A DNA stretch of 64,000 bases. It comes from an uncultured delta proteobacterium. GTDB taxonomy: Bacteria; Myxococcota; Myxococcia; Myxococcales; Anaeromyxobacteraceae. Positions 1 through 64,000 of the stretch are shown one piece after another (the first letter of the stretch is position 1; every line of letters starts with the position of its first letter). The position numbers and the translations under genes are program-made. The notes under the pieces were generated by a model, which was not told the origin of the DNA, ran no database searches, and worked only from the letters and a program-made list of their open reading frames with translations. Location of the stretch: the NCBI GenBank assembly GCA_963828255.1, contig CAWHDZ010000003.1, forward strand, positions 1-64,000, read 5' to 3'.

Positions 1-527
1 TTCATCTTCTGCAGCCCTTCCTTCCAGCACGGGATGCCGTCGGCCAGCGGCGCCACCACCGCGCCGCCCTGCTTGCGGGAGGAGTCGAACATGGCGCCGT
101 CGGGCAGCTTGCCGTCGTACTCGACCTTCACCCGGTCGGCGGGGGTGGGACACGCGCCCGTCCCCTCCACGGCCGGGATGTAGATGAGACCGGAAGGGGA
201 GCGGACGGCCCCCTTCTCCTTGGCGAAGTGGACGAGCGCGGCGCGGCTCCGGTCGCCGTACGAGGCCGCGGCGAGCTCGTTCACCTTGGTGCGGTAGACC
301 GACATGTCCACCTGGATCTTCCTGTTCAGCACGGAGTCCGACAGCCCGCGCTGCACCACCGCCAGCTCCTCCGGCTTCAGGTTGAAGACCTTGAAGCTGT
401 CCGAGGCGGCGACGCCCAGGGCGTAGAGGGTCTTCTCCCGTTCGGTCTTGAGCTCGGGAGCCTTGGCCGGAGCCGTGGCCGCCGGCGTCGCGGAGAGAGC
501 GAGGAGGAGCAGGGCGGTGGCGGTCAT
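1..527 (-). CDS. FKBP-type peptidyl-prolyl isomerase (FkpA/Mip-like), 3' end runs off the window
   Basis: Own translation from ATG at 527: MTATALLLALSA...KTLYALG...SGLIY...DRVKVEYDGKLPDGAMFDSS...IPCWKEGLQKMK. Signal peptide, FKBP_N and FKBP_C motifs. Confidence 0.9.
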   Translation of the reverse strand, partial: MTATALLLLALSATPAATAPAKAPELKTEREKTLYALGVAASDSFKVFNLKPEELAVVQRGLSDSVLNRKIQVDMSVYRTKVNELAAASYGDRSRAALVHFAKEKGAVRSPSGLIYIPAVEGTGACPTPADRVKVEYDGKLPDGAMFDSSRKQGGAVVAPLADGIPCWKEGLQKM

Positions 528-528
528 G

Positions 529-1470
529 TCACTTTCCGGCGGGTGCGGGTGCGGGGGTACCGGGCGTCACGCCCAGCAGCTCGACCTTGAAGACCAGGGT
601 GGCGTTGGGCGGGATGGCGCCGGGGGCGCCGCGCTCGCCGTAGGCGATGGAGGGCGGGCAGACCAGCGTGGCCTCGCCGCCGATCTTCATCTTCTGGACG
701 CCCTCGGTCCAGCAGGGGATGACCTGGTTCAGGCCGAACTCGATGGGCTGGCCGCGCTTGTAGGAGCTGTCGAAGACGGTGCCGTCCATCAGCTTGCCCT
801 CGTAGTTCACCTTCACCTTGTCGGTGGCGGCGGGCGAGGCGCCCGTGCCGGCCCGGACCGGGATGAAGATGAGCCCCGAGGCCGACTTCACGGCGCCCGG
901 CTTGGCGGCGTACTCGGCGGCGGCGGTGCCCTCCTTGGCCTTGCGGGCGTCGCCGGCGGCCGCGACCTTGGCCTTGGCGAAGTCCTGGACCTTGGGCTCG
1001 TAGGCGGCGATGTCGACGGCCGACTTCTTCCCGGCGAGCGTGTCGGCCATGCCCTTCTCCATCATGCCGACCTGGGCAGGGGAGAGGGAGAGGTCGGTGA
1101 GGTTCTTCGAGGCCAGCACGCCGAGCGCGTAGAGCGTCTTCTGGTCGGGCTTGACCTTCGGGGCCGCGGCCTTGGCGTCCTTCTGCTCCGGCTGGCCGGG
1201 GTGGGCCGGCATGTAGGCCTTCAGGAACTCCTGGACCTTGGGGGTCTGCTTCTCCATGTCCACGGTGAGCTTCTTGCCGGTGAGGGAGTCGGTCATGCCG
1301 ACCTGGACCTGCTTCACCTGGTCCGCGTTGAGCTTGAAGTCCTTGAAGTTGCGGGAGACCAGGGCGCCGAGCGCGTACATGGTCTTGTCGTCCTCGGTCT
1401 TCGGCTCCGGAACGGCCGCGAAGGCCGGGACCGAGAGGGCGAGCAGCGCTGCGGCGACGATGATTCTCAT
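529..1470 (-). CDS. FKBP-type PPIase with two tandem N-terminal (FKBP_N-like) helical repeats
   Basis: VKVNYEGKLMDGTVFDSS, VIPCWTEGVQKM, AYGERG, IPPNATLVFKVELL. Segments KTMYALG... and KTLYALG... are repeated. Confidence 0.93.
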   Translation of the reverse strand: MRIIVAAALLALSVPAFAAVPEPKTEDDKTMYALGALVSRNFKDFKLNADQVKQVQVGMTDSLTGKKLTVDMEKQTPKVQEFLKAYMPAHPGQPEQKDAKAAAPKVKPDQKTLYALGVLASKNLTDLSLSPAQVGMMEKGMADTLAGKKSAVDIAAYEPKVQDFAKAKVAAAGDARKAKEGTAAAEYAAKPGAVKSASGLIFIPVRAGTGASPAATDKVKVNYEGKLMDGTVFDSSYKRGQPIEFGLNQVIPCWTEGVQKMKIGGEATLVCPPSIAYGERGAPGAIPPNATLVFKVELLGVTPGTPAPAPAGK

Positions 1471-1536
1471 GAGTTCTCCTTCAGGGTTTCGAGGTGTTTA
1501 CCCCGAAACCGGGCGGACCGGAAGTGGGTGGTTCGA

Positions 1537-3431
<1,895 letters not shown>

Positions 3432-3557
3432 GGTTGGCGGTCCTTTCGGAGGCAACGTAACAAACGGGCCGGGGCTCGAACAAACGCCTTCCGGGGCGGG
3501 AGCTTGACGCAGTGCGGCGATCTCGACCCGGGTATGTCGGGAAGATATGCTCGGTTC

Positions 3558-4508
3558 GTGATCAAGCCGCCAGCCTTGAAGAGGGGAGACGTGGTCCGGA
3601 TCGTGGCCCCGTCCGGCCCCTTCGACCCGGAAGCCTTCGAGAAGGGGCTCGGGGTGATGCGGGACCGGCTCGGGCTGGTACCGCGGATGCGGGATGACAT
3701 CGTGGCCCGGGACGGCTACCTGGCCGGGGACGACGCCCGGAGGCTGGCCGAGTGGCACGAGGCGGCCAGCGACCCGGAGGCCCGGGCGGTCTGGTGCGCC
3801 CGGGGGGGATACGGGGCCATGCGGCTCCTGCCGCGCCTCGAGGCGGCGCGCATCTTCCACCCGCCCAAGATCTTCGTCGGCTTCAGCGACATCACCGCGC
3901 TGCACGTCCTCCTGAACCGCAACGGCCTGGTCACCGTGCACGGGCCGGTGGTGACCCAGCTGGGGAGGCTCGGGCCGGAGGCCATCGACCACCTGGAGGG
4001 GCTGCTCTTCGGGGGTGCGCCGCCGCTCGCCGACCGGCGCGCGCCGGTGCCGCCGCCCGGGCGGGGGGTGCTGGCCCGCACCACGCTGCGGCCGGGGATG
4101 GCCTCCGGGCAGCTCCTCGGCGGGTCGCTCACCGTGCTCTCCCACCTCTGCGGGACCCGCTGGCAGCCCCGCTTCGCCGGCGCGGTGCTCTTCCTGGAGG
4201 ACGTGGGGGAGCGCCCCTACCGCATCGACCGGATGCTCACCCAGCTGCGCCTCTCCGGCGCGCTCGACCGGGTGGCAGGCATCGCCATCGGGCAGTTCAC
4301 CCAGTGTGACGACCCCGAGCTGGAGGGCGTCGAGGTGGTGCGGAGGGTGGCGTGGGATCTCGGCGTGCCCACCGTCGAGGGGGTGCCGGCCGGGCACGAG
4401 GACGACAACTTCGCCATGCCGCTCGGGTCGATGGTGACGGTGGTGGCGCCGGCCCAGCCCGAGGAGGGGCCTCCCCGGCTCACCTTCGAGCAGGGCGCGA
4501 CGACATGA
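3558..4508 (+). CDS. ldcA: LD-carboxypeptidase (peptidase S66, LdcA-like)
   Basis: ARGGYGAMRLL, GFSDITALH, LFLEDVGE and GH catalytic motifs. GTG start inferred. Confidence 0.88.
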   Translation: MIKPPALKRGDVVRIVAPSGPFDPEAFEKGLGVMRDRLGLVPRMRDDIVARDGYLAGDDARRLAEWHEAASDPEARAVWCARGGYGAMRLLPRLEAARIFHPPKIFVGFSDITALHVLLNRNGLVTVHGPVVTQLGRLGPEAIDHLEGLLFGGAPPLADRRAPVPPPGRGVLARTTLRPGMASGQLLGGSLTVLSHLCGTRWQPRFAGAVLFLEDVGERPYRIDRMLTQLRLSGALDRVAGIAIGQFTQCDDPELEGVEVVRRVAWDLGVPTVEGVPAGHEDDNFAMPLGSMVTVVAPAQPEEGPPRLTFEQGATT

Positions 4509-5683
4509 GCTTCCCGTTCGCGGTCCCGCCGGGAGTGGCCCCGGCGTGGGACGCGGTCGTGCTGCGGGGCGGCGTGGTGGTTCACGCCTCGTCCGGGGGA
4601 ACGGCGACGCCGGGCGAGACGCCGGCGCCTGGTGCGCCACCATTGCTCTTCGACGTGTCGTCCCTCACCAAGGTGATGGCGACCGGGACCCTCACCGCAC
4701 TCCTCGTGAAGGAGGGGCGGATCCGGCTCGACGCCCCGGTGGTGGAGTGGCTCCCGCGCTTCCGGGGCGGGGGCAAGGAGCGGGTGACGGTCCGGCAGCT
4801 CCTGGCCCACTCGAGCGGGCTCCCCTGGTGGCGCCCCTGGTTCGAGCGGGCCATGGCCGACCCGGTGGCGGGCCAGGCGTTCCTCCCGCCGGCGGAGCGT
4901 CCCGGCGACCTCGCGTCGGCCTTCGGGCGGGGGAGGCAGGTCGTGGCCGAGGCGCTCTGGGAGGAGCCGCTGGAGGTGGATCCCGGGACGCGGGCCCTGT
5001 ACGGCGACCTGGCCTTCCAGGCGCTGGGACTGCTCGTGGAAGCAGCGGCGGGGGCGCCGCTCGACCGGCTCTTCGCGGAGCGGGTGGCGGCGCCGATGGG
5101 GCTCGCCGACACCTTCTTCGTCGGGGAGGGGCGGCTCGCGGCCGGGCAGGGGCCCTGTACCGGACGGCGGTACGCGCCGACCGAGAGGTGCCCGCACCGG
5201 GGCGAGGTGAACCAGGGCACGGTGAACGACGACAACGCCTGGGCCGTGGGGGGCGTGGCTGGCCACGCCGGGCTCTTCTCGACGGCGGGGAACGTGGCCC
5301 GGCTCGGGCAGGAGTGGCTCCTGGCGCTGGAGGGTCGCGGGCGGATCCTCGACGCCAAGGTCGCGCGGGAGTTCGCGCGGCGCGACCCCACGCCGGGGAG
5401 CGAGCGGGCGCTGGCCTGGGACACGCCGAGCGCGCCGGGGTCGGCGCCGGGGTCGGCGCCGGGGTCGGCGGTGACGTCCTCGATCGGGTCGGTGCTGGGA
5501 CGGGGACCGCTTGGCGCGATCGGCCACCTGGGCTACACGGGGTGCTCCCTGTGGATCGACCGGGACCGGCAGATGGTCTGCGCGCTGCTCACGAACCACG
5601 TCTTCCCGGGGGGCCGGCGGCCGGCCGAGATCCTGGCCGTGCGGCAGGCCTTCCACGACGCGGCGGCGAGGGCGGTGGGGTGA
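4505..5683 (+). CDS. Serine hydrolase, beta-lactamase/AmpC-like family
   Basis: SxxK (SLTK), LLAHSSGL, YGD, GHAGLFS, GHLGYTG. Start overlaps the upstream stop (ATGA). Confidence 0.88.
   Translation: MSFPFAVPPGVAPAWDAVVLRGGVVVHASSGGTATPGETPAPGAPPLLFDVSSLTKVMATGTLTALLVKEGRIRLDAPVVEWLPRFRGGGKERVTVRQLLAHSSGLPWWRPWFERAMADPVAGQAFLPPAERPGDLASAFGRGRQVVAEALWEEPLEVDPGTRALYGDLAFQALGLLVEAAAGAPLDRLFAERVAAPMGLADTFFVGEGRLAAGQGPCTGRRYAPTERCPHRGEVNQGTVNDDNAWAVGGVAGHAGLFSTAGNVARLGQEWLLALEGRGRILDAKVAREFARRDPTPGSERALAWDTPSAPGSAPGSAPGSAVTSSIGSVLGRGPLGAIGHLGYTGCSLWIDRDRQMVCALLTNHVFPGGRRPAEILAVRQAFHDAAARAVG
5433..5470 (+). repeat. 12-bp in-frame tandem repeat x3 (APGS)
   Basis: GCGCCGGGGTCG repeated three times inside the hydrolase gene. 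Confidence 0.8.
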
Positions 5684-5688
5684 GCGGG

Positions 5689-7146
5689 ATGGCGGACGCG
5701 GGCACGGTGGTGGACTGGAAGAAGGTCCGGCGGGTGCACCTCATCGGGGTGGCCGGGACGGGGATGGGCTCCTTCGCCGGGATGCTCAAGGCGGCGGGCT
5801 ACGAGGTGACCGGGTCGGACGAGAACGTCTATCCGCCCATGTCCACGCAGCTCGAGCGCTGGGGCATCGAGGCCATGCAGGGCTACCGGCCGGAGAACCT
5901 CGACCGGGCCCGGCCCGACGTGGTCGTCGTCGGCAACGTCGTGCGCGCCGTGAACCCCGAGGCCGCGGCCATGCGGGAGCGCAGGCTGCCCCACGTGTCG
6001 TTCCCGCAGGCCCTGGGGGAGCTCTTCATCGGCCCGCGCCACGGCGTCGTGGTGGTGGGGACCCACGGCAAGACCACCACCAGCGCCATGATGGGGTTCC
6101 TGCTGCACCACGCCGGGCGCGATCCGTCCTTCCTGGTGGGCGGGGTCACCCGCGACTTCGACTCCAACTTCCGGCTGGGCGAGGGGGAGGCCTTCGTCGT
6201 CGAGGGGGACGAGTACGACACCGCCTACTTCGACAAGGGGCCCAAGTTCCTGCACTACCGGCCCCGCACCGCCATCTTCACCTCGTGTGAACTGGATCAC
6301 GCCGACATCTACCGGGACGAGGCCCACTACGAGAGCGCCTTCGCGCGCTTCGTGGAGATCCTGCCGGCGGACGGGTTCCTGGCAGCCTGCTCGACGTGGG
6401 AGAGCGTGGTGGCCCTCGCGCGTGGCGCCCGCTGCCCGGTCGAGACCTACTCGGTGGAGCGGCCGGCCGACTGGGAGGCGCGCGGGCTCACGCTCTCCGC
6501 CGACGGGGCGCGCTTCCGGCTGGTGCGGGGCGGACGGGAGCTCGGGCCGGTGCGGCTCGCCGTGGGCGGGGCGCACAACGTGGAGAACGCGCTCGGGGTG
6601 GCCGCGGCGGCGACGCGGCTCGGGCTCACGTTCCAGGAGATCGCGGCGGGGCTGGAGGCCTTCCGGGGAGTGAAGCGGCGCCAGGAGGTGCGCGGCGTCG
6701 CGGGCGGGGTCACGGTGATCGACGACTTCGCCCACCATCCCACCGCGGTGGACCGGACGCTCGCCGCCATCCAGGGCTCGTACCCCGGGGCGCGCCTGCT
6801 CGTCGCCTTCGAGCCCCGATCCAACACGTCGCGCCGCAACCTGCACCAGGAGGAGTACGCGCGGAGCTTCGGCGCCGCGGCCGAGGTGTGGCTGCTGCGG
6901 CCTGCCGCGACCGACCGGGTGCCGGAGGCGGAGCGGCTCGACGTGGAGCGGCTCGCGGCCGAGGTCACTGCCCGCGGCGTGCCGGCCGCGGTGCGGGGAA
7001 CCGTGGAGGAGATCGTTGCCGACGTCGCCGCGCGGGCGAAGGCCGGGGACGTGGTGGTGGGGATGTCGAACGGGGCCTTCGGCGGGGTGTGGACGAAGGT
7101 GCTGGAGGCGATCGCCGGACGGTCGCCGCCGCGCCTCGGTGGGTGA
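5689..7146 (+). CDS. mpl: Murein peptide ligase Mpl (MurC family)
   Basis: HLIGVAGTGMGS, YPPMSTQL, GTHGKTTT, EGDEYDTAYFDKGPKFLHY, DDFAHHPTA, FEPRSNT. Confidence 0.9.
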   Translation: MADAGTVVDWKKVRRVHLIGVAGTGMGSFAGMLKAAGYEVTGSDENVYPPMSTQLERWGIEAMQGYRPENLDRARPDVVVVGNVVRAVNPEAAAMRERRLPHVSFPQALGELFIGPRHGVVVVGTHGKTTTSAMMGFLLHHAGRDPSFLVGGVTRDFDSNFRLGEGEAFVVEGDEYDTAYFDKGPKFLHYRPRTAIFTSCELDHADIYRDEAHYESAFARFVEILPADGFLAACSTWESVVALARGARCPVETYSVERPADWEARGLTLSADGARFRLVRGGRELGPVRLAVGGAHNVENALGVAAAATRLGLTFQEIAAGLEAFRGVKRRQEVRGVAGGVTVIDDFAHHPTAVDRTLAAIQGSYPGARLLVAFEPRSNTSRRNLHQEEYARSFGAAAEVWLLRPAATDRVPEAERLDVERLAAEVTARGVPAAVRGTVEEIVADVAARAKAGDVVVGMSNGAFGGVWTKVLEAIAGRSPPRLGG

Positions 7147-7559
7147 CGTCCAGCGCGGGCCGGCGCCCGGGGGCGGCCTCGTCTCCGCGCCGCTTGTCCT
7201 CGCGCCCCGGGGTACGCGTGGTCGCGGCGACAGGGTGACGCATCCGCCCCGAAGCCGCTCCATCTCGGGGTCTTCGGTCGTGGCGCTGCGGAGGCGGCGC
7301 CCGACGAGGCGCCCCGGGCGCCTGGCGGAGGGGCGTCACCGCGAGGCCCGCGGTCAGCGTCCGGCGTCGCTGGTGGGTGCGATCGCAGTCCGCGTTCACC
7401 ACCCGCAAACCGCCACCCGCGAGACGCCGATCGCGAGACGCCACCCGCAGCTCCCCACGAGGCGCGCTGTTCGCGTCGCCTTCGGCCTGGGCTTCCTCAG
7501 CCGGCGCGGGCGTCCCTCATAGCGCAGCCTCCGCAGCGGGCCAGCGTTCCCCGGGCTCG

Positions 7560-7591
7560 CCCTCTCCGCGAGGACAGCGAAGCGGAGAGGG
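7560..7591. terminator. Hairpin downstream of the cytochrome gene
   Basis: CCCTCTCCGC...GCGGAGAGGG 10-bp stem. No clear U-tract. Confidence 0.35.
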
Positions 7592-7644
7592 GCGTCCCAG
7601 CGCCCGGCGGCAGACGCCCTCCCGGAACGAAGGCGATCCGCCGC

Positions 7645-8664
7645 TCAGAGCGTGTGGCAGACCTTGCACATGGCGTTCCCGCCGATCTGCGCCTGCGTGC
7701 CCTTCCATCCCGGCGGGTGCGGATTCACGCGACCCGAGGTGTGGCACGCCACGCAGAGCGAATTCGCGCCCTGGTTGTGGCAGCCCGCGCAGGACAGGAT
7801 GTTCTGGCGCGCCGCCTGGCCGTGGACCGAGATCCAGCCGGAGGGGTGCGGGTCGCGGATCGAGGAGCCGCCCGGGGCGATCCCCTGGAAGGCGTGGCAA
7901 CTCTGGCAGTAGCCCGTGCCGTGGCACTTGGTGCAACTGTTCGGCTCGGCCCGCTGCTCGATGGCGTGACGGGCGATCCAGTCGCCGCGGTGGATGAAGT
8001 CGGACGTGACCTTCTCGGGGAACTGGATCGAGGGCGGCATCGGACGCGTCGTCGCGGTGTGGCACTGGGCGCACATGGTCTGATCGTGGCAGGAGGAGCA
8101 GGAGGCCACGGACGCCAGCGCCCACTTGCCGTGCGAGGCCAGGAAGTTGGCCTCGTGCGAGTAGTCCTTCACCGGCTTGGCGTACTTCTTGAGATCCGTG
8201 TGGCAGGGGGTGCAGCGCCCCACCGCGTAGTCCTGGGCGTGGTTGTGGCACGCGGTGCACGTCGACATGGTCGGCACCACCACCTCGAACGAGCCCGGCT
8301 CGGCGATCTTGGAGTGGCAGCCCTGGCACTCGTCCTTCACGCCCTTCTGGCGGGGGAGGTGGGCGGCATGGTCGAAGCGGACCGCCGCGGAGAAGCGCTG
8401 CACCGGCTTGTAGTCGGGGACGGGGTCGTGGCACGCGGCGCAGACCTCCGACTTGGTCGGGATCTGGACGTGGATGACGCCTTCCTTGAGGGCCGTGGCC
8501 TTCAGGATCGGCGCGTGGCAGTCCACGCAGGCCACCCCGGACTCGATGTGGATCCCGTGCGGGAACTTGTAGGGCTGCGGCGCCGCGGTCTCGGCCTTCA
8601 CGGCTGGCTTCTGGCAGCCGAAGGCGACGAGGACGAGGGGCAGGAGCAGGAGCCGGGGGTTCAT
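7645..8664 (-). CDS. Dodecaheme c-type cytochrome lipoprotein
   Basis: MNPRLLLLPLVLVAFG-C lipobox and 12 CxxCH motifs (CVDCH, CAACH, CQGCH, CTACH, CTPCH, CSSCH, CAQCH, CTKCH, CQSCH, CAGCH, CVACH, CKVCH). Confidence 0.93.
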   Translation of the reverse strand: MNPRLLLLPLVLVAFGCQKPAVKAETAAPQPYKFPHGIHIESGVACVDCHAPILKATALKEGVIHVQIPTKSEVCAACHDPVPDYKPVQRFSAAVRFDHAAHLPRQKGVKDECQGCHSKIAEPGSFEVVVPTMSTCTACHNHAQDYAVGRCTPCHTDLKKYAKPVKDYSHEANFLASHGKWALASVASCSSCHDQTMCAQCHTATTRPMPPSIQFPEKVTSDFIHRGDWIARHAIEQRAEPNSCTKCHGTGYCQSCHAFQGIAPGGSSIRDPHPSGWISVHGQAARQNILSCAGCHNQGANSLCVACHTSGRVNPHPPGWKGTQAQIGGNAMCKVCHTL

Positions 8665-10052
8665 TCGTACACCTCGCGGAACCGGTACGACGCGTTGTAG
8701 GTGAGCTTGACGAGCCCGTTCACGTAGCTCGTGTAGTAGGGCGTGGAGCCGCCCTGCATGGCGCCGACGACCGCGAAGCCGCCGCCGACGTCGTAGCCGA
8801 GCGTGGCCGATCCGATGATCGACTGCGACACGGCGTTCACCGCCTGGTCGAACCAGTAGCCCTGGAAGTCCAGCGTGCCGGTGAAGCCGTAGGCCTTCAT
8901 CGAGCCGAAGGCGCGCGCCTGCCAGTAGCCGGACCCCGGCAGGATCTGGGTGCTCGTCCCGCCGCTGGTCACCGTGTAGGCCGGCTGGAAGAGGCGCGAT
9001 CCCTCCGCGCCCACGGCCGAGGTCTTGCTGGGCCGCCAGGTGGCGCGGAGGATCACGCGGTCCCCGGAGGTGTCCGAGCTTCCCGCCGCGGTCCAGGAGG
9101 CGAAGATGCGCCGGTAGGCGGCCTCGATGTCGATGGGGGCCTTCACCTTGAACTGCTCCAGGCCGACCTTCGCGCTGACGCCGGCGTACTGGGAGGTGTT
9201 GTCGGCGAAGACCCAGAGAATGGAGTTGTAGGGGAGGGAGAGCGACGGCACCGAGTAGGTGTATTCGCCGGTGAACTGGAGGTGCGGGGTGACGGGGAAG
9301 ATCAGGCTCACGTTGGAGTCGGCGATCTGCGTCCCGGTGAAGTAGTTGCTCGCGAAGAGGCTCCAGTCCACGTATCCGAGCAGGTACATCCAGGACACCG
9401 GCGAGAAGCGGAGGTCGAGGGCGATGTTCTCGCGGGTGGAGGCCCCGCTGTCCCAGGCGAACGCGGCCGAGATGCCGGTGTTGATCCAGGTGGTCCAGGC
9501 GAAGCCGACCCGGCCGCCCACGGCCAGGTTGCCGATGGTGGGGTTGGCCGAGAAGACGCTTCCGTAGGCGGTGAAGCGCTGGGTGGTGGGGAGGCCGACG
9601 TAGGCGTCCACGGTGACCATCTTGTGGATGGCCACGTGGAAGGACCCGCCGTCGAGCTGGAGCATCCGCGCGTTGCCGTAGCCCACGGTCTGCCGGCCCA
9701 GCGTGACCTGGAGCTGGTTCTGGAGGAAGCGCCCCTGGACCCAGGCCTGGTTCAGGTCGGCGCTCATCGCGCCGCTGTTGGTGTAGCCGTTCCACCAGGG
9801 GTTGTCGCCGAGGTTGGCGGCGCCCCAGCCGTCCACCTGGAAGTAGAGCTGCCCTCCCGGGATGGCGACCTCGCGTCCGGTGAGGGTCAGGAGCTCGTAG
9901 AGCGGGACGACGTTGGTGGTCTCCCCGTTGCGCCACTGCGATTGAACGTTGAGCTGCGTGTTGGAGTAGACCTCCAACTCGCTCGCGTGGCCGGCCGTGG
10001 GGGCGAGGAGCGTCGCCGCGGCGAGTGCTGCGATGCCGAGCCTGATTCTCAT
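8661..10052 (-). CDS. Putative outer-membrane beta-barrel (porin) partner of the cytochrome
   Basis: Signal peptide (AGHA) and alternating aromatic/hydrophobic beta-strand pattern. Its stop overlaps the cytochrome start. Start may be 10064. Confidence 0.75.
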   Translation of the reverse strand: MRIRLGIAALAAATLLAPTAGHASELEVYSNTQLNVQSQWRNGETTNVVPLYELLTLTGREVAIPGGQLYFQVDGWGAANLGDNPWWNGYTNSGAMSADLNQAWVQGRFLQNQLQVTLGRQTVGYGNARMLQLDGGSFHVAIHKMVTVDAYVGLPTTQRFTAYGSVFSANPTIGNLAVGGRVGFAWTTWINTGISAAFAWDSGASTRENIALDLRFSPVSWMYLLGYVDWSLFASNYFTGTQIADSNVSLIFPVTPHLQFTGEYTYSVPSLSLPYNSILWVFADNTSQYAGVSAKVGLEQFKVKAPIDIEAAYRRIFASWTAAGSSDTSGDRVILRATWRPSKTSAVGAEGSRLFQPAYTVTSGGTSTQILPGSGYWQARAFGSMKAYGFTGTLDFQGYWFDQAVNAVSQSIIGSATLGYDVGGGFAVVGAMQGGSTPYYTSYVNGLVKLTYNASYRFREVYE

Positions 10053-10209
10053 GAGGGCTTCCATCCCGGTTCGGGTCGTTTTCCACAGAGGCGCGTCCCG
10101 TCACCCGGACGGGGCGCGCTCGACCCGATCGCATACCGCAACCGGCGGGATTTTGACAGTCGTTGTCGCGTGGGCAAGTGACAGGATCGCCTCCGCCGGC
10201 CGGGAGACC

Positions 10210-12003
10210 TCACCTGGAGGGGGCGTCGGGTCCGGAGGCAGCCGGGGTCGGCGGCAGCCCGAGGGAGAAGCGCGCCCGCTCCCGCTCGAGCGCCACCTCG
10301 CCCCGCTCCTCGGGGTGCTCGCGGAGCCAGAGGACCATCTCGTCGGGCTCCCAGGCGTAGGGCTTTCCGTCGAGGAAGACCAGGCCGTCGTCCACGGCGC
10401 GGGTGGCCTCGAGGAGGGGCATCTCGCCGAGGTCCCGGATGAGCGCCTCGAAGCGCCCCTGCCGCTCCGCGTCCACGAAGGAGAAGTGGTGCCGTCCGGC
10501 GAAGGCGGTGTGGTAGTGCGCCGGCCGGTAGACCACGCCGCTGAGCTGCAGGCGGAGCGCCATGAGCGCGAGCAGCTCGCCGGTCTCGCGGGCCAGCCCC
10601 AGCCCAGGGACCTCCTGTCCCGGCAGCCGCGGGCGCAGCAGGCTGAACTGGGCGCGGGGGTGGCGCAGCGAGAGCCAGTGGACGTAGAGCACCGGGTGCC
10701 CGACCACGCGCTTGCGCTCGAGCACCAGCTCCATGAGCACCTGCTCCTGGCCGTCGGACTCCCCGTGAACGCGGATCAGCTCGCCGGGGAACTGGCTGCC
10801 GACCTCGACCCGGAAGGAGTCGTAGCCGAGGCGCCGGAGCTGGTCGAGGATGCCGAAACGCTGCAGCGCGAACTCGATCCCGGCCTCGGTGTAGAAGCCG
10901 AGCAGCAGCCGCTGGCGGGTGGGGCGCATTCCCAGCGACTCGGCAAGGTCGTCGGCGGTGAGCTCCCCGCTGGCCCCTGCGGAGTCGGAGAGGGCTTGCT
11001 TCGACAGCTGGGCCGCGATCCCCGCGAACCGCTTCCCGATGGGGTCGTAGTCCTCCGGGATCGGATCGAGCGAGCCGGTGGAGAGTGCCAGACCCACGCC
11101 GGCCAGCGCCTTCCAGGCGTTCCGGCTGTACCCGCCGCCCGGCAGCCAGACAGACGGGACACCCTCCAGATGGGCGGCCACCGCGACGTTGCGCATGCGC
11201 TCTCCACCCAGGGTGAGGTCGAGCTTCCCCATGCGATCGCCACGCAGGACGTCGCCGCCGGCGATGACGAAGACGAGGCCGGCGGGCGGCATCCGCCGGA
11301 GGAGCGCGCCCAGCTCCTCGAGGTAGCGGGCGTTTCCCGTGCCCTCGGGCAGAAGGACCTCGTCGACGCCGGGGAGCGGGCCCCAGTCGGATCCGGAGAT
11401 GGAGCCGATCCAGTGGTCCGGATCGGAGGCGAGGCAGGCCGCGACGCCGTCGGGCGGATGGGCGTCGAGGTCGAGGACCGCCACCCGTCCTGCGAAGCCG
11501 TCGGCACGGACCGAGGCGATGGCGACGGCGATGTCGTTCACCGGGCAGTTCCCGCCGGCCGACGACGGGCCGGCGTGGTGGAAGCCGCCGAGCAGGTTGA
11601 GCTGGGGTTTGGCGCGCCGCAGCGCCTCGCCGGCGGCCTGGATGGTGGCGCCGGTGGCGAGACGGACCGTGCGCATCACCTCGTCCACCGGGACGTCGGA
11701 GGGGTCCACGCCGAAGACCGCGGCCACGTTCTCCGGGCGCGACATCGACTCGAGGAGCGCCGCGTCGTGGACGCGGGCCAGCTCGGCGTAGGAGGCGCGC
11801 CGGGGAGAGCGCCACCAGGAACCCGCCACGGCCTTGCTCTCGGAGAGCCACCAGGCCGCGAAGTCGGCGCGGCGGGTGTCGAGCCCGGAGAACTCCAGGC
11901 CGGTGAAGGGCAGCCGGTAGGCCGGGTCGTACCAGACGTCCACCTCGCGCCGCTTGAGCAGGCAGCGGAGGCGGTAGAGGAGTGCCCGTGGGCCGACGCC
12001 CAT
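10210..12003 (-). CDS. Histone deacetylase / AcuC-like protein with a C-terminal extension
   Basis: GGFHHA, NDIAVA, LDLDAH, GGD and GGGY HDAC-family motifs. About 250 aa of extra C-terminal sequence. Confidence 0.85.
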   Translation of the reverse strand: MGVGPRALLYRLRCLLKRREVDVWYDPAYRLPFTGLEFSGLDTRRADFAAWWLSESKAVAGSWWRSPRRASYAELARVHDAALLESMSRPENVAAVFGVDPSDVPVDEVMRTVRLATGATIQAAGEALRRAKPQLNLLGGFHHAGPSSAGGNCPVNDIAVAIASVRADGFAGRVAVLDLDAHPPDGVAACLASDPDHWIGSISGSDWGPLPGVDEVLLPEGTGNARYLEELGALLRRMPPAGLVFVIAGGDVLRGDRMGKLDLTLGGERMRNVAVAAHLEGVPSVWLPGGGYSRNAWKALAGVGLALSTGSLDPIPEDYDPIGKRFAGIAAQLSKQALSDSAGASGELTADDLAESLGMRPTRQRLLLGFYTEAGIEFALQRFGILDQLRRLGYDSFRVEVGSQFPGELIRVHGESDGQEQVLMELVLERKRVVGHPVLYVHWLSLRHPRAQFSLLRPRLPGQEVPGLGLARETGELLALMALRLQLSGVVYRPAHYHTAFAGRHHFSFVDAERQGRFEALIRDLGEMPLLEATRAVDDGLVFLDGKPYAWEPDEMVLWLREHPEERGEVALERERARFSLGLPPTPAASGPDAPSR

Positions 12004-12019
12004 GACGGGGGGTGACCGG

Positions 12020-12289
12020 CTACTTCGCCGCCCCGGGTGCGGGCGAGGGGTCTGCGCGCTGGCGGCGCTGCAGGGTGAAGCCCAGGTAGGCGTCGACGCC
12101 GATCCAGGCCACGGCGAGCCAGGAGGCCACGATGAGGGTCTTCAACGCGCGGAGCACGTCCCCGGTGGCGAGCAGCACCCCGTCGCGCGGGAAGAAGACC
12201 AGGTCGAGGTACTTCCAGGGCATCGCGTAGAGCGTGTAGACGAGCAGCAGCGCGAACACCACGATGCGTACGACGGCGAGGGTCCTCAT
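12020..12289 (-). CDS. Small membrane protein (2 TM)
   Basis: Two hydrophobic stretches. GGAGG-like RBS upstream. Confidence 0.6.
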   Translation of the reverse strand: MRTLAVVRIVVFALLLVYTLYAMPWKYLDLVFFPRDGVLLATGDVLRALKTLIVASWLAVAWIGVDAYLGFTLQRRQRADPSPAPGAAK

Positions 12290-12366
12290 CCGCTTCCTCC
12301 CTGCCTTTGACCTTAGCACGCGACGTCGCGGGCGCTATGCTCGCGGCGGCGGCCCAGGGAGGTCTG

Positions 12367-13230
12367 GTGACGGAGATCGGAGAGCTGACGGAGGCGTGCG
12401 CGGAGGCGGCCCGGCGAGGCGGCGCGGTGCTGCGCGAGAAGTGGGGGACGCGGCGCACCATCGATTACAAGGGTGGCATCGACCTCGTCACCGACGCAGA
12501 CCGGGCCAGCGAGGAGGTGCTCCTCGAGTTCCTGGTGGGGCGCTTCCCGGGGAGCGCCGTCCTCGCCGAGGAGTCGGGGGCGCGGGCGGCGCGGGCCGGT
12601 GTGGCGGGAGACGGGCTGTGCTGGTTCGTCGATCCTCTCGACGGCACCACCAACTACGCGCACGGGGTGCCCCACTTCGCCGTGAACGTGGCGGTGTCCG
12701 ACGGAGCGGGGATCGCGGCGGGGGCGACGCTCGACCCGCTGCGGGGGGAGCTGTACGTCGCGGGGCGCGGGGAGGGCGCGTGGCTCGGCGCGGAGCGGTT
12801 GCGGGTGTCGGAGACGACGGAGCTGAAGCGGGCGCTCCTCTGCACCGGGTTCCCCTACGACATCCAGCAGGACCCCGACCCGCTGCTCCGGCTCTTCCGG
12901 GCCTACATCCAGCGGGCGAGGGCGGTGCGGAGGTTCGGGGCGGCGGCGCTCGACCTGGCCTACGTGGCGAGCGGGCGGTTCGACGGGTTCTGGGAGGCGC
13001 GGCTGAAGGCGTGGGACGTGGCGCCGGGGATCCTGCTGGTGCGGGAGGCGGGTGGGGCGGTCGCCGATTTCACGGGAGGTGAAGACATGCTCCACGGCGG
13101 GACGATCTGCGCGGCCGGGCCGGCGCTGCAGCGTTTGCTCCTCGAGGTCCTCGCCGAGGTGCGGGGGGATCAGGGGGCGGGGGCGGGAGAGGGAACGGCC
13201 GGCTCGGGCGACGCGAAGGCGAGCCGGTAG
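12367..13230 (+). CDS. suhB: Inositol monophosphatase family
   Basis: DLVTDAD, WFVDPLDGTTNY, GAAALDLAYVASG, WDVAPG. Start uncertain. Confidence 0.88.
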   Translation: MTEIGELTEACAEAARRGGAVLREKWGTRRTIDYKGGIDLVTDADRASEEVLLEFLVGRFPGSAVLAEESGARAARAGVAGDGLCWFVDPLDGTTNYAHGVPHFAVNVAVSDGAGIAAGATLDPLRGELYVAGRGEGAWLGAERLRVSETTELKRALLCTGFPYDIQQDPDPLLRLFRAYIQRARAVRRFGAAALDLAYVASGRFDGFWEARLKAWDVAPGILLVREAGGAVADFTGGEDMLHGGTICAAGPALQRLLLEVLAEVRGDQGAGAGEGTAGSGDAKASR

Positions 13231-14114
13231 ACGGAGTCGGGGTCGACGTAGAGGTCGACCACCTTGATTCCGAAGTGCAGGTGCGGGCCGGTGACGCGTC
13301 CGGTCGCGCCGACCTTGCCGATCTGCTGTCCGCGACGGACCTGTTCGCGGTGCCGGACGTCGAAGTCGGAGAGGTGAAAGTAGACCGAGAAGAGGCCGGC
13401 GCCGTGGGCGATGGCGACGCTCTTTCCCGAGGCAAAACAGTCACGTACGAGCACCACGACGCCGTCGTTCGTGGCCAGGACCGGGTCGCCGACGGCCCCG
13501 GACAAATCCGTCCCGTAGTGCTGGCTCTGCTTCTTCCCGTTGAAGACCCGGCGCTCTCCGAACTGGCCGGTGACCCGCGCATCGCGTGGCGGGCCGAATG
13601 GACCGACGAAGAGGGGAGGCTCGAAGGGACGGGAGAAAGCCTCGCGGAAGGCGGCCTGGTCTTCCTCCATTCGTCGCTTCTGTTCGGGGGAGGGTGCGAT
13701 GAACCTGGGCTCGACGGCGAGCTGGGTCTCGGGGAATGCGGGGTCGACGACCTCGACCGAGGCGATGAGCGGGTCGCGGCGGCCGGCGAGGCGAACCTCG
13801 ACCTTGAGGGTCCCGGGTTCGAGCTCGACCGGCAGGGCGGCGATCGCCTGGAGGCCCGCGGGGGTCGGGAAGAAGTGGAGGCGGCGGACGGGGGTGGCGC
13901 CTGGCACCGCGACGAGCACGGTGCCGGACGTGGAGGAGGCCGAAGAAGGCGAGACGTCGGTCACGGTGACCAGGAGCGCGTCGCCCGGCCGGGCGCGCCC
14001 GGGGGAGACGCGGACCGTGGGTGTCTTCGACGGACCTGGATCGGTCGGAAACGCCGGCGCCACGAGCAAGGCGACGGCGGCGACCGCGAGGATTCTGAAG
14101 TAATGTCGAGCCAT
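13170..14114 (-). CDS. M23 family metallopeptidase
   Basis: HYGTD (HxxxD), YFHLS, GRVTGPHLHF and a signal-like N-terminus. Confidence 0.88.
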   Translation of the reverse strand: MARHYFRILAVAAVALLVAPAFPTDPGPSKTPTVRVSPGRARPGDALLVTVTDVSPSSASSTSGTVLVAVPGATPVRRLHFFPTPAGLQAIAALPVELEPGTLKVEVRLAGRRDPLIASVEVVDPAFPETQLAVEPRFIAPSPEQKRRMEEDQAAFREAFSRPFEPPLFVGPFGPPRDARVTGQFGERRVFNGKKQSQHYGTDLSGAVGDPVLATNDGVVVLVRDCFASGKSVAIAHGAGLFSVYFHLSDFDVRHREQVRRGQQIGKVGATGRVTGPHLHFGIKVVDLYVDPDSVYRLAFASPEPAVPSPAPAP

Positions 14115-15231
14115 GGACGCCTTCAAGCCGCACCTTTCTGGACTGGCCGCCTACCCCTACAGGAAGGTCGAAGCGGCGATCAAGCTGGACCAGAACGAAA
14201 GCCCCTGGGACCTTCCGGAAGACCTCAAGAATCGTGCGCTGGAGCGGATGCGCCACGCACCGTGGAACCGATACCCGGACATGCACGCGGAGAGTGTCCG
14301 GGCCAGCGTCGCCCGATTCCTGGACTGGCCCGAGGAGGGGATCGTCGTCGCGCCCGGTTCGAACTTCCTCATCCTCGCGCTGGCCCAGGCGGCGAACAGG
14401 GTCCTCGACACCTCTCCATCGTTCGCATTCTACGAGGGAGCCGCGCGGGTGACCGGCACGCCGTACACGTCGGTGCCCCTGGGGCCGGACTTCGGACTTC
14501 CGGTGGACGAGTTGGTCCGCGAGATGGACCAGGGGGCGCCGGGGGTGGTGTTCGTCGCGACGCCCCACGCTCCGACCGGCGCGGTCTTCCCGGTGCCGGA
14601 CGTGGCCCGGGTGGCCGAGAAGGCCAGGGAGCGCGGGTGGATCCTGGCCGTCGACGAGGCCTACTGCCAGTTCTCCGGCACCGACCTGCGTCCGCTCGCC
14701 CGAGGGAATCCAAGCGTGGTCATCCTGAGAACTTTCTCGAAGGCTTTCGGGCTGGGAGGAGTGCGCGCCGGGTTCCTTCTCGCGGTGCCGGACGTGGCGG
14801 TGAAGCTGCAAGCGATGCTCCCGCCCTTCGACGTTCCGGTCCACACTGCCGCCGTGCTCGAGACCGTCCTCGAGGCGCCGGGCCGAGCCGCCGACATCGG
14901 GGTCCTCCTGGCCGCTGAGAGGGACCGGGTGCTCGCCGACCTCGATCGTCACCCGACATGGCGCCCTCACCCGAGCCGCGCGAACTTCTTCCTCGTCCGC
15001 ACGCCGGATGCGGAGGTCGCCTGGCGGTCCCTCCTGACGCGCGGGATCCTCGTCCGGCGCCAAGACCACCTCCCCGGACTGAACGGATGCCTGCGGGTGT
15101 CGGTAGGCACTCCGGCCCAGAACGACGCGTTCCTGAAGGCGGCCTTCGAGGCGGTGGAGGACGACCCCGCCGGGCCCGGCCTCGGCGATACGGCCCGAAA
15201 CAGGCCTGCGCCGGACCCCGAGCCTAGCTAG
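14113..15231 (+). CDS. hisC: Histidinol-phosphate aminotransferase family
   Basis: IKLDQNESP, NRYPD, VDEAY, LRTFSKAFGLGGVRAG, ANFFL, LRVSVGT. Confidence 0.85.
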   Translation: MDAFKPHLSGLAAYPYRKVEAAIKLDQNESPWDLPEDLKNRALERMRHAPWNRYPDMHAESVRASVARFLDWPEEGIVVAPGSNFLILALAQAANRVLDTSPSFAFYEGAARVTGTPYTSVPLGPDFGLPVDELVREMDQGAPGVVFVATPHAPTGAVFPVPDVARVAEKARERGWILAVDEAYCQFSGTDLRPLARGNPSVVILRTFSKAFGLGGVRAGFLLAVPDVAVKLQAMLPPFDVPVHTAAVLETVLEAPGRAADIGVLLAAERDRVLADLDRHPTWRPHPSRANFFLVRTPDAEVAWRSLLTRGILVRRQDHLPGLNGCLRVSVGTPAQNDAFLKAAFEAVEDDPAGPGLGDTARNRPAPDPEPS

Positions 15232-15338
15232 AGCCTCCATGTCCGGTCTTCGCCAGCGTGCAGGTCCACCGCGCGCTGGTCGATGTCCGGCACCGACGAC
15301 GCACCGAGGCACCGACGACCCTGGAGGGAGCAAGCACC

Positions 15339-15764
15339 ATGGCAATTCCGTGGACCCCGGCACTCGCGATCGGCGTCCCCGAAATCGACCACCAGCACCA
15401 GGAACTGTTCCTCCGGATCGAGCGTCTCGTCCAGGGGATGTCGCGCGGCGACGCCGCGGACATCGCGCGTCTCCTAGAGTTCCTGGGGCAGTACGTCGTG
15501 AAGCACTTCGGGGCCGAGGAGCGATGGATGCTTCGAAGCGCCTATCCGGATTACGTCCGCCACAAGGCCGAGCACGAGAGATTCATTCGCGACTACGAGC
15601 AGATGACCCGGGAGTTCCGGGAAAAGGGACCGAACGTCCTGGCGGGAATCCGGATGAACAACTGGATCGCCGAATGGCTCAAGCAACACATCAGCCGGTC
15701 CGACATGGAACTCGGCCGGTTTCTCGCCACGAAGGTGGTGAGCGGCGACCTCGACGGGCCTTGA
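15339..15764 (+). CDS. Bacteriohemerythrin
   Basis: GVPEIDHQH, HFGAEE, HKAEH, WLKQHISRSD di-iron ligand pattern. Confidence 0.92.
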   Translation: MAIPWTPALAIGVPEIDHQHQELFLRIERLVQGMSRGDAADIARLLEFLGQYVVKHFGAEERWMLRSAYPDYVRHKAEHERFIRDYEQMTREFREKGPNVLAGIRMNNWIAEWLKQHISRSDMELGRFLATKVVSGDLDGP

Positions 15765-15797
15765 CGGCCCCGGGTCGCCGCCAGACCTACGCGAGGG

Positions 15798-16001
15798 TCA
15801 GGACTCGACCTTGAACCCGATGCGGACGGTCACCTGGAACTCGGAGACCTCGCCGCCCTTCACGGCGCCGCGGATCTCGGCGACCTCGAACCAGCTGACG
15901 TTTCGAACCGACTTGCTCGCGCCGGCAACCGCCGACTTGATGGCGTCAGCGACGCTCTTCGACGAAGTGCCGACGACCTCGATCTTCTTGTAGGTGGCCA
16001 A
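15798..16001 (-). CDS. Dodecin (flavin-binding)
   Basis: TTG start. YKKIEVVGTS...AI..A...RNVSWFEVAEIRG...EFQVTVRIGF. Confidence 0.9.
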   Translation of the reverse strand: MATYKKIEVVGTSSKSVADAIKSAVAGASKSVRNVSWFEVAEIRGAVKGGEVSEFQVTVRIGFKVES

Positions 16002-16226
16002 GGTTCGCTTCCTTTCGTGCTGCCTTGAGGGGTGGGAGGGAAGAAGATAGGACAGCTGGATTCTAACGTCCCGGCCCACGTCCGGCACCACGTCGGGCAC
16101 CACGTCGGCACCGGGTCCGCTCGCCGGACGCACGCTGGACGAGGCGCGCCACTTGACTCGCCGCGCCTGCGGCCGGTAGGTAGGCGTGGGGGGGACCCGG
16201 TTTTTCCCGAGGGACCACGAGGGCAA

Positions 16227-17765
16227 ATGGCTGATCTCTTTGACAAGTGTGCCGCCTGGAAGGACGCGCAGGTACTCAAGCTTGCGGGTCACTACCCGTA
16301 CTACCGGGTCATCCAGGAGACGAACGGCACGGAGGTGGTGGTCGACGGCAAGCGCCTCATCATGGCTTGCTCGAACAACTACCTGGGGCTGGCCAACGAC
16401 CCGCGCGTGATGGAGGCGGCCGCCGAGGCCGCTCGCCGCTGGGGCGCATCGACGTGCGGCTCGCGCGTCCTGAACGGGTCGATGACCCTTCACGACGAAC
16501 TCGACCATCGACTCGCGGAATTCCTGGGGAAGGAAGCCGCGGTGGTCTTTTCCACGGGCTTCGGGACCAACCTGGGGACCATCTCGTCTCTCGTCCTCCG
16601 GCACGACATGATCTTCGCGGACCGGATGGTCCACGCCTCCCTCGTCGAAGGCATGCAGGCTGCCTACGGCGAAACGAAGCGCTTCCGGCACAACAACATG
16701 GAGGACCTGGAGCGGCTCCTCGCCAACGCCGAGCCGAACGCCGGGAAGCTCATCGTCGTCGACGGCGTCTACTCCATGGAGGGGGACCTCGCGAACCTGC
16801 CTGCCATCGCCGAGCTGAAGCGGAAGTACGGCGCACGGCTCATGGTCGACGAGGCGCACGGGTTCGGCGTCATGGGCCCGGGCGGCAAGGGCACCGGCGA
16901 GCATTTCGGGGTCCACGACGACGTGGACCTCATCATGACGACCTTCTCCAAGTCGCTCGCCTCGATCGGCGGCGTCATCGCGGGGCCTGCCGACGTCATC
17001 AACTGGATCAAGCACAAGGCCCGGGCGCTGGTCTTCAGCGCGTCCATGACCCCGTCCTCGGCGGCAGCGGCCCTGAAGGCCCTCGAGATCATCCAGCAGG
17101 AGCCGGAACGTCGGGAACGGCTCTGGGACATCTCCGAGCGCGTCCACCGGGAGCTCCGAGGAATGGGATTCGACACCCAGCCGTCGGTCTCGCCCGTGGT
17201 GCCGGTGGTGATCGGAGATCAGGCCCTGACCTTCAAGTTCTGGAGGAAACTCACCGACCTGGGCCTGTTTGCGAGCCCGGTCGTGAAGCCCGCAGTCGAG
17301 AAGGAACTCGTCCGGACCGTCTTCATGGCCACCCACACGGACGACCAGATCGACCGCGCCCTGGAGATGTTCCAGAAGGCTGGCAGGGACCTCGGCGTCA
17401 TCCCGGCCGAGCGACCGCATACCCGCGTCGAGGTGAAGATGGCCCGTCCCGGCGTGACGGGCTTCTACTCCTCCCACGAGGGGGACACGACCGCGACCGG
17501 GACCCAGGACGGTGGCGCCCGCCTCGAGATCCTCGACGTGCTCACCCAGGCGGACGAGCCGTGGTCCCGGCGGTTGTCCAATGCCGCCGAGATGATCACC
17601 TGGAAGGCGATCAACGCGGGCCCCGAGGACTACCTGCAACTCAAGGAACTTCCGTTCAAGCTCTGGGACAAGCGGCGGCAGCTTCCGACCATGCTCCTCT
17701 CCGCGGGCATGAACTTCATGGCTCGCCGGCAGCAGAACGGCAGCGACAACCAGCGGGACGCCTGA
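16227..17765 (+). CDS. spt: Serine palmitoyltransferase-like alpha-oxoamine synthase with C-terminal extension
   Basis: SNNYLGL, GSRVLNGS, DGVYSMEGD, DEAHG, TFSKSLASIGG (PLP Lys). Adjacent to bCerS- and CerR-like genes. Confidence 0.8.
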   Translation: MADLFDKCAAWKDAQVLKLAGHYPYYRVIQETNGTEVVVDGKRLIMACSNNYLGLANDPRVMEAAAEAARRWGASTCGSRVLNGSMTLHDELDHRLAEFLGKEAAVVFSTGFGTNLGTISSLVLRHDMIFADRMVHASLVEGMQAAYGETKRFRHNNMEDLERLLANAEPNAGKLIVVDGVYSMEGDLANLPAIAELKRKYGARLMVDEAHGFGVMGPGGKGTGEHFGVHDDVDLIMTTFSKSLASIGGVIAGPADVINWIKHKARALVFSASMTPSSAAAALKALEIIQQEPERRERLWDISERVHRELRGMGFDTQPSVSPVVPVVIGDQALTFKFWRKLTDLGLFASPVVKPAVEKELVRTVFMATHTDDQIDRALEMFQKAGRDLGVIPAERPHTRVEVKMARPGVTGFYSSHEGDTTATGTQDGGARLEILDVLTQADEPWSRRLSNAAEMITWKAINAGPEDYLQLKELPFKLWDKRRQLPTMLLSAGMNFMARRQQNGSDNQRDA

Positions 17766-17794
17766 CGCGTTCCCCCCACCGTCAGGACCCTGCC

Positions 17795-18976
17795 ATGAAC
17801 AGACCCGTCGTCGTGCCGGACATCACCGAGGTCGCCCATCCCGCCAAGGACGTCGAGGTATCCCTCGTCACGTCCGGCCTCGACAAGGACCGGTTCATCC
17901 GGTTGCCCTTCGAGCTCTACCGCGATGACCCGTTCTGGGTCCCGCCGCTCGTCATGGAACGGCACGAGTTCCTCGACTCGTCCAAGAACCCCTTCTTCCG
18001 CCACGCCGAGGTGGCGCTGTTCCTGGCGCGTCGGGACGGAAAGCTGGTCGGGCGGATCGCGGCCGTCGAGGACCGGAACTACAACGCCTTTCACGGGTGC
18101 AAGGTCGCGTATTTTGGGCTCTTCGAATGCATCGACGACCCCGGTGTCGCCGCCGCCCTGGTCGCCGCTGCAAAGAACTGGGCCCGCTGGCGCGGACTGG
18201 CCCAGCTCATCGGGCCGATGAACCTGTCGACCAACCAGGAATGTGGCCTGCTGGTCGACGGATTCGACTCGTCGCCCTACGTGATGATGCCGTACAACCC
18301 GCCCTACTACGCCGACCTGGTCGAGGCCTGTGGATTCCGGAAGGCGAAGGACCTGTTCGCGTTCGAGCGGTCGGCGAAGGTGCCGGCGCCGGAGCGGTTC
18401 ATCCGCGTCGCCGACAAGATCCGGGCACACGAGGGAATCACGGTTCGCCCCCTGGACGTCGCCAACTTCGAGGCCGAGGTGGTCCGGATCAAGGCGGTCT
18501 ACAATTCCGCCTGGGAGAAGAACTGGGGATTCGTCCCCATGACCGACGCCGAGTTCGACAAGCTGGCGAAGGACCTGAAGCAACTGGTGGTGCCGGAGTT
18601 GGCGCTCATTGCGGAGGCCCACGGGGAGCCCATTGCCTTCTCGCTCACGGTGCCGGACATCAACCAGGCCTTCAAGAAGGTCGGTGGTCAGCTGACGACC
18701 TTCGGGCTTCCCATCGGGCTCGCGAAGCTTCTTTGGTTCCAGAAGCGGATCACAAAGGTCCGGCTCATGGCCCTCGGGATCAAGGAAGGCTGGCGCAGGC
18801 GTGGAATCGACGCAGTTCTCATCGTCGAGACCATCCGCCGCGCGGACCAGGCGGGCTACGAGGGAGGCGAAGTCAGCTGGACCCTCGAGGACAACACCCT
18901 CATCAACAAGGCCATCGAATCGGCGGGGGCGAGGCGGTCGAAGGTCTATCGCCTCTACGAAATGCCGGTCGAGTAG
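17795..18976 (+). CDS. GNAT-like protein, probable bacterial ceramide synthase
   Basis: WVPPL, NPFF, VGRIAA, FGLFEC, MMPYNPPYY, NWGFVPMT, SWTLEDN. Lies between spt-like and reductase genes. Confidence 0.75.
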   Translation: MNRPVVVPDITEVAHPAKDVEVSLVTSGLDKDRFIRLPFELYRDDPFWVPPLVMERHEFLDSSKNPFFRHAEVALFLARRDGKLVGRIAAVEDRNYNAFHGCKVAYFGLFECIDDPGVAAALVAAAKNWARWRGLAQLIGPMNLSTNQECGLLVDGFDSSPYVMMPYNPPYYADLVEACGFRKAKDLFAFERSAKVPAPERFIRVADKIRAHEGITVRPLDVANFEAEVVRIKAVYNSAWEKNWGFVPMTDAEFDKLAKDLKQLVVPELALIAEAHGEPIAFSLTVPDINQAFKKVGGQLTTFGLPIGLAKLLWFQKRITKVRLMALGIKEGWRRRGIDAVLIVETIRRADQAGYEGGEVSWTLEDNTLINKAIESAGARRSKVYRLYEMPVE

Positions 18977-18979
18977 GGC

Positions 18980-19972
18980 GTGCGCTGGTTCGTCACCGGG
19001 GCGACCGGCTTCATCGGAACGACCCTCATCGAGCGGCTGGTTGGCCGGGGCGACGAGGTGCGAGCCCTGGTCCGGGACGTCAGTCGCGCGGCGGAATTGG
19101 GGGAGATGGGCGCGGAGCTCGTGCGCGGGGATGTCGCCCGTCCGGATTCGCTCGTGGACGTGGTGCCGGACGTGGACGTGGTGGTGCACCTAGCAGGCCT
19201 CGTCAAGGCGCTGAGCCGGAAGGAGTTCTTCTCGGTCAACGTTGAGGGGACTCGAGCCCTGGCACGGGTCGCGGCTCGGTCGGGTCGGGCAAAATTCGTC
19301 CTTGTGTCGTCATTGGCGGCCGCCGGGCCTTCGACGCCCGGAAAGCCGAGGACCGAAACGGATCGTCCGGCACCGGTCAGCATTTACGGCCAGAGCAAGC
19401 TCGCGGCGGAAGATGCGCTGCGCGCGTTCGCGCCAGCGCTCGACGCCTCGATCATCCGCCCACCGATAGTCTACGGGCCAAGGGACAAGGAGTTCCTGCC
19501 ATCGCTTTTCAGGCTGGCCAGGACAGGCGTGATGCCGAAGTCGGGAATGGGAGTGAAGCACTACAGCCTCATCCACGTGGAAGACCTGGTCGCGATGATC
19601 CTCGACGTGGCCGACCGAGGTGCCCGGGTCGACGAGGCGGGTACGTCCGGGGTCTACTTCTGCGCAGACGGCGTGGACTACACCTGGGAGGCGCTCGCAC
19701 GCGGCGCACTGGGGGCGCTGGGCCGTCGGGGCACGGTCGTGCCCATTCCGGAAGTCATCACGTGGCTCGCGGCCGGAGCATCGTCCGCAGCCGCCCGGAT
19801 CAGCGGACGCCCTGCCATTCTCTCCCTCGACAAGATGATGGAGATTCGTGAGCCGGCGTGGACGTGCTCCTCCGACAAGGCGAGACGGGAGCTCGGGTGG
19901 GCGCCTCGCGTGTCCTTCGTCGACGGGATGAGGGATTCCGTAAAATGGTTCCGGGAGCGCGGGCTCGTCTGA
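18980..19972 (+). CDS. NAD-dependent epimerase/dehydratase, probable ceramide reductase
   Basis: TGATGFIG, VSSLAA, YGQSK, RPPIVYGPRD. Operonic with the two previous genes. Confidence 0.75.
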   Translation: MRWFVTGATGFIGTTLIERLVGRGDEVRALVRDVSRAAELGEMGAELVRGDVARPDSLVDVVPDVDVVVHLAGLVKALSRKEFFSVNVEGTRALARVAARSGRAKFVLVSSLAAAGPSTPGKPRTETDRPAPVSIYGQSKLAAEDALRAFAPALDASIIRPPIVYGPRDKEFLPSLFRLARTGVMPKSGMGVKHYSLIHVEDLVAMILDVADRGARVDEAGTSGVYFCADGVDYTWEALARGALGALGRRGTVVPIPEVITWLAAGASSAAARISGRPAILSLDKMMEIREPAWTCSSDKARRELGWAPRVSFVDGMRDSVKWFRERGLV

Positions 19973-19981
19973 CGGGGCGTG

Positions 19982-20650
19982 TCACCCGCTTGGGGCTCCC
20001 TGGAGTTCCGCGAACGCGCCTGCAACCCAGCTGGGGAATCCGAAGAACGGGCGTACCACCATGTCGGGCCGGTGGCGGCGCACGCGACGGCCAATCTTGA
20101 GAGTGAACAGGCGAAGGTAGGCGATCCTTCGCTCCACGGGACTTCTCCCGAGTGCCAGGTAGGCCGGAGAATCGGAGACGAGCGGGTCGTCGGATCCGAA
20201 AGCGTAGTGGCCGTGGCTTGACCACACCCAATCCCTTGGACGCTTCACCATGCCCGCGCGGACGGGATTCAGGTCGCCGTACAGCATCACCTCGAGCTCG
20301 TGGCGCCCGCCATCCTGAACCCTGGGGGACCCCAGGCGCTCCATCACGACCTGGCCGCGGCCCCCGGTCCGCCGATTGGACCATCGCGCGAAGCACTGGT
20401 TCACGACCTTCCAGAAAGAACTGAACGCCGGCTGCCCCTGCATCGACCTGCAGACCACGTGGGGATGGGTGCTCATCAAGCAATAGCTGCGGATGTGGAT
20501 CCCGTACCGGTCCTTGTACTTCCCTAGAAGGTCGAGGAATTTCCGCCGCGCCTCGTCGGAGTCGAGGACGGGCGACCGGTTGTGGCTCCGCCAGAAGCAG
20601 TGATGTGTGGTTCCGGAGCCTACGAGTCTGGAACGCGGGAAGCGCGGCAC
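19982..20650 (-). mobile_element. REP-associated tyrosine transposase (RAYT, Y1/HUH family)
   Basis: VPRFPR...THHCFWRSHNR, YCLMSTHPH (HUH), LYGDLNPVRAGMV..PRDWVWSS. Single ORF, no tnpB. GTG start inferred. Confidence 0.88.
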
Positions 20651-20755
20651 AGTGAGGTCATAAGCAAACGGCGGGCCGGAAGATCGGCGAGACCGAGTCC
20701 TCGTCCCGAGTCGACGCCCCGAGTCGACGTCCGGCACCAAGGCACCAAGCGGGCC

Positions 20756-21424
20756 CTAATGCGCTGTCGGCGCGGTCCGATCCTCGCGCGGAAGGGTTCC
20801 GAAGACGATATCCCACAGAGGCGTGGAAACTCCGTAGCGCGCCTCCGGCGTCTTGAAGTGGTGCAGATAGTGATGCTTCCGAAGTTTCGCACCCGCCGCC
20901 GTGCGAGGCTTCAGGTGGTGGACGGCATAGTGGGTCATGTCGTACCAGAGGTACCCGACCACCAGTCCCGCGAAGAACAGGTCGAAGAATCGAGGTCCTA
21001 CCGCGAGGTAGATGGGGTACCCGAGCACGACCGCGAGCAGGATCGACATCACCGGAGGCATCACGAGCCGGTCCGGATCGTGCGGCCAGTCGTGGTGGAC
21101 GCCGTGGATGAGATAGTGAACGTCCCGGGAAAGCTCCGAATTCGGGTTCGGCGTGTAGTGGAACACCCACCGGTGAAGGACGTACTCGAGCAACGTCCAG
21201 AACGCGAGGCCACCAAGGAGGGCGCCCGCAACGGCGCCCCGTGAGACGCCCGGGACCTGCAACCCTCGGTAGACGAGGTAGGCGATCACCGGCACCCAGA
21301 CAACGAGAACCTGCCAGGGCTTCACCCGGGAGAGGTGCTTCTCGATCCAGTCGACGCGGAACATGCGCGGGCTGCCGCTTTGCGTGGCGGGGTGGCCTGG
21401 GGGCCGAGGTACGAGCCAGAACAT
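20756..21424 (-). CDS. Fatty acid hydroxylase / sterol desaturase family (FA2H/Scs7-like)
   Basis: His boxes EYVLHRWVFH, IHGVHH, YDMTHYAVHH, HHYLHH, plus RLVMPP and YGVSTPLWDIVFGT. Confidence 0.9.
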   Translation of the reverse strand: MFWLVPRPPGHPATQSGSPRMFRVDWIEKHLSRVKPWQVLVVWVPVIAYLVYRGLQVPGVSRGAVAGALLGGLAFWTLLEYVLHRWVFHYTPNPNSELSRDVHYLIHGVHHDWPHDPDRLVMPPVMSILLAVVLGYPIYLAVGPRFFDLFFAGLVVGYLWYDMTHYAVHHLKPRTAAGAKLRKHHYLHHFKTPEARYGVSTPLWDIVFGTLPREDRTAPTAH

Positions 21425-21602
21425 GGGTGCTTCTCCTCGAGGTGCTGGGCCAGCTGGGGTACGCGCGCTGACCAGTGCCCACCTTTGGTGCCGGACATTG
21501 TTAGGACAGACATTCTAAGACGACGCGCCCTCCTCTCGCGGAGAATCGGCGTCCTGTCAAGGCCTTGAAGGAGGAGCGGGAGCGTGGCAAGAGGCTCGCC
21601 CG

Positions 21603-23738
21603 GTGCTCGACCTGTCCCACCTCAACCCCCCGCAGAGGCAGGCGGTCACCTTCCAGGAGGGCCCCGCGCTCGTCCTGGCCGGGGCCGGCTCGGGCAAGAC
21701 CAGGGTCATCGCCCACCGGATCGCCTGGCTCGTCGAGCAGGGAGCCGATCCGTCGAGCATCCTCGCGGTGACGTTCACCAACAAGGCGGCCGTGGAGATG
21801 CGCGACCGGGTTCGGGCGCTGTCGAAGAAGGCCGCGGAGAAGAGCCTCATCGCCACATTCCACGGATTCGGGCTTTGGCTCCTCCGGAAGGAACACGTTG
21901 CCGCTGGTCTGCCCAAGTGGTTCTCGATCTGCGACGCCGGGGATCAGGCCAGCCTGGTGAGGAGGTGCCTCCGGGAGATCCAGGTGGACTCCCGGCGTTT
22001 CGACGTCCGGCAGTTGCTCGGGGTCGTCTCCCGGCGGAAGAGCACCGTCGCCGGGGCCGATTCGGATTCGGGTCGGATACGGGTGCCGGACGACGACTAC
22101 GAAGCCGTCGCCGACCAACTCATGCCGCGCTACGAGCAGGCTCTTCGCGCCCAGCGCTCGCTCGACTTCGACGATCTCATGGTCCGGCCCGTAGCCCTGC
22201 TCGCCGCCGATCAGGCGATTCGCCAGGGGTACCGCGAGAAGTTCCTCCACGTCCTCGTCGATGAGTTTCAGGACACGAACCGTGCACAGTTGCGGCTCCT
22301 TGAGCTGCTGTGCGTGGAGGATTCCCGACACGGGGTGACTTCGCCCAGCGCCTCGCCGTCGCGGCCCGGTACCGCGCCCGGTGCCGGACGTCGAGGTGGA
22401 CGTCGTGGACGTCGAAGTCCGCCGCCGACGTGGACCGACCGAAGTCTCTGCGCGGTCGGGGACGACGACCAGGCGATCTACGGCTGGCGCGGCGCTGACA
22501 TGCGGAACATCCTCCGATTCGAGAAGCACTTTGCGGGCGCGATGATCGTGCGCCTCGAGCAAAACTATCGTTCCTCGGGCCGCATCCTGGACTGCGCGAA
22601 CGGAGTCATCGCACGCTCGACCGCCAGGCGGCCGAAGCGTCTCTGGACGGATGCCGGGCCCGGCGAGATGGTCCGGGTCGTCGCCCTCCCCGACGAGCAG
22701 GAGGAGGCACGATTCATCGCAGGCGAGGTCCGCCGCGGGCTTGGGAGCGGGCGCAGCGGGTCGGACTTCGCAGTCCTCTACCGCCTGAACGCGCAGAGCC
22801 AGCCCCTCGAGGAGGCGTTCCGGGAGGTCGGGATCCCGCACAAGGTGAAGGGAGGTCCGTCCTTCTTCGAGAGGGCCGAGGTCCGGGATGTCCTTGCGTG
22901 GCTGAAGGTCTGCGCATTTCCGGACGACGACCTCTCCCTGACGAGGGTTGTCAACGCCCCGTCCAGGGGGATCGGCGACGTGGCCATGGAGCGGCTCGGA
23001 GACTGGGCTGCGTCGAACCGGCTTCCCTTGGGTGCGGCGCTTCGCCATGCCGACCAGGTGCCGGACATTCCCAGGGGCGCACCCGCCAGGATGGCGCAGC
23101 TCGCCGATTCGCTAGAACTTTATCGGAGTCGATTCGGCACCGGGAAGTTCGCCGAACCCGCGCGTGCGATGTTCGAGGACCTGGATCTTCGGACCTGGCT
23201 TCGCCGAAGCGTCCTGTCGCCGGAGGCGGGGACCAGGAAGGCCGAGGCAGTGGACTCGATCCTGAGGTCGCTCGAGTGGCGCGAGCGTCACGACCCACGG
23301 GCGACCCTGGCCACCTATCTCCAGCGCCTGGCGCTCGATTCTCGCGGCGAGGAGCCCGAGGAGGCCGACGGCGTCACACTGATGACCTTGCACTCGGCGA
23401 AGGGCCTGGAGTTTCCGGTCGTGTTCCTCATCGGAGTGGAGGAGGACCTGCTTCCGGTCTCCGGCATCCAGGGAGAAGCCAGCGACCTGGAGGAGGAGAG
23501 AAGGCTGGCCTACGTCGGAATCACTCGGGCTCGGGAGTCGCTCTGGATCACGAGAGCGGCGGCGAGGACGCGCCGCGGACGTCTCGAGCCCAGGACTCCC
23601 AGCCGTTTTCTCGAAGACCTTCCGGCCAACGCCCACGTCCGGCACGACCCGATGTCGACCGAATCGACGGAAGCGTCCTCGGCCCGGTCGGTCGAGGTGC
23701 TCCAGGCGCTGCGCGCGCGGCTGGTGGGCCGGACATGA
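21603..23738 (+). CDS. uvrD: UvrD/PcrA/Rep family DNA helicase containing an in-frame low-complexity insertion
   Basis: AGAGSGKT, TFTNKAA, VDEFQDTN, VGDDDQAIYGWRGA, LEQNYRS, TLHSAKGLEF, EERRLAYVGITRA. Confidence 0.92.
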   Translation: MLDLSHLNPPQRQAVTFQEGPALVLAGAGSGKTRVIAHRIAWLVEQGADPSSILAVTFTNKAAVEMRDRVRALSKKAAEKSLIATFHGFGLWLLRKEHVAAGLPKWFSICDAGDQASLVRRCLREIQVDSRRFDVRQLLGVVSRRKSTVAGADSDSGRIRVPDDDYEAVADQLMPRYEQALRAQRSLDFDDLMVRPVALLAADQAIRQGYREKFLHVLVDEFQDTNRAQLRLLELLCVEDSRHGVTSPSASPSRPGTAPGAGRRGGRRGRRSPPPTWTDRSLCAVGDDDQAIYGWRGADMRNILRFEKHFAGAMIVRLEQNYRSSGRILDCANGVIARSTARRPKRLWTDAGPGEMVRVVALPDEQEEARFIAGEVRRGLGSGRSGSDFAVLYRLNAQSQPLEEAFREVGIPHKVKGGPSFFERAEVRDVLAWLKVCAFPDDDLSLTRVVNAPSRGIGDVAMERLGDWAASNRLPLGAALRHADQVPDIPRGAPARMAQLADSLELYRSRFGTGKFAEPARAMFEDLDLRTWLRRSVLSPEAGTRKAEAVDSILRSLEWRERHDPRATLATYLQRLALDSRGEEPEEADGVTLMTLHSAKGLEFPVVFLIGVEEDLLPVSGIQGEASDLEEERRLAYVGITRARESLWITRAAARTRRGRLEPRTPSRFLEDLPANAHVRHDPMSTESTEASSARSVEVLQALRARLVGRT

Positions 23739-23878
23739 GAGCGGGAATGAGAACGGGCCTAGAGTCCAGACTTGGCTTGACGCACGGCGTCGCCGGCAGC
23801 TAAACCGTCCCATCCACGCCGTCGCCACCGTCGCCGATTGACTCCCCGTCAGGTCGGCGAACCGAAGGAGGCAGAAAA

Positions 23879-24589
23879 ATGACGATCCGAACTCGAGTCG
23901 CCGCAGCCACCCTTGCCGCTGCCCTGATCGCCGCCGCCCCCGCCTCGGCTCTCGCGCAGTCGGAGACCGCGGCCCGACCCGGCCTGACCGGTTGGAGCAT
24001 CGTCGGGACGGAGACGGTGTCCGGCCGTGCGGCGGTCGACGTGCAGTCCGGCTGGCCGTCCACCACCTTCGGCTACACGTTCGGGCTGTCGCCGACCGCC
24101 GACGTCAGCCTCAGGCTCGGCCTGCTCTATGGCTACGAAGGAACGACATCCACCCAGTTCGGCCTCTCGTTCTACGCCCCGATGCGCTTCCAGCTTGTCC
24201 AGAGCCGGGACTTCAAGCTGCTCTTCCACGTCGACCCGGGGCTGAAGCTCTACACGACCTCCAGCGCCCAGTTCGGGTTCCAGTTCCCGGTAGGGCTGGT
24301 GATGGGATTCCCCGTGCAGCCAAATCTCGAGATCGGCGTCGGTCTCGACTTCAACATGACCCTGCTCGTCTCCGGAAACTTCGAAGGAAAGGGCGCACCT
24401 GCGTTCATCTTCGGTCCAGCGGCTGGACCCTACGTCGAGTACCACCCCACGCCCGACCTGTCCGTGGGCCTCAACACCCGCTTCGGCGCCGCCATCAACG
24501 CCTACTCGTCCTTCGGGGGAAACGCCGGTGGCACGAGTACGCAGTTCGCCTTCACGACGCAGCTCTTCGTGGGGTACCGCCTGCCTTAG
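23879..24589 (+). CDS. Putative outer-membrane beta-barrel protein
   Basis: Signal peptide (ALA-Q), Gly/aromatic beta-strand pattern, C-terminal VGYRLP, GGAGG RBS. Confidence 0.7.
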   Translation: MTIRTRVAAATLAAALIAAAPASALAQSETAARPGLTGWSIVGTETVSGRAAVDVQSGWPSTTFGYTFGLSPTADVSLRLGLLYGYEGTTSTQFGLSFYAPMRFQLVQSRDFKLLFHVDPGLKLYTTSSAQFGFQFPVGLVMGFPVQPNLEIGVGLDFNMTLLVSGNFEGKGAPAFIFGPAAGPYVEYHPTPDLSVGLNTRFGAAINAYSSFGGNAGGTSTQFAFTTQLFVGYRLP

Positions 24590-24711
24590 CTGGCCCTCCT
24601 CCACGTCCGGCACCGACGCCGGCACCGACGCCCCGACACCGGGCACAAACACCGGCCCGACGCTCGACGCCGGCGCGGACCCGGTCCAGTCCTCCGCCAA
24701 TCCGACCCTTC

Positions 24712-24740
24712 TTGACAAAGGGGGGGGGTTCCGCTAGGAA
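24712..24740 (+). promoter_or_regulatory. Probable sigma70 promoter of rplM-rpsI
   Basis: TTGACA-17 nt-TAGGAA. Confidence 0.5.
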
Positions 24741-24776
24741 CGCCCCTCCCGAATTGCTCGAAACACCAGGTTTTCC

Positions 24777-25223
24777 ATGAACAAGGCTACCCACAGCACC
24801 ACGCAGGCGGAAGCGCTCCGGTCACGGAAGTGGTGGATCGTCGACGCGACGGACCTGACGGTCGGCCGCGCCGCCACCCGCATCGCGACCCTCCTCAAGG
24901 GAAAGCACAAGGTGTCGTACACGCCCTCCCTCGACACCGGGGACTTCGTCGTCGTCGTCAACGCCGAAAAGGTCCGCTTCACCGGCAAGAAGGAGCAGGA
25001 AAAGCTCTACTTCTCGCACACCATGCACCCCGGTGGCGCCAAGTTGACGCCCGCGGACAAGGTCCGCGCCAAGCACCCCGAGGACATCATCACCTTTGCC
25101 GTGAAGCGCATGCTGCCGCGCAGCGCCCTCGGCCGGACGATGATGACCAAGCTCAAGGTCTACGCCGGCTCCGAGCATCCGCACGCCGCGCAGAAGCCCG
25201 AAGCCTTGAAGATCTCCGCCTAG
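24777..25223 (+). CDS. rplM: 50S ribosomal protein L13
   Basis: [40 protein letters not shown]. Confidence 0.98.
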
Positions 25224-25233
25224 AGGAACATCG

Positions 25234-25626
25234 ATGGCCACGACGCAGAAGATCACCACCGGTCGCCGCAAGGTTTCAGTCGCTCGCGTCCGGCTCCTCC
25301 CGGGGACCGGCAACATCACCGTCAACGGTCGCGCCCTCGACGCGTACTTCGGCCGCGAGACCTCGAAGATGATCCTGGTCGAGCCGCTCAAACTCGTCGA
25401 CCAGATGGGCAAGGTGGACGTGTTCGTGAACGCGAACGGGGGAGGGCTGTCCGGCCAGGCCGGCGCCATCCGCCACGGCATCTCCCGCGCACTCGTGACC
25501 ATGAACCCCGAGTGGCGCCCGGTTCTCAAGAAGGCCGGGTTCCTGACCCGCGACGCCCGCGCGGTCGAGCGCAAGAAGTACGGCCAGCCCGGCGCCCGCA
25601 AGCGCTTCCAGTTCTCGAAGCGCTAG
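25234..25626 (+). CDS. rpsI: 30S ribosomal protein S9
   Basis: [39 protein letters not shown]. Confidence 0.98.
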
Positions 25627-25957
25627 CCGGTCTTCGACCGCAGCAAAGACGCCGCCCGCGCCCCCGTGGCACGGACGGCGTTCTTGTTTCTGCCGCGCGT
25701 GCGCTGCCGGCTCCCCCGTCCCCGTTCCCCTGCCACGTCCGGCACCGGCCGGCACCGGCCACGTGGCACCGGCCACCCCCTGCCACGTCCGGCACCGGCC
25801 GCGTGGCACCGGCCGCGTTGGACACCGACGCAGCCTGCTGTGGGCCGGCATCGCACAACCGCCGCCACCCTGGGGCATCCGGTCCCCACCCGCTATCGCG
25901 GGGGACATTCCGGTTCGTGGAAACGGCGCTTCCCCGGTGGTACGCTCCCGTACCGTC

Positions 25958-27256
25958 ATGGAGCTGAACGAGATCCTGCAGATCGCGCTGCGCTCCGGTG
26001 CCAGCGACATCCACCTCAAGGCCGGCCTTCCGCCGATGTTCCGCATCGACGGGGCGCTCGTCCCGCTCAAGGATGCACGACGCCTGCCGCCCGAGGAGGT
26101 GGCGCGGATGGCGCTCGGCATCATGAACGAGTACCAGCGGGAGAAGTTCAAGCAGACCAACGAGGTCGACCTCGCCTACGGGGTCCCCGGCCTGGGCCGC
26201 TTCCGCGTCAACGTGTTCCAGCAGCGTGGCTCGATCGGCGTGGTCCTCCGCGTCATCCCGTTCCGGATCCAGACCATCGAGCAGCTCATGATGCCGAAGG
26301 TACTGGAGAAGGTCGCTGGGGAGTCGCGCGGCCTCGTCCTCGTCACCGGCACCACCGGCTCGGGCAAGTCCACGACGCTGGCGGCGATGGTCGATTTCAT
26401 CAACGCCACCGAGACCTGCCACATCATGACGATCGAGGACCCCATCGAGTTCCTCATCCGCGACAAGCGGTCGATCGTGAACCAGCGCGAGGTGGGCGTC
26501 GACACGATGAGCTTCGGACAGGCGCTGAAGAGCGCGCTCCGGCAGGACCCCGACGTCATCCTGGTGGGCGAGATGCGCGACCTCGAGACCATCGAGACCG
26601 CGCTCACTGCGGCCGAGACGGGCCACCTGGTGATGTCGACCCTCCACACCCTCGACGCCACCGAGACCATCAACCGCATCATCTCCGCCTTCCCTCCGTA
26701 CCAGCAGAAGCAGGTGCGCCTGCAGCTCGGCGCAGTCCTGCGGGCCGTGATCAGCCAGCGGCTCGTGCCGCGTGCCGACGGCCACGGGCGCGTGCCAGCA
26801 ACCGAGGTGCTGCTCGCCACGGCACGGGTCCGCGAGCTGGTCGAGGACAAGGACCGGACCAGGGAAATCCCCGACGCCATCGCCCAGGGGCACGTCGCCT
26901 ACGGGATGCAGACCTTCGACCAGTCGCTCATGGGGCTCTACCGCTCCGGGCTGGTGAGCTACGAGGAAGCCCTACGCCAGGCCACGAATCCCGACGACTT
27001 CGCCCTTCGCGTCTCGGGAATCTCCGGCACCAGCGATTCCAAGTGGGACAACTTCGAGCAGTCCGCGGAGGCCGGCCAGGGGCGTCCGCCTCCGGCCCGC
27101 GCCACCCCCTCCCGACCGTCTGCACCGGCCGTCCCGGCTCCCCGGCCCCCTGTGGCTCCGGCGGTGCCCATTGGGCGGGTCGCGGCACGCCCGACCGACG
27201 GGGCGGCTACCCCGGCTGCCCCGGCCGACGACGACTTCCAGATCGAGCGGTTCTGA
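25958..27256 (+). CDS. PilT/PilU family retraction ATPase
   Basis: ASDIHL, GTTGSGKSTT, TIEDPIE, LRQDPDVILVGEMRD, TGHLVMSTLH, GMQTFDQSL. Pro-rich tail. Confidence 0.93.
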   Translation: MELNEILQIALRSGASDIHLKAGLPPMFRIDGALVPLKDARRLPPEEVARMALGIMNEYQREKFKQTNEVDLAYGVPGLGRFRVNVFQQRGSIGVVLRVIPFRIQTIEQLMMPKVLEKVAGESRGLVLVTGTTGSGKSTTLAAMVDFINATETCHIMTIEDPIEFLIRDKRSIVNQREVGVDTMSFGQALKSALRQDPDVILVGEMRDLETIETALTAAETGHLVMSTLHTLDATETINRIISAFPPYQQKQVRLQLGAVLRAVISQRLVPRADGHGRVPATEVLLATARVRELVEDKDRTREIPDAIAQGHVAYGMQTFDQSLMGLYRSGLVSYEEALRQATNPDDFALRVSGISGTSDSKWDNFEQSAEAGQGRPPPARATPSRPSAPAVPAPRPPVAPAVPIGRVAARPTDGAATPAAPADDDFQIERF

Positions 27257-27293
27257 GGGGCATGGGCCCCGCCGCGGCTCCCTGGATCACCGC

Positions 27294-27791
27294 TTGACCG
27301 ACTCCCCGCAGTCCCGCGCCCGTTCCAGGGCGCTTCGCCTGCTCGCCGCTCGCCCTCGGACCGAGGCGCAGGTCCTGGAGCGGCTCGCCAGGGCCGGGTT
27401 CGAAGCTGAGGCCGAGGGGGTGGTGGCCTGGCTCAGGGACCTCCGGTACCTCGACGACGACGCCTTCGCCAGGGATCGGGCAGCGTCGCTGGTCGCCCCG
27501 GGACGGCTTGGACCGCGCATGGCGGAGCGTCGGCTCGTCGCGGCCGGAATCCCCAGGGATGCCGCTCGGCGGGCCGTCCGGGAGGCCCTGGGGGACGAGG
27601 AGACGAAGAGATGCCGGCTTCTCGCCGAGCGGCGCGCCGGGGCGGCAGGGGCGGTGCCAGGGGCGGTGCCGGACGACCTTGGCGAGCGCGAGAAGGTCCG
27701 TCTTTCCAGGTTCTTGCTGGGGCGGGGGTTCTCCGGGCGTGCCGTCTCGGCCGCACTTGGAGTGTACGTGGACGACGCCGAAGACCGCTGA
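27294..27791 (+). CDS. recX: Regulatory protein RecX
   Basis: ALRLLAARPRT, YLDDDAFA, GPR....L...GI, RFLLGRGFS. Start uncertain. Confidence 0.8.
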   Translation: MTDSPQSRARSRALRLLAARPRTEAQVLERLARAGFEAEAEGVVAWLRDLRYLDDDAFARDRAASLVAPGRLGPRMAERRLVAAGIPRDAARRAVREALGDEETKRCRLLAERRAGAAGAVPGAVPDDLGEREKVRLSRFLLGRGFSGRAVSAALGVYVDDAEDR

Positions 27792-27807
27792 TATGTTCCC
27801 CGACCCG

Positions 27808-28626
27808 ATGCGTCCCCGGAACCGGATCTGGTCGTTCGTCGCGGCCACCGCCATGGCCCTCTCCGCCTGCGCCAAGAGCGTGCCGGCCGTGAAGTACGAG
27901 TCGCAGGCCGAGCAGGAGTACGTGGCCGGCATCACCGCGCTCGACAACCGGGACTTCCCGGACGCCCAGAAGATCCTGGAGCGGGTGCGGACCAAGTACC
28001 CGTACTCGAAGTTCGGGGCGCTGGCCGAGCTCAGGCTCGCCGACCTCCGCTACGAGCAGGGGAAGTTCATCGAGGCCGCCGACGGCTACCAGGCCTTCGT
28101 GAAGATCCATCCGTCTAGCCCCGAGGTCGACTACGCAGCCTACCGAGGCGCCATGTCGCGGTGGGCCGACGCCCCGACCGAGTTCTTCCTCTTCCCGCCG
28201 GTGCACGAACGGGACGTGGCCCAGATCACAAAGGCCGCGGACGGCATGGCCAGCTTCGTCGAGAAGTTCCCGAACTCGAGGTACGCGCCGGACGCGCGGG
28301 AGAAGCTCGGGAAGGCCCGTGGGATCCTGGCCGAGCGGGACTGGTACGCCTTCGAGTTCTACAAGAGGCGTGAGAAGTGGCAGGGCGCGGCCTTCCGGCT
28401 CGAGAAGCTCATGAAGGACTTCCCGGAAAGCTCGCGCGAGCCGGAGGCGCTCTGGCAGCTGGCCGACATGTACGTGAAGCTCTCCGAGCGCTTCAAGGCC
28501 CAGAAGACCCTCCAGACGCTCATCGTGAAGTACCCGACGAGCGCGCAGCGCGGGAACGCCGAGAAGCTCCTTGCCGACCTCCAGATCCAACCCGAGCACC
28601 CCGAGCTCTGGAAGACGCCCTGGTAG
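27808..28626 (+). CDS. bamD: Outer-membrane assembly lipoprotein BamD
   Basis: LSAC lipobox, KYPYS, IHPSS..VDYA.Y, FPNSRYAPDA, TPR pattern. Confidence 0.85.
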   Translation: MRPRNRIWSFVAATAMALSACAKSVPAVKYESQAEQEYVAGITALDNRDFPDAQKILERVRTKYPYSKFGALAELRLADLRYEQGKFIEAADGYQAFVKIHPSSPEVDYAAYRGAMSRWADAPTEFFLFPPVHERDVAQITKAADGMASFVEKFPNSRYAPDAREKLGKARGILAERDWYAFEFYKRREKWQGAAFRLEKLMKDFPESSREPEALWQLADMYVKLSERFKAQKTLQTLIVKYPTSAQRGNAEKLLADLQIQPEHPELWKTPW

Positions 28627-28630
28627 CGGG

Positions 28631-29388
28631 CTAGGGCGGCGGCGCAGGTTTCGCTTCCGCACCGGCGCGCCTTACCTCGTGCCCTTCCTGGCGGCGGCGG
28701 TCGCCGCGGCCGCTGCCTGGTTCTGGCGCGCCGACCTGCTGGATGCCGGGTCTGCGGCGACCCTGCAGAGCCCGGAATCCCAGGTGCGGCAGGCGCTCGC
28801 CGCCCAGGGGCGCGCGCACCTGGAGGACATCTACGGGTGGAAGGCGGGGGGGACGCTGGAACTCGTCCCGGTTCGCTACGCCGACGTGGTGCCGGACGTG
28901 GAGGAGGGGGGCGTCGCGCCCGGGTGGTGGCGGTCCTCGATGCCGAGGGGAAGGCCGTCTGGCGCGACCAGGCGGCCATGGTCTCGTACATCGGGCGCGA
29001 GCAGTTCCACATGAAGCCGTGCAAGATCGCCCTGTGGTGCGCCGAGGGCGACCAGTTCGCGCGCCTGCGGGCCGTCCTGCGGACCCTTTTCCGGCGGCTG
29101 GACGCGGCGCGCGGGGGAGAACCCGCCGCCGTTGCGGCACTTGCCGCCGACGACTACCGGGACGGTGCCGCCGACCGGGCCGACCTCGAGGACAGGCTGC
29201 GGCAGGAACTCGCAGCGCCGCGACCCTACATCCGCGTGAAGAGCTGGCAAATCCGGGTCGAGAGGGACGGGGCGGAGGTAGGGGAAGACTTCGAAGTCAC
29301 GGAACCGGATGGCGCGGTCCAGAACCGAAGGGCGCGGTACCGACTGGAGCGCCGGGGCGAGCGCTGGCTGTTCACCTCCGGGCTTTGA
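28631..29388 (+). CDS. Hypothetical membrane-anchored protein, frameshifted at the G-run near 28906
   Basis: Frame A (...YLVPFLAAAVAAAAAWFW...VVPDVEEGG) continues in frame B (RRARVVAVLD...WLFTSGL*). Start not identified. Confidence 0.5.
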
Positions 29389-29584
29389 CACGGACCGAGG
29401 GGCCGTGGCGCGGACGGCCCGGTCCCGCCGCCTGCGAATGTCCGGCACCGCCGCAGGCACCGCCGCAGCCTGCGAATGTCCGGCACCGCCGCAGGCACCG
29501 CCGCAGTTCACCTCCGGGCTTTGAGACCGCCGCAGATGGTAGACTCCCGGCGGACGGCGGGGCCGCCCGGTGACGGGGAGGAAC

Positions 29585-30319
29585 ATGGACGAGATTCTCA
29601 AGGAAAAGCTGGCGCTAGGCCGGTTCCACTACGTCCGGCGGGAGTTCGCGCGCGCCGAGCAGTACCTGACCCAGGTGGTGGAGGGGAACCCGAGCTTCGC
29701 CGACGTCTACAACATGCTGGGCGTGTGCTTCCACGACCAGGGGCACTACCAGAAGGCCCAGCGAGCCTTCGAGGCGGCGCTCAGGCTCAATCCAGCCTAC
29801 ACCGACGCGGCCCTCAACCTGGCCATCACCTACAACGACACCGGACGCTACAAGGAGGCGCAGGAGGCCTACCAGCAGGCGCTCAGCACCTCCGGCGCCG
29901 CCCCGGGGCAGCTCGACCACTTCGTCCGCGGCAAGCTCGCCAACATGTACGCCGACATCGGCGACGTGTACCTCTCCTCCGGCCTCTACCCGGAGGCCAT
30001 CGCCGAGATTCGACGCGCCCTCGCGCTATGCCCCACCTTCGTCGACATCCGCGCCCGCCTGGCCGCCGCGCTCCGCGACTCGGGTCGCCGCGACGAGGCC
30101 ATCGTCGAGTACGAGGAAGTGGTCCGCCAGAACCCGTCCTTCGTCCCGGGACGCCTGAACCTCGGGCTCTCCCTTTACGCGGCGGGGCGCAAGGCAGAGG
30201 CTGCCGAGCAGTGGAACGAGGTCCTGCGGGTCTCCCCCGGCAACCACAGCGCCGAGATCTATCTCAAGTTCGCCGGCATGGATCCGTCGGGCGCGCCGCC
30301 GGCCGCGCCACAACCTTAG
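29585..30319 (+). CDS. TPR repeat protein
   Basis: Repeated TPR-like units (ADVYNMLG, AALNLA, GRLNLG). GAGG RBS. Confidence 0.85.
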   Translation: MDEILKEKLALGRFHYVRREFARAEQYLTQVVEGNPSFADVYNMLGVCFHDQGHYQKAQRAFEAALRLNPAYTDAALNLAITYNDTGRYKEAQEAYQQALSTSGAAPGQLDHFVRGKLANMYADIGDVYLSSGLYPEAIAEIRRALALCPTFVDIRARLAAALRDSGRRDEAIVEYEEVVRQNPSFVPGRLNLGLSLYAAGRKAEAAEQWNEVLRVSPGNHSAEIYLKFAGMDPSGAPPAAPQP

Positions 30320-30325
30320 GAGAAG

Positions 30326-31480
30326 ATGAGCGAGAGCCCCCCGCGGCTCACCGCGCTGTCGCACGGCGCCGGTTGAGCCTGCAAGATCCGCCCGGCGGAC
30401 TTGGCGCAGGTCCTGCGCCGCCTTCCGAAGGTGGAGGATGCACGCGCTCTCGTCGGTCACGAGACGCGCGACGACGCGGCCGTGTATCGACTGTCGCCCA
30501 CCGAGGCGATCGTCGAGACCGTCGACTTCTTCACGCCGGTGGTGGACGACCCCTACTGGTTCGGCCGCATCGCCGCGGCAAATGCCTTCTCCGACGTCTG
30601 GGCCATGGGCGGCCGCCCCATCTTCGCGCTCAACCTCGTGGCCTTCCCGGTGGGCAAGTTGCCGATGGAGGTGCTGGCCGAGATCCTCCGCGGCGGTTCG
30701 GAGACCGCCGCACTCGTCGGCGCGCCGATCCTGGGGGGGCACAGCATCGACGACCCCGAGCCCAAGTACGGGATGGCCGTCACCGGTCTGGTCCACCCGG
30801 ATCGCATCCTGCGCAACGTCGGTGCCCGGCCCGGGGACCAGCTCCTTCTCACGAAGCCGCTCGGTTCGGGCATCCTCACCACTGCCATCAAGCGCGGCAC
30901 GGCCACCCCGGAGCAGATCGCGGGCGTCACCGCGGTCATGGCCGAGCTGAACCGGAACGCAGGCGAGGTCCTGGCCGCGAGCGGCGCCGTATCGGCCCTC
31001 ACCGACGTGACCGGGTTCGGGCTGCTCGGGCACGCCTGGGAGATGGCCGAGGGGTCGAAGGTCGCCCTGTACTTCGACGCCTCGGCGATTCCCGTCCAGC
31101 CGGACGCCGTCATGCTCGCCGAGCGGGACGTGGTGCCAGGGGGGAGCAAGGCCAACCTCGCCTGGGTCTCGCCGCACGTCCGCTTCGACGCCGAGGTTCC
31201 GCTCCCGCTTCGCGTCGTTTTCGCGGACGCCCAGACGAACGGCGGACTCCTCGCCGCGGTCCACCCCGACCGGTTCCCGACGGTGATGCGGTTGCTCGCA
31301 GACAGGGGGGTCGCGGCTGCCCACATCGGGGAGGTGCGGAAAAGCTCGGAATTCGCGGTGCCGGACGTGGCCGTGGGGTCCGCGGTGCCGGACGTGGCCG
31401 TGGACGTGGCCGTGCCGGACGTGGCCGTGATCCAGGTGTCGGCGGGCACCCCCTCCCGGATGCGGGGCTCGCGCCCGTGA
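30326..31480 (+). CDS. selD: Selenophosphate synthetase with in-frame selenocysteine UGA (codon 17)
   Basis: MSESPPRLTALSHGAG-TGA(30374)-ACKI, then DDAAVY, TVDFFTPVVDDP, GGHSIDD, TDVTGFG, DAQTNGGLL. Confidence 0.95.
30378..30410 (+). promoter_or_regulatory. Candidate bacterial SECIS hairpin
   Basis: CCTGC/GCAGG, AAG/CTT and TCCG/CGGA pairings immediately 3' of the UGA. Confidence 0.65.
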
Positions 31481-32271
31481 CCCCCGCCCTCGTTCTCGCC
31501 CTCCTCCTCGCCGGCTCGCCCGCCGCCGCTCCCGCCCCGCCCGCCTTCACCGTGGTCCTCGACCCCGGACACGGCGGCGAGAAGGACGGCGCCCTCTCGG
31601 TGGAGGGACGCGCGGAAAAGGACATCACGTTGCAGATCGCCCGGCTCCTCCGGAAGAAGCTCGAGAAGCAGGGGGCGCGGGTCGTGCTCACCCGGACGGC
31701 GGACGTCACCGTGGACCTCCCGCGCCGGGCCGCCATTGCCAACGCGGAGGAGGCCGACCTCTTCGTCTCCCTCCACCTCAACTCCGTGCCGGGCGGCCCC
31801 GGCTCCCCGGCCCGCGGCATCGAGACCTACTTCCTCTCCGCCGACGCCACCGACGCCTCGGCGAGCGCCGTCGCAGCCCGCGAGAACGCCGACCGACCCC
31901 GCAGCGACCCGACCGACGCCGTGGGCGGCATCCTCGAGGACCTCGAGGACCAGGCGAACCTGGCCGAGAGCTCCCGCCTCGCCCAGGCCATCCACGGCGC
32001 GCTGGTGCATGGCACACGGGCGCCGGACCGGGGCGTGAAGCAGGCCCCCTTCCACGTGCTCAATGGCGCGCGCATGGCGGCGGTGCTGCTCGAGCTAGGG
32101 TTCGTCTCCCACCCGGTCGAGGGAAAGGAGCTCGCCCGGCCGGCGCGGCAGGAGGCCATCGCCGGCTCGATCGCCGCCGGGATCGCCGCCTGGCGTCGCG
32201 CCGGGACCGCTGATGCGGCGCCCCCGCAGGCGCCCCCGCAGTCGCCCTCCGCCTCGTCCGCCTCGCGCTAG
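31477..32271 (+). CDS. N-acetylmuramoyl-L-alanine amidase (Amidase_3)
   Basis: [40 protein letters not shown] overlaps the selD stop. Confidence 0.9.
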
Positions 32272-32330
32272 TTCCCGCCAGCTCCCCCCAGGTCGCGCCA
32301 GGACCCTCCCGCGGTTATGATGCGCGCCCC

Positions 32331-33050
32331 ATGCGCGCCAACGGTAGGCAGGCCGGCCAGCTCCGGCCCATCTCTCTCGACGTGAACGTCTCGAAGCACG
32401 CCGAGGGCTCCTGCCTGGCCCGCTTCGGCGACACCCACGTCCTCTGCACCGCCAGCCTGGAGAACCGGGTCCCCCCCCACGTGCTCGGCACCGGCGCCGG
32501 CTGGGTCACCGCCGAGTACGGCATGCTCCCCCGTTCCACCAACGAGCGCATGGCCCGCGAGGCGGCCCGCGGCAAGCAGGGCGGCCGGACCCTCGAGATC
32601 CAGCGGCTCATCGGCCGGGCCCTGCGGGCATCCATCGACCTGTCCCGGCTCGGTCCCCGCACCCTCACCATCGACTGCGACGTGATCCAGGCCGACGGCG
32701 GCACCCGCACCGCGGCCATCACGGGCGGCTTCGTGGCGCTCGCGCTGGCGGTGAAGAAGCTGCAGAAGGCCGGCGTCGTGAAGGGCGCCCCCATCGTCCG
32801 GCACGTGGCCGCGGTCAGCGTCGGGGTGGTGGGCGGGGAGGTCCGGCTCGACCTCGAGTACGAGGAGGACTCCACCGCCGAGGTGGACATGAACGTGGTG
32901 GCCACCGGCGACCTCGACCTGGTGGAGGTGCAGGGAACCGCCGAGGGAAAGGCCTTCGGCCGCACCCAGCTCGACCAGATGCTCGACAGCGCGCTGGCCG
33001 GAATCGCCGAGCTCAAGGTCCTCCAGGAGAGGGCGCTCGTCGCCCCGTGA
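32331..33050 (+). CDS. rph: Ribonuclease PH
   Basis: [46 protein letters not shown]. Confidence 0.97.
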
Positions 33051-33080
33051 GCGACGCCGCGCCGTGACCACGTGCCACCG

Positions 33081-33722
33081 ATGAACCTGCTCTTCGCCAC
33101 CCGCAACCCGGGCAAGCTCCGGGAGCTGCGCCGGCTCGTCACCGGGCTCGACGTCCGGGTGGTCTCCCTGGACGACCTGGAGCGTGACCAGGGACTGAAG
33201 CTGCCCGAGGTCGAGGAGGACCGCTCCACCTTCGCCGGGAACGCCGCGAAGAAGGCCACGGAGAACGCCCGCGCCGCCGGCATGCACGCGCTGGCCGACG
33301 ACTCGGGGCTCTGCATCGACGCGCTCTGGGGCAAGCCCGGGATCCGCTCGGCGCGCTGGTCGGAGGACGAGCGCCCCGGCCTCTCCGGCGCCGACCGCGA
33401 CCGAGCCAACAACGAGAAGCTCCTGATGGTGATGCAGGGGGTCTGGCCCGAGCACCGGGGCGCCGCGTACCGGGCCGTGGTGGCGCTCTCCGCCCCCGAC
33501 GGGACCATCCTGGCCTCGGCCGAGGGAAGCTGCCGGGGCGTGATCGGCGAGGCGCCGCGCGGGGAGGGGGGCTTCGGCTACGACCCGCTCTTCCTCCCCG
33601 AGGGCGCCCCCGGGAAGACCATGGCCGAGCTCGACGCCCCGGAGAAGGACGGGCTCTCCCACCGGGGCGAGGCGCTGCGCCGTCTCCTCCCCGAACTGCG
33701 CCGGATCTCAGCCAACCTTTGA
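33081..33722 (+). CDS. rdgB: dITP/XTP pyrophosphatase
   Basis: ATRNPGKLRE, ALADDSGL, GFGYDPLF, SHRG. Confidence 0.95.
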   Translation: MNLLFATRNPGKLRELRRLVTGLDVRVVSLDDLERDQGLKLPEVEEDRSTFAGNAAKKATENARAAGMHALADDSGLCIDALWGKPGIRSARWSEDERPGLSGADRDRANNEKLLMVMQGVWPEHRGAAYRAVVALSAPDGTILASAEGSCRGVIGEAPRGEGGFGYDPLFLPEGAPGKTMAELDAPEKDGLSHRGEALRRLLPELRRISANL

Positions 33723-33792
33723 CAAAACCCCGGCGGGACGCTAGACACGGCGCTCCCGGGCCCGGTCGGACGGGAGAAATGTCGTACAGTGC

Positions 33793-33866
33793 CGGGGCGT
33801 AGCGCAGCCTGGTAGCGCGCCTGCCTTGGGCGCAGGAGGTCGCCGGTCCGAATCCGGCCGCCCCGA
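33793..33866 (+). tRNA. tRNA-Pro(TGG)
   Basis: CGGGGCG acceptor stem, anticodon arm CCTGC-CT TGG GC-GCAGG. CCA not encoded. Confidence 0.92.
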
Positions 33867-33934
33867 CTCTTTGAAAGCCGAATCGGATGGCCGGGAAGGA
33901 CGACATCCCGGAGCACGGAGGACGGGGCCGACTT

Positions 33935-34011
33935 GCGCCCGTAGCTCAGTTGGATAGAGCAGCGGCCTTCTAAGCCGCGGGTCGGGGGTTCGACTCCCTC
34001 CGGGCGCGCCA
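33935..34011 (+). tRNA. tRNA-Arg(TCT)
   Basis: GCGGC-CT TCT AA-GCCGC, GGTTCGA T-loop, CCA end. Confidence 0.96.
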
Positions 34012-34020
34012 ACATTTTAC

Positions 34021-34097
34021 GGTGAGTGTAGCTCAATCGGTAGAGCACTGGACTGTGGATCCGGGGGTTGAGGGTTCGAGCCCCTTCACTCACCCCA
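34021..34097 (+). tRNA. tRNA-His(GTG)
   Basis: G-1 present, CTGGA-CT GTG GA-TCCGG, CCA end. Confidence 0.96.
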
Positions 34098-34129
34098 TTC
34101 TTCTCCGGCTGCGGGGTCGCCCGCCGCCT

Positions 34130-34206
34130 GCGCCCGTAGCTCAGTTGGATAGAGCGTCGGCCTTCGAAGCCGCAGGTCGGGGGTTCGATTCCCTCCGGGC
34201 GCGCCA
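34130..34206 (+). tRNA. tRNA-Arg(TCG)
   Basis: CGGC-CT TCG AA-GCCG, CCA end. Confidence 0.95.
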
Positions 34207-34235
34207 TTGACAACCCCGGGGACGGCTGGTAGATC
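34207..34235 (+). promoter_or_regulatory. Probable sigma70 promoter upstream of tRNA-Lys
   Basis: TTGACA-17 nt-TAGATC. Confidence 0.45.
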
Positions 34236-34277
34236 GCCGCCCCTCGCCAGAGCCATCCGAAGAACCCCGATGTTTCC

Positions 34278-34353
34278 GGGCGCATAGCTCAACTGGCAGA
34301 GCAATGGACTCTTAATCCATAGGTTGAAGGTTCGATTCCTTCTGCGCTCACCA
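34278..34353 (+). tRNA. tRNA-Lys(CTT)
   Basis: ATGGA-CT CTT AA-TCCAT, CCA end. Confidence 0.96.
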
Positions 34354-34355
34354 CT

Positions 34356-34390
34356 GGCCCCCCTGGATCCCTTCCGGGGGGGCCTTTCTC
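34356..34390 (+). terminator. Rho-independent terminator after the tRNA cluster
   Basis: GGCCCCCCTGGA...TCCGGGGGGGCC stem followed by TTTCT. Confidence 0.7.
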
Positions 34391-34793
34391 ACTTCTTCCC
34401 GCCCTGGATGAGGCCGAAGCGCGGCTTCTTCCGCTCCGGCGGGCGCAGCGTCCCCGAGACCACCGACGTCCAGGGGAAGGCCACCTCCTTGCGCATCCCC
34501 TTGAAGGTGAGCTCGCAGCGGATCCCCCACTCGTCGAGCATCACCTCCGGCGCGTCCCGGCCGGCCACCACGTTGAGCCGCACCAGCTGCTCCTCGCGCA
34601 GGTACTCGGGGAGATCGACGCCGGCCACACCCGGGGCCACCATCACCCACTCGATGGCGGCGGCCTCCCGGCAGGCCGCCAGCATCTCCGCGTGGCGCTG
34701 CTGCAGGAAGTAGAAGTGGAGGGCCCACTCGCTCCAGCGCGGACAGGCCGGAGTGCATGCGGCCTCGGGGTCGTGAGCGTGCGGGGCGTCCAC
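34389..34793 (-). CDS. SspB-like small protein
   Basis: GVDLPEYL...LN...[13 protein letters not shown]...FPWTSV and a C-terminal FGLIQGGKK tail. Start uncertain. Confidence 0.6.
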
Positions 34794-34864
34794 GGGGGTG
34801 GTTCTACAACGAAACGGGGTGCGCCGGCCCGGGCCCTGATCGGATAGTCTCCCCGAAAGTCCGC

Positions 34865-34946
34865 GGGCGGGTGGCGGAACTGGCAGACGCGCCGGACTTA
34901 GGATCCGGTGCCGCAAGGCATGAGGGTTCGAGTCCCTCCCCGCCCA
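34865..34946 (+). tRNA. tRNA-Leu(TAG)
   Basis: GGCGGAACTGGCAGACGCG D-arm, CCGGA-CT TAG GA-TCCGG, long variable arm. Confidence 0.95.
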
Positions 34947-35015
34947 CTTTCCCTTGACCCGGCGCCTTCGCGGCCGTAGGTCTATGCCCCCGTTCCGCTT
35001 GAAGGAATTCCCCGA

Positions 35016-36296
35016 ATGAAGATCCAGGTAGAGAAGCTCTCCCCCGTGGAGAAGAAGGTCACCGTCGAGATCGAGGCCGCCGAGGTGGCCAAGGAGATCG
35101 ATCGCGCCTACAGCGCCCTGGGCCGCCGCGCCAAGCTGCGCGGCTTCCGCCCCGGCAAGGCCCCCCGCACGGTGCTCGAGCGCAACTTCAAGGATCAGGT
35201 CGAGGCCGACGTGGTCGAGCGGCTCGTCCAGAAGAGCTTCGAGGAGGCCACCAAGCAGGAGGACCTCGACGCCGTGGCCGCACCGCGCGTGCAGGTGGGC
35301 GAGGGGGGCGTCGGTGCGGACCGGCCCTTCTCCTACACCGCCCGCGTCGAGGTGAAGCCGGTCATCGTCCCCAAGGACTACCGGGGCATCACCGTGACCC
35401 GGAAGCCGGTGGAGATCACCGACGCCGCCGTGGACGCCGAGGTGGAGCGGCTGCACCAGTCCTACGGCGAGATGGTGGACGTGGAGGGGCGCGACATCGC
35501 CGAGGAGGGCGACTGGGCGGTCATCGACTACCAGGGCAGCGTCGAGGGCAAGCCCTTCGACGGCGGAACCGCCGAGGGAGCGCTCATCCAGGTGAAGGAC
35601 GGCAACTTCTTCGCCGGCGAGATGGCGGCGCTCCTGGGGCGCAAGGTCGGCGAGTCCTTCGAGACCGAGCAGCACTTCCCGGTCGATTTCCGCGACACCG
35701 CCCTGGCCGGCAAGCCGGGGAAGTTCGCCATCACCGTGAAGTCGCTGCGCGCCCAGAGGATCCCGCCCCTCGACGACGCCTTCGCCAAGGAGGTCGGCAT
35801 CGATGGGGTGGAGACGCTGCCCGCGCTCAGGGACCGCATCCGCACCGACCTGGGGAAGCGCGAGAAGAGGCGCGCCGAGGCCGAGGAGCGGGACGCGCTG
35901 GTGAAGGGCGCGCTCGAGAAGAACGACTTCGAGGTTCCGCCGGCGCTGATCGAGCGGACCATCGACGCCATGGTGGAGAACACGGCGCAGCGGCTGGCCC
36001 GCCAGGGCGTGGACCTTCGAACGCTCGACCTCGACCTGGCCCGCATCCGCACCGACATGCGGGAGCAGGCGGTGCTCACCGTGAAGGCGGCGCTGCTCCT
36101 CGAGGCCATCGCGCTGGCCGAGAAGGTCGAGGTGGGCGAGCAGGAGGAGCAGGAGGAGATCCAGCGCCGTGCCGACGAGATGGGGGTGCCCCCCTCCCGG
36201 CTCCAGGTGAAGGGCGAGGGGCGCCAGGCGCTGCGCCAGCGCATCCGCGAGGACAAGGTCGTGGCGATCCTCGCCGCCGCCGCTATCTTCCAGTAG
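35016..36296 (+). CDS. tig: Trigger factor
   Basis: GFRPGKAP ribosome-binding motif, FKBP-like middle domain, located upstream of clpP. Confidence 0.96.
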
Positions 36297-36329
36297 AGGG
36301 TCCCGCCGGAGCGGCGCCCAGGAGGAACG

Positions 36330-36935
36330 ATGCCCTACATCCCGATGCCGTACGTGATCGAGCAGACCCACCGGGGCGAGCGCTCCTACGACATCTACTC
36401 GCGCCTGCTCAAGGACCGCATCATCTTCATCGGAACGGCCATCGACGACGACGTGGCCAACGTGGTCACCGCCCAGCTCCTCTTCCTCGAGTCGGAGGAC
36501 CCGGAGAAGGACGTCTCCATCTACATCAACAGCCCGGGCGGCTCGGTGACCTCGGGCCTGGCCATCTACGACACCATGCAGTACGTGAAGCCGCCGGTCT
36601 CCACCATCTGCCTGGGGCAGGCGGCCAGCATGGCGGCGGTGCTGCTCTCGGCGGGCGCCAAGGGCAAGCGCTTCGGCGTCCCCAACGCGCGCATCATGAT
36701 CCACCAGCTCTCCGGGGGCTTCTCCGGCCAGGCCAGCGACATCGAGATCCAGGCCCGGGAGGCGCTGCGGCTCAAGCACTCCCTCGACGAGATCCTGGCC
36801 CGCCACTCCGGCCAGCCCATCGAGCGGATCTCCAAGGACACCGACCGGGACTACTTCATGTCGCCGCAGGAGGCCAAGGATTACGGCCTCATCGACGAGG
36901 TGATCGTCACGAAGAAGGCGGCCGAGGCCAAGTAG
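36330..36935 (+). CDS. clpP: ATP-dependent Clp protease proteolytic subunit
   Basis: [35 protein letters not shown]. Confidence 0.98.
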
Positions 36936-36950
36936 CGCTAGGATCAGGGG

Positions 36951-38198
<1,248 letters not shown>

Positions 38199-38242
38199 AT
38201 TCGCGGCAGGACGTCCAACACCAACATCGGAGGGGATGCACG

Positions 38243-38563
38243 ATGAAGAGGATTGCGATGGCTCTCGTGGCGGGCGCCACGTTGTCGGGTTGTGCCGGCC
38301 TGGCGTTCGCCGGTCGCGCCAATGGCTCCATGGGCATCTACTCGGAGACCAAGGCCAATGACCAGATCACCGACGAGACCCTGACGGCCAAGACGGGCGA
38401 GGCCTGCTCCACCTCCATCCTCGGCCTGGTCACGACCGGTGACTCGTCGGTGCCGACCGCCGCGAAGAACGGTGGCATCAAGAAGATCGTGTCGGTCGAC
38501 AACAACTTCATGCAGGTGCTCGGCGTCTACGCCAAGTTCTGCACGGTCGTCACGGGCGAGTAG
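38243..38563 (+). CDS. TRL-like small lipoprotein
   Basis: LSGC lipobox, [20 protein letters not shown]...GGIKKI..VD...FCTVVTGE. Confidence 0.8.
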
Positions 38564-38565
38564 CG

Positions 38566-38670
38566 CGTCCCGACGTACCGGAACCAGACCAGAGCGTCGA
38601 CGTCGGCCCGGCCGGTGGGTCGGTTCCACGTGGGCGGCTCCCGCAGCCAACGCTCGTCGAGGGCGTTGAG
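38566..38670 (-). pseudogene. Diverged duplicate of the 3' end of the class V aminotransferase gene
   Basis: [28 protein letters not shown] versus [28 protein letters not shown] at about 40560-40650. Exact 33-bp match at 38597-38629 and 40591-40623. Confidence 0.85.
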
Positions 38671-38856
38671 CAGGAGAGCGCCTGACCCCCCTGCGCTTTT
38701 GAGGGGCTGTCGTTCGGCCGGGGTGCTTCCGCAGCGGCCCACGGCCCAGCCGGGACGCCCCGACACGGGACTTGTTCTCTCCCACCCAGGGGCAGACTCT
38801 GCGAATGAAAGGGCGGGCACGCCCGCTTCGCGCCAGCATCGGCCCAGGCGACCACC

Positions 38857-39627
38857 ATGGGAAACGATTTCCTCGGTGTGGAGACGGTGGAGGCCCGCAC
38901 CTCGATGGGCCCGGTGCGGCTCCCCGTCCTGTACGCGGACGGCACGGCGCTGCTGGCGTTCTTCTGGGTGGATCCGGTCCGGGCGCGGCGGTTGCTGGAG
39001 GGCTCCGGGCTCGAGCCGCTTCGCTTCCCGGGCCGGCGAGCGCTGCTGGCGCTGGGGTTCTATGACTATCGGGAGACGACCATCGGCCCGTACCACGAGG
39101 TGGGCTCGGCCCTGGCGGTGGTCCCGACCGGTGCGCCGTCCTCCGGGCTTGCCGCGCTGGAACTGGTGCGTGCCGCGCAACGGCGACGCGCGGGCTACCA
39201 CATCCTCGACCTGCCGGTCTCGACACCCATCGCCGATGTCGGTGGGCGGGAGCTCTGGGGCCTCCCGAAGTTCCTGACCCAGCTTCCGCTCCGCGTCGGG
39301 ACGAGCAGCGTCGAGGGTCAGGTGCTGGATCCGGGCGGGGCAGTCCCGCTCCTCACGCTGTCGGGAACGGTTGGCTGGCGCTGGCCCGGGCCCGCGCTCG
39401 ACCTGGTGCTCTACTCCCACCTGAAAGGGCGGAGGCTGCGCACCGTGGTCCACGTGAGAGGACCATTCCGCTTCTCCTCCGGGAGCGAGGTCCAGCTGGC
39501 GCTCGGGCCTGGTCGTCATCGCATGACCGAGAACCTGCGGGCTCTCGGTGTCGACAGGGCGCGCCCGTTCGCGGTTGGATGCTGTCTGCGGTACCGGGCC
39601 CGGCTGCACGCGGGCGAGCCCGCCTGA
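38857..39627 (+). CDS. Acetoacetate decarboxylase-like family protein
   Basis: [18 protein letters not shown]....GRELWGLPK. Confidence 0.75.
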
Positions 39628-39666
39628 CCCCTCGCCCGCGCTGGACGCGCTCCATGGAGGTGGATC

Positions 39667-40572
39667 ATGCCCGCAGGCCCCGCCGCCCCGCCGTCCACGC
39701 CCGAGCCCAGCTCGCCAACGATGTCGGTACAGACGCCCATGGGCAGGTGGGTCTACACCATCCACGGAGCGAAACACCGACCCGACGACCCGGACATCCT
39801 CCTCCTGCATGGGCTCTTCGTCGACTCCAGCCTCTGGCGAGCGCAGATCGAACCCCTGGCACGCCTCGGTCGAGTGGTGGCGCTCGACCTTCCTGGCCAC
39901 GGTGCGAGCGAGGTGCCCCCGCCGTTCGATCTCGAGGAGCATGCGGATGCGCTTGCCGGCGCGCTGCCGGCGATGCACATCCGGCGCGCGGTCTGCGTGG
40001 GCTGGTCCTGGGGTGCGGCGCTGTCCCTGCTGCTCGCCGTGCGCCACCCGGCGTTCGTGAGCGCGCTCGCCGTGCTCGACGCCAGCGCCGAGAAGCAGAC
40101 ACCGTACCGCAAGGCGAAGTTCGGGCTTCTCGTCGCCTACGTTCGTCGCTTCGGGCTGCCGCCATGGCTCGCGCGTTCCCAGATCGCCCCGCTCATGCTG
40201 GCTCCACGGTCGCGTCGGGAGCGTCCGAAGCTCGTGGAGGAATTCGTGCGAAGCGCCACCTCGCTCCCCCGTGAAGCACTGGTTCGCGCGGCCATGGCAG
40301 TCGCCATCGATGCGCCGGACATCCTCGGGCGCCTGGACAGGGTGACGGTTCCAACCCTGGTTCTCTGCGGCAGGGAGGATCGCGGCAATCCGCCCTCGCT
40401 GAGCCAGCACATCGCTGGCGCCATCGCCGGTGCGCGCTTCGAGTGGATAGAGGGGGCAGGCCACCTGGCACCGATGGAACGACCGGAGGAGGTGAACCGC
40501 TTGCTGATCCCCTTCGTCGCTGCGCAGGGTTCGCGATGCGCGCGCCCCTACATCCCCTCCGTCTCCACGTAG
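39667..40572 (+). CDS. Alpha/beta hydrolase
   Basis: LLLHG, DLPGHGAS, GWSWG nucleophile elbow, GRED, AGH. Start may be 39721. Confidence 0.88.
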   Translation: MPAGPAAPPSTPEPSSPTMSVQTPMGRWVYTIHGAKHRPDDPDILLLHGLFVDSSLWRAQIEPLARLGRVVALDLPGHGASEVPPPFDLEEHADALAGALPAMHIRRAVCVGWSWGAALSLLLAVRHPAFVSALAVLDASAEKQTPYRKAKFGLLVAYVRRFGLPPWLARSQIAPLMLAPRSRRERPKLVEEFVRSATSLPREALVRAAMAVAIDAPDILGRLDRVTVPTLVLCGREDRGNPPSLSQHIAGAIAGARFEWIEGAGHLAPMERPEEVNRLLIPFVAAQGSRCARPYIPSVST

Positions 40573-42239
40573 CGGAACCACACCAGCGCATCGACGTCGG
40601 CCCGGCCGGTGGGTCGGTTCCACACCGGCGGTTCGGCCCTCCAGCGCCGCTCCAGCCCGTCCGCCACCCGCTCCGCCTCCTCCAGGTACCCTGCCCGCTC
40701 GGCCTCCCGCCCGGCGGGGGAGGGGATCGCCCCGGCCGGGGGCGGGCCGGAAAGGATCGATTCCGCGGTGAGCCGGACCGGCGCCGGATCGGCCACCTCT
40801 CCCTCCCGGTTGCGCCACACCCCGTCCCGCCAGTCGAGCCGGTAGAGGGGCACGAAGGCCTCGCCGCGGGAAGCCACGAACTCCACCGCACGCAGCGTGA
40901 ACTCCACGTCCTCGGGCGAGGCGTACCAGGGAAGCGAGACCCGCACCCAGCCCGGCTTCGCGCCCACCACGCCGTCCGCGATGAGCCTCCGGAACCGTTC
41001 CGACAGATCCCCGGAGATCCCCAGGAGCCGGTGGCCGTAGGGGCCTGCGCAGGAGCAGCCGGCCCGGTTCTGGATCCCGAAGAGGTGGTCGAGGAGCGCC
41101 GAGACGAGGTCGTGGTGCAACCCCTCCACGTTGAAGGAGAGGATGGGCAGGCGCGGGGCGTCGAGCGGTCCGTAGACCCGGATGCGCGGGTGGCGGGAGA
41201 GCCGCTCGACCGCGGCGCGGGCCAGCGCCACGTCGTGGTCGCGGATGGCGGCGGCCCCAACGTGGTCCTTGAGGGCGAAGGCGATGCCGGCCCGCAGGTC
41301 GCCCACGATGTCGGGCGTGCCCCCCTCCTCCCGCTCGGAGAGCCCGTGCACGTAGTCCACCTGGTCGTGCCGGCAGCCCGAGACGTAGTCGACCGTTCCG
41401 CCGCCGGGCCGCTCCGGGGTGCGGCTCCGGAAGAGGTCGCGGTGGGCCACCAGCACGCCCGAACCCTCCGGGCCGCCCGGGAACTTGTGGGTGGAGACGA
41501 AGACCGCGTCGAGCCGCGCCAGGGGGTCCTCCGGGTGCATGTCGATGGGCAGGTAGGGCCCGCCGGCGGCGTAGTCCACGAAGGCGAGAGCCCCCTCCTC
41601 GTGGAGGACCCGGGCCACGCCGGCCACGTCGGTGAGGAGCCCGTCCACGTTGGAGGCGGCCGAGAAGGCCCCGGCCACGAGCGGCCTCCCGCGCGCGGCC
41701 CGGGCGCGGCGGCGCAGGTCGTCGAGGTCCACGTGGCCCCGGGAGTCGAGGGCCACCTCCTCCACGTCGGCGATGCTCTCCACCCAGGGGAGCACGTTGG
41801 AGTGGTGCTCGTACGGGCCGACCAGGACGACCGGGCGCCTCTCCGGGGGGACGTGGGAGGAGAGCCGGTACTCCCGCTCCAGCGGCTCGGGGATGCGCAG
41901 GCCGAGCAGGCCGGTGAGCTTGTTCACCGCGGCGGTGGCCCCGCTGCCCGTGAAGAGGACCACGTCCTCCGGGCCGGCGTTCACGGACCGTGCGATGGCG
42001 GCGCGGGCCTGCTCGCGCAGCCCGTTCATCACCCGGCCGGTGGTGGAGACCGCGGTGTGGGTGTTGGCGTACATGGGGCGGAGCGCGTCCACCCAGCGTT
42101 CCACGAAGTCGAGGTGGTGGCCGGTGGCGGTCCCGTCGGCCGGGTGGAGGAGGCGCGGCCCGAACGGGGTGGGGATGCGCGCCCCGCGCCCGCACTCGGC
42201 GTCGCGCAGGCGCGCCGCCAGCTCCTGGAAGGTGGACAT
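40548..42239 (-). CDS. Class V PLP aminotransferase (cysteine desulfurase/SufS-like)
   Basis: YANTHT, EHHSN, AASNV, DYAA, STHKFPGG, EEGGTP, RAGCSCAG. Confidence 0.88.
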   Translation of the reverse strand: MSTFQELAARLRDAECGRGARIPTPFGPRLLHPADGTATGHHLDFVERWVDALRPMYANTHTAVSTTGRVMNGLREQARAAIARSVNAGPEDVVLFTGSGATAAVNKLTGLLGLRIPEPLEREYRLSSHVPPERRPVVLVGPYEHHSNVLPWVESIADVEEVALDSRGHVDLDDLRRRARAARGRPLVAGAFSAASNVDGLLTDVAGVARVLHEEGALAFVDYAAGGPYLPIDMHPEDPLARLDAVFVSTHKFPGGPEGSGVLVAHRDLFRSRTPERPGGGTVDYVSGCRHDQVDYVHGLSEREEGGTPDIVGDLRAGIAFALKDHVGAAAIRDHDVALARAAVERLSRHPRIRVYGPLDAPRLPILSFNVEGLHHDLVSALLDHLFGIQNRAGCSCAGPYGHRLLGISGDLSERFRRLIADGVVGAKPGWVRVSLPWYASPEDVEFTLRAVEFVASRGEAFVPLYRLDWRDGVWRNREGEVADPAPVRLTAESILSGPPPAGAIPSPAGREAERAGYLEEAERVADGLERRWRAEPPVWNRPTGRADVDALVWFRYVETEGM

Positions 42240-42362
42240 CTCGCGCCGTTCTAGCCCGGCGCTGCCGGGGGGACAAGCAACGGCTTTTCCAGCGTTCCCG
42301 ATGGGTCGCAGAACTGTCCACCCCCCGGTCCGGTGGTAGAAGGGAAGGACCGGAGGTCGAAC

Positions 42363-44767
<2,405 letters not shown>

Positions 44768-44792
<25 letters not shown>

Positions 44793-45538
44793 AGCCGCTC
44801 GGCCCCGCGCCGCCCGTCGAGGGGAGCGAGCCCGAGCCGCGCCAGGTCCCAGCCTGGCGTCCCGTCCTTCACCAGCACGCCCCGCCGCGCCACCCGCACC
44901 GCCCGGTCGATCGCACCCCGGGAGAGGGGTCGGGCGTCGCCGAGCCGCCGCAGCAGGTCGAACCCGGGCGCCGCCGCGCGGGGGTGGCGGAACATGGGGT
45001 CGAAGACCACCACGTCGAAGCTGCGCTCGGGCGAGAGATCCAGCCAGGTGGCGTGGTCGGCGGCGACGACCTCGACCCGGGAGGCCGCTTCGCCGGGGAG
45101 GCGGGCGAACCCCTCGCCGGCCCAGGCTGCGAGCAGGGGCGAGCTCTCGAGTCCCACCACCCGGCCGCCCGCCCCCACCGCGGCGGCCGCCACCAGCGCG
45201 TCGGCCCCCAGACCCAGCGTGCAGTCGAGGACCGCGTCGCCGGGGCGCAGTCGCGCCGCCTCGAGGAACGAGTCGCCGGTGATCCGCTCCCCTGCGAGGA
45301 GGCGCTTGGCGCGCAACCCGCCCATTCCCGGGTGCCAGCGCTGCTCGGCGCCGGCCACCCAGAGGGAGGCGAACCCGCCGAGGACGAGGAGCGCGTCGGC
45401 TCCCGCGGCGGCGGCCACCTCCTCGAGCGACCGGGTGGCCCGGGGCTGGAAGGGGAGGGCGCGCCGGAGGGCCGCGTCCCGGGCGGACGAGAGGGCCTCC
45501 GGCGTGGGGCGGAAGGGAGTGGTGACGGCGAGGCGCAC
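44768..45538 (-). CDS. SAM-dependent methyltransferase (RsmJ-like)
   Basis: [22 protein letters not shown]. Confidence 0.78.
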
Positions 45539-45555
45539 CGGGTATCTATACTTCC

Positions 45556-46560
45556 ATGAGCCTGCCCGTCGCCCACGTCCACGATCCGGTGGCGAACCCG
45601 ATCACCGGGACCGACCTCTCCCCCGAGCAGGTCCACGAGGTCGAGGCCGAGATCCTCGAGCTGAAGCGGGAGAAGGACGCGGTCATCCTGGCCCACAACT
45701 ACCAGCTGCCCGAGATCCAGGGGCTGGCCGACGTGGTGGGAGACTCGCTCCAGCTGGCCATCGAGGCCCAGAGGGTCCCGCAGTCCACCATCGTCTTCTG
45801 CGGCGTCCACTTCATGGCCGAGTCGGCCAAGGTGCTGAACCCCGCCAAGACCGTGCTGCTCCCCAACCTCTCGGCCGGCTGCTCGCTGGCCGACTCCATC
45901 TCGGCCGAGTCGCTGGAGGACTGGAAGGAGCGCTATCCGGGGCACGCGGTGGTCACCTACGTGAACTCCACCGCCGAGGTGAAGGCGCTCTCCGACATCT
46001 GCTGCACCAGCGCCAACGCCGCCAGCGTGGTGCGGTCGCTGCCCGAGAAGAAGATCCTCTTCACCCCCGACCGCAACCTGGGGGCCTGGGTGAAGTCGAA
46101 GGTGCCGGAGAAGGAGGTCGTGGTCTACGACGGGTGCTGCCCCATCCACGACGTGCTGCGCAGCGCCAGCGTGGAGAAGGTGCACGGGGAGCGCCCCGGG
46201 GCCATCGTCATCGCCCACCCGGAGTGCCGCGCCGACGTGCTCGAACTCGCCGACGAGGTCTGCTCCACCACCGGCATGACCGCCGCGGTGGCCCGCCACC
46301 CCGGGGCGAAGACCTTCATCGTGGCCACCGAGCACGGCATCCTCACCGGCCTGAAGAAGCGCTACCCGGACAAGGAGTTCGTGGTGGCCGACGGTTGCCT
46401 GGGCTGCCGCATGCACTGCCCGTACATGAAGATGATCGACCTCGTCATGGTCCGGGACGCGCTGCGCCGCGGCAAGCACGCCATCGAGGTGCCACCCGAC
46501 GTGGCGGCCGGCGCGCGCCGCGCGCTGGAGCGGATGATCGCCGTGCCGCGCGACGCGTAG
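45556..46560 (+). CDS. nadA: Quinolinate synthase
   Basis: ILAHNYQ, FCGVHFMAES, AGCSLAD, YVNS, CCTSAN, AHPEC, CPYMK. Confidence 0.96.
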   Translation: MSLPVAHVHDPVANPITGTDLSPEQVHEVEAEILELKREKDAVILAHNYQLPEIQGLADVVGDSLQLAIEAQRVPQSTIVFCGVHFMAESAKVLNPAKTVLLPNLSAGCSLADSISAESLEDWKERYPGHAVVTYVNSTAEVKALSDICCTSANAASVVRSLPEKKILFTPDRNLGAWVKSKVPEKEVVVYDGCCPIHDVLRSASVEKVHGERPGAIVIAHPECRADVLELADEVCSTTGMTAAVARHPGAKTFIVATEHGILTGLKKRYPDKEFVVADGCLGCRMHCPYMKMIDLVMVRDALRRGKHAIEVPPDVAAGARRALERMIAVPRDA

Positions 46561-46567
46561 CCGCGAC

Positions 46568-46891
46568 TCAGTGGGTCAACCGCCAGAGCATGGCGAGGAC
46601 GCGGTCGCAGAGCGCGAGGGACCCCGCCGAGAGTGCCGGCGGGAAGTACCCGAACGCCTGCGCAACCCGCAGGCTCGCGACCACCTCCTCGGCGCTGCCC
46701 GCGGCGACTCTCCAGAGATGAATGCGGTCCTTGCCAGTCCTTCTCCTGCCCTCGCTCAGGTTCAGCGACACCGACGCCGCCGCGCGGCGAACCTGCTGCG
46801 CCAGACTCGGATCTCGCCTCTCCAGCGCGCCCAGCGGCTCCTTCAGCGACGCCACCATCTGCAGCGAGACCTCGAACGCATCGAACGGCAT
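46568..46891 (-). CDS. Four-helix-bundle protein (23S rRNA IVP / bAvd-like)
   Basis: LAQQVRRAAASVSLNLSEG...AAGSAEE signature. Confidence 0.85.
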   Translation of the reverse strand: MPFDAFEVSLQMVASLKEPLGALERRDPSLAQQVRRAAASVSLNLSEGRRRTGKDRIHLWRVAAGSAEEVVASLRVAQAFGYFPPALSAGSLALCDRVLAMLWRLTH

Positions 46892-47040
46892 GTGCGGCTC
46901 CTTTCCGGGTGGGGTTCGCCCATCCCGGCGCAGGACCCGTGACAGCCCGACGCGGGATCCACCCTCGAACGACCGCGGGCTGGCGCGGGGCGTGCGCCCC
47001 CGAGGCAACCCCACCCAGGAAGGGAGCCGACCCCTCCGGA

Positions 47041-47136
47041 CGCGGCTGCGGCTGCGGCAGCGGCAGCGGAAGCGGAAGCGGAAGCGATTGCGGAAGCGGT
47101 TGCGGTTGCGGTTGCGGTTGCGGTTGCGGTTGCGGA
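47041..47136. repeat. Hexamer tandem array GCGG(CT/CA/AA/TT), about 15 units
   Basis: gcggct gcggct gcggca gcggca gcggaa gcggaa ... gcggtt repeated. Confidence 0.9.
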
Positions 47137-47175
47137 AACTCGAGCGTCAGTTCACCCGGGTGAATCGCGGCCGCA

Positions 47176-47296
47176 TCCGACCCAGATCCCGATCCCGATC
47201 CCGAGACCGAATCCGTGGCCCGAATCCGTGGCCGTGGTCCGAATCCGTGACCGTGGTCCGATGGTCCGAATCCGCGACCGTGGTCCGATCCCGACC
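47176..47296. repeat. Degenerate tandem array (GATCCC, CCGAATCCGTG, CCGTGGTCCG units)
   Basis: Direct reading of the sequence. Confidence 0.8.
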
Positions 47297-47300
47297 CCCC

Positions 47301-49376
47301 CTACCTCGCGGCCTGCGGCTTCCTCGCCGGCATCAACTCCCCGAGGATCCGCTCCGCCCCGTAGATCTTGTCGAGCACGTGCGTCATGGCCGCCGTGTTG
47401 ACCGCCACCGTCCGATTCAGCTTCTCGTCGAATCCGTAATTCCCGGCCAGCGACCAGATGTTCCCGTCGAACACCAGCCCCACGATCCGGCCGTCCCGGT
47501 CCACCATCGGCGACCCGGAGTTGCCGCCGATGATGTCGGTGGTCGCCACCAGGTTGAACCTGGTGTCGAGCGCCAGCCTGGGCTTCGCCTCCAGCCAGCT
47601 CTTGGGGAGCGCGAAGGGCTCGCGGCCGGTGTGGCGCGCGAAGGCCCCGCCCAGGGTGGTGAAGGGAGGCACCACCTTCTTGCCCTCGGTCCAGCCCTTG
47701 ACCGTCCCGAAGCTGAGACGGAGCGTGAACGTCGCGTCGGGATACCCGGAGGCGCCCTCCACCGCGAAGCGGGCCTGGGCGATGGCCTCCGACCCCTTGT
47801 GCACCACCGACTCGATCTCGTCCTCGTACATCTTCCGGACCGCGCGGGCGTCCGGGTCCACTGCGCGGACGAAGGCGATCATGGGGTCCTGCGAGGCGTC
47901 CACCGCGGCCTTGCCCCCCTCCCAGAGCTGCTTGCGGACGGCCAGGTCGCGCACCTTCGTGCCCTGGACGAGCCGCTTCGCCAGCTCGGCCGGGGAATCC
48001 TGGCCGAGCACCTTCTTCGTGAAGGCATGGTCCGGTCCAAGGGTCTCGCGCAGCTTGGTGAGCGACCAGGAGAGCTTGAAGATCTCGAACTCCTCGTCGA
48101 CGGGGGCGGTGCTGAAGAGGGACTGGGTGACGGCCGGGAGCTTGGCGTCCTGGAACTCCTCGAGCCGGTCCGCGCTCGGCTTCTGGCGCTCGTCGGCGCC
48201 GCGGACCAGGGTGCGGGCGAACCGGAAGGAGTCGCTCATGAAGCCCGACGTCCCCATCACGAAGTTCACCTCGTCGCGGACGCTCCTCCTGAGGTCCTCG
48301 GCCTGCTGGATGGAGGCGAAGGCCTTGAGCGCGGGCGGACCGTTCTTGGAATCGGCGGCGAGCTTCTTCCGGAAGGCCTCCTCGGACGCGACCTTCTGCC
48401 CGTAGAAGTCCCGGTCCACGAGCGCCTCGCGCTCCCCCTTCAGCACCTTGAGCGAGTTCTCGACCCCGAAGAGGAGGCTGTTGGAGACGCGCTTCTGCTC
48501 GGCCCCGCGGTTCTGGAACTCGGTGACGGCGCCGCGCAGCTCGGAGAGGCGCATGAGGGTGGCCGGGAGCTGCACGTCACGCTGGTACTCGAGCTCCGCC
48601 ATGGTGAGCTGCCGGTCGGTTCCGCCCGGGTGGCCGGAGACGAAGACCACGTCGCCCTCCTCCGGTCCCGCCGGGTTCCAGGCCAGGAAGTCCTTGTTCT
48701 GGAGCGGTTTGCCGTCGTCGTAGACGCGGACCAGCGCCATGTCGAGGTCGAAGCGGGGGAACATGAAGTTGTCGGGGTCGCCGCCGAAGAAGGCGATGGC
48801 GAACTCGGGCGCGAAGACCATGCGGACGTCCTGGTAGCGCCGGTAGCGGTACAGGTCGTACCGGCCGCCGTGGAAGAGCGTCACCACGTTGCAGCGCAGG
48901 GCCGGGGTGGTCTGGCAGGCGGTCTCGATGCGCCCCGTCTCCGCCTTCAGCGCGTCGCTGAACTTCTGCCCCTCGAGCCCGGCGGTGGCCTTCTGCACGC
49001 GCGCGGTGACGTCGGTGATCTCGACGAGCTGGTTCACCTCCAGCACCGGGCACTTGACCTCCTCGGCGCCGGTCCTCGCGTGGAATCCCTCGGCGATGAA
49101 GTCCTTCTTGGCGCTGGAGAGATCCTGCAGGCAGCCCTCGACGCAGTGGTGGTTCGTGAGCACGAGCCCGTTCGGCGAGACGAAGCTGGCCGAGCAGCCC
49201 TGGGCCAGGCGGGCCGACGAGAGCCGGACGTGGTCGAGCCAGGCGTCGTCCACCTTGACCCCGTACCGCTTCTCGAGCTGGGCCTTCGGGAAGCCGTTGT
49301 AGGTCCACATGCCCTCGTCGGCGCGCGCCGAGGCGGATGCCGTGCAGAGCACGAGGAGGGCGATGGTCTTGCGCAT
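47301..49376 (-). CDS. S46 family dipeptidyl peptidase (DPP7/11-like)
   Basis: ADEGMW, GCSASFVS..GLVLTNHHC, DIIGGNSGSP, GLVFDGN. Confidence 0.93.
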   Translation of the reverse strand: MRKTIALLVLCTASASARADEGMWTYNGFPKAQLEKRYGVKVDDAWLDHVRLSSARLAQGCSASFVSPNGLVLTNHHCVEGCLQDLSSAKKDFIAEGFHARTGAEEVKCPVLEVNQLVEITDVTARVQKATAGLEGQKFSDALKAETGRIETACQTTPALRCNVVTLFHGGRYDLYRYRRYQDVRMVFAPEFAIAFFGGDPDNFMFPRFDLDMALVRVYDDGKPLQNKDFLAWNPAGPEEGDVVFVSGHPGGTDRQLTMAELEYQRDVQLPATLMRLSELRGAVTEFQNRGAEQKRVSNSLLFGVENSLKVLKGEREALVDRDFYGQKVASEEAFRKKLAADSKNGPPALKAFASIQQAEDLRRSVRDEVNFVMGTSGFMSDSFRFARTLVRGADERQKPSADRLEEFQDAKLPAVTQSLFSTAPVDEEFEIFKLSWSLTKLRETLGPDHAFTKKVLGQDSPAELAKRLVQGTKVRDLAVRKQLWEGGKAAVDASQDPMIAFVRAVDPDARAVRKMYEDEIESVVHKGSEAIAQARFAVEGASGYPDATFTLRLSFGTVKGWTEGKKVVPPFTTLGGAFARHTGREPFALPKSWLEAKPRLALDTRFNLVATTDIIGGNSGSPMVDRDGRIVGLVFDGNIWSLAGNYGFDEKLNRTVAVNTAAMTHVLDKIYGAERILGELMPARKPQAAR

Positions 49377-49527
49377 GGTGGGGTCTCCGATGGGCCAGCC
49401 GGGCGCCCCGGGAAGGGGCGAGAGGTGGCACCTGATAAGGCCGTCGCGGGTCCGAGTCAAGGACCCGATGACGGTCGAAGCCGCCCGATTTCTGGATCCT
49501 TTCCGCGGCGGGGCTAGGCTTGGACCC

Positions 49528-49707
49528 ATGAACGACGCCGATCGCGAATGGGTAGGGCTCGTGGCCCACTTCCAGGAACTCGACCGCCGGCTTCGCGACG
49601 CGCCCGTCCGCCGGGAGCCGGTGCTCCCCGCCGACCTGGACGTCGAGGCGGAGCTGGAGCGCTGCTTCTCCCAGCCCGGCCGGAGCGTGTGGGTGAGCGT
49701 GGTATAA
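49528..49707 (+). CDS. Small hypothetical protein
   Basis: 59-aa ORF directly upstream of the next gene, with plausible codon usage. Confidence 0.4.
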   Translation: MNDADREWVGLVAHFQELDRRLRDAPVRREPVLPADLDVEAELERCFSQPGRSVWVSVV

Positions 49708-49717
49708 GCTCGCCTGG

Positions 49718-51367
49718 ATGACCCGATTCAAGATCTGGGGGTTCACGGCGCTGGTGGTGGCGATCGGCCTCGCCGGCGTCTGGGTGTTCACGCAGCGCGC
49801 CGCGGTTCCCGCGCTGGAGCAGGTCTCCGCCACGCTCCGTTCCGGGGCCCTCCAGTTCGAGACCGGCACCCGGCTGCTCTCCCGGCAGGTGAGGGACGTG
49901 GCCGCGGTGGCGGCGCGCGACCCGGCGCTCGCGAGCGGCCTCTCGGCCCTCGAGGCCGGCCGGACCTCCCGGGCCGCCCGCGCCCCCGGGGCAGCGCGCC
50001 CCGACGGCGCTTCCTCGATCGACGTTGCGGCCATCGCCGAGGCCGCCATCAACTCCGCGGCGGCGCTCCTGGAGGTGGAGATGGGGCGCGCGCCGCTGGT
50101 CGGTTCGTCCCACGACCGGACGGTGTCGCTGCGCGTCGGCGACCGGCGTCTCCAGCCCGGCGACGCACTCTCCCAGGCCCTCCTGGGGTCGGGTGCCGCC
50201 CCCCGTCACGTGCGCGTCGGCGACGTCATCTACGCCGTGGCGGTTCACCACGCCGACCGGGGGATCACGCTCGCCTTCGGGCTCCCCATCGACCCCCGCT
50301 GGACGGGCCGGCTCCAGGCCGCCACCGGGGCGGACCTCACCTTCCTCGGCGCGACGCCGGCCTCCTCCCTGTCGCCCGCCGATGCGGCGGCCGTCGTGGC
50401 CGCAGCCACCCGCGGCGGTGCGGGCATGGTCGACGTGGGGCGCCTCGGGCCCGTTCCGGCCGCCGCCGGGCTACCCGGGCTCCCGCTGCTCTTCCTCAGG
50501 GCCCCGGCGTTCCGGGCCCGCCCGCTCGCCCTCTCCGGGATCGACGGGCCGGTGGCGGTCCTCTCGGCGCCGGCCCGGCCGTCGCTCGAGCCCATCGCCG
50601 CCTTCCAGCAGTCCATGCTGGTGGCCCTGCTCGCGCTGGCCATCGTCGGCGTGGGGCTGGGGCTGGCCCGCGAGCCGGTGGTGCCCTCCCACGTCCCGCG
50701 TGAGCTGGCGTCGGTGGCCGACCGGATCTCCCGGGGCGATTTCGAGGTCCGGGTCCCGCGCATGAGCGGGACCTTCGGCACGCTCGCCGCGGCGCTCTCC
50801 CGCGCCTCGGAGACGGCGCGGCTGGCGCGCATCGCCCAGGGGGCCGCGGTGGGCCCGGTCCACCCTCCCCATCCGGCGCCCACGCTCGACGTCCCCCTCC
50901 ACGCCGTTCCGCCGGAGGAGGCCGGGGCGCAGCGCGACGGCGAACCGTTCGGGGTGAGCGGGCTTGCGCCTCCGGCCACCCCCACGCCGCTCCCCGTCCC
51001 CGGCCGCGCCGCCCACCCGCTCACCGCCGCCGAGGTGGTCCTCGCCGCCCAGGCCGCGCGCGCTGGTCACCCCCGCACGACGATGCCCATCGGCGGGGAC
51101 GGTCCGGACACCCCTGCTCCCGGTCACGCCACGCCCTCGCCGGCGGAGGAAGAGCTCGACGCGTCCTGGCGCAGCGTTCACGAGGAGTTCTTGCGGGTGC
51201 GCTCCGCCCAGGGGGAGCCGGTGGACGGGGTCTCCTGGGACCGGTTCCGCGACAAGCTGCGCAAGAACCGCGATCTCCTGGTGCAGAAGTACGCCTGCCG
51301 GACGGTGCGCTTCCAGGTCTACGTGAAGGAAGGCAGGACGGCGCTGCGGGCGACGCCCGTGAGGTAG
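49718..51367 (+). CDS. Membrane protein with HAMP-like segment and MXAN_5187-type C-terminal domain
   Basis: Two TMs, ISRGDFEVRVP, and C-terminal WDRFRDKLRKNR..L..KY.C..VRFQVYVKEGR..L.ATP. Confidence 0.75.
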   Translation: MTRFKIWGFTALVVAIGLAGVWVFTQRAAVPALEQVSATLRSGALQFETGTRLLSRQVRDVAAVAARDPALASGLSALEAGRTSRAARAPGAARPDGASSIDVAAIAEAAINSAAALLEVEMGRAPLVGSSHDRTVSLRVGDRRLQPGDALSQALLGSGAAPRHVRVGDVIYAVAVHHADRGITLAFGLPIDPRWTGRLQAATGADLTFLGATPASSLSPADAAAVVAAATRGGAGMVDVGRLGPVPAAAGLPGLPLLFLRAPAFRARPLALSGIDGPVAVLSAPARPSLEPIAAFQQSMLVALLALAIVGVGLGLAREPVVPSHVPRELASVADRISRGDFEVRVPRMSGTFGTLAAALSRASETARLARIAQGAAVGPVHPPHPAPTLDVPLHAVPPEEAGAQRDGEPFGVSGLAPPATPTPLPVPGRAAHPLTAAEVVLAAQAARAGHPRTTMPIGGDGPDTPAPGHATPSPAEEELDASWRSVHEEFLRVRSAQGEPVDGVSWDRFRDKLRKNRDLLVQKYACRTVRFQVYVKEGRTALRATPVR

Positions 51368-51406
51368 TGGGAAAAGCTTGCGCCGTCTTCGAAGAAGACG
51401 GCGCTG

Positions 51407-54067
51407 TTAACGGTCGTCCTGGAAGAAGTTCTGCGGCGCCGCCGACGGCTCCGGCGAGGTCTGGCGGGGCGCGGTACCGGGCATGAAGGGGAGCAACACC
51501 CCGTCCTGGCCCCCCGCGGCGAGCATCCCGGTCTTCGGGTCGATGCGCACGAACTCCACCCCCGGTGGTTCCGGGAAGTCGGTGGCCGGGCGCATCCCCA
51601 CCGCCGCCTGCATGAACCCGAGCCAGCCGGGCAGAGCGGCCCCCGCGCCGGTGGCGTGCGGGCCGAGCGGGTCGTGGTTGTCGAACCCCACCCAGACGCC
51701 GGCGGCCAGTTCCGGGGTCATCCCCACGAACCACGCGTCCCGGTGCTCCTGGGCGGTCCCGGTCTTCGCGGCCACGGGCCGGTCGAGCGCCTTGGCCGCC
51801 TGCCCCGTCCCGCTCTGCACGACCTCCTTCATCATGGCCACGGTCACGTAGGCGGCCTCGGGCCGGACCCGGTCCGGGAGGCGCCCCACGGAAGGCGCCG
51901 GGGCCGGCGGCGGCATGGCGCCCTCCTCGGGCATTCCCGCGCCCAGGGAGGCCTCCGGAGGCGGGGAGGGTGGGGCGGTCTCGGGAGGGGGAGGGGGGCG
52001 CAGCGGCTTCGTCTCCTCGAGGACGTTTCCCTCCCGGTCGCGCACCCGGGTCACGATGATGGGGGGGGCCGGGAAGCCGCCGGCGGCCAAGGTGGCGAAG
52101 CCGTTCACCAGCTCGAGCGGCGTCACCTCGCCGGTTCCCAGCGCGAGGGAGAGGCTGCGGGGCAGCTCGCTCTCGATCCCGCAGCGCCGCGCGAAGTCGA
52201 TCACCGCCTCGACCCCGAGCGCGTTCACGAGCTTCGCCGACACGGTGTTCTTGGAGTGGGCCAGCGCGTCGCGGAGCAGCATCGGCCCCTCGTAGACGTC
52301 CTTCTCGAAGTTCTGCGGCTTCCACTCCTTGCCGGTCCAGGGGTCCCGGTAGAGGTCGGGCGTGTCGTAGACCACCGTGGCCGGGGTGAACCTCCCCGAC
52401 TCGACGGCGGCGCCCCACACGAAGGGCTTGAAGGCGCTGCCCGGCTGCCGCTTCGCCTGGATGGCCCGGTTGAACTGGGAGCGCGAGAAGTCCTGCCCGC
52501 CCACCAGCGCGCGGACGCCGCGGGTGGCGGGGTCGATGGCGACGAGCGCCCCCTCGAGGCGCGGCACCTGCTCGAGCGACAGGGGCAGGAGCTTCCCGGC
52601 CAGGGCCAGGTCGAGCGGCGACCGCCGACCCGGGACGACGCGGGCGAGCACGATGTCTCCGGCCCGGAGCACGTCGCCCATCCTCTTCGGCGCGGCCGTC
52701 CCCACGGCCGGGTTGTACTTGCGGGCCCACGCGACGTCGGAGAAGGGGATGGTCCCCCTGGCCCCGCCCAGATCGAGGGTGGCCACCTTGTCCTCCACCT
52801 TCTCGACCAGCGCCGCGTAGGTCTCTCCGGCCTCGAGGGGGCGCACCCGGACCCGCCGGCGCGCGTCGGGCCTTGCGTCGGGCTTGGCGTCGCCCTCGAC
52901 GTCGATCTCGTCGGGGTCCACCCGTCCAAGGTCCCAGACCAGCACCTCGCCGGCCTGGGGCTTGGCCGCCGCGAGCCGCTGCCGCCAGCCGGGCAGGGCC
53001 GCGGCCAGCTGCTTCTCGTCGAGCCGCTGCGGCGCGCCCCGCCAGCCGTGCCGCTTGTCCACGAGCCTGAGGTCGGCGTCCAGGGCCGCCTCGGCGGCGC
53101 GCTGGAGGTTGGGCATCATGGCCACGTCCACCTGCAGCCCGTCGGTCTCGACCCGATCGGCGCCGTAGCGCTCGTCGAGCTGGCGCCGGACCGCGTCGGC
53201 GTACCAGGCCCCGTAGGGCTCGGTGGGCTTGCGCAGCCGGAGCGGCCTGGCCGCCTCGGCCTCGGCGGTGCGGGCGTCGATGAAGCCCTCCTCCACCATG
53301 CGGCGCAGGACGTAGCGCTGGCGGGCCCGTGCGGCCTCGAGGTGCTTCACCGGCGAGATCCGCTCCGGAGACTGGATCAGTCCGGCCAGCGTGGCCGCTT
53401 CACCCACTGTGACATCGCGGATCCCCTTGCCGAAGTAGAACTGGGACGCCTCCTCCACGCCGTAGCGCCGGTGCCCCATGTAGATCTGGTTCAGGTAGAG
53501 GAAGAGGATCTCGTCCTTGGTGAGGTTCTGCTCGAGCCTGGGGGCGAGGACCATCTCCTTCACCTTGCGCTTCACCCGCCAGTCGGTGGAGAGGAGGAAG
53601 GTCTTCACCACCTGCTGGGTGATGGTGGAGCCGCCGCAGGCCACGCCTCCGCGCAGGAGTCCCTTCACCGCGCAGCGGGCGATGGCCAGGTAGTTCACGC
53701 CCTCGTGCTCGTAGAAGCGCGCGTCCTCTGCGGCGAGCACCGCCCGCTTCATCACGTCGGGGATCTTGTCGAACGGGACGACGGTGCGCCGCTCCCGCGC
53801 GAAGACGAAGGCCTCGCTGCCGTCGGCGGCCAGGACCCGCGTGGAGACGAGCGGACGGTAGTCCTTGAGCCCTGCGAAGGCCGGCAACTCGCGTGTCCAG
53901 GCGAACAGGAGCGCGCTGACCCCCGCGGCGAGGAGTCCGGCCAGGCCCAGCGCGACGAGCGCGATGCGGCGCCGGTCCAGGCCGCGCAGGAAGGCCAGGG
54001 CGCGCCCGGCCCGGCCGGGCGGCGGCGACTCTGGGGGACTGCTCTCCGTGGAGGGATCGGTGTCCAA
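51407..54067 (-). CDS. mrcA: Penicillin-binding protein 1A
   Basis: AEDARFYEH, GGSTITQQ, RKVKE, RQPGSAFKPF (SxxK), SKN, KTGT. Confidence 0.93.
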   Translation of the reverse strand: MDTDPSTESSPPESPPPGRAGRALAFLRGLDRRRIALVALGLAGLLAAGVSALLFAWTRELPAFAGLKDYRPLVSTRVLAADGSEAFVFARERRTVVPFDKIPDVMKRAVLAAEDARFYEHEGVNYLAIARCAVKGLLRGGVACGGSTITQQVVKTFLLSTDWRVKRKVKEMVLAPRLEQNLTKDEILFLYLNQIYMGHRRYGVEEASQFYFGKGIRDVTVGEAATLAGLIQSPERISPVKHLEAARARQRYVLRRMVEEGFIDARTAEAEAARPLRLRKPTEPYGAWYADAVRRQLDERYGADRVETDGLQVDVAMMPNLQRAAEAALDADLRLVDKRHGWRGAPQRLDEKQLAAALPGWRQRLAAAKPQAGEVLVWDLGRVDPDEIDVEGDAKPDARPDARRRVRVRPLEAGETYAALVEKVEDKVATLDLGGARGTIPFSDVAWARKYNPAVGTAAPKRMGDVLRAGDIVLARVVPGRRSPLDLALAGKLLPLSLEQVPRLEGALVAIDPATRGVRALVGGQDFSRSQFNRAIQAKRQPGSAFKPFVWGAAVESGRFTPATVVYDTPDLYRDPWTGKEWKPQNFEKDVYEGPMLLRDALAHSKNTVSAKLVNALGVEAVIDFARRCGIESELPRSLSLALGTGEVTPLELVNGFATLAAGGFPAPPIIVTRVRDREGNVLEETKPLRPPPPPETAPPSPPPEASLGAGMPEEGAMPPPAPAPSVGRLPDRVRPEAAYVTVAMMKEVVQSGTGQAAKALDRPVAAKTGTAQEHRDAWFVGMTPELAAGVWVGFDNHDPLGPHATGAGAALPGWLGFMQAAVGMRPATDFPEPPGVEFVRIDPKTGMLAAGGQDGVLLPFMPGTAPRQTSPEPSAAPQNFFQDDR

Positions 54068-54311
54068 GGTGGGGGGCGGGAACGATAGTCCCGGGGGGCG
54101 CTGCCGCCAAGTGGCGAGCGAAAGCGCGGGAACGCAGGCGACCCGGCCGGGAGGGAGGGATGGCCGGGTGTCGCTTGCGCCCCGCGCCTTGGGAAACCTT
54201 CACCCCCCCTGAGCCATTCCCCGGGGGTTTTCGTTTGACACCCCGGGGAAACCGGAGCATCACGGAGACCCGATCTCCCACGCGGTCCCGCGCCATACAC
54301 GGAGGAAATCC

Positions 54312-55049
54312 ATGAGGATGCACCGCTCGATTTTGCTCGTCGTTCCTGTCCTGGCCCTCTTCCTCGCCGGCTGCCCGGCGAAGCCGAAGGACGGTGAGTG
54401 CAAGACCAGTGAGGACTGCTCGGCCCAGGAGGGCTACGGAAAGACCTGCGTCGAGGGGCGCTGCCAGGAGTGTGGCCAGGACACCGACTGCAAGGCCGGC
54501 TTCGTCTGCAAGTCGCTCAAGTGCGTGCCCCGCCCCGAGTGCGAGCGCAGCGACGACTGCCCGGCCGGCAAGGCCTGCGAGGCCGGAAGGTGCATGACCG
54601 TCGCCCCACCCCCGGCGCCGCCCCCCGAGTGCGTGAACGACTCGGCCTGCCCGTCCGGCAAGGCCTGCCAGGCCGGCAAGTGCGTCACCTCCGAGCCCCA
54701 GGCCTGCCCGCAGGGCGGCGGCAAGCTCCTTCCGGTCTACTTCGGCTTCGACCGCGCGGTCCTGACGCCCGAGTCCCAGGCGGAGCTGACCAAGAACGCG
54801 GCCTGCATCAAGGAGAAGGCCTTCACCCGGATCACCGTCGAGGGCAACTGCGACGACCGGGGCACCGTCGAGTACAACCTCCAGCTCGGCCAGCGCCGCG
54901 CCGAGTCCGCCCGGAAGTTCCTGGTGAACCTGGGCATCCCCGCCAGGTCGATCAAGGCGGTGAGCTACGGCAAGGAGCGGCCCGTCTGCACCGATGCCAC
55001 CGAGAGCTGCTGGGCGAAGAACCGCCGCGGCGACGTCGTGGCGCAGTAG
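54312..55049 (+). CDS. pal: Pal/OmpA-family lipoprotein with Cys-rich N-terminal repeats
   Basis: LAGC lipobox, four C..xDC..G..C....C-like units, YFGFD, EGNCDDRGTVEYN.LGQRRA, SYGKERP, NRR. Confidence 0.88.
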   Translation: MRMHRSILLVVPVLALFLAGCPAKPKDGECKTSEDCSAQEGYGKTCVEGRCQECGQDTDCKAGFVCKSLKCVPRPECERSDDCPAGKACEAGRCMTVAPPPAPPPECVNDSACPSGKACQAGKCVTSEPQACPQGGGKLLPVYFGFDRAVLTPESQAELTKNAACIKEKAFTRITVEGNCDDRGTVEYNLQLGQRRAESARKFLVNLGIPARSIKAVSYGKERPVCTDATESCWAKNRRGDVVAQ

Positions 55050-55064
55050 CTGGACAGTGAACGA

Positions 55065-55922
55065 ATGAGGAACCGGATCGCGTTCGCGCTGCTCCTCGCA
55101 GCCACAGCCTGCTGGGTCCCCGTCGAGAAGGGGCGCCAAATGGATGCCCGCATCCTGCGGCTGGAGGCGGAGAACACCGCCACCACGCAGCAGATCGAGG
55201 AGCAGCGGAACCTGGTCCGGGACCGCATCGCCCGGGTGGACCAGAAGATCGTCGAGGTCCAGAGGAAGCTCGACGAGCTCAACACCACCGCCCACCGCAG
55301 CGGCGCCGACGTGGTGGCCAACCAGGACCGGATGCAGGAATCGCTCACCCGCCTGGGAGGGCGGCTCGAGGAGCAGCAGCACCAGCTCCAGCTCTCCGAC
55401 CAGCGCCTGGCGGAGCTACAGTCGGACACCGAGGCCCGCTTCGCGGCGCTCAAGGGGGCCGGGGCGCTCGAGGACTACGAGGGGCGCAAGCGGGCCGAGG
55501 CCCTGAAGCGCCCCACGGACAAGTCCGAGTTCTACGCCCTCGCCATGCAGCAGGAGCAGGCCGGCGAGCGCGCCGTGGCCCGGCAGCTCTACGACGAGTA
55601 CGTGAAGAAGTGGCCCGCCGACCCGCGCGCAGCCGATGCCTGGTTCCGCATGGGAGAGATCTCCTTCGGCGAGAAGCGCTACCGCGAGGCGGTGCTCTCC
55701 TACGGGAAGGTGGCCCAGGACTTCCCCCGCTCCGACAAGGCGCCCGACGCCCTCTTCAGGACCGGGGAGGCCATGATGTCGCTCGACCTTCGCGACGACG
55801 CAAAGGCCATCTTCCAGGACGTGGCGAAGCGCTACCCCAAGACCACCGCAGCCAAGAAGGCGAGCGCCCGGCTCGCGGAAATGTCCAAGAGTTCCAAGAA
55901 GAAGACGCCCCCAAAGCAGTAG
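55065..55922 (+). CDS. cpoB: CpoB/YbgF-like coiled-coil plus TPR protein
   Basis: N-terminal coiled coil and TPRs (FPRSDKAPDALF, YPKT). Follows pal. Confidence 0.82.
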   Translation: MRNRIAFALLLAATACWVPVEKGRQMDARILRLEAENTATTQQIEEQRNLVRDRIARVDQKIVEVQRKLDELNTTAHRSGADVVANQDRMQESLTRLGGRLEEQQHQLQLSDQRLAELQSDTEARFAALKGAGALEDYEGRKRAEALKRPTDKSEFYALAMQQEQAGERAVARQLYDEYVKKWPADPRAADAWFRMGEISFGEKRYREAVLSYGKVAQDFPRSDKAPDALFRTGEAMMSLDLRDDAKAIFQDVAKRYPKTTAAKKASARLAEMSKSSKKKTPPKQ

Positions 55923-56016
55923 CCCGGTCGAGGCACTTGCATGTCGGGGCCGGTATGCGCAACTGTGTGGGTAGGGTCGTATGTAGGGGGGGGCGTCGAA
56001 GGGTGGGCCTGCGCAC

Positions 56017-56540
56017 ATGAACCGCGTTCCAATCGGACAGATCCTGGTCGAGAGAGGCTCCATCGACGGGCGTCAGCTGCGCGCGGGGCTCGACTGGCAG
56101 CGGCGTCGCGGCGGCCGGCTCGGGGGCGCCCTCGTGCACCTCGGCATGGTGGACGAGACCACGGTGATCACCGCGCTCGGCGTCCAGCTCGGGATCCCGG
56201 TGATCGACCTGGCCGGCCGGCAGATCGACCGCGATGTCCTCCGTCTCGTGCCCCGGTCGGTCATCCAGTCCCGTCGGGTGCTGCCGGTGGAGCTCCTCCA
56301 TGAGACGCGGCGCGGCCCGCTGGTCGTCGCCACGAGCGACCCGCTCGACATACCGGCGCTCGACGAGGTGGCCTTCGTGTCGGGGAAGCTGGTTCGCCCC
56401 GTGCTGGCGTCGAAGGCCCAGATCGACGTCGCCATCGCCCGGCTCCTGGGGATCGGTCGCCCGGACGCCCTCGACCTGCCGCCCGAGCCGCTCGAGGAGA
56501 TGGAGCTGGTGGAGCAGATGCGGCCGCAGCGTTTCTGGAA

Positions 56541-56544
<4 letters not shown>
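56017..56544 (+). CDS. Stand-alone MshEN (T2SSE_N) domain protein
   Basis: IGQILVERG.I...QL..L..Q and RLG.ALV.LG tandem motifs, plus VATSDP. Confidence 0.82.
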
Positions 56545-58190
<1,646 letters not shown>

Positions 58191-58260
58191 GATTGCACCC
58201 GAGCCTATGCGAGGAACGGGCCGGGTCGACAGGCCCCGGATCGGGCGCGGGGCCGCGCGC

Positions 58261-58656
58261 TCATTTCCTGAGGAAGTCGCCGAGTTGCCGGTCGCTGTGG
58301 GCGATGTGGGTGTTCAGCCACAAGTCCAGGAATCCCAGCAACACGGCGATCATCTCTGCCGAGTCACCTTCGGAATCCCACTGCGGCACGAGGGACCTGA
58401 ACCTGCGCTTCACGTAGGTGTGCTCCTGGACATGTTGAGCCAGACGCGGGTAGCGGGCGTCCCGCATCAGCTTCTCCTCGGTGAGGAAGTGCTCGACGGC
58501 GCGATCCGCGATGGACGCCAGCAGCGCCCGCAAGCGATCGTGCCCTTCACGCGCCTTGGCCGCAGCCTCGAACCTGGCCGCCGCCTCGAACAGGCCCAGG
58601 TGCTGGGCGTCGATCTCGGGGACTCCGGTGGCCATCTCTGGGGTCCACTTGAACAC
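58261..58656 (-). CDS. Bacteriohemerythrin
   Basis: TGVPEIDAQH, HFLTEE, HVQEH, WLNTHIAHSD. GTG start inferred. Confidence 0.88.
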   Translation of the reverse strand: MFKWTPEMATGVPEIDAQHLGLFEAAARFEAAAKAREGHDRLRALLASIADRAVEHFLTEEKLMRDARYPRLAQHVQEHTYVKRRFRSLVPQWDSEGDSAEMIAVLLGFLDLWLNTHIAHSDRQLGDFLRK

Positions 58657-58954
58657 CCGGCGATTGTCGCATCTCGAGCGTGCGATGGGCGACATGCCGG
58701 GAAGCCAGGGGCGAGCTCGAGCCACGCGTACGCCCCTGCCAGGGTCACCCGGCCAAGTCACCCCAACAAGCGTGGCCCCAGGGGGTTGTGGCAGCATTTC
58801 CGGAGGAGGAATCTCTCCCGCAGGGGGGAGCCTTGATGCCCGCTGGTCCGGCGAGAGCCGAAGACCGCGAACGCCGACGACGTCGGCGCGCCCTCCCCGC
58901 CAGCCCTCACACGGGCGCCTCGGCGGCCCGCTCGCCCAGCAGGAGGAATGCGCG

Positions 58955-61711
58955 ATGGAGACACTCGTGAAGGCCGGTCTTGGAATTCTTGCAACCCTGA
59001 CCTTCCTCCTCTCTGCCTCCGGCTGCGGCAGTTCCTCGTCCGGCCCGTCCAGGTGCGACGGCGTCACCTGCTCGGCGAGCGACCAGTGTCACCTCCCTGG
59101 CGTCTGCGACCCGGCGACCGGGTCCTGCTCCAACCCGGCCAAGGCAAACGGAGCCACCTGCGATGACGCCAACGGCTGCACCGTCGCGGACGCCTGTCTC
59201 GCCGGCGCCTGCGCTGGTGGGGCCTCCCGGGCATGCCCCGCGACCGATCAGTGCCACGTCGCCGGGGTCTGCGAGATCGCCACCGGGACCTGCACGAACC
59301 CACCCAAGGTCGACGGGGCCTCGTGCGACGATGTGAACGCATGCAGCACGGTGGATTCCTGTCGGGCGGGCACGTGCGTCGGTGGCGGGTTCGTGTCCTG
59401 CGCGGATCCGGGCCCCTGCCTCGAAGCCGGAACCTGCGGACCCTCGACCGGCACGTGCGCCTACGTTCCGAAGCCCGACGGCACGCCCTGCACCATCGCC
59501 AGTGCCTCACCCGGAACCTGCAAGACGGGCATCTGCACGGAGGGGACGCAGGCCTTCGGGTACACGGCGGAGGCGGATCGGCGCGTGGAGGCCATCGTGC
59601 CTCCCGAGGGTGGCACGGTCGCGGCCTCCTCCTCGTCGGGGGTGGGTTATTCCTTGGAGGTACCCGAAGGAGCGCTCGATGCGCCGATGCACCTCACCGT
59701 CACGCCCGTGACGAGCTTCACCGGGCTCCCGGTGTCCGGGCCTCTCGTCGCCGCCGTCCACTTCGAGCCGAACGGGCTGGGCTTCTTCCGGCCCGCTCGG
59801 GTCCGGGTCCCTGGCATCGCGGCGGGAGGCGGCGCCCGCCTTCGAGCCTTCGTGATCTCGGACGACGGGGGGACCGTCGATCAGGTTCCCTTCGAGGTCT
59901 CTGGGATCGACCTCGTCATTCCCCTGGCCCACTTCTCGAACGTCGCCGTCTTCGGAGGAGCCGCCGTCGAGACCGCCTGGTGCAGCGGCACGGCGTCCTT
60001 CGAGCAGTGGCTGGCGGCGCTCCCGGACTGGACCACCCCCGCGAACAGAGCGCAGGGCGTCGTGGCCACACTCCAGGCCTGGCTCAACGACTGCAACCCC
60101 GCCGATGATCCTTCGGGCTTCCCGAGCTACCAGTACGTGGCCCAGCAGTACGTCTCGGAGATGTGGCTCTGGCACCGGGACATCATCGCCCGGCTCGACA
60201 GGGACACCGTGAACACGGGCCATTACTCGGACCCGGACCTCGCCGAGTTCAACCTCTGGCGCAACCAGAGCCTGAGTCGAGGCTGGCAGGAGTTGCTGGT
60301 GGCCGCCAACCACGACGACACCGTGTTCGACCCGATGGCGGAGCTGGGGTACGCCAAGATCGGCCAACTCCTCGAAGCCCGCTTCGCGAGCCATGAGCTC
60401 ACCTGCATCAACTCCGGCGCGCAGGCCTACGACTGGGGCACCTGGAACGACATCTACGCGGCCTGCAACTACGAGGGCTCGAGCGACCCGATCGCAGGAA
60501 GAGTCCTCTTCGGAGAGGCCAGCAAGCTCATGAGCCTCAAGCGTTGCGGCACCGTCGGGCTGGAACTGGAGCCAAGGGACACCACCCTGGCGCCAGGGCT
60601 GACGGCGCAGCTCTGGGTCAACCGGATTGCCTGGGACGGGACGCGCATCCCCGAGGCCAGGGCCTCGATGACGGTGCCGATGCCGATCCACTGGGACGCC
60701 ATGGGCCCACCCTCCTCGCCCAGTCCCGTCGCCGTCGATCAGTTCGGCCGGGTGACCGCGACCTCCGTCGGTGAGGCCACGGTTCACGCGGCCCACTTCG
60801 GGCCCGGCGGCGTCAAGCTGCTCTCCACCTCGGTGCCCGTGGTCGTGAAGGACCTGGCCATCGACGTGCAGCCCGCGGCCCTCGCGCTCCGAAGGGGCGA
60901 GCCGGCCTCGCTCCATGCGACCTTCAAGGATGCGAGCACCCAGCCCTCCTGCGAGTTCCAGTGGTTGAGCAGCAACGTGGGCGTCGCAACCGCGGCGGGC
61001 CAGCCTGCCGGTGCCCCCGACGCCGAGGTCACCGCCTCGTCATCCGGGACCGCCAACATCACCGCGGTCTGCGGAGACGCGATCGGGCTCGCGAAAGTGG
61101 TCGTTTACAGCGCGATCCGCGTGACGCCCGAGCTCGCCTGCGTCGGGGTCGGAGGGACCACGCAGCTCAGCGCCTTCGCGCTCGACATGGCCGTGAGCGC
61201 ATCGGTCGCGTGGACCGCCTCTCCGGAGATCGTATCGATCGTCGACGGGACCACCACCGGTCTCGCCGAGGGCCGCACCGTCGTCACGGCCAAGCTCGGT
61301 GGGGGAACCGACGCCCTCAGCGCGACCGCGAGACTGCTGGTGACGCCCGTCCCCATCTGCGGCACGTGGGACCTGTTCTTCACGGAGTATGGACTGCAGC
61401 CAAAGGCCTACACGCGCTTCTTCAGGCGAGTCGTGGACCTCCAGCCCGACTGGGCCGTCCCTGGCCAGTTCGTCGCCGAGGTGGTGAGCTTGTTCGGCGG
61501 CCGGTTCCCGGTCGTCGTGAGCGGCGATTCGGTCTCCTGGTCGACCATCTACTGGGACGAGGCGGTATGGATCTGCGAGGACTTCCTCGGCGCCTTGACT
61601 CCGACGGGTGAAGTGACGGGCCGGTCCGAGTGGACGTGGCACGACACCGCTGATTGCACGTCGGAATCGACGGGCTCCGGCTTCTCGGTCTACGGCGGGT
61701 TCCTCCGGTAG
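58955..61711 (+). CDS. Large surface lipoprotein: Cys-rich repeats, ZU5-like region, Ig-like (Big_2) repeats
   Basis: ASG-C lipobox, repeated DQCH..GVC...TG.C.NP.K..GA.CDD.N.C, GGTV...LEVPEGAL...FEP.GL.F, and WLSSNVGVATA / G.A.ITA Ig-like units. AGGAGG RBS. Confidence 0.75.
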   Translation: METLVKAGLGILATLTFLLSASGCGSSSSGPSRCDGVTCSASDQCHLPGVCDPATGSCSNPAKANGATCDDANGCTVADACLAGACAGGASRACPATDQCHVAGVCEIATGTCTNPPKVDGASCDDVNACSTVDSCRAGTCVGGGFVSCADPGPCLEAGTCGPSTGTCAYVPKPDGTPCTIASASPGTCKTGICTEGTQAFGYTAEADRRVEAIVPPEGGTVAASSSSGVGYSLEVPEGALDAPMHLTVTPVTSFTGLPVSGPLVAAVHFEPNGLGFFRPARVRVPGIAAGGGARLRAFVISDDGGTVDQVPFEVSGIDLVIPLAHFSNVAVFGGAAVETAWCSGTASFEQWLAALPDWTTPANRAQGVVATLQAWLNDCNPADDPSGFPSYQYVAQQYVSEMWLWHRDIIARLDRDTVNTGHYSDPDLAEFNLWRNQSLSRGWQELLVAANHDDTVFDPMAELGYAKIGQLLEARFASHELTCINSGAQAYDWGTWNDIYAACNYEGSSDPIAGRVLFGEASKLMSLKRCGTVGLELEPRDTTLAPGLTAQLWVNRIAWDGTRIPEARASMTVPMPIHWDAMGPPSSPSPVAVDQFGRVTATSVGEATVHAAHFGPGGVKLLSTSVPVVVKDLAIDVQPAALALRRGEPASLHATFKDASTQPSCEFQWLSSNVGVATAAGQPAGAPDAEVTASSSGTANITAVCGDAIGLAKVVVYSAIRVTPELACVGVGGTTQLSAFALDMAVSASVAWTASPEIVSIVDGTTTGLAEGRTVVTAKLGGGTDALSATARLLVTPVPICGTWDLFFTEYGLQPKAYTRFFRRVVDLQPDWAVPGQFVAEVVSLFGGRFPVVVSGDSVSWSTIYWDEAVWICEDFLGALTPTGEVTGRSEWTWHDTADCTSESTGSGFSVYGGFLR

Positions 61712-61778
61712 CGGATTCGGGCTCGAGCATCGTGTTCACTCGCCGATGCGCGTTGCCCGAGATCAGGACCGGGGCCGG

Positions 61779-62600
61779 TCACCCCGCCACGAGCTGATCG
61801 AACGCGTCCCCGCCCCGCAGGGGATCGAACACCGGGTCCGAGGAGAGCCACCCCCGGACCTTCTCCCCGTCCACCTCGAGCGCCTTCCGGAGCGGCGCGA
61901 GCGCCTCGGCGCCACGCCCCCACTGGGCGTACAGCGAAGCCAGGTCGTAGTTCACCACCGCGTCGTCGGGCTTCAGGGTCCGCGCCTTCTCGTAGGCCCG
62001 CTCCGCCTCGGCGTAGAAGCCCTTCTGCGCGTAGCAGAGCCCCAGGTCGAGGTGGATCTCGAAGCTCTCCGGCTCGAGCCGCGCCGCCTCCCGCAGGTGC
62101 CCGATGGCGGTCCGGTAGTCCCCCTCGTCCATGAGGAGGCTCGCCAGCTCGTGGCGCGCCATGGAGTCCTCGGGAGCGAGCCGGACGGCCACCGCGAGCT
62201 CCTTCAGCCCTTCCTGGGCGCGCCCCATGTCGGCGAGCGCCAGTCCGAGCTCCAGGTGAGCCTCGGCGTGCTCCGGGTCGGCGGCGATGGCCTCGCGGTA
62301 CTCGGCCTCGGCCATCTCGAGGGCGTGGGTGGCCAGGAACGACGCCAGGGTGAACCGGGCTCCGGGGCTCTCCGGCTCGACCTCGACGGCCTTGAGATGC
62401 GAGAGCAGCGCCTCCCGCCAGCGCTTCCTGCGGGCGTGGAGCATGGCCAGGTTCTCGTGCGGGTGGGCCGAGGCCGGGTCGAGGGCGATGGCCTTGTGGA
62501 ACTCCTTCTCGGCCTCCTCGAGCCAGCCGCGGTCGGCCAGCTCGATGCCCCGCTCGTTGTGCTGATTGGCCTGGGTCGGCCTGTCCCCGTCTTGCGCCAC
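61779..62600 (-). CDS. TPR repeat protein
   Basis: Multiple TPR units (AIALDP, AIAADP, AARLEP), ending in a YDLASLYA...DPVFDPLR motif. GTG start inferred. Confidence 0.82.
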   Translation of the reverse strand: MAQDGDRPTQANQHNERGIELADRGWLEEAEKEFHKAIALDPASAHPHENLAMLHARRKRWREALLSHLKAVEVEPESPGARFTLASFLATHALEMAEAEYREAIAADPEHAEAHLELGLALADMGRAQEGLKELAVAVRLAPEDSMARHELASLLMDEGDYRTAIGHLREAARLEPESFEIHLDLGLCYAQKGFYAEAERAYEKARTLKPDDAVVNYDLASLYAQWGRGAEALAPLRKALEVDGEKVRGWLSSDPVFDPLRGGDAFDQLVAG

Positions 62601-62651
62601 GGGCGGGAGTCTACTCCAATGGGGACCCGGGGCCGCCCCGGGAAAGGCGCC

Positions 62652-63128
62652 ATGAGAATCCCCCGGAACGTCGCCATCTTCGTCGTGGGCGCCCTCGTCG
62701 CGCTGGCCTGCCTGGTCGTCATCCGGTCGCTGCGGGAGGGTCCGACCGACGAGGAGCAGATCCGCGCCATCTTCGAGGAGGGCGCGCGCGCCGTGGAGGA
62801 GAAGCGCCCCGCCGACGCCATGGCCGGGGTGAGCGAGCGCTTCCAGGGCGAGGGGATGGGGCACCGCGAGCTGAAGCAGTTCATCACCTTCCAGACCCTG
62901 CGCGGCTCCTGGAACGCGGTGGTGCCCGTGGCGGAGAAGGTGGAGGTGACGGGCGACCAGGCCGAGGCGGTCCTGGAGGTCGTCCTGGCCCGCGGCGCGA
63001 AGGGGGAGGGCGTGCTGGGACGGCTGCCGGAGAATGGCGACGTCTGGCGCGTCGAGGCGACGCTCGCCCGGGAGAAGGGCGGGTGGAAGGTGGTCTCGGC
63101 CCGCTGGAGTCCTACAGGCCGGAGATGA
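62652..63128 (+). CDS. Membrane-anchored NTF2/SnoaL-like hypothetical protein
   Basis: N-terminal TM, TDEEQIRA, C-terminal GGWKVVSARW. Confidence 0.6.
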   Translation: MRIPRNVAIFVVGALVALACLVVIRSLREGPTDEEQIRAIFEEGARAVEEKRPADAMAGVSERFQGEGMGHRELKQFITFQTLRGSWNAVVPVAEKVEVTGDQAEAVLEVVLARGAKGEGVLGRLPENGDVWRVEATLAREKGGWKVVSARWSPTGRR

Positions 63129-63576
63129 TCTTCCAGTCCTGCCCGTCGCGCTGGAACAGGAGTCGCTGGATGTCGGTGTCGCGCTTGGGGATCTCGTGGC
63201 GCGGCGTCATCACCCGGTACTTGGCGTCGTAGAAGAGATCGGCCTGCCCCTTGTTGCCGTTCACGATGATCTCGGTGATGCCGAACTCGATGCGCACCTG
63301 GGTGATGCGCGAGAAGGTGTCGCGGAGGACCCCCGGGAGCGCCTTGTGGTCCACGTCGTCCGACGGGTCCACGGTGCCGGAATCGTCGTAGTAGTAGGGA
63401 GAGACGAGGGCCATCACCGCGTCGGTGTTGCGGGTGTCGAAGGCCTTCCGGTAGGCGTCGACGACGGCGATGATGGCGCGGTTGTCGGGGGTGTCCCGGA
63501 TCTCGGTGTTGGGGAGGTTCTTGGCACAGGCGGCCGCGGAGAGCGCGGCCACGATGACGAACGACGGGAATCGCAT
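63112..63576 (-). CDS. Lipoprotein, NTF2/SnoaL-like fold
   Basis: AAC lipobox, Y..AFD.RN..AVMALVS..Y.D, C-terminal WKIISGL. Confidence 0.7.
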   Translation of the reverse strand: MRFPSFVIVAALSAAACAKNLPNTEIRDTPDNRAIIAVVDAYRKAFDTRNTDAVMALVSPYYYDDSGTVDPSDDVDHKALPGVLRDTFSRITQVRIEFGITEIIVNGNKGQADLFYDAKYRVMTPRHEIPKRDTDIQRLLFQRDGQDWKIISGL

Positions 63577-63679
63577 CCGCCCGTCAAACCACGGCGTGCC
63601 CCGGCAGTCAATCGGCGGCGAACCGCGCGCGCCGCGCCTTGCCCCGCCCCGGGAAGCGCTCCCGGATTACACTGCGGAG

Positions 63680-64000
63680 ATGACCGATCCAAGCGCACAG
63701 GCCCTGGCCCGCTTCTTCGAGACCTCGCCCGCGGCGCGGAAGGCGACGAGGCCGCTGGCCCGCGACGCGAAGGTCGCGCTCTCGCTCGCGTCGGGCCCGG
63801 CCAGGTTCTCGATGGCGGGCGGGGAGGGGCGCGTCGAGGAGGGCGCCGAGCCCGACGCCGACTTCACCCTCACGCTCCCCGAGGAGGCGGTGAGGCAGCT
63901 CACCGGGATCGCCGGGGACGACGTGGGCGAGTTCGGCATCGCCTTCTTCAAGCTGCTCCTGGCGCGCGAGCCGGAGAAGCGGGTGCGCGTGCAGGTCCAC
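63680..64000 (+). CDS. Hypothetical protein, possibly SCP2-like, 3' truncated by the window edge
   Basis: Own translation: MTDPSAQALARFFETSPAA...GRVEEGAEPDADFTLTL..., open to the window end. GGAG RBS. Confidence 0.55.
   Translation, partial: MTDPSAQALARFFETSPAARKATRPLARDAKVALSLASGPARFSMAGGEGRVEEGAEPDADFTLTLPEEAVRQLTGIAGDDVGEFGIAFFKLLLAREPEKRVRVQVH

What the first reader, a model, noticed from the sequence alone, without database searches (positions are those of the whole stretch)
13350..32804. RAYT-centred halo of a 12-bp motif (GGTGCCGGACRT): candidate local sequence-rewriting system
Seen: 27 copies of the core GTGCCGGAC (16 plus, 11 minus) lie in about 19.5 kb surrounding the RAYT gene (19982-20650), and I saw none in 1-13.3 kb or 32.8-64 kb. 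All 27 have a purine after the core, 23 have RT, and 23 have a preceding G. At about 70% GC, an independent-base estimate gives about 0.6 expected copies in that span. Known: RAYTs are domesticated HUH nucleases that nick at cognate REP sequences, and classical REPs are extragenic hairpins with a GTAG-type foot. This motif has no long hairpin (it is a bulged palindrome, GT-G-CCGG-AC), is mostly intragenic and is confined to the RAYT neighbourhood. Inference: a cis-acting RAYT seeds or maintains its own target sites in flanking core genes.
Basis: partly seen in the sequence, partly recalled or inferred. Interest (0 to 1): 0.92.

Follow-up and report, generated by a model that had tools for sequence, protein, structure and literature searches.

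The report
Transposase stamps motif into neighbouring genes
A short DNA word is packed into about 20 kb around one transposase-like gene in a genus of myxobacteria, mostly inside ordinary genes whose counterparts in related genera lack it, and the enzyme likely cuts at this word, likely drives its local spread and likely raises the local mutation rate.

Summary
Confirmed and extended. GTGCCGGAC occurs 27 times in window 13350-32804; the rest of the genome predicts 0.46. The genome has one RAYT, at the centre. The halo recurs in all 11 same-genus loci fetched with wide flanks. Orthologous DNA lacking this RAYT holds 9 copies in 308 kb, and four genomes show the empty site. Inside genes the word mostly arose by same-length substitutions, in every frame, and rare codons are frozen. 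Short tandem duplications abut 42 of 264 halo copies but 0 of 86 copies elsewhere, with junctions at G|TGCC and GTGC|C|GG. In near-identical strains, 6 of 7 indels sit at the word. Silent divergence near the RAYT is about 2.5-fold raised. Related RAYTs at unrelated loci carry halos of their own variants, and the variant tracks residue 81, which aligns with a base-contacting residue of E. coli TnpA-REP. Best reading: a cis-acting TIRYT/RAYT-type nuclease that nicks its word. Whether it writes new copies or selection keeps them is open. I found no published description.

The parts
19982..20650 (-). RAYT/TIRYT-type Y1 HUH nuclease, 222 aa: H62-x-H64, Y124-x-x-x-N-P, C-terminal helical extension; K81 is the candidate specificity residue
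   Evidence: catalytic residues invariant in 12 of 12 genus members, dN/dS 0.11-0.19
20664..20677 (-). sigma-54-type promoter-like element GG-N8-TTGC, 13 bases before the GTG start (predicted near-leaderless transcript)
   Evidence: present 13-17 bases before the start in 52 of 57 homologous loci; the sigma-54 consensus itself is recalled
20729..20737 (-). motif copy about 80 bases upstream of the RAYT, pointing at the gene, with an 8-base tandem duplication ending at GGTGCC|GGAC; remnant of the left terminal repeat
13350..13358 (+). motif in M23 peptidase gene, antisense, read as VRH
   Evidence: 6 of 11 genus rows, 0 of 7 outgroup rows
13921..13929 (+). motif in M23 peptidase gene, antisense, TSGT in an expanded linker
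14593..14601 (+). motif in hisC-like aminotransferase, VPDV; sister genus has ERE at this place
   Evidence: 10 of 11 genus rows, 0 of 5 outgroup rows
14785..14793 (+). motif in hisC-like aminotransferase, VPDV; sister genus has APD
   Evidence: 11 of 11 genus rows, 0 of 5 outgroup rows
15285..15293 (-). intergenic motif copy (hisC-like / hemerythrin)
16080..16088 (-). intergenic motif copy with a 12-base duplication ending at GGTGCC|GGAC
17813..17821 (+). motif in the gene after serine palmitoyltransferase-like ORF, VPDI
   Evidence: 9 of 12 genus rows
18650..18658 (+). motif in the same gene, VPDI; outgroups use ATC/GTC CCG GAC
   Evidence: 11 of 11 in-frame genus rows
19163..19171 (+). motif in NAD-dependent epimerase gene, VPDV; outgroups VEG/VDG
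   Evidence: 10 of 12 genus rows
19365..19373 (-). motif in epimerase gene, antisense, RPAP; rare codons CGT and GCA frozen
   Evidence: 12 of 12 genus rows, 0 of 5 outgroup rows
21488..21496 (+). intergenic motif copy (fatty-acid hydroxylase / uvrD)
22083..22091 (+). motif in uvrD/pcrA, VPDD; a 24-base in-frame indel here separates two 99.3%-identical strains of a relative
22381..22389 (+). motif in uvrD, GAGR, inside a genus-specific loop insertion
23058..23066 (+). motif in uvrD, VPDI
   Evidence: 11 of 12 genus rows, 1 of 8 outgroup rows
23637..23645 (-). motif in uvrD, antisense, VRH
   Evidence: 11 of 11 aligned genus rows, 0 of 8 outgroup rows
24605..24613 (-). intergenic motif copy upstream of rplM with a 12-base duplication
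25737..25795 (-). two intergenic copies (25737, 25787) between rpsI and pilT, each with short duplications
27666..27674 (+). motif in recX with an in-frame 12-base duplication ending at GGTGCC|GGAC; a gain shared only with G010
28889..28897 (+). motif in the gene after bamD, VPDV; sister genus has VPV
29440..29486 (-). two intergenic copies (29440, 29478) in a 38-base tandem repeat, each with a 12-base duplication
31358..31420 (+). three copies at 27-base spacing that extend the SelD C-terminus with VPDV repeats
32796..32804 (-). motif in rph, antisense, VRH; present in 3 of 10 genus rows
13170..29388 (.). zone of raised silent divergence and lowered G+C at fourfold sites, strongest at the RAYT

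Best explanation
The gene at 19982-20650 encodes a RAYT/TIRYT-type Y1 nuclease that sits between two convergent genes where sister genera have an empty site; it likely acts mainly in cis, likely binds GGTGCCGGA(C)RT through the helix that holds K81, and likely nicks at or in this word, and repair of the nicks would explain the duplications, the raised mutation rate and the gain and upkeep of copies inside host genes. Shown: the halo, its origin after insertion, DNA-level freezing, duplications with fixed junctions, raised silent divergence, cognate halos around related RAYTs. Inferred: (1) the word began as the element's inverted terminal repeat; (2) nicks fall at G|TGCC and at GTGC|C|GG, and the free 3'-OH primes synthesis that slips back and duplicates the 5' flank; (3) the same primed synthesis can switch to a nearby copy and overwrite a partial match, which creates and restores copies (molecular drive), held back only by protein constraint; (4) locality comes from cis action of a sigma-54-regulated enzyme.
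For: Locality. Derived state: empty site in 4 genomes; 9 copies in 308 kb of orthologous DNA without this RAYT; 1 of 91 outgroup rows. DNA-level: all frames and both strands; of peptide stretches that could spell the word silently, 95 of 126 do within 5 kb, 75 of 110 at 5-9 kb, 11 of 44 beyond, against 3 of 82 in outgroups and 51 of 1485 genome-wide. Breakage: duplications at 42 of 264 halo copies, 0 of 86 same 9-mers elsewhere, 6 of 1063 halo control words; 17 of 40 unambiguous upstream junctions at G|T and 12 of 40 after GTGC or GTGCC, against 1 such event in 954 control contexts; 6 of 7 indels in six strain-level pairs within 12 bases of the word. Mutagenesis: dS 0.82-1.00 near vs 0.26-0.46 far, against 0.59-0.68 vs 0.40-0.78 in the RAYT-less sister genus. 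Enzyme link: variant halos at unrelated gene sets; K81 in 23 of 23 AC loci, Q/R in 7 of 7 AG loci; K81 aligns with E. coli R78, a base-specific contact (PMC3479197). Paralogous copies share sequence only between motif arrays.
Against: No binding or cleavage was measured. Multi-base jumps to the word are suggestive only: 8 lineage-restricted gains lie 2,3,2,1,1,4,4,3 changes from the nearest other row (null: 80% at 1), but two are in loose C-terminal tails, and the other six do not differ clearly from a model in which only the last step is favoured (37% at 2 or more, 11% at 3 or more). One-mismatch words at positions 1-8 are not depleted overall (176 vs 146 expected). Most close homologues show only flanking arrays and no wide halo, and only 1-2 of 20 distant Y1 loci show a candidate word. 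The G066 halo shows no clear A/T rise, and the G019 halo only within about 3 kb. Tandem arrays, once formed, mutate by slippage without a nuclease. The AG label needs only 2-3 changes on the tree, one GC locus also has Q81, and 16 of 52 rows could not be labelled. Known TnpA-REP enzymes need a ssDNA hairpin, which is missing here.
Confidence: 0.55

Rival explanations
1. The RAYT binds and nicks the word but does not write it. Copies arise by ordinary (locally raised) point mutation and are fixed and kept by selection, because bound enzyme near its own gene is useful (titration, DNA organisation or local evolvability).
For: Several gains are single-base steps. Freezing of silent sites is also what purifying selection gives. 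The gene is vertically inherited and under purifying selection, and it has a conserved regulated promoter.
Against: Copies force amino-acid changes and loop insertions in uvrD, hisC-like and epimerase genes. The halos cover unrelated gene sets in different lineages. Copies show no polarity or regular spacing. Each copy is a rearrangement hotspot, a cost that selection would oppose.
Confidence: 0.3
2. The word is the site of a different host factor (for example a sigma-54 activator or a methyltransferase), and the RAYT is only its regulated neighbour.
For: A sigma-54-like promoter lies 13 bases before the gene and the nearest copy about 80 bases upstream, where activator sites lie (activator geometry recalled).
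Against: The variant follows the RAYT protein and its locus. A diffusible host factor would not confine sites to 20 kb. The word forms the ends shared by paralogous elements.
Confidence: 0.07
3. The region is an island from a donor in which the word was genome-wide, or the RAYT inserted into a region already rich in the word, or the signal is a protein-level VPDV bias.
For: G+C is slightly lower in the halo. VPD is the commonest reading. One lineage has the word over hundreds of kb.
Against: Gene order is shared with the sister genus on both sides and the empty site is intact. Outgroups lack the word. All frames are used. Density and A/T fall off gradually. Gains and indels continue at species and strain level.
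Confidence: 0.03

Closest known systems
[quoted passage not shown]
   Same: Y1 HUH fold and Y---NP motif; single copy; vertical inheritance with purifying selection; a cognate repeat whose sequence goes with the enzyme; tandem amplification like the published 3'-OH-primed model.
   Different: No hairpin and no GTAG foot; 9-12 bases instead of 20-40; mostly intragenic and made by same-length substitution rather than insertion; concentrated around the gene instead of spread through intergenic DNA; local mutation rise.
TIRYT / TIRtron (PMC3733652), probably TnpA-Y1 subclass 2.1 = RAYT group 1 (10.1101/279083, PMC5581495)
   Same: Relatives carry inverted motif arrays on both sides of the gene; C-terminal extension; no REP hairpin nearby. 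A distant Y1 locus has GTGCCTGTCCC repeats that share the GTGCC start and resemble the GGGGWSAS consensus on the other strand.
   Different: The word does not fit GGGGWSAS; no HTH domain was detected; the passages read describe flanking TIRs and dispersed TIR families, not a distance-dependent halo inside genes.
DNA uptake sequences of Pasteurellaceae and Neisseria (PMC2817400, listing and abstract start only)
   Same: A short word accumulated inside coding regions, shaping the proteins; molecular drive is discussed.
   Different: Those are genome-wide and tied to DNA uptake; this one is local and tied to one nuclease gene.
TnpA-REP beside prochlorosin genes (10.1101/2020.03.09.984088)
   Same: Subclass 2.1 enzyme proposed to diversify neighbouring genes through small indels.
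   Different: No recognition word or halo in the part read, and the authors' note withdraws the causal claim.

Membership tests
RAYT / TnpA-REP class 2 protein | HUH motif and catalytic Y---NP on the Y1 fold | tested here: met
   H62, H64, Y124, N128, P129 in 12 of 12; aligned to 4er8; Foldseek best hit 4er8, E 1.7e-6
RAYT / TnpA-REP class 2 protein | reaches the NCBIfam REP_Tyr_transpos cut-off | tested here: not met
   48.3 bits vs cut-off 80
RAYT / TnpA-REP class 2 protein | single copy, vertically inherited | tested here: met
   one copy in G000 and in 12 of 13 genus genomes; gene tree broadly matches host tree. Other genera hold several copies at varied loci
REPtron / REPIN-RAYT | repeat is a hairpin with a GT[AG]G foot | tested here: not met
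   no conserved stem in the profile of 277 copies; folding not better than shuffles in 6 of 6
REPtron / REPIN-RAYT | repeats extragenic and spread genome-wide | tested here: not met
   18 of 27 intragenic; background level outside the halo
REPtron / REPIN-RAYT | enzyme binds and cleaves its cognate repeat | not testable with these tools
   only indirect: duplication junctions, residue covariation
TIRYT / TIRtron (subclass 2.1) | gene flanked by terminal inverted repeats | tested here: inconclusive
   met in relatives such as G017, G021, L091, L092; in this window only the 5' copy remains and the 3' end abuts the epimerase gene
TIRYT / TIRtron (subclass 2.1) | GGGGWSAS consensus in the TIR | tested here: not met
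   word is GGTGCCGGACRT; the paper says some TIRs are unrelated to the consensus
TIRYT / TIRtron (subclass 2.1) | C-terminal HTH-like or conserved 2.1.1 extension | tested here: inconclusive
   a conserved helical extension exists, but no Pfam HTH hit and no named Atlas match; the subclass profiles were not available
IS200/IS605 | Y---Q motif, subterminal hairpins, near-identical multiple copies | tested here: not met
   Y---NP; no hairpin; paralogues in single genomes about 85-95% identical over the element

The most novel reading that the evidence does not exclude
A domesticated HUH nuclease is a cis-acting sequence writer: it copies its 9-12-base word over near-matches inside nearby host genes, restores decayed copies, and makes the surrounding 20-70 kb a lasting zone of raised mutation and micro-duplication. 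This would be site-local molecular drive that reshapes core proteins, with specificity set partly by one residue and switched on through a sigma-54 promoter.
Probability: 0.4. Interest if true: 0.93.

Novelty: new variant of a known kind. Interest (0 to 1): 0.82.

Why it matters
The activity of the large RAYT group without REP hairpins (subclass 2.1, 14.9% of strains in 10.1101/279083) is unknown. This locus gives such an enzyme a cognate word, predicted nick positions, a candidate specificity residue and a promoter, so the question becomes directly testable. It also shows that one resident gene can go with a 2.5-fold rise in silent divergence and with repeated amino-acid changes in helicase, metabolic and envelope genes around it. 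That matters for models of bacterial mutation-rate variation, for how REP families begin (terminal repeat, then local halo, then wider spread), and for reading convergent VPDV-type changes as DNA-level rather than adaptive.

Tried and rejected
Hairpin structure of the word: not supported. Sigma-70 promoter near the RAYT: none found. Strand-specific mutation skew around the word or the gene: none seen. Protein-level explanation: rejected because all frames are used and rare codons are frozen. Differences between C2 and the window: 55 events, 41 of them in one repeat at 7114-7617 and only one inside the halo, not at a copy, so uninformative. G008, the one genus genome without a RAYT hit, is 70% complete and lacks the epimerase/hydroxylase region, so it is not a loss; its flank holds 12 copies in 9 kb. 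Test for one-step conversion by singleton gains: suggestive, not decisive. Halos around 20 distant Y1 genes: only L199 and L214 gave candidates, not followed. The Atlas search of the C-terminal part gave nothing named. Sequencing runs holding the stretch were listed but no read-level evidence was obtained, so joints, circles and rare variants remain unexamined. The close pair G065/G066 was not compared base by base. Rows dropped: frameshifted rows (cerS of G004; M23 of G004; M23 of G009 and G013 and uvrD of G004).
Full report
1. Observation. The window holds 27 exact GTGCCGGAC between 13350 and 32804 and none elsewhere; shuffles give 1.9. The genome has 120: these 27, six on contig C2, which duplicates window 1-17271 at 99.7%, and 87 in the remaining ~4.2 Mb, or 0.46 expected for 22 kb. 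It is the top enriched word at lengths 7 to 12 in the region. The only Y1 transposase-like gene found in the genome lies in the middle, at 19982-20650. Its model (mean pLDDT 82) matches E. coli TnpA-REP 4er8 best. Record titles place close relatives in Anaeromyxobacteraceae.

2. The halo is shared by the genus and arose after the insertion. Twelve of 13 same-genus genomes have the gene. The 11 fetched with wide flanks have it at the same place and carry 12-29 copies each; pooled density is 0.7-2.3 per kb from -10 to +7.5 kb and at most 0.33 beyond (kin, so not independent). In four genomes of two other genera the epimerase and fatty-acid hydroxylase genes meet about 20-60 bases apart with no RAYT. 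Twenty orthologous stretches from 11 genomes lacking the gene at this place hold 9 copies in 308 kb. At 14 sites, 1 of 91 outgroup rows has the word. The RAYT tree broadly follows the host tree, and dN/dS is 0.11-0.19 with intact catalytic residues.

3. Inside genes the word is a DNA-level feature made mostly by substitution. Eighteen of 27 copies are intragenic. They read as VPD, VRH, RPAP, TSGT and GAGR here and as RCRT in relatives, covering all six frames. Outgroups have other residues of the same length, such as ERE for VPD in the hisC-like gene and VEG for VPD in the epimerase and uvrD. Some copies sit in new loop insertions or tail extensions (uvrD, recX, SelD). At 16 sites chosen for carrying the word, 415 of 419 codons keep the exact letters, including CGT and GCA in 12 of 12 species where their usage is 6%. 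The unselected test agrees: peptide stretches that could spell the word silently do so in 95 of 126 cases within 5 kb, 75 of 110 at 5-9 kb and 11 of 44 beyond, against 3 of 82 in outgroups and 51 of 1485 genome-wide. Strongly constrained genes (serine palmitoyltransferase-like, rplM, rpsI, bamD) have none in any genus row.

4. The word behaves as a site of breakage, but only near the RAYT. Perfect tandem duplications of 8 or more bases abut 42 of 264 halo copies, 0 of 86 copies of the same 9-mer elsewhere in G000, and 6 of 1063 control words in the halos. Across 1109 motif contexts from the family, 40 upstream duplications have an unambiguous junction: 17 at G|TGCC and 12 after GTGC or GTGCC; 954 control contexts give one. 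Downstream duplications are fewer (15, control 6) and spread out. In six pairs of contigs at least 97.5% identical, 6 of 7 indels of 3 or more bases lie within 12 bases of a copy, although such zones cover 4-14% of the columns. Caveat: existing arrays slip by themselves.

5. A mutation halo goes with it. G+C at fourfold sites is 0.80-0.83 in the genes next to the RAYT and 0.93-0.96 at 9-13 kb, while the RAYT-less sister genome stays at 0.92-0.98. A/T at such sites is 14-17% within 250 bases of a copy and 5-7% beyond 500, with no strand skew. dS for G000/G003 is 0.82-1.00 in epimerase, hydroxylase and uvrD and 0.26-0.46 in four distal genes; in the sister genus the same genes give 0.59-0.68 and 0.40-0.78. 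Against generality: the A/T rise is limited to about 3 kb in G019 and not clear in G066.

6. Other RAYTs of the family have their own variant at their own locus. In G019, 51 of 63 GTGCCGGAG in 140 kb lie from -40 to +10 kb of its RAYT, with only 7 GTGCCGGAC in that span. In the complete genome G087, 15 of 29 GGTGCCGGAGGT lie within 71 kb around the gene. At 28 intragenic G019 sites aligned to G000 orthologues none is shared; one further site, seen only through an opposite-strand frame, is. G066 has 35 of 68 GTGCCGGACA in 400 kb within 20 kb of its RAYT, but 144 GTGCCGGACAC genome-wide with a long shoulder. Most close homologues show only inverted arrays flanking the gene, and paralogues within one genome share sequence only between these arrays. 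This suggests an order, inferred and not shown: terminal repeat, local arrays, halo.

7. Link to the protein. Among 36 of 52 loci that could be labelled, residue 81 is K in 23 of 23 AC loci and 5 of 6 GC loci, and Q or R in 7 of 7 AG loci. The AG label needs 2-3 changes on the tree, so this rests on few independent events. K81 aligns without gaps to R78 of E. coli TnpA-REP, which makes a base-specific contact from the helix in the minor groove (PMC3479197, one passage). A GG-N8-TTGC element lies 13-17 bases before the start codon in 52 of 57 loci; I recall this as the sigma-54 promoter consensus.

8. Mechanism. HUH enzymes leave a 5'-phosphotyrosine and a free 3'-OH that can prime synthesis (PMC8266576, passages), and a primed-extension model was proposed for BIME amplification (PMC3333891, passages). 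The junction data fit nicks at G|TGCC and GTGC|C|GG with slip-back of the 3' end. I propose that the same end can switch to a nearby copy and overwrite a partial match. Evidence for this last step is thin: eight lineage-restricted gains lie 1-4 changes from the nearest other sequence (six at two or more; null 20%), but the sample is small and two are in loose tails. Selection for bound sites remains the main rival (0.3).

9. Literature. Read: PMC5581495 parts 2-4 of 6; 10.1101/279083 passages, part 4 of 7 and one section, which reports no REP-like sequence near subclass 2.1 genes; PMC3733652 passages; 10.1101/2020.03.09.984088 part 1 of 2; 10.1101/2021.07.10.451892 passages; PMC2817400 listing only. 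Searches and term searches in supplements found no description of a RAYT-centred intragenic halo or of this word; the supplement hits for GTGCCGG were hairpin REPs of another subclass (2 of 5 seen). Figures and some supplements (the TIR figure and alignment file of PMC3733652) were not visible, and most subscription papers are not in the library. Two unchecked notes of this scan report similar halos in other genomes; they are leads, not support.

10. Verdict. Real, strong, and not an artefact of composition, protein sequence or horizontal transfer. It works like a RAYT-repeat system but fails the REP definition, and it is closest to TIRYT/subclass 2.1, where membership is unsettled. New variant of a known kind; interest 0.82.

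Noticed in passing
window 28889-28920: The gene after bamD is one base shorter than its G010 orthologue in the G-rich run just after the motif, which shifts the frame in G000; assembly error or a real frameshift beside a copy.
   Followed up: partly
window 30374-30376 (+): selD (NCBIfam above cut-off) has an in-frame TGA in G-A-G-stop-A-C-K, likely a selenocysteine (interpretation recalled).
   Followed up: partly
window 16227-21424: Serine palmitoyltransferase-like gene, an unassigned 393-aa gene, an epimerase/reductase and a fatty-acid hydroxylase form what I recall as a bacterial sphingolipid cluster; the RAYT inserted inside it.
   Followed up: no
G000 contig C2 vs window 1-17271: 99.7% duplicate contig. 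Other duplicated regions (C6/C10, C4/C37) appeared; the assembly has 6.6% contamination or strain mixture.
   Followed up: partly
window 7114-7617: A repeat found on several other contigs, where most C2/C3 differences lie; not identified.
   Followed up: no
RAYT coding regions, 57 loci: No cognate copy lies inside the RAYT gene in the 12 genus members, and only 3 of 57 genes hold any family variant, each non-cognate or unlabelled: a hole in the halo.
   Followed up: partly
L199 (G024:C3) and L214 (G020:C1): Distant Y1 genes (26-30% identity) with locally repeated words GACGCTCAC (11 copies) and ACTCTGGGTC (8 copies) in 20 kb.
   Followed up: partly
L133, L108, G040: A sub-branch of the family seems to use GTGACGGA instead of GTGCCGGA.
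   Followed up: no
G066:C1 and G065:C3: The GTGCCGGACAC word extends over several hundred kb, and in G065 a dense stretch lies on a contig without the RAYT; possibly a later stage of spread or a rearrangement.
   Followed up: partly
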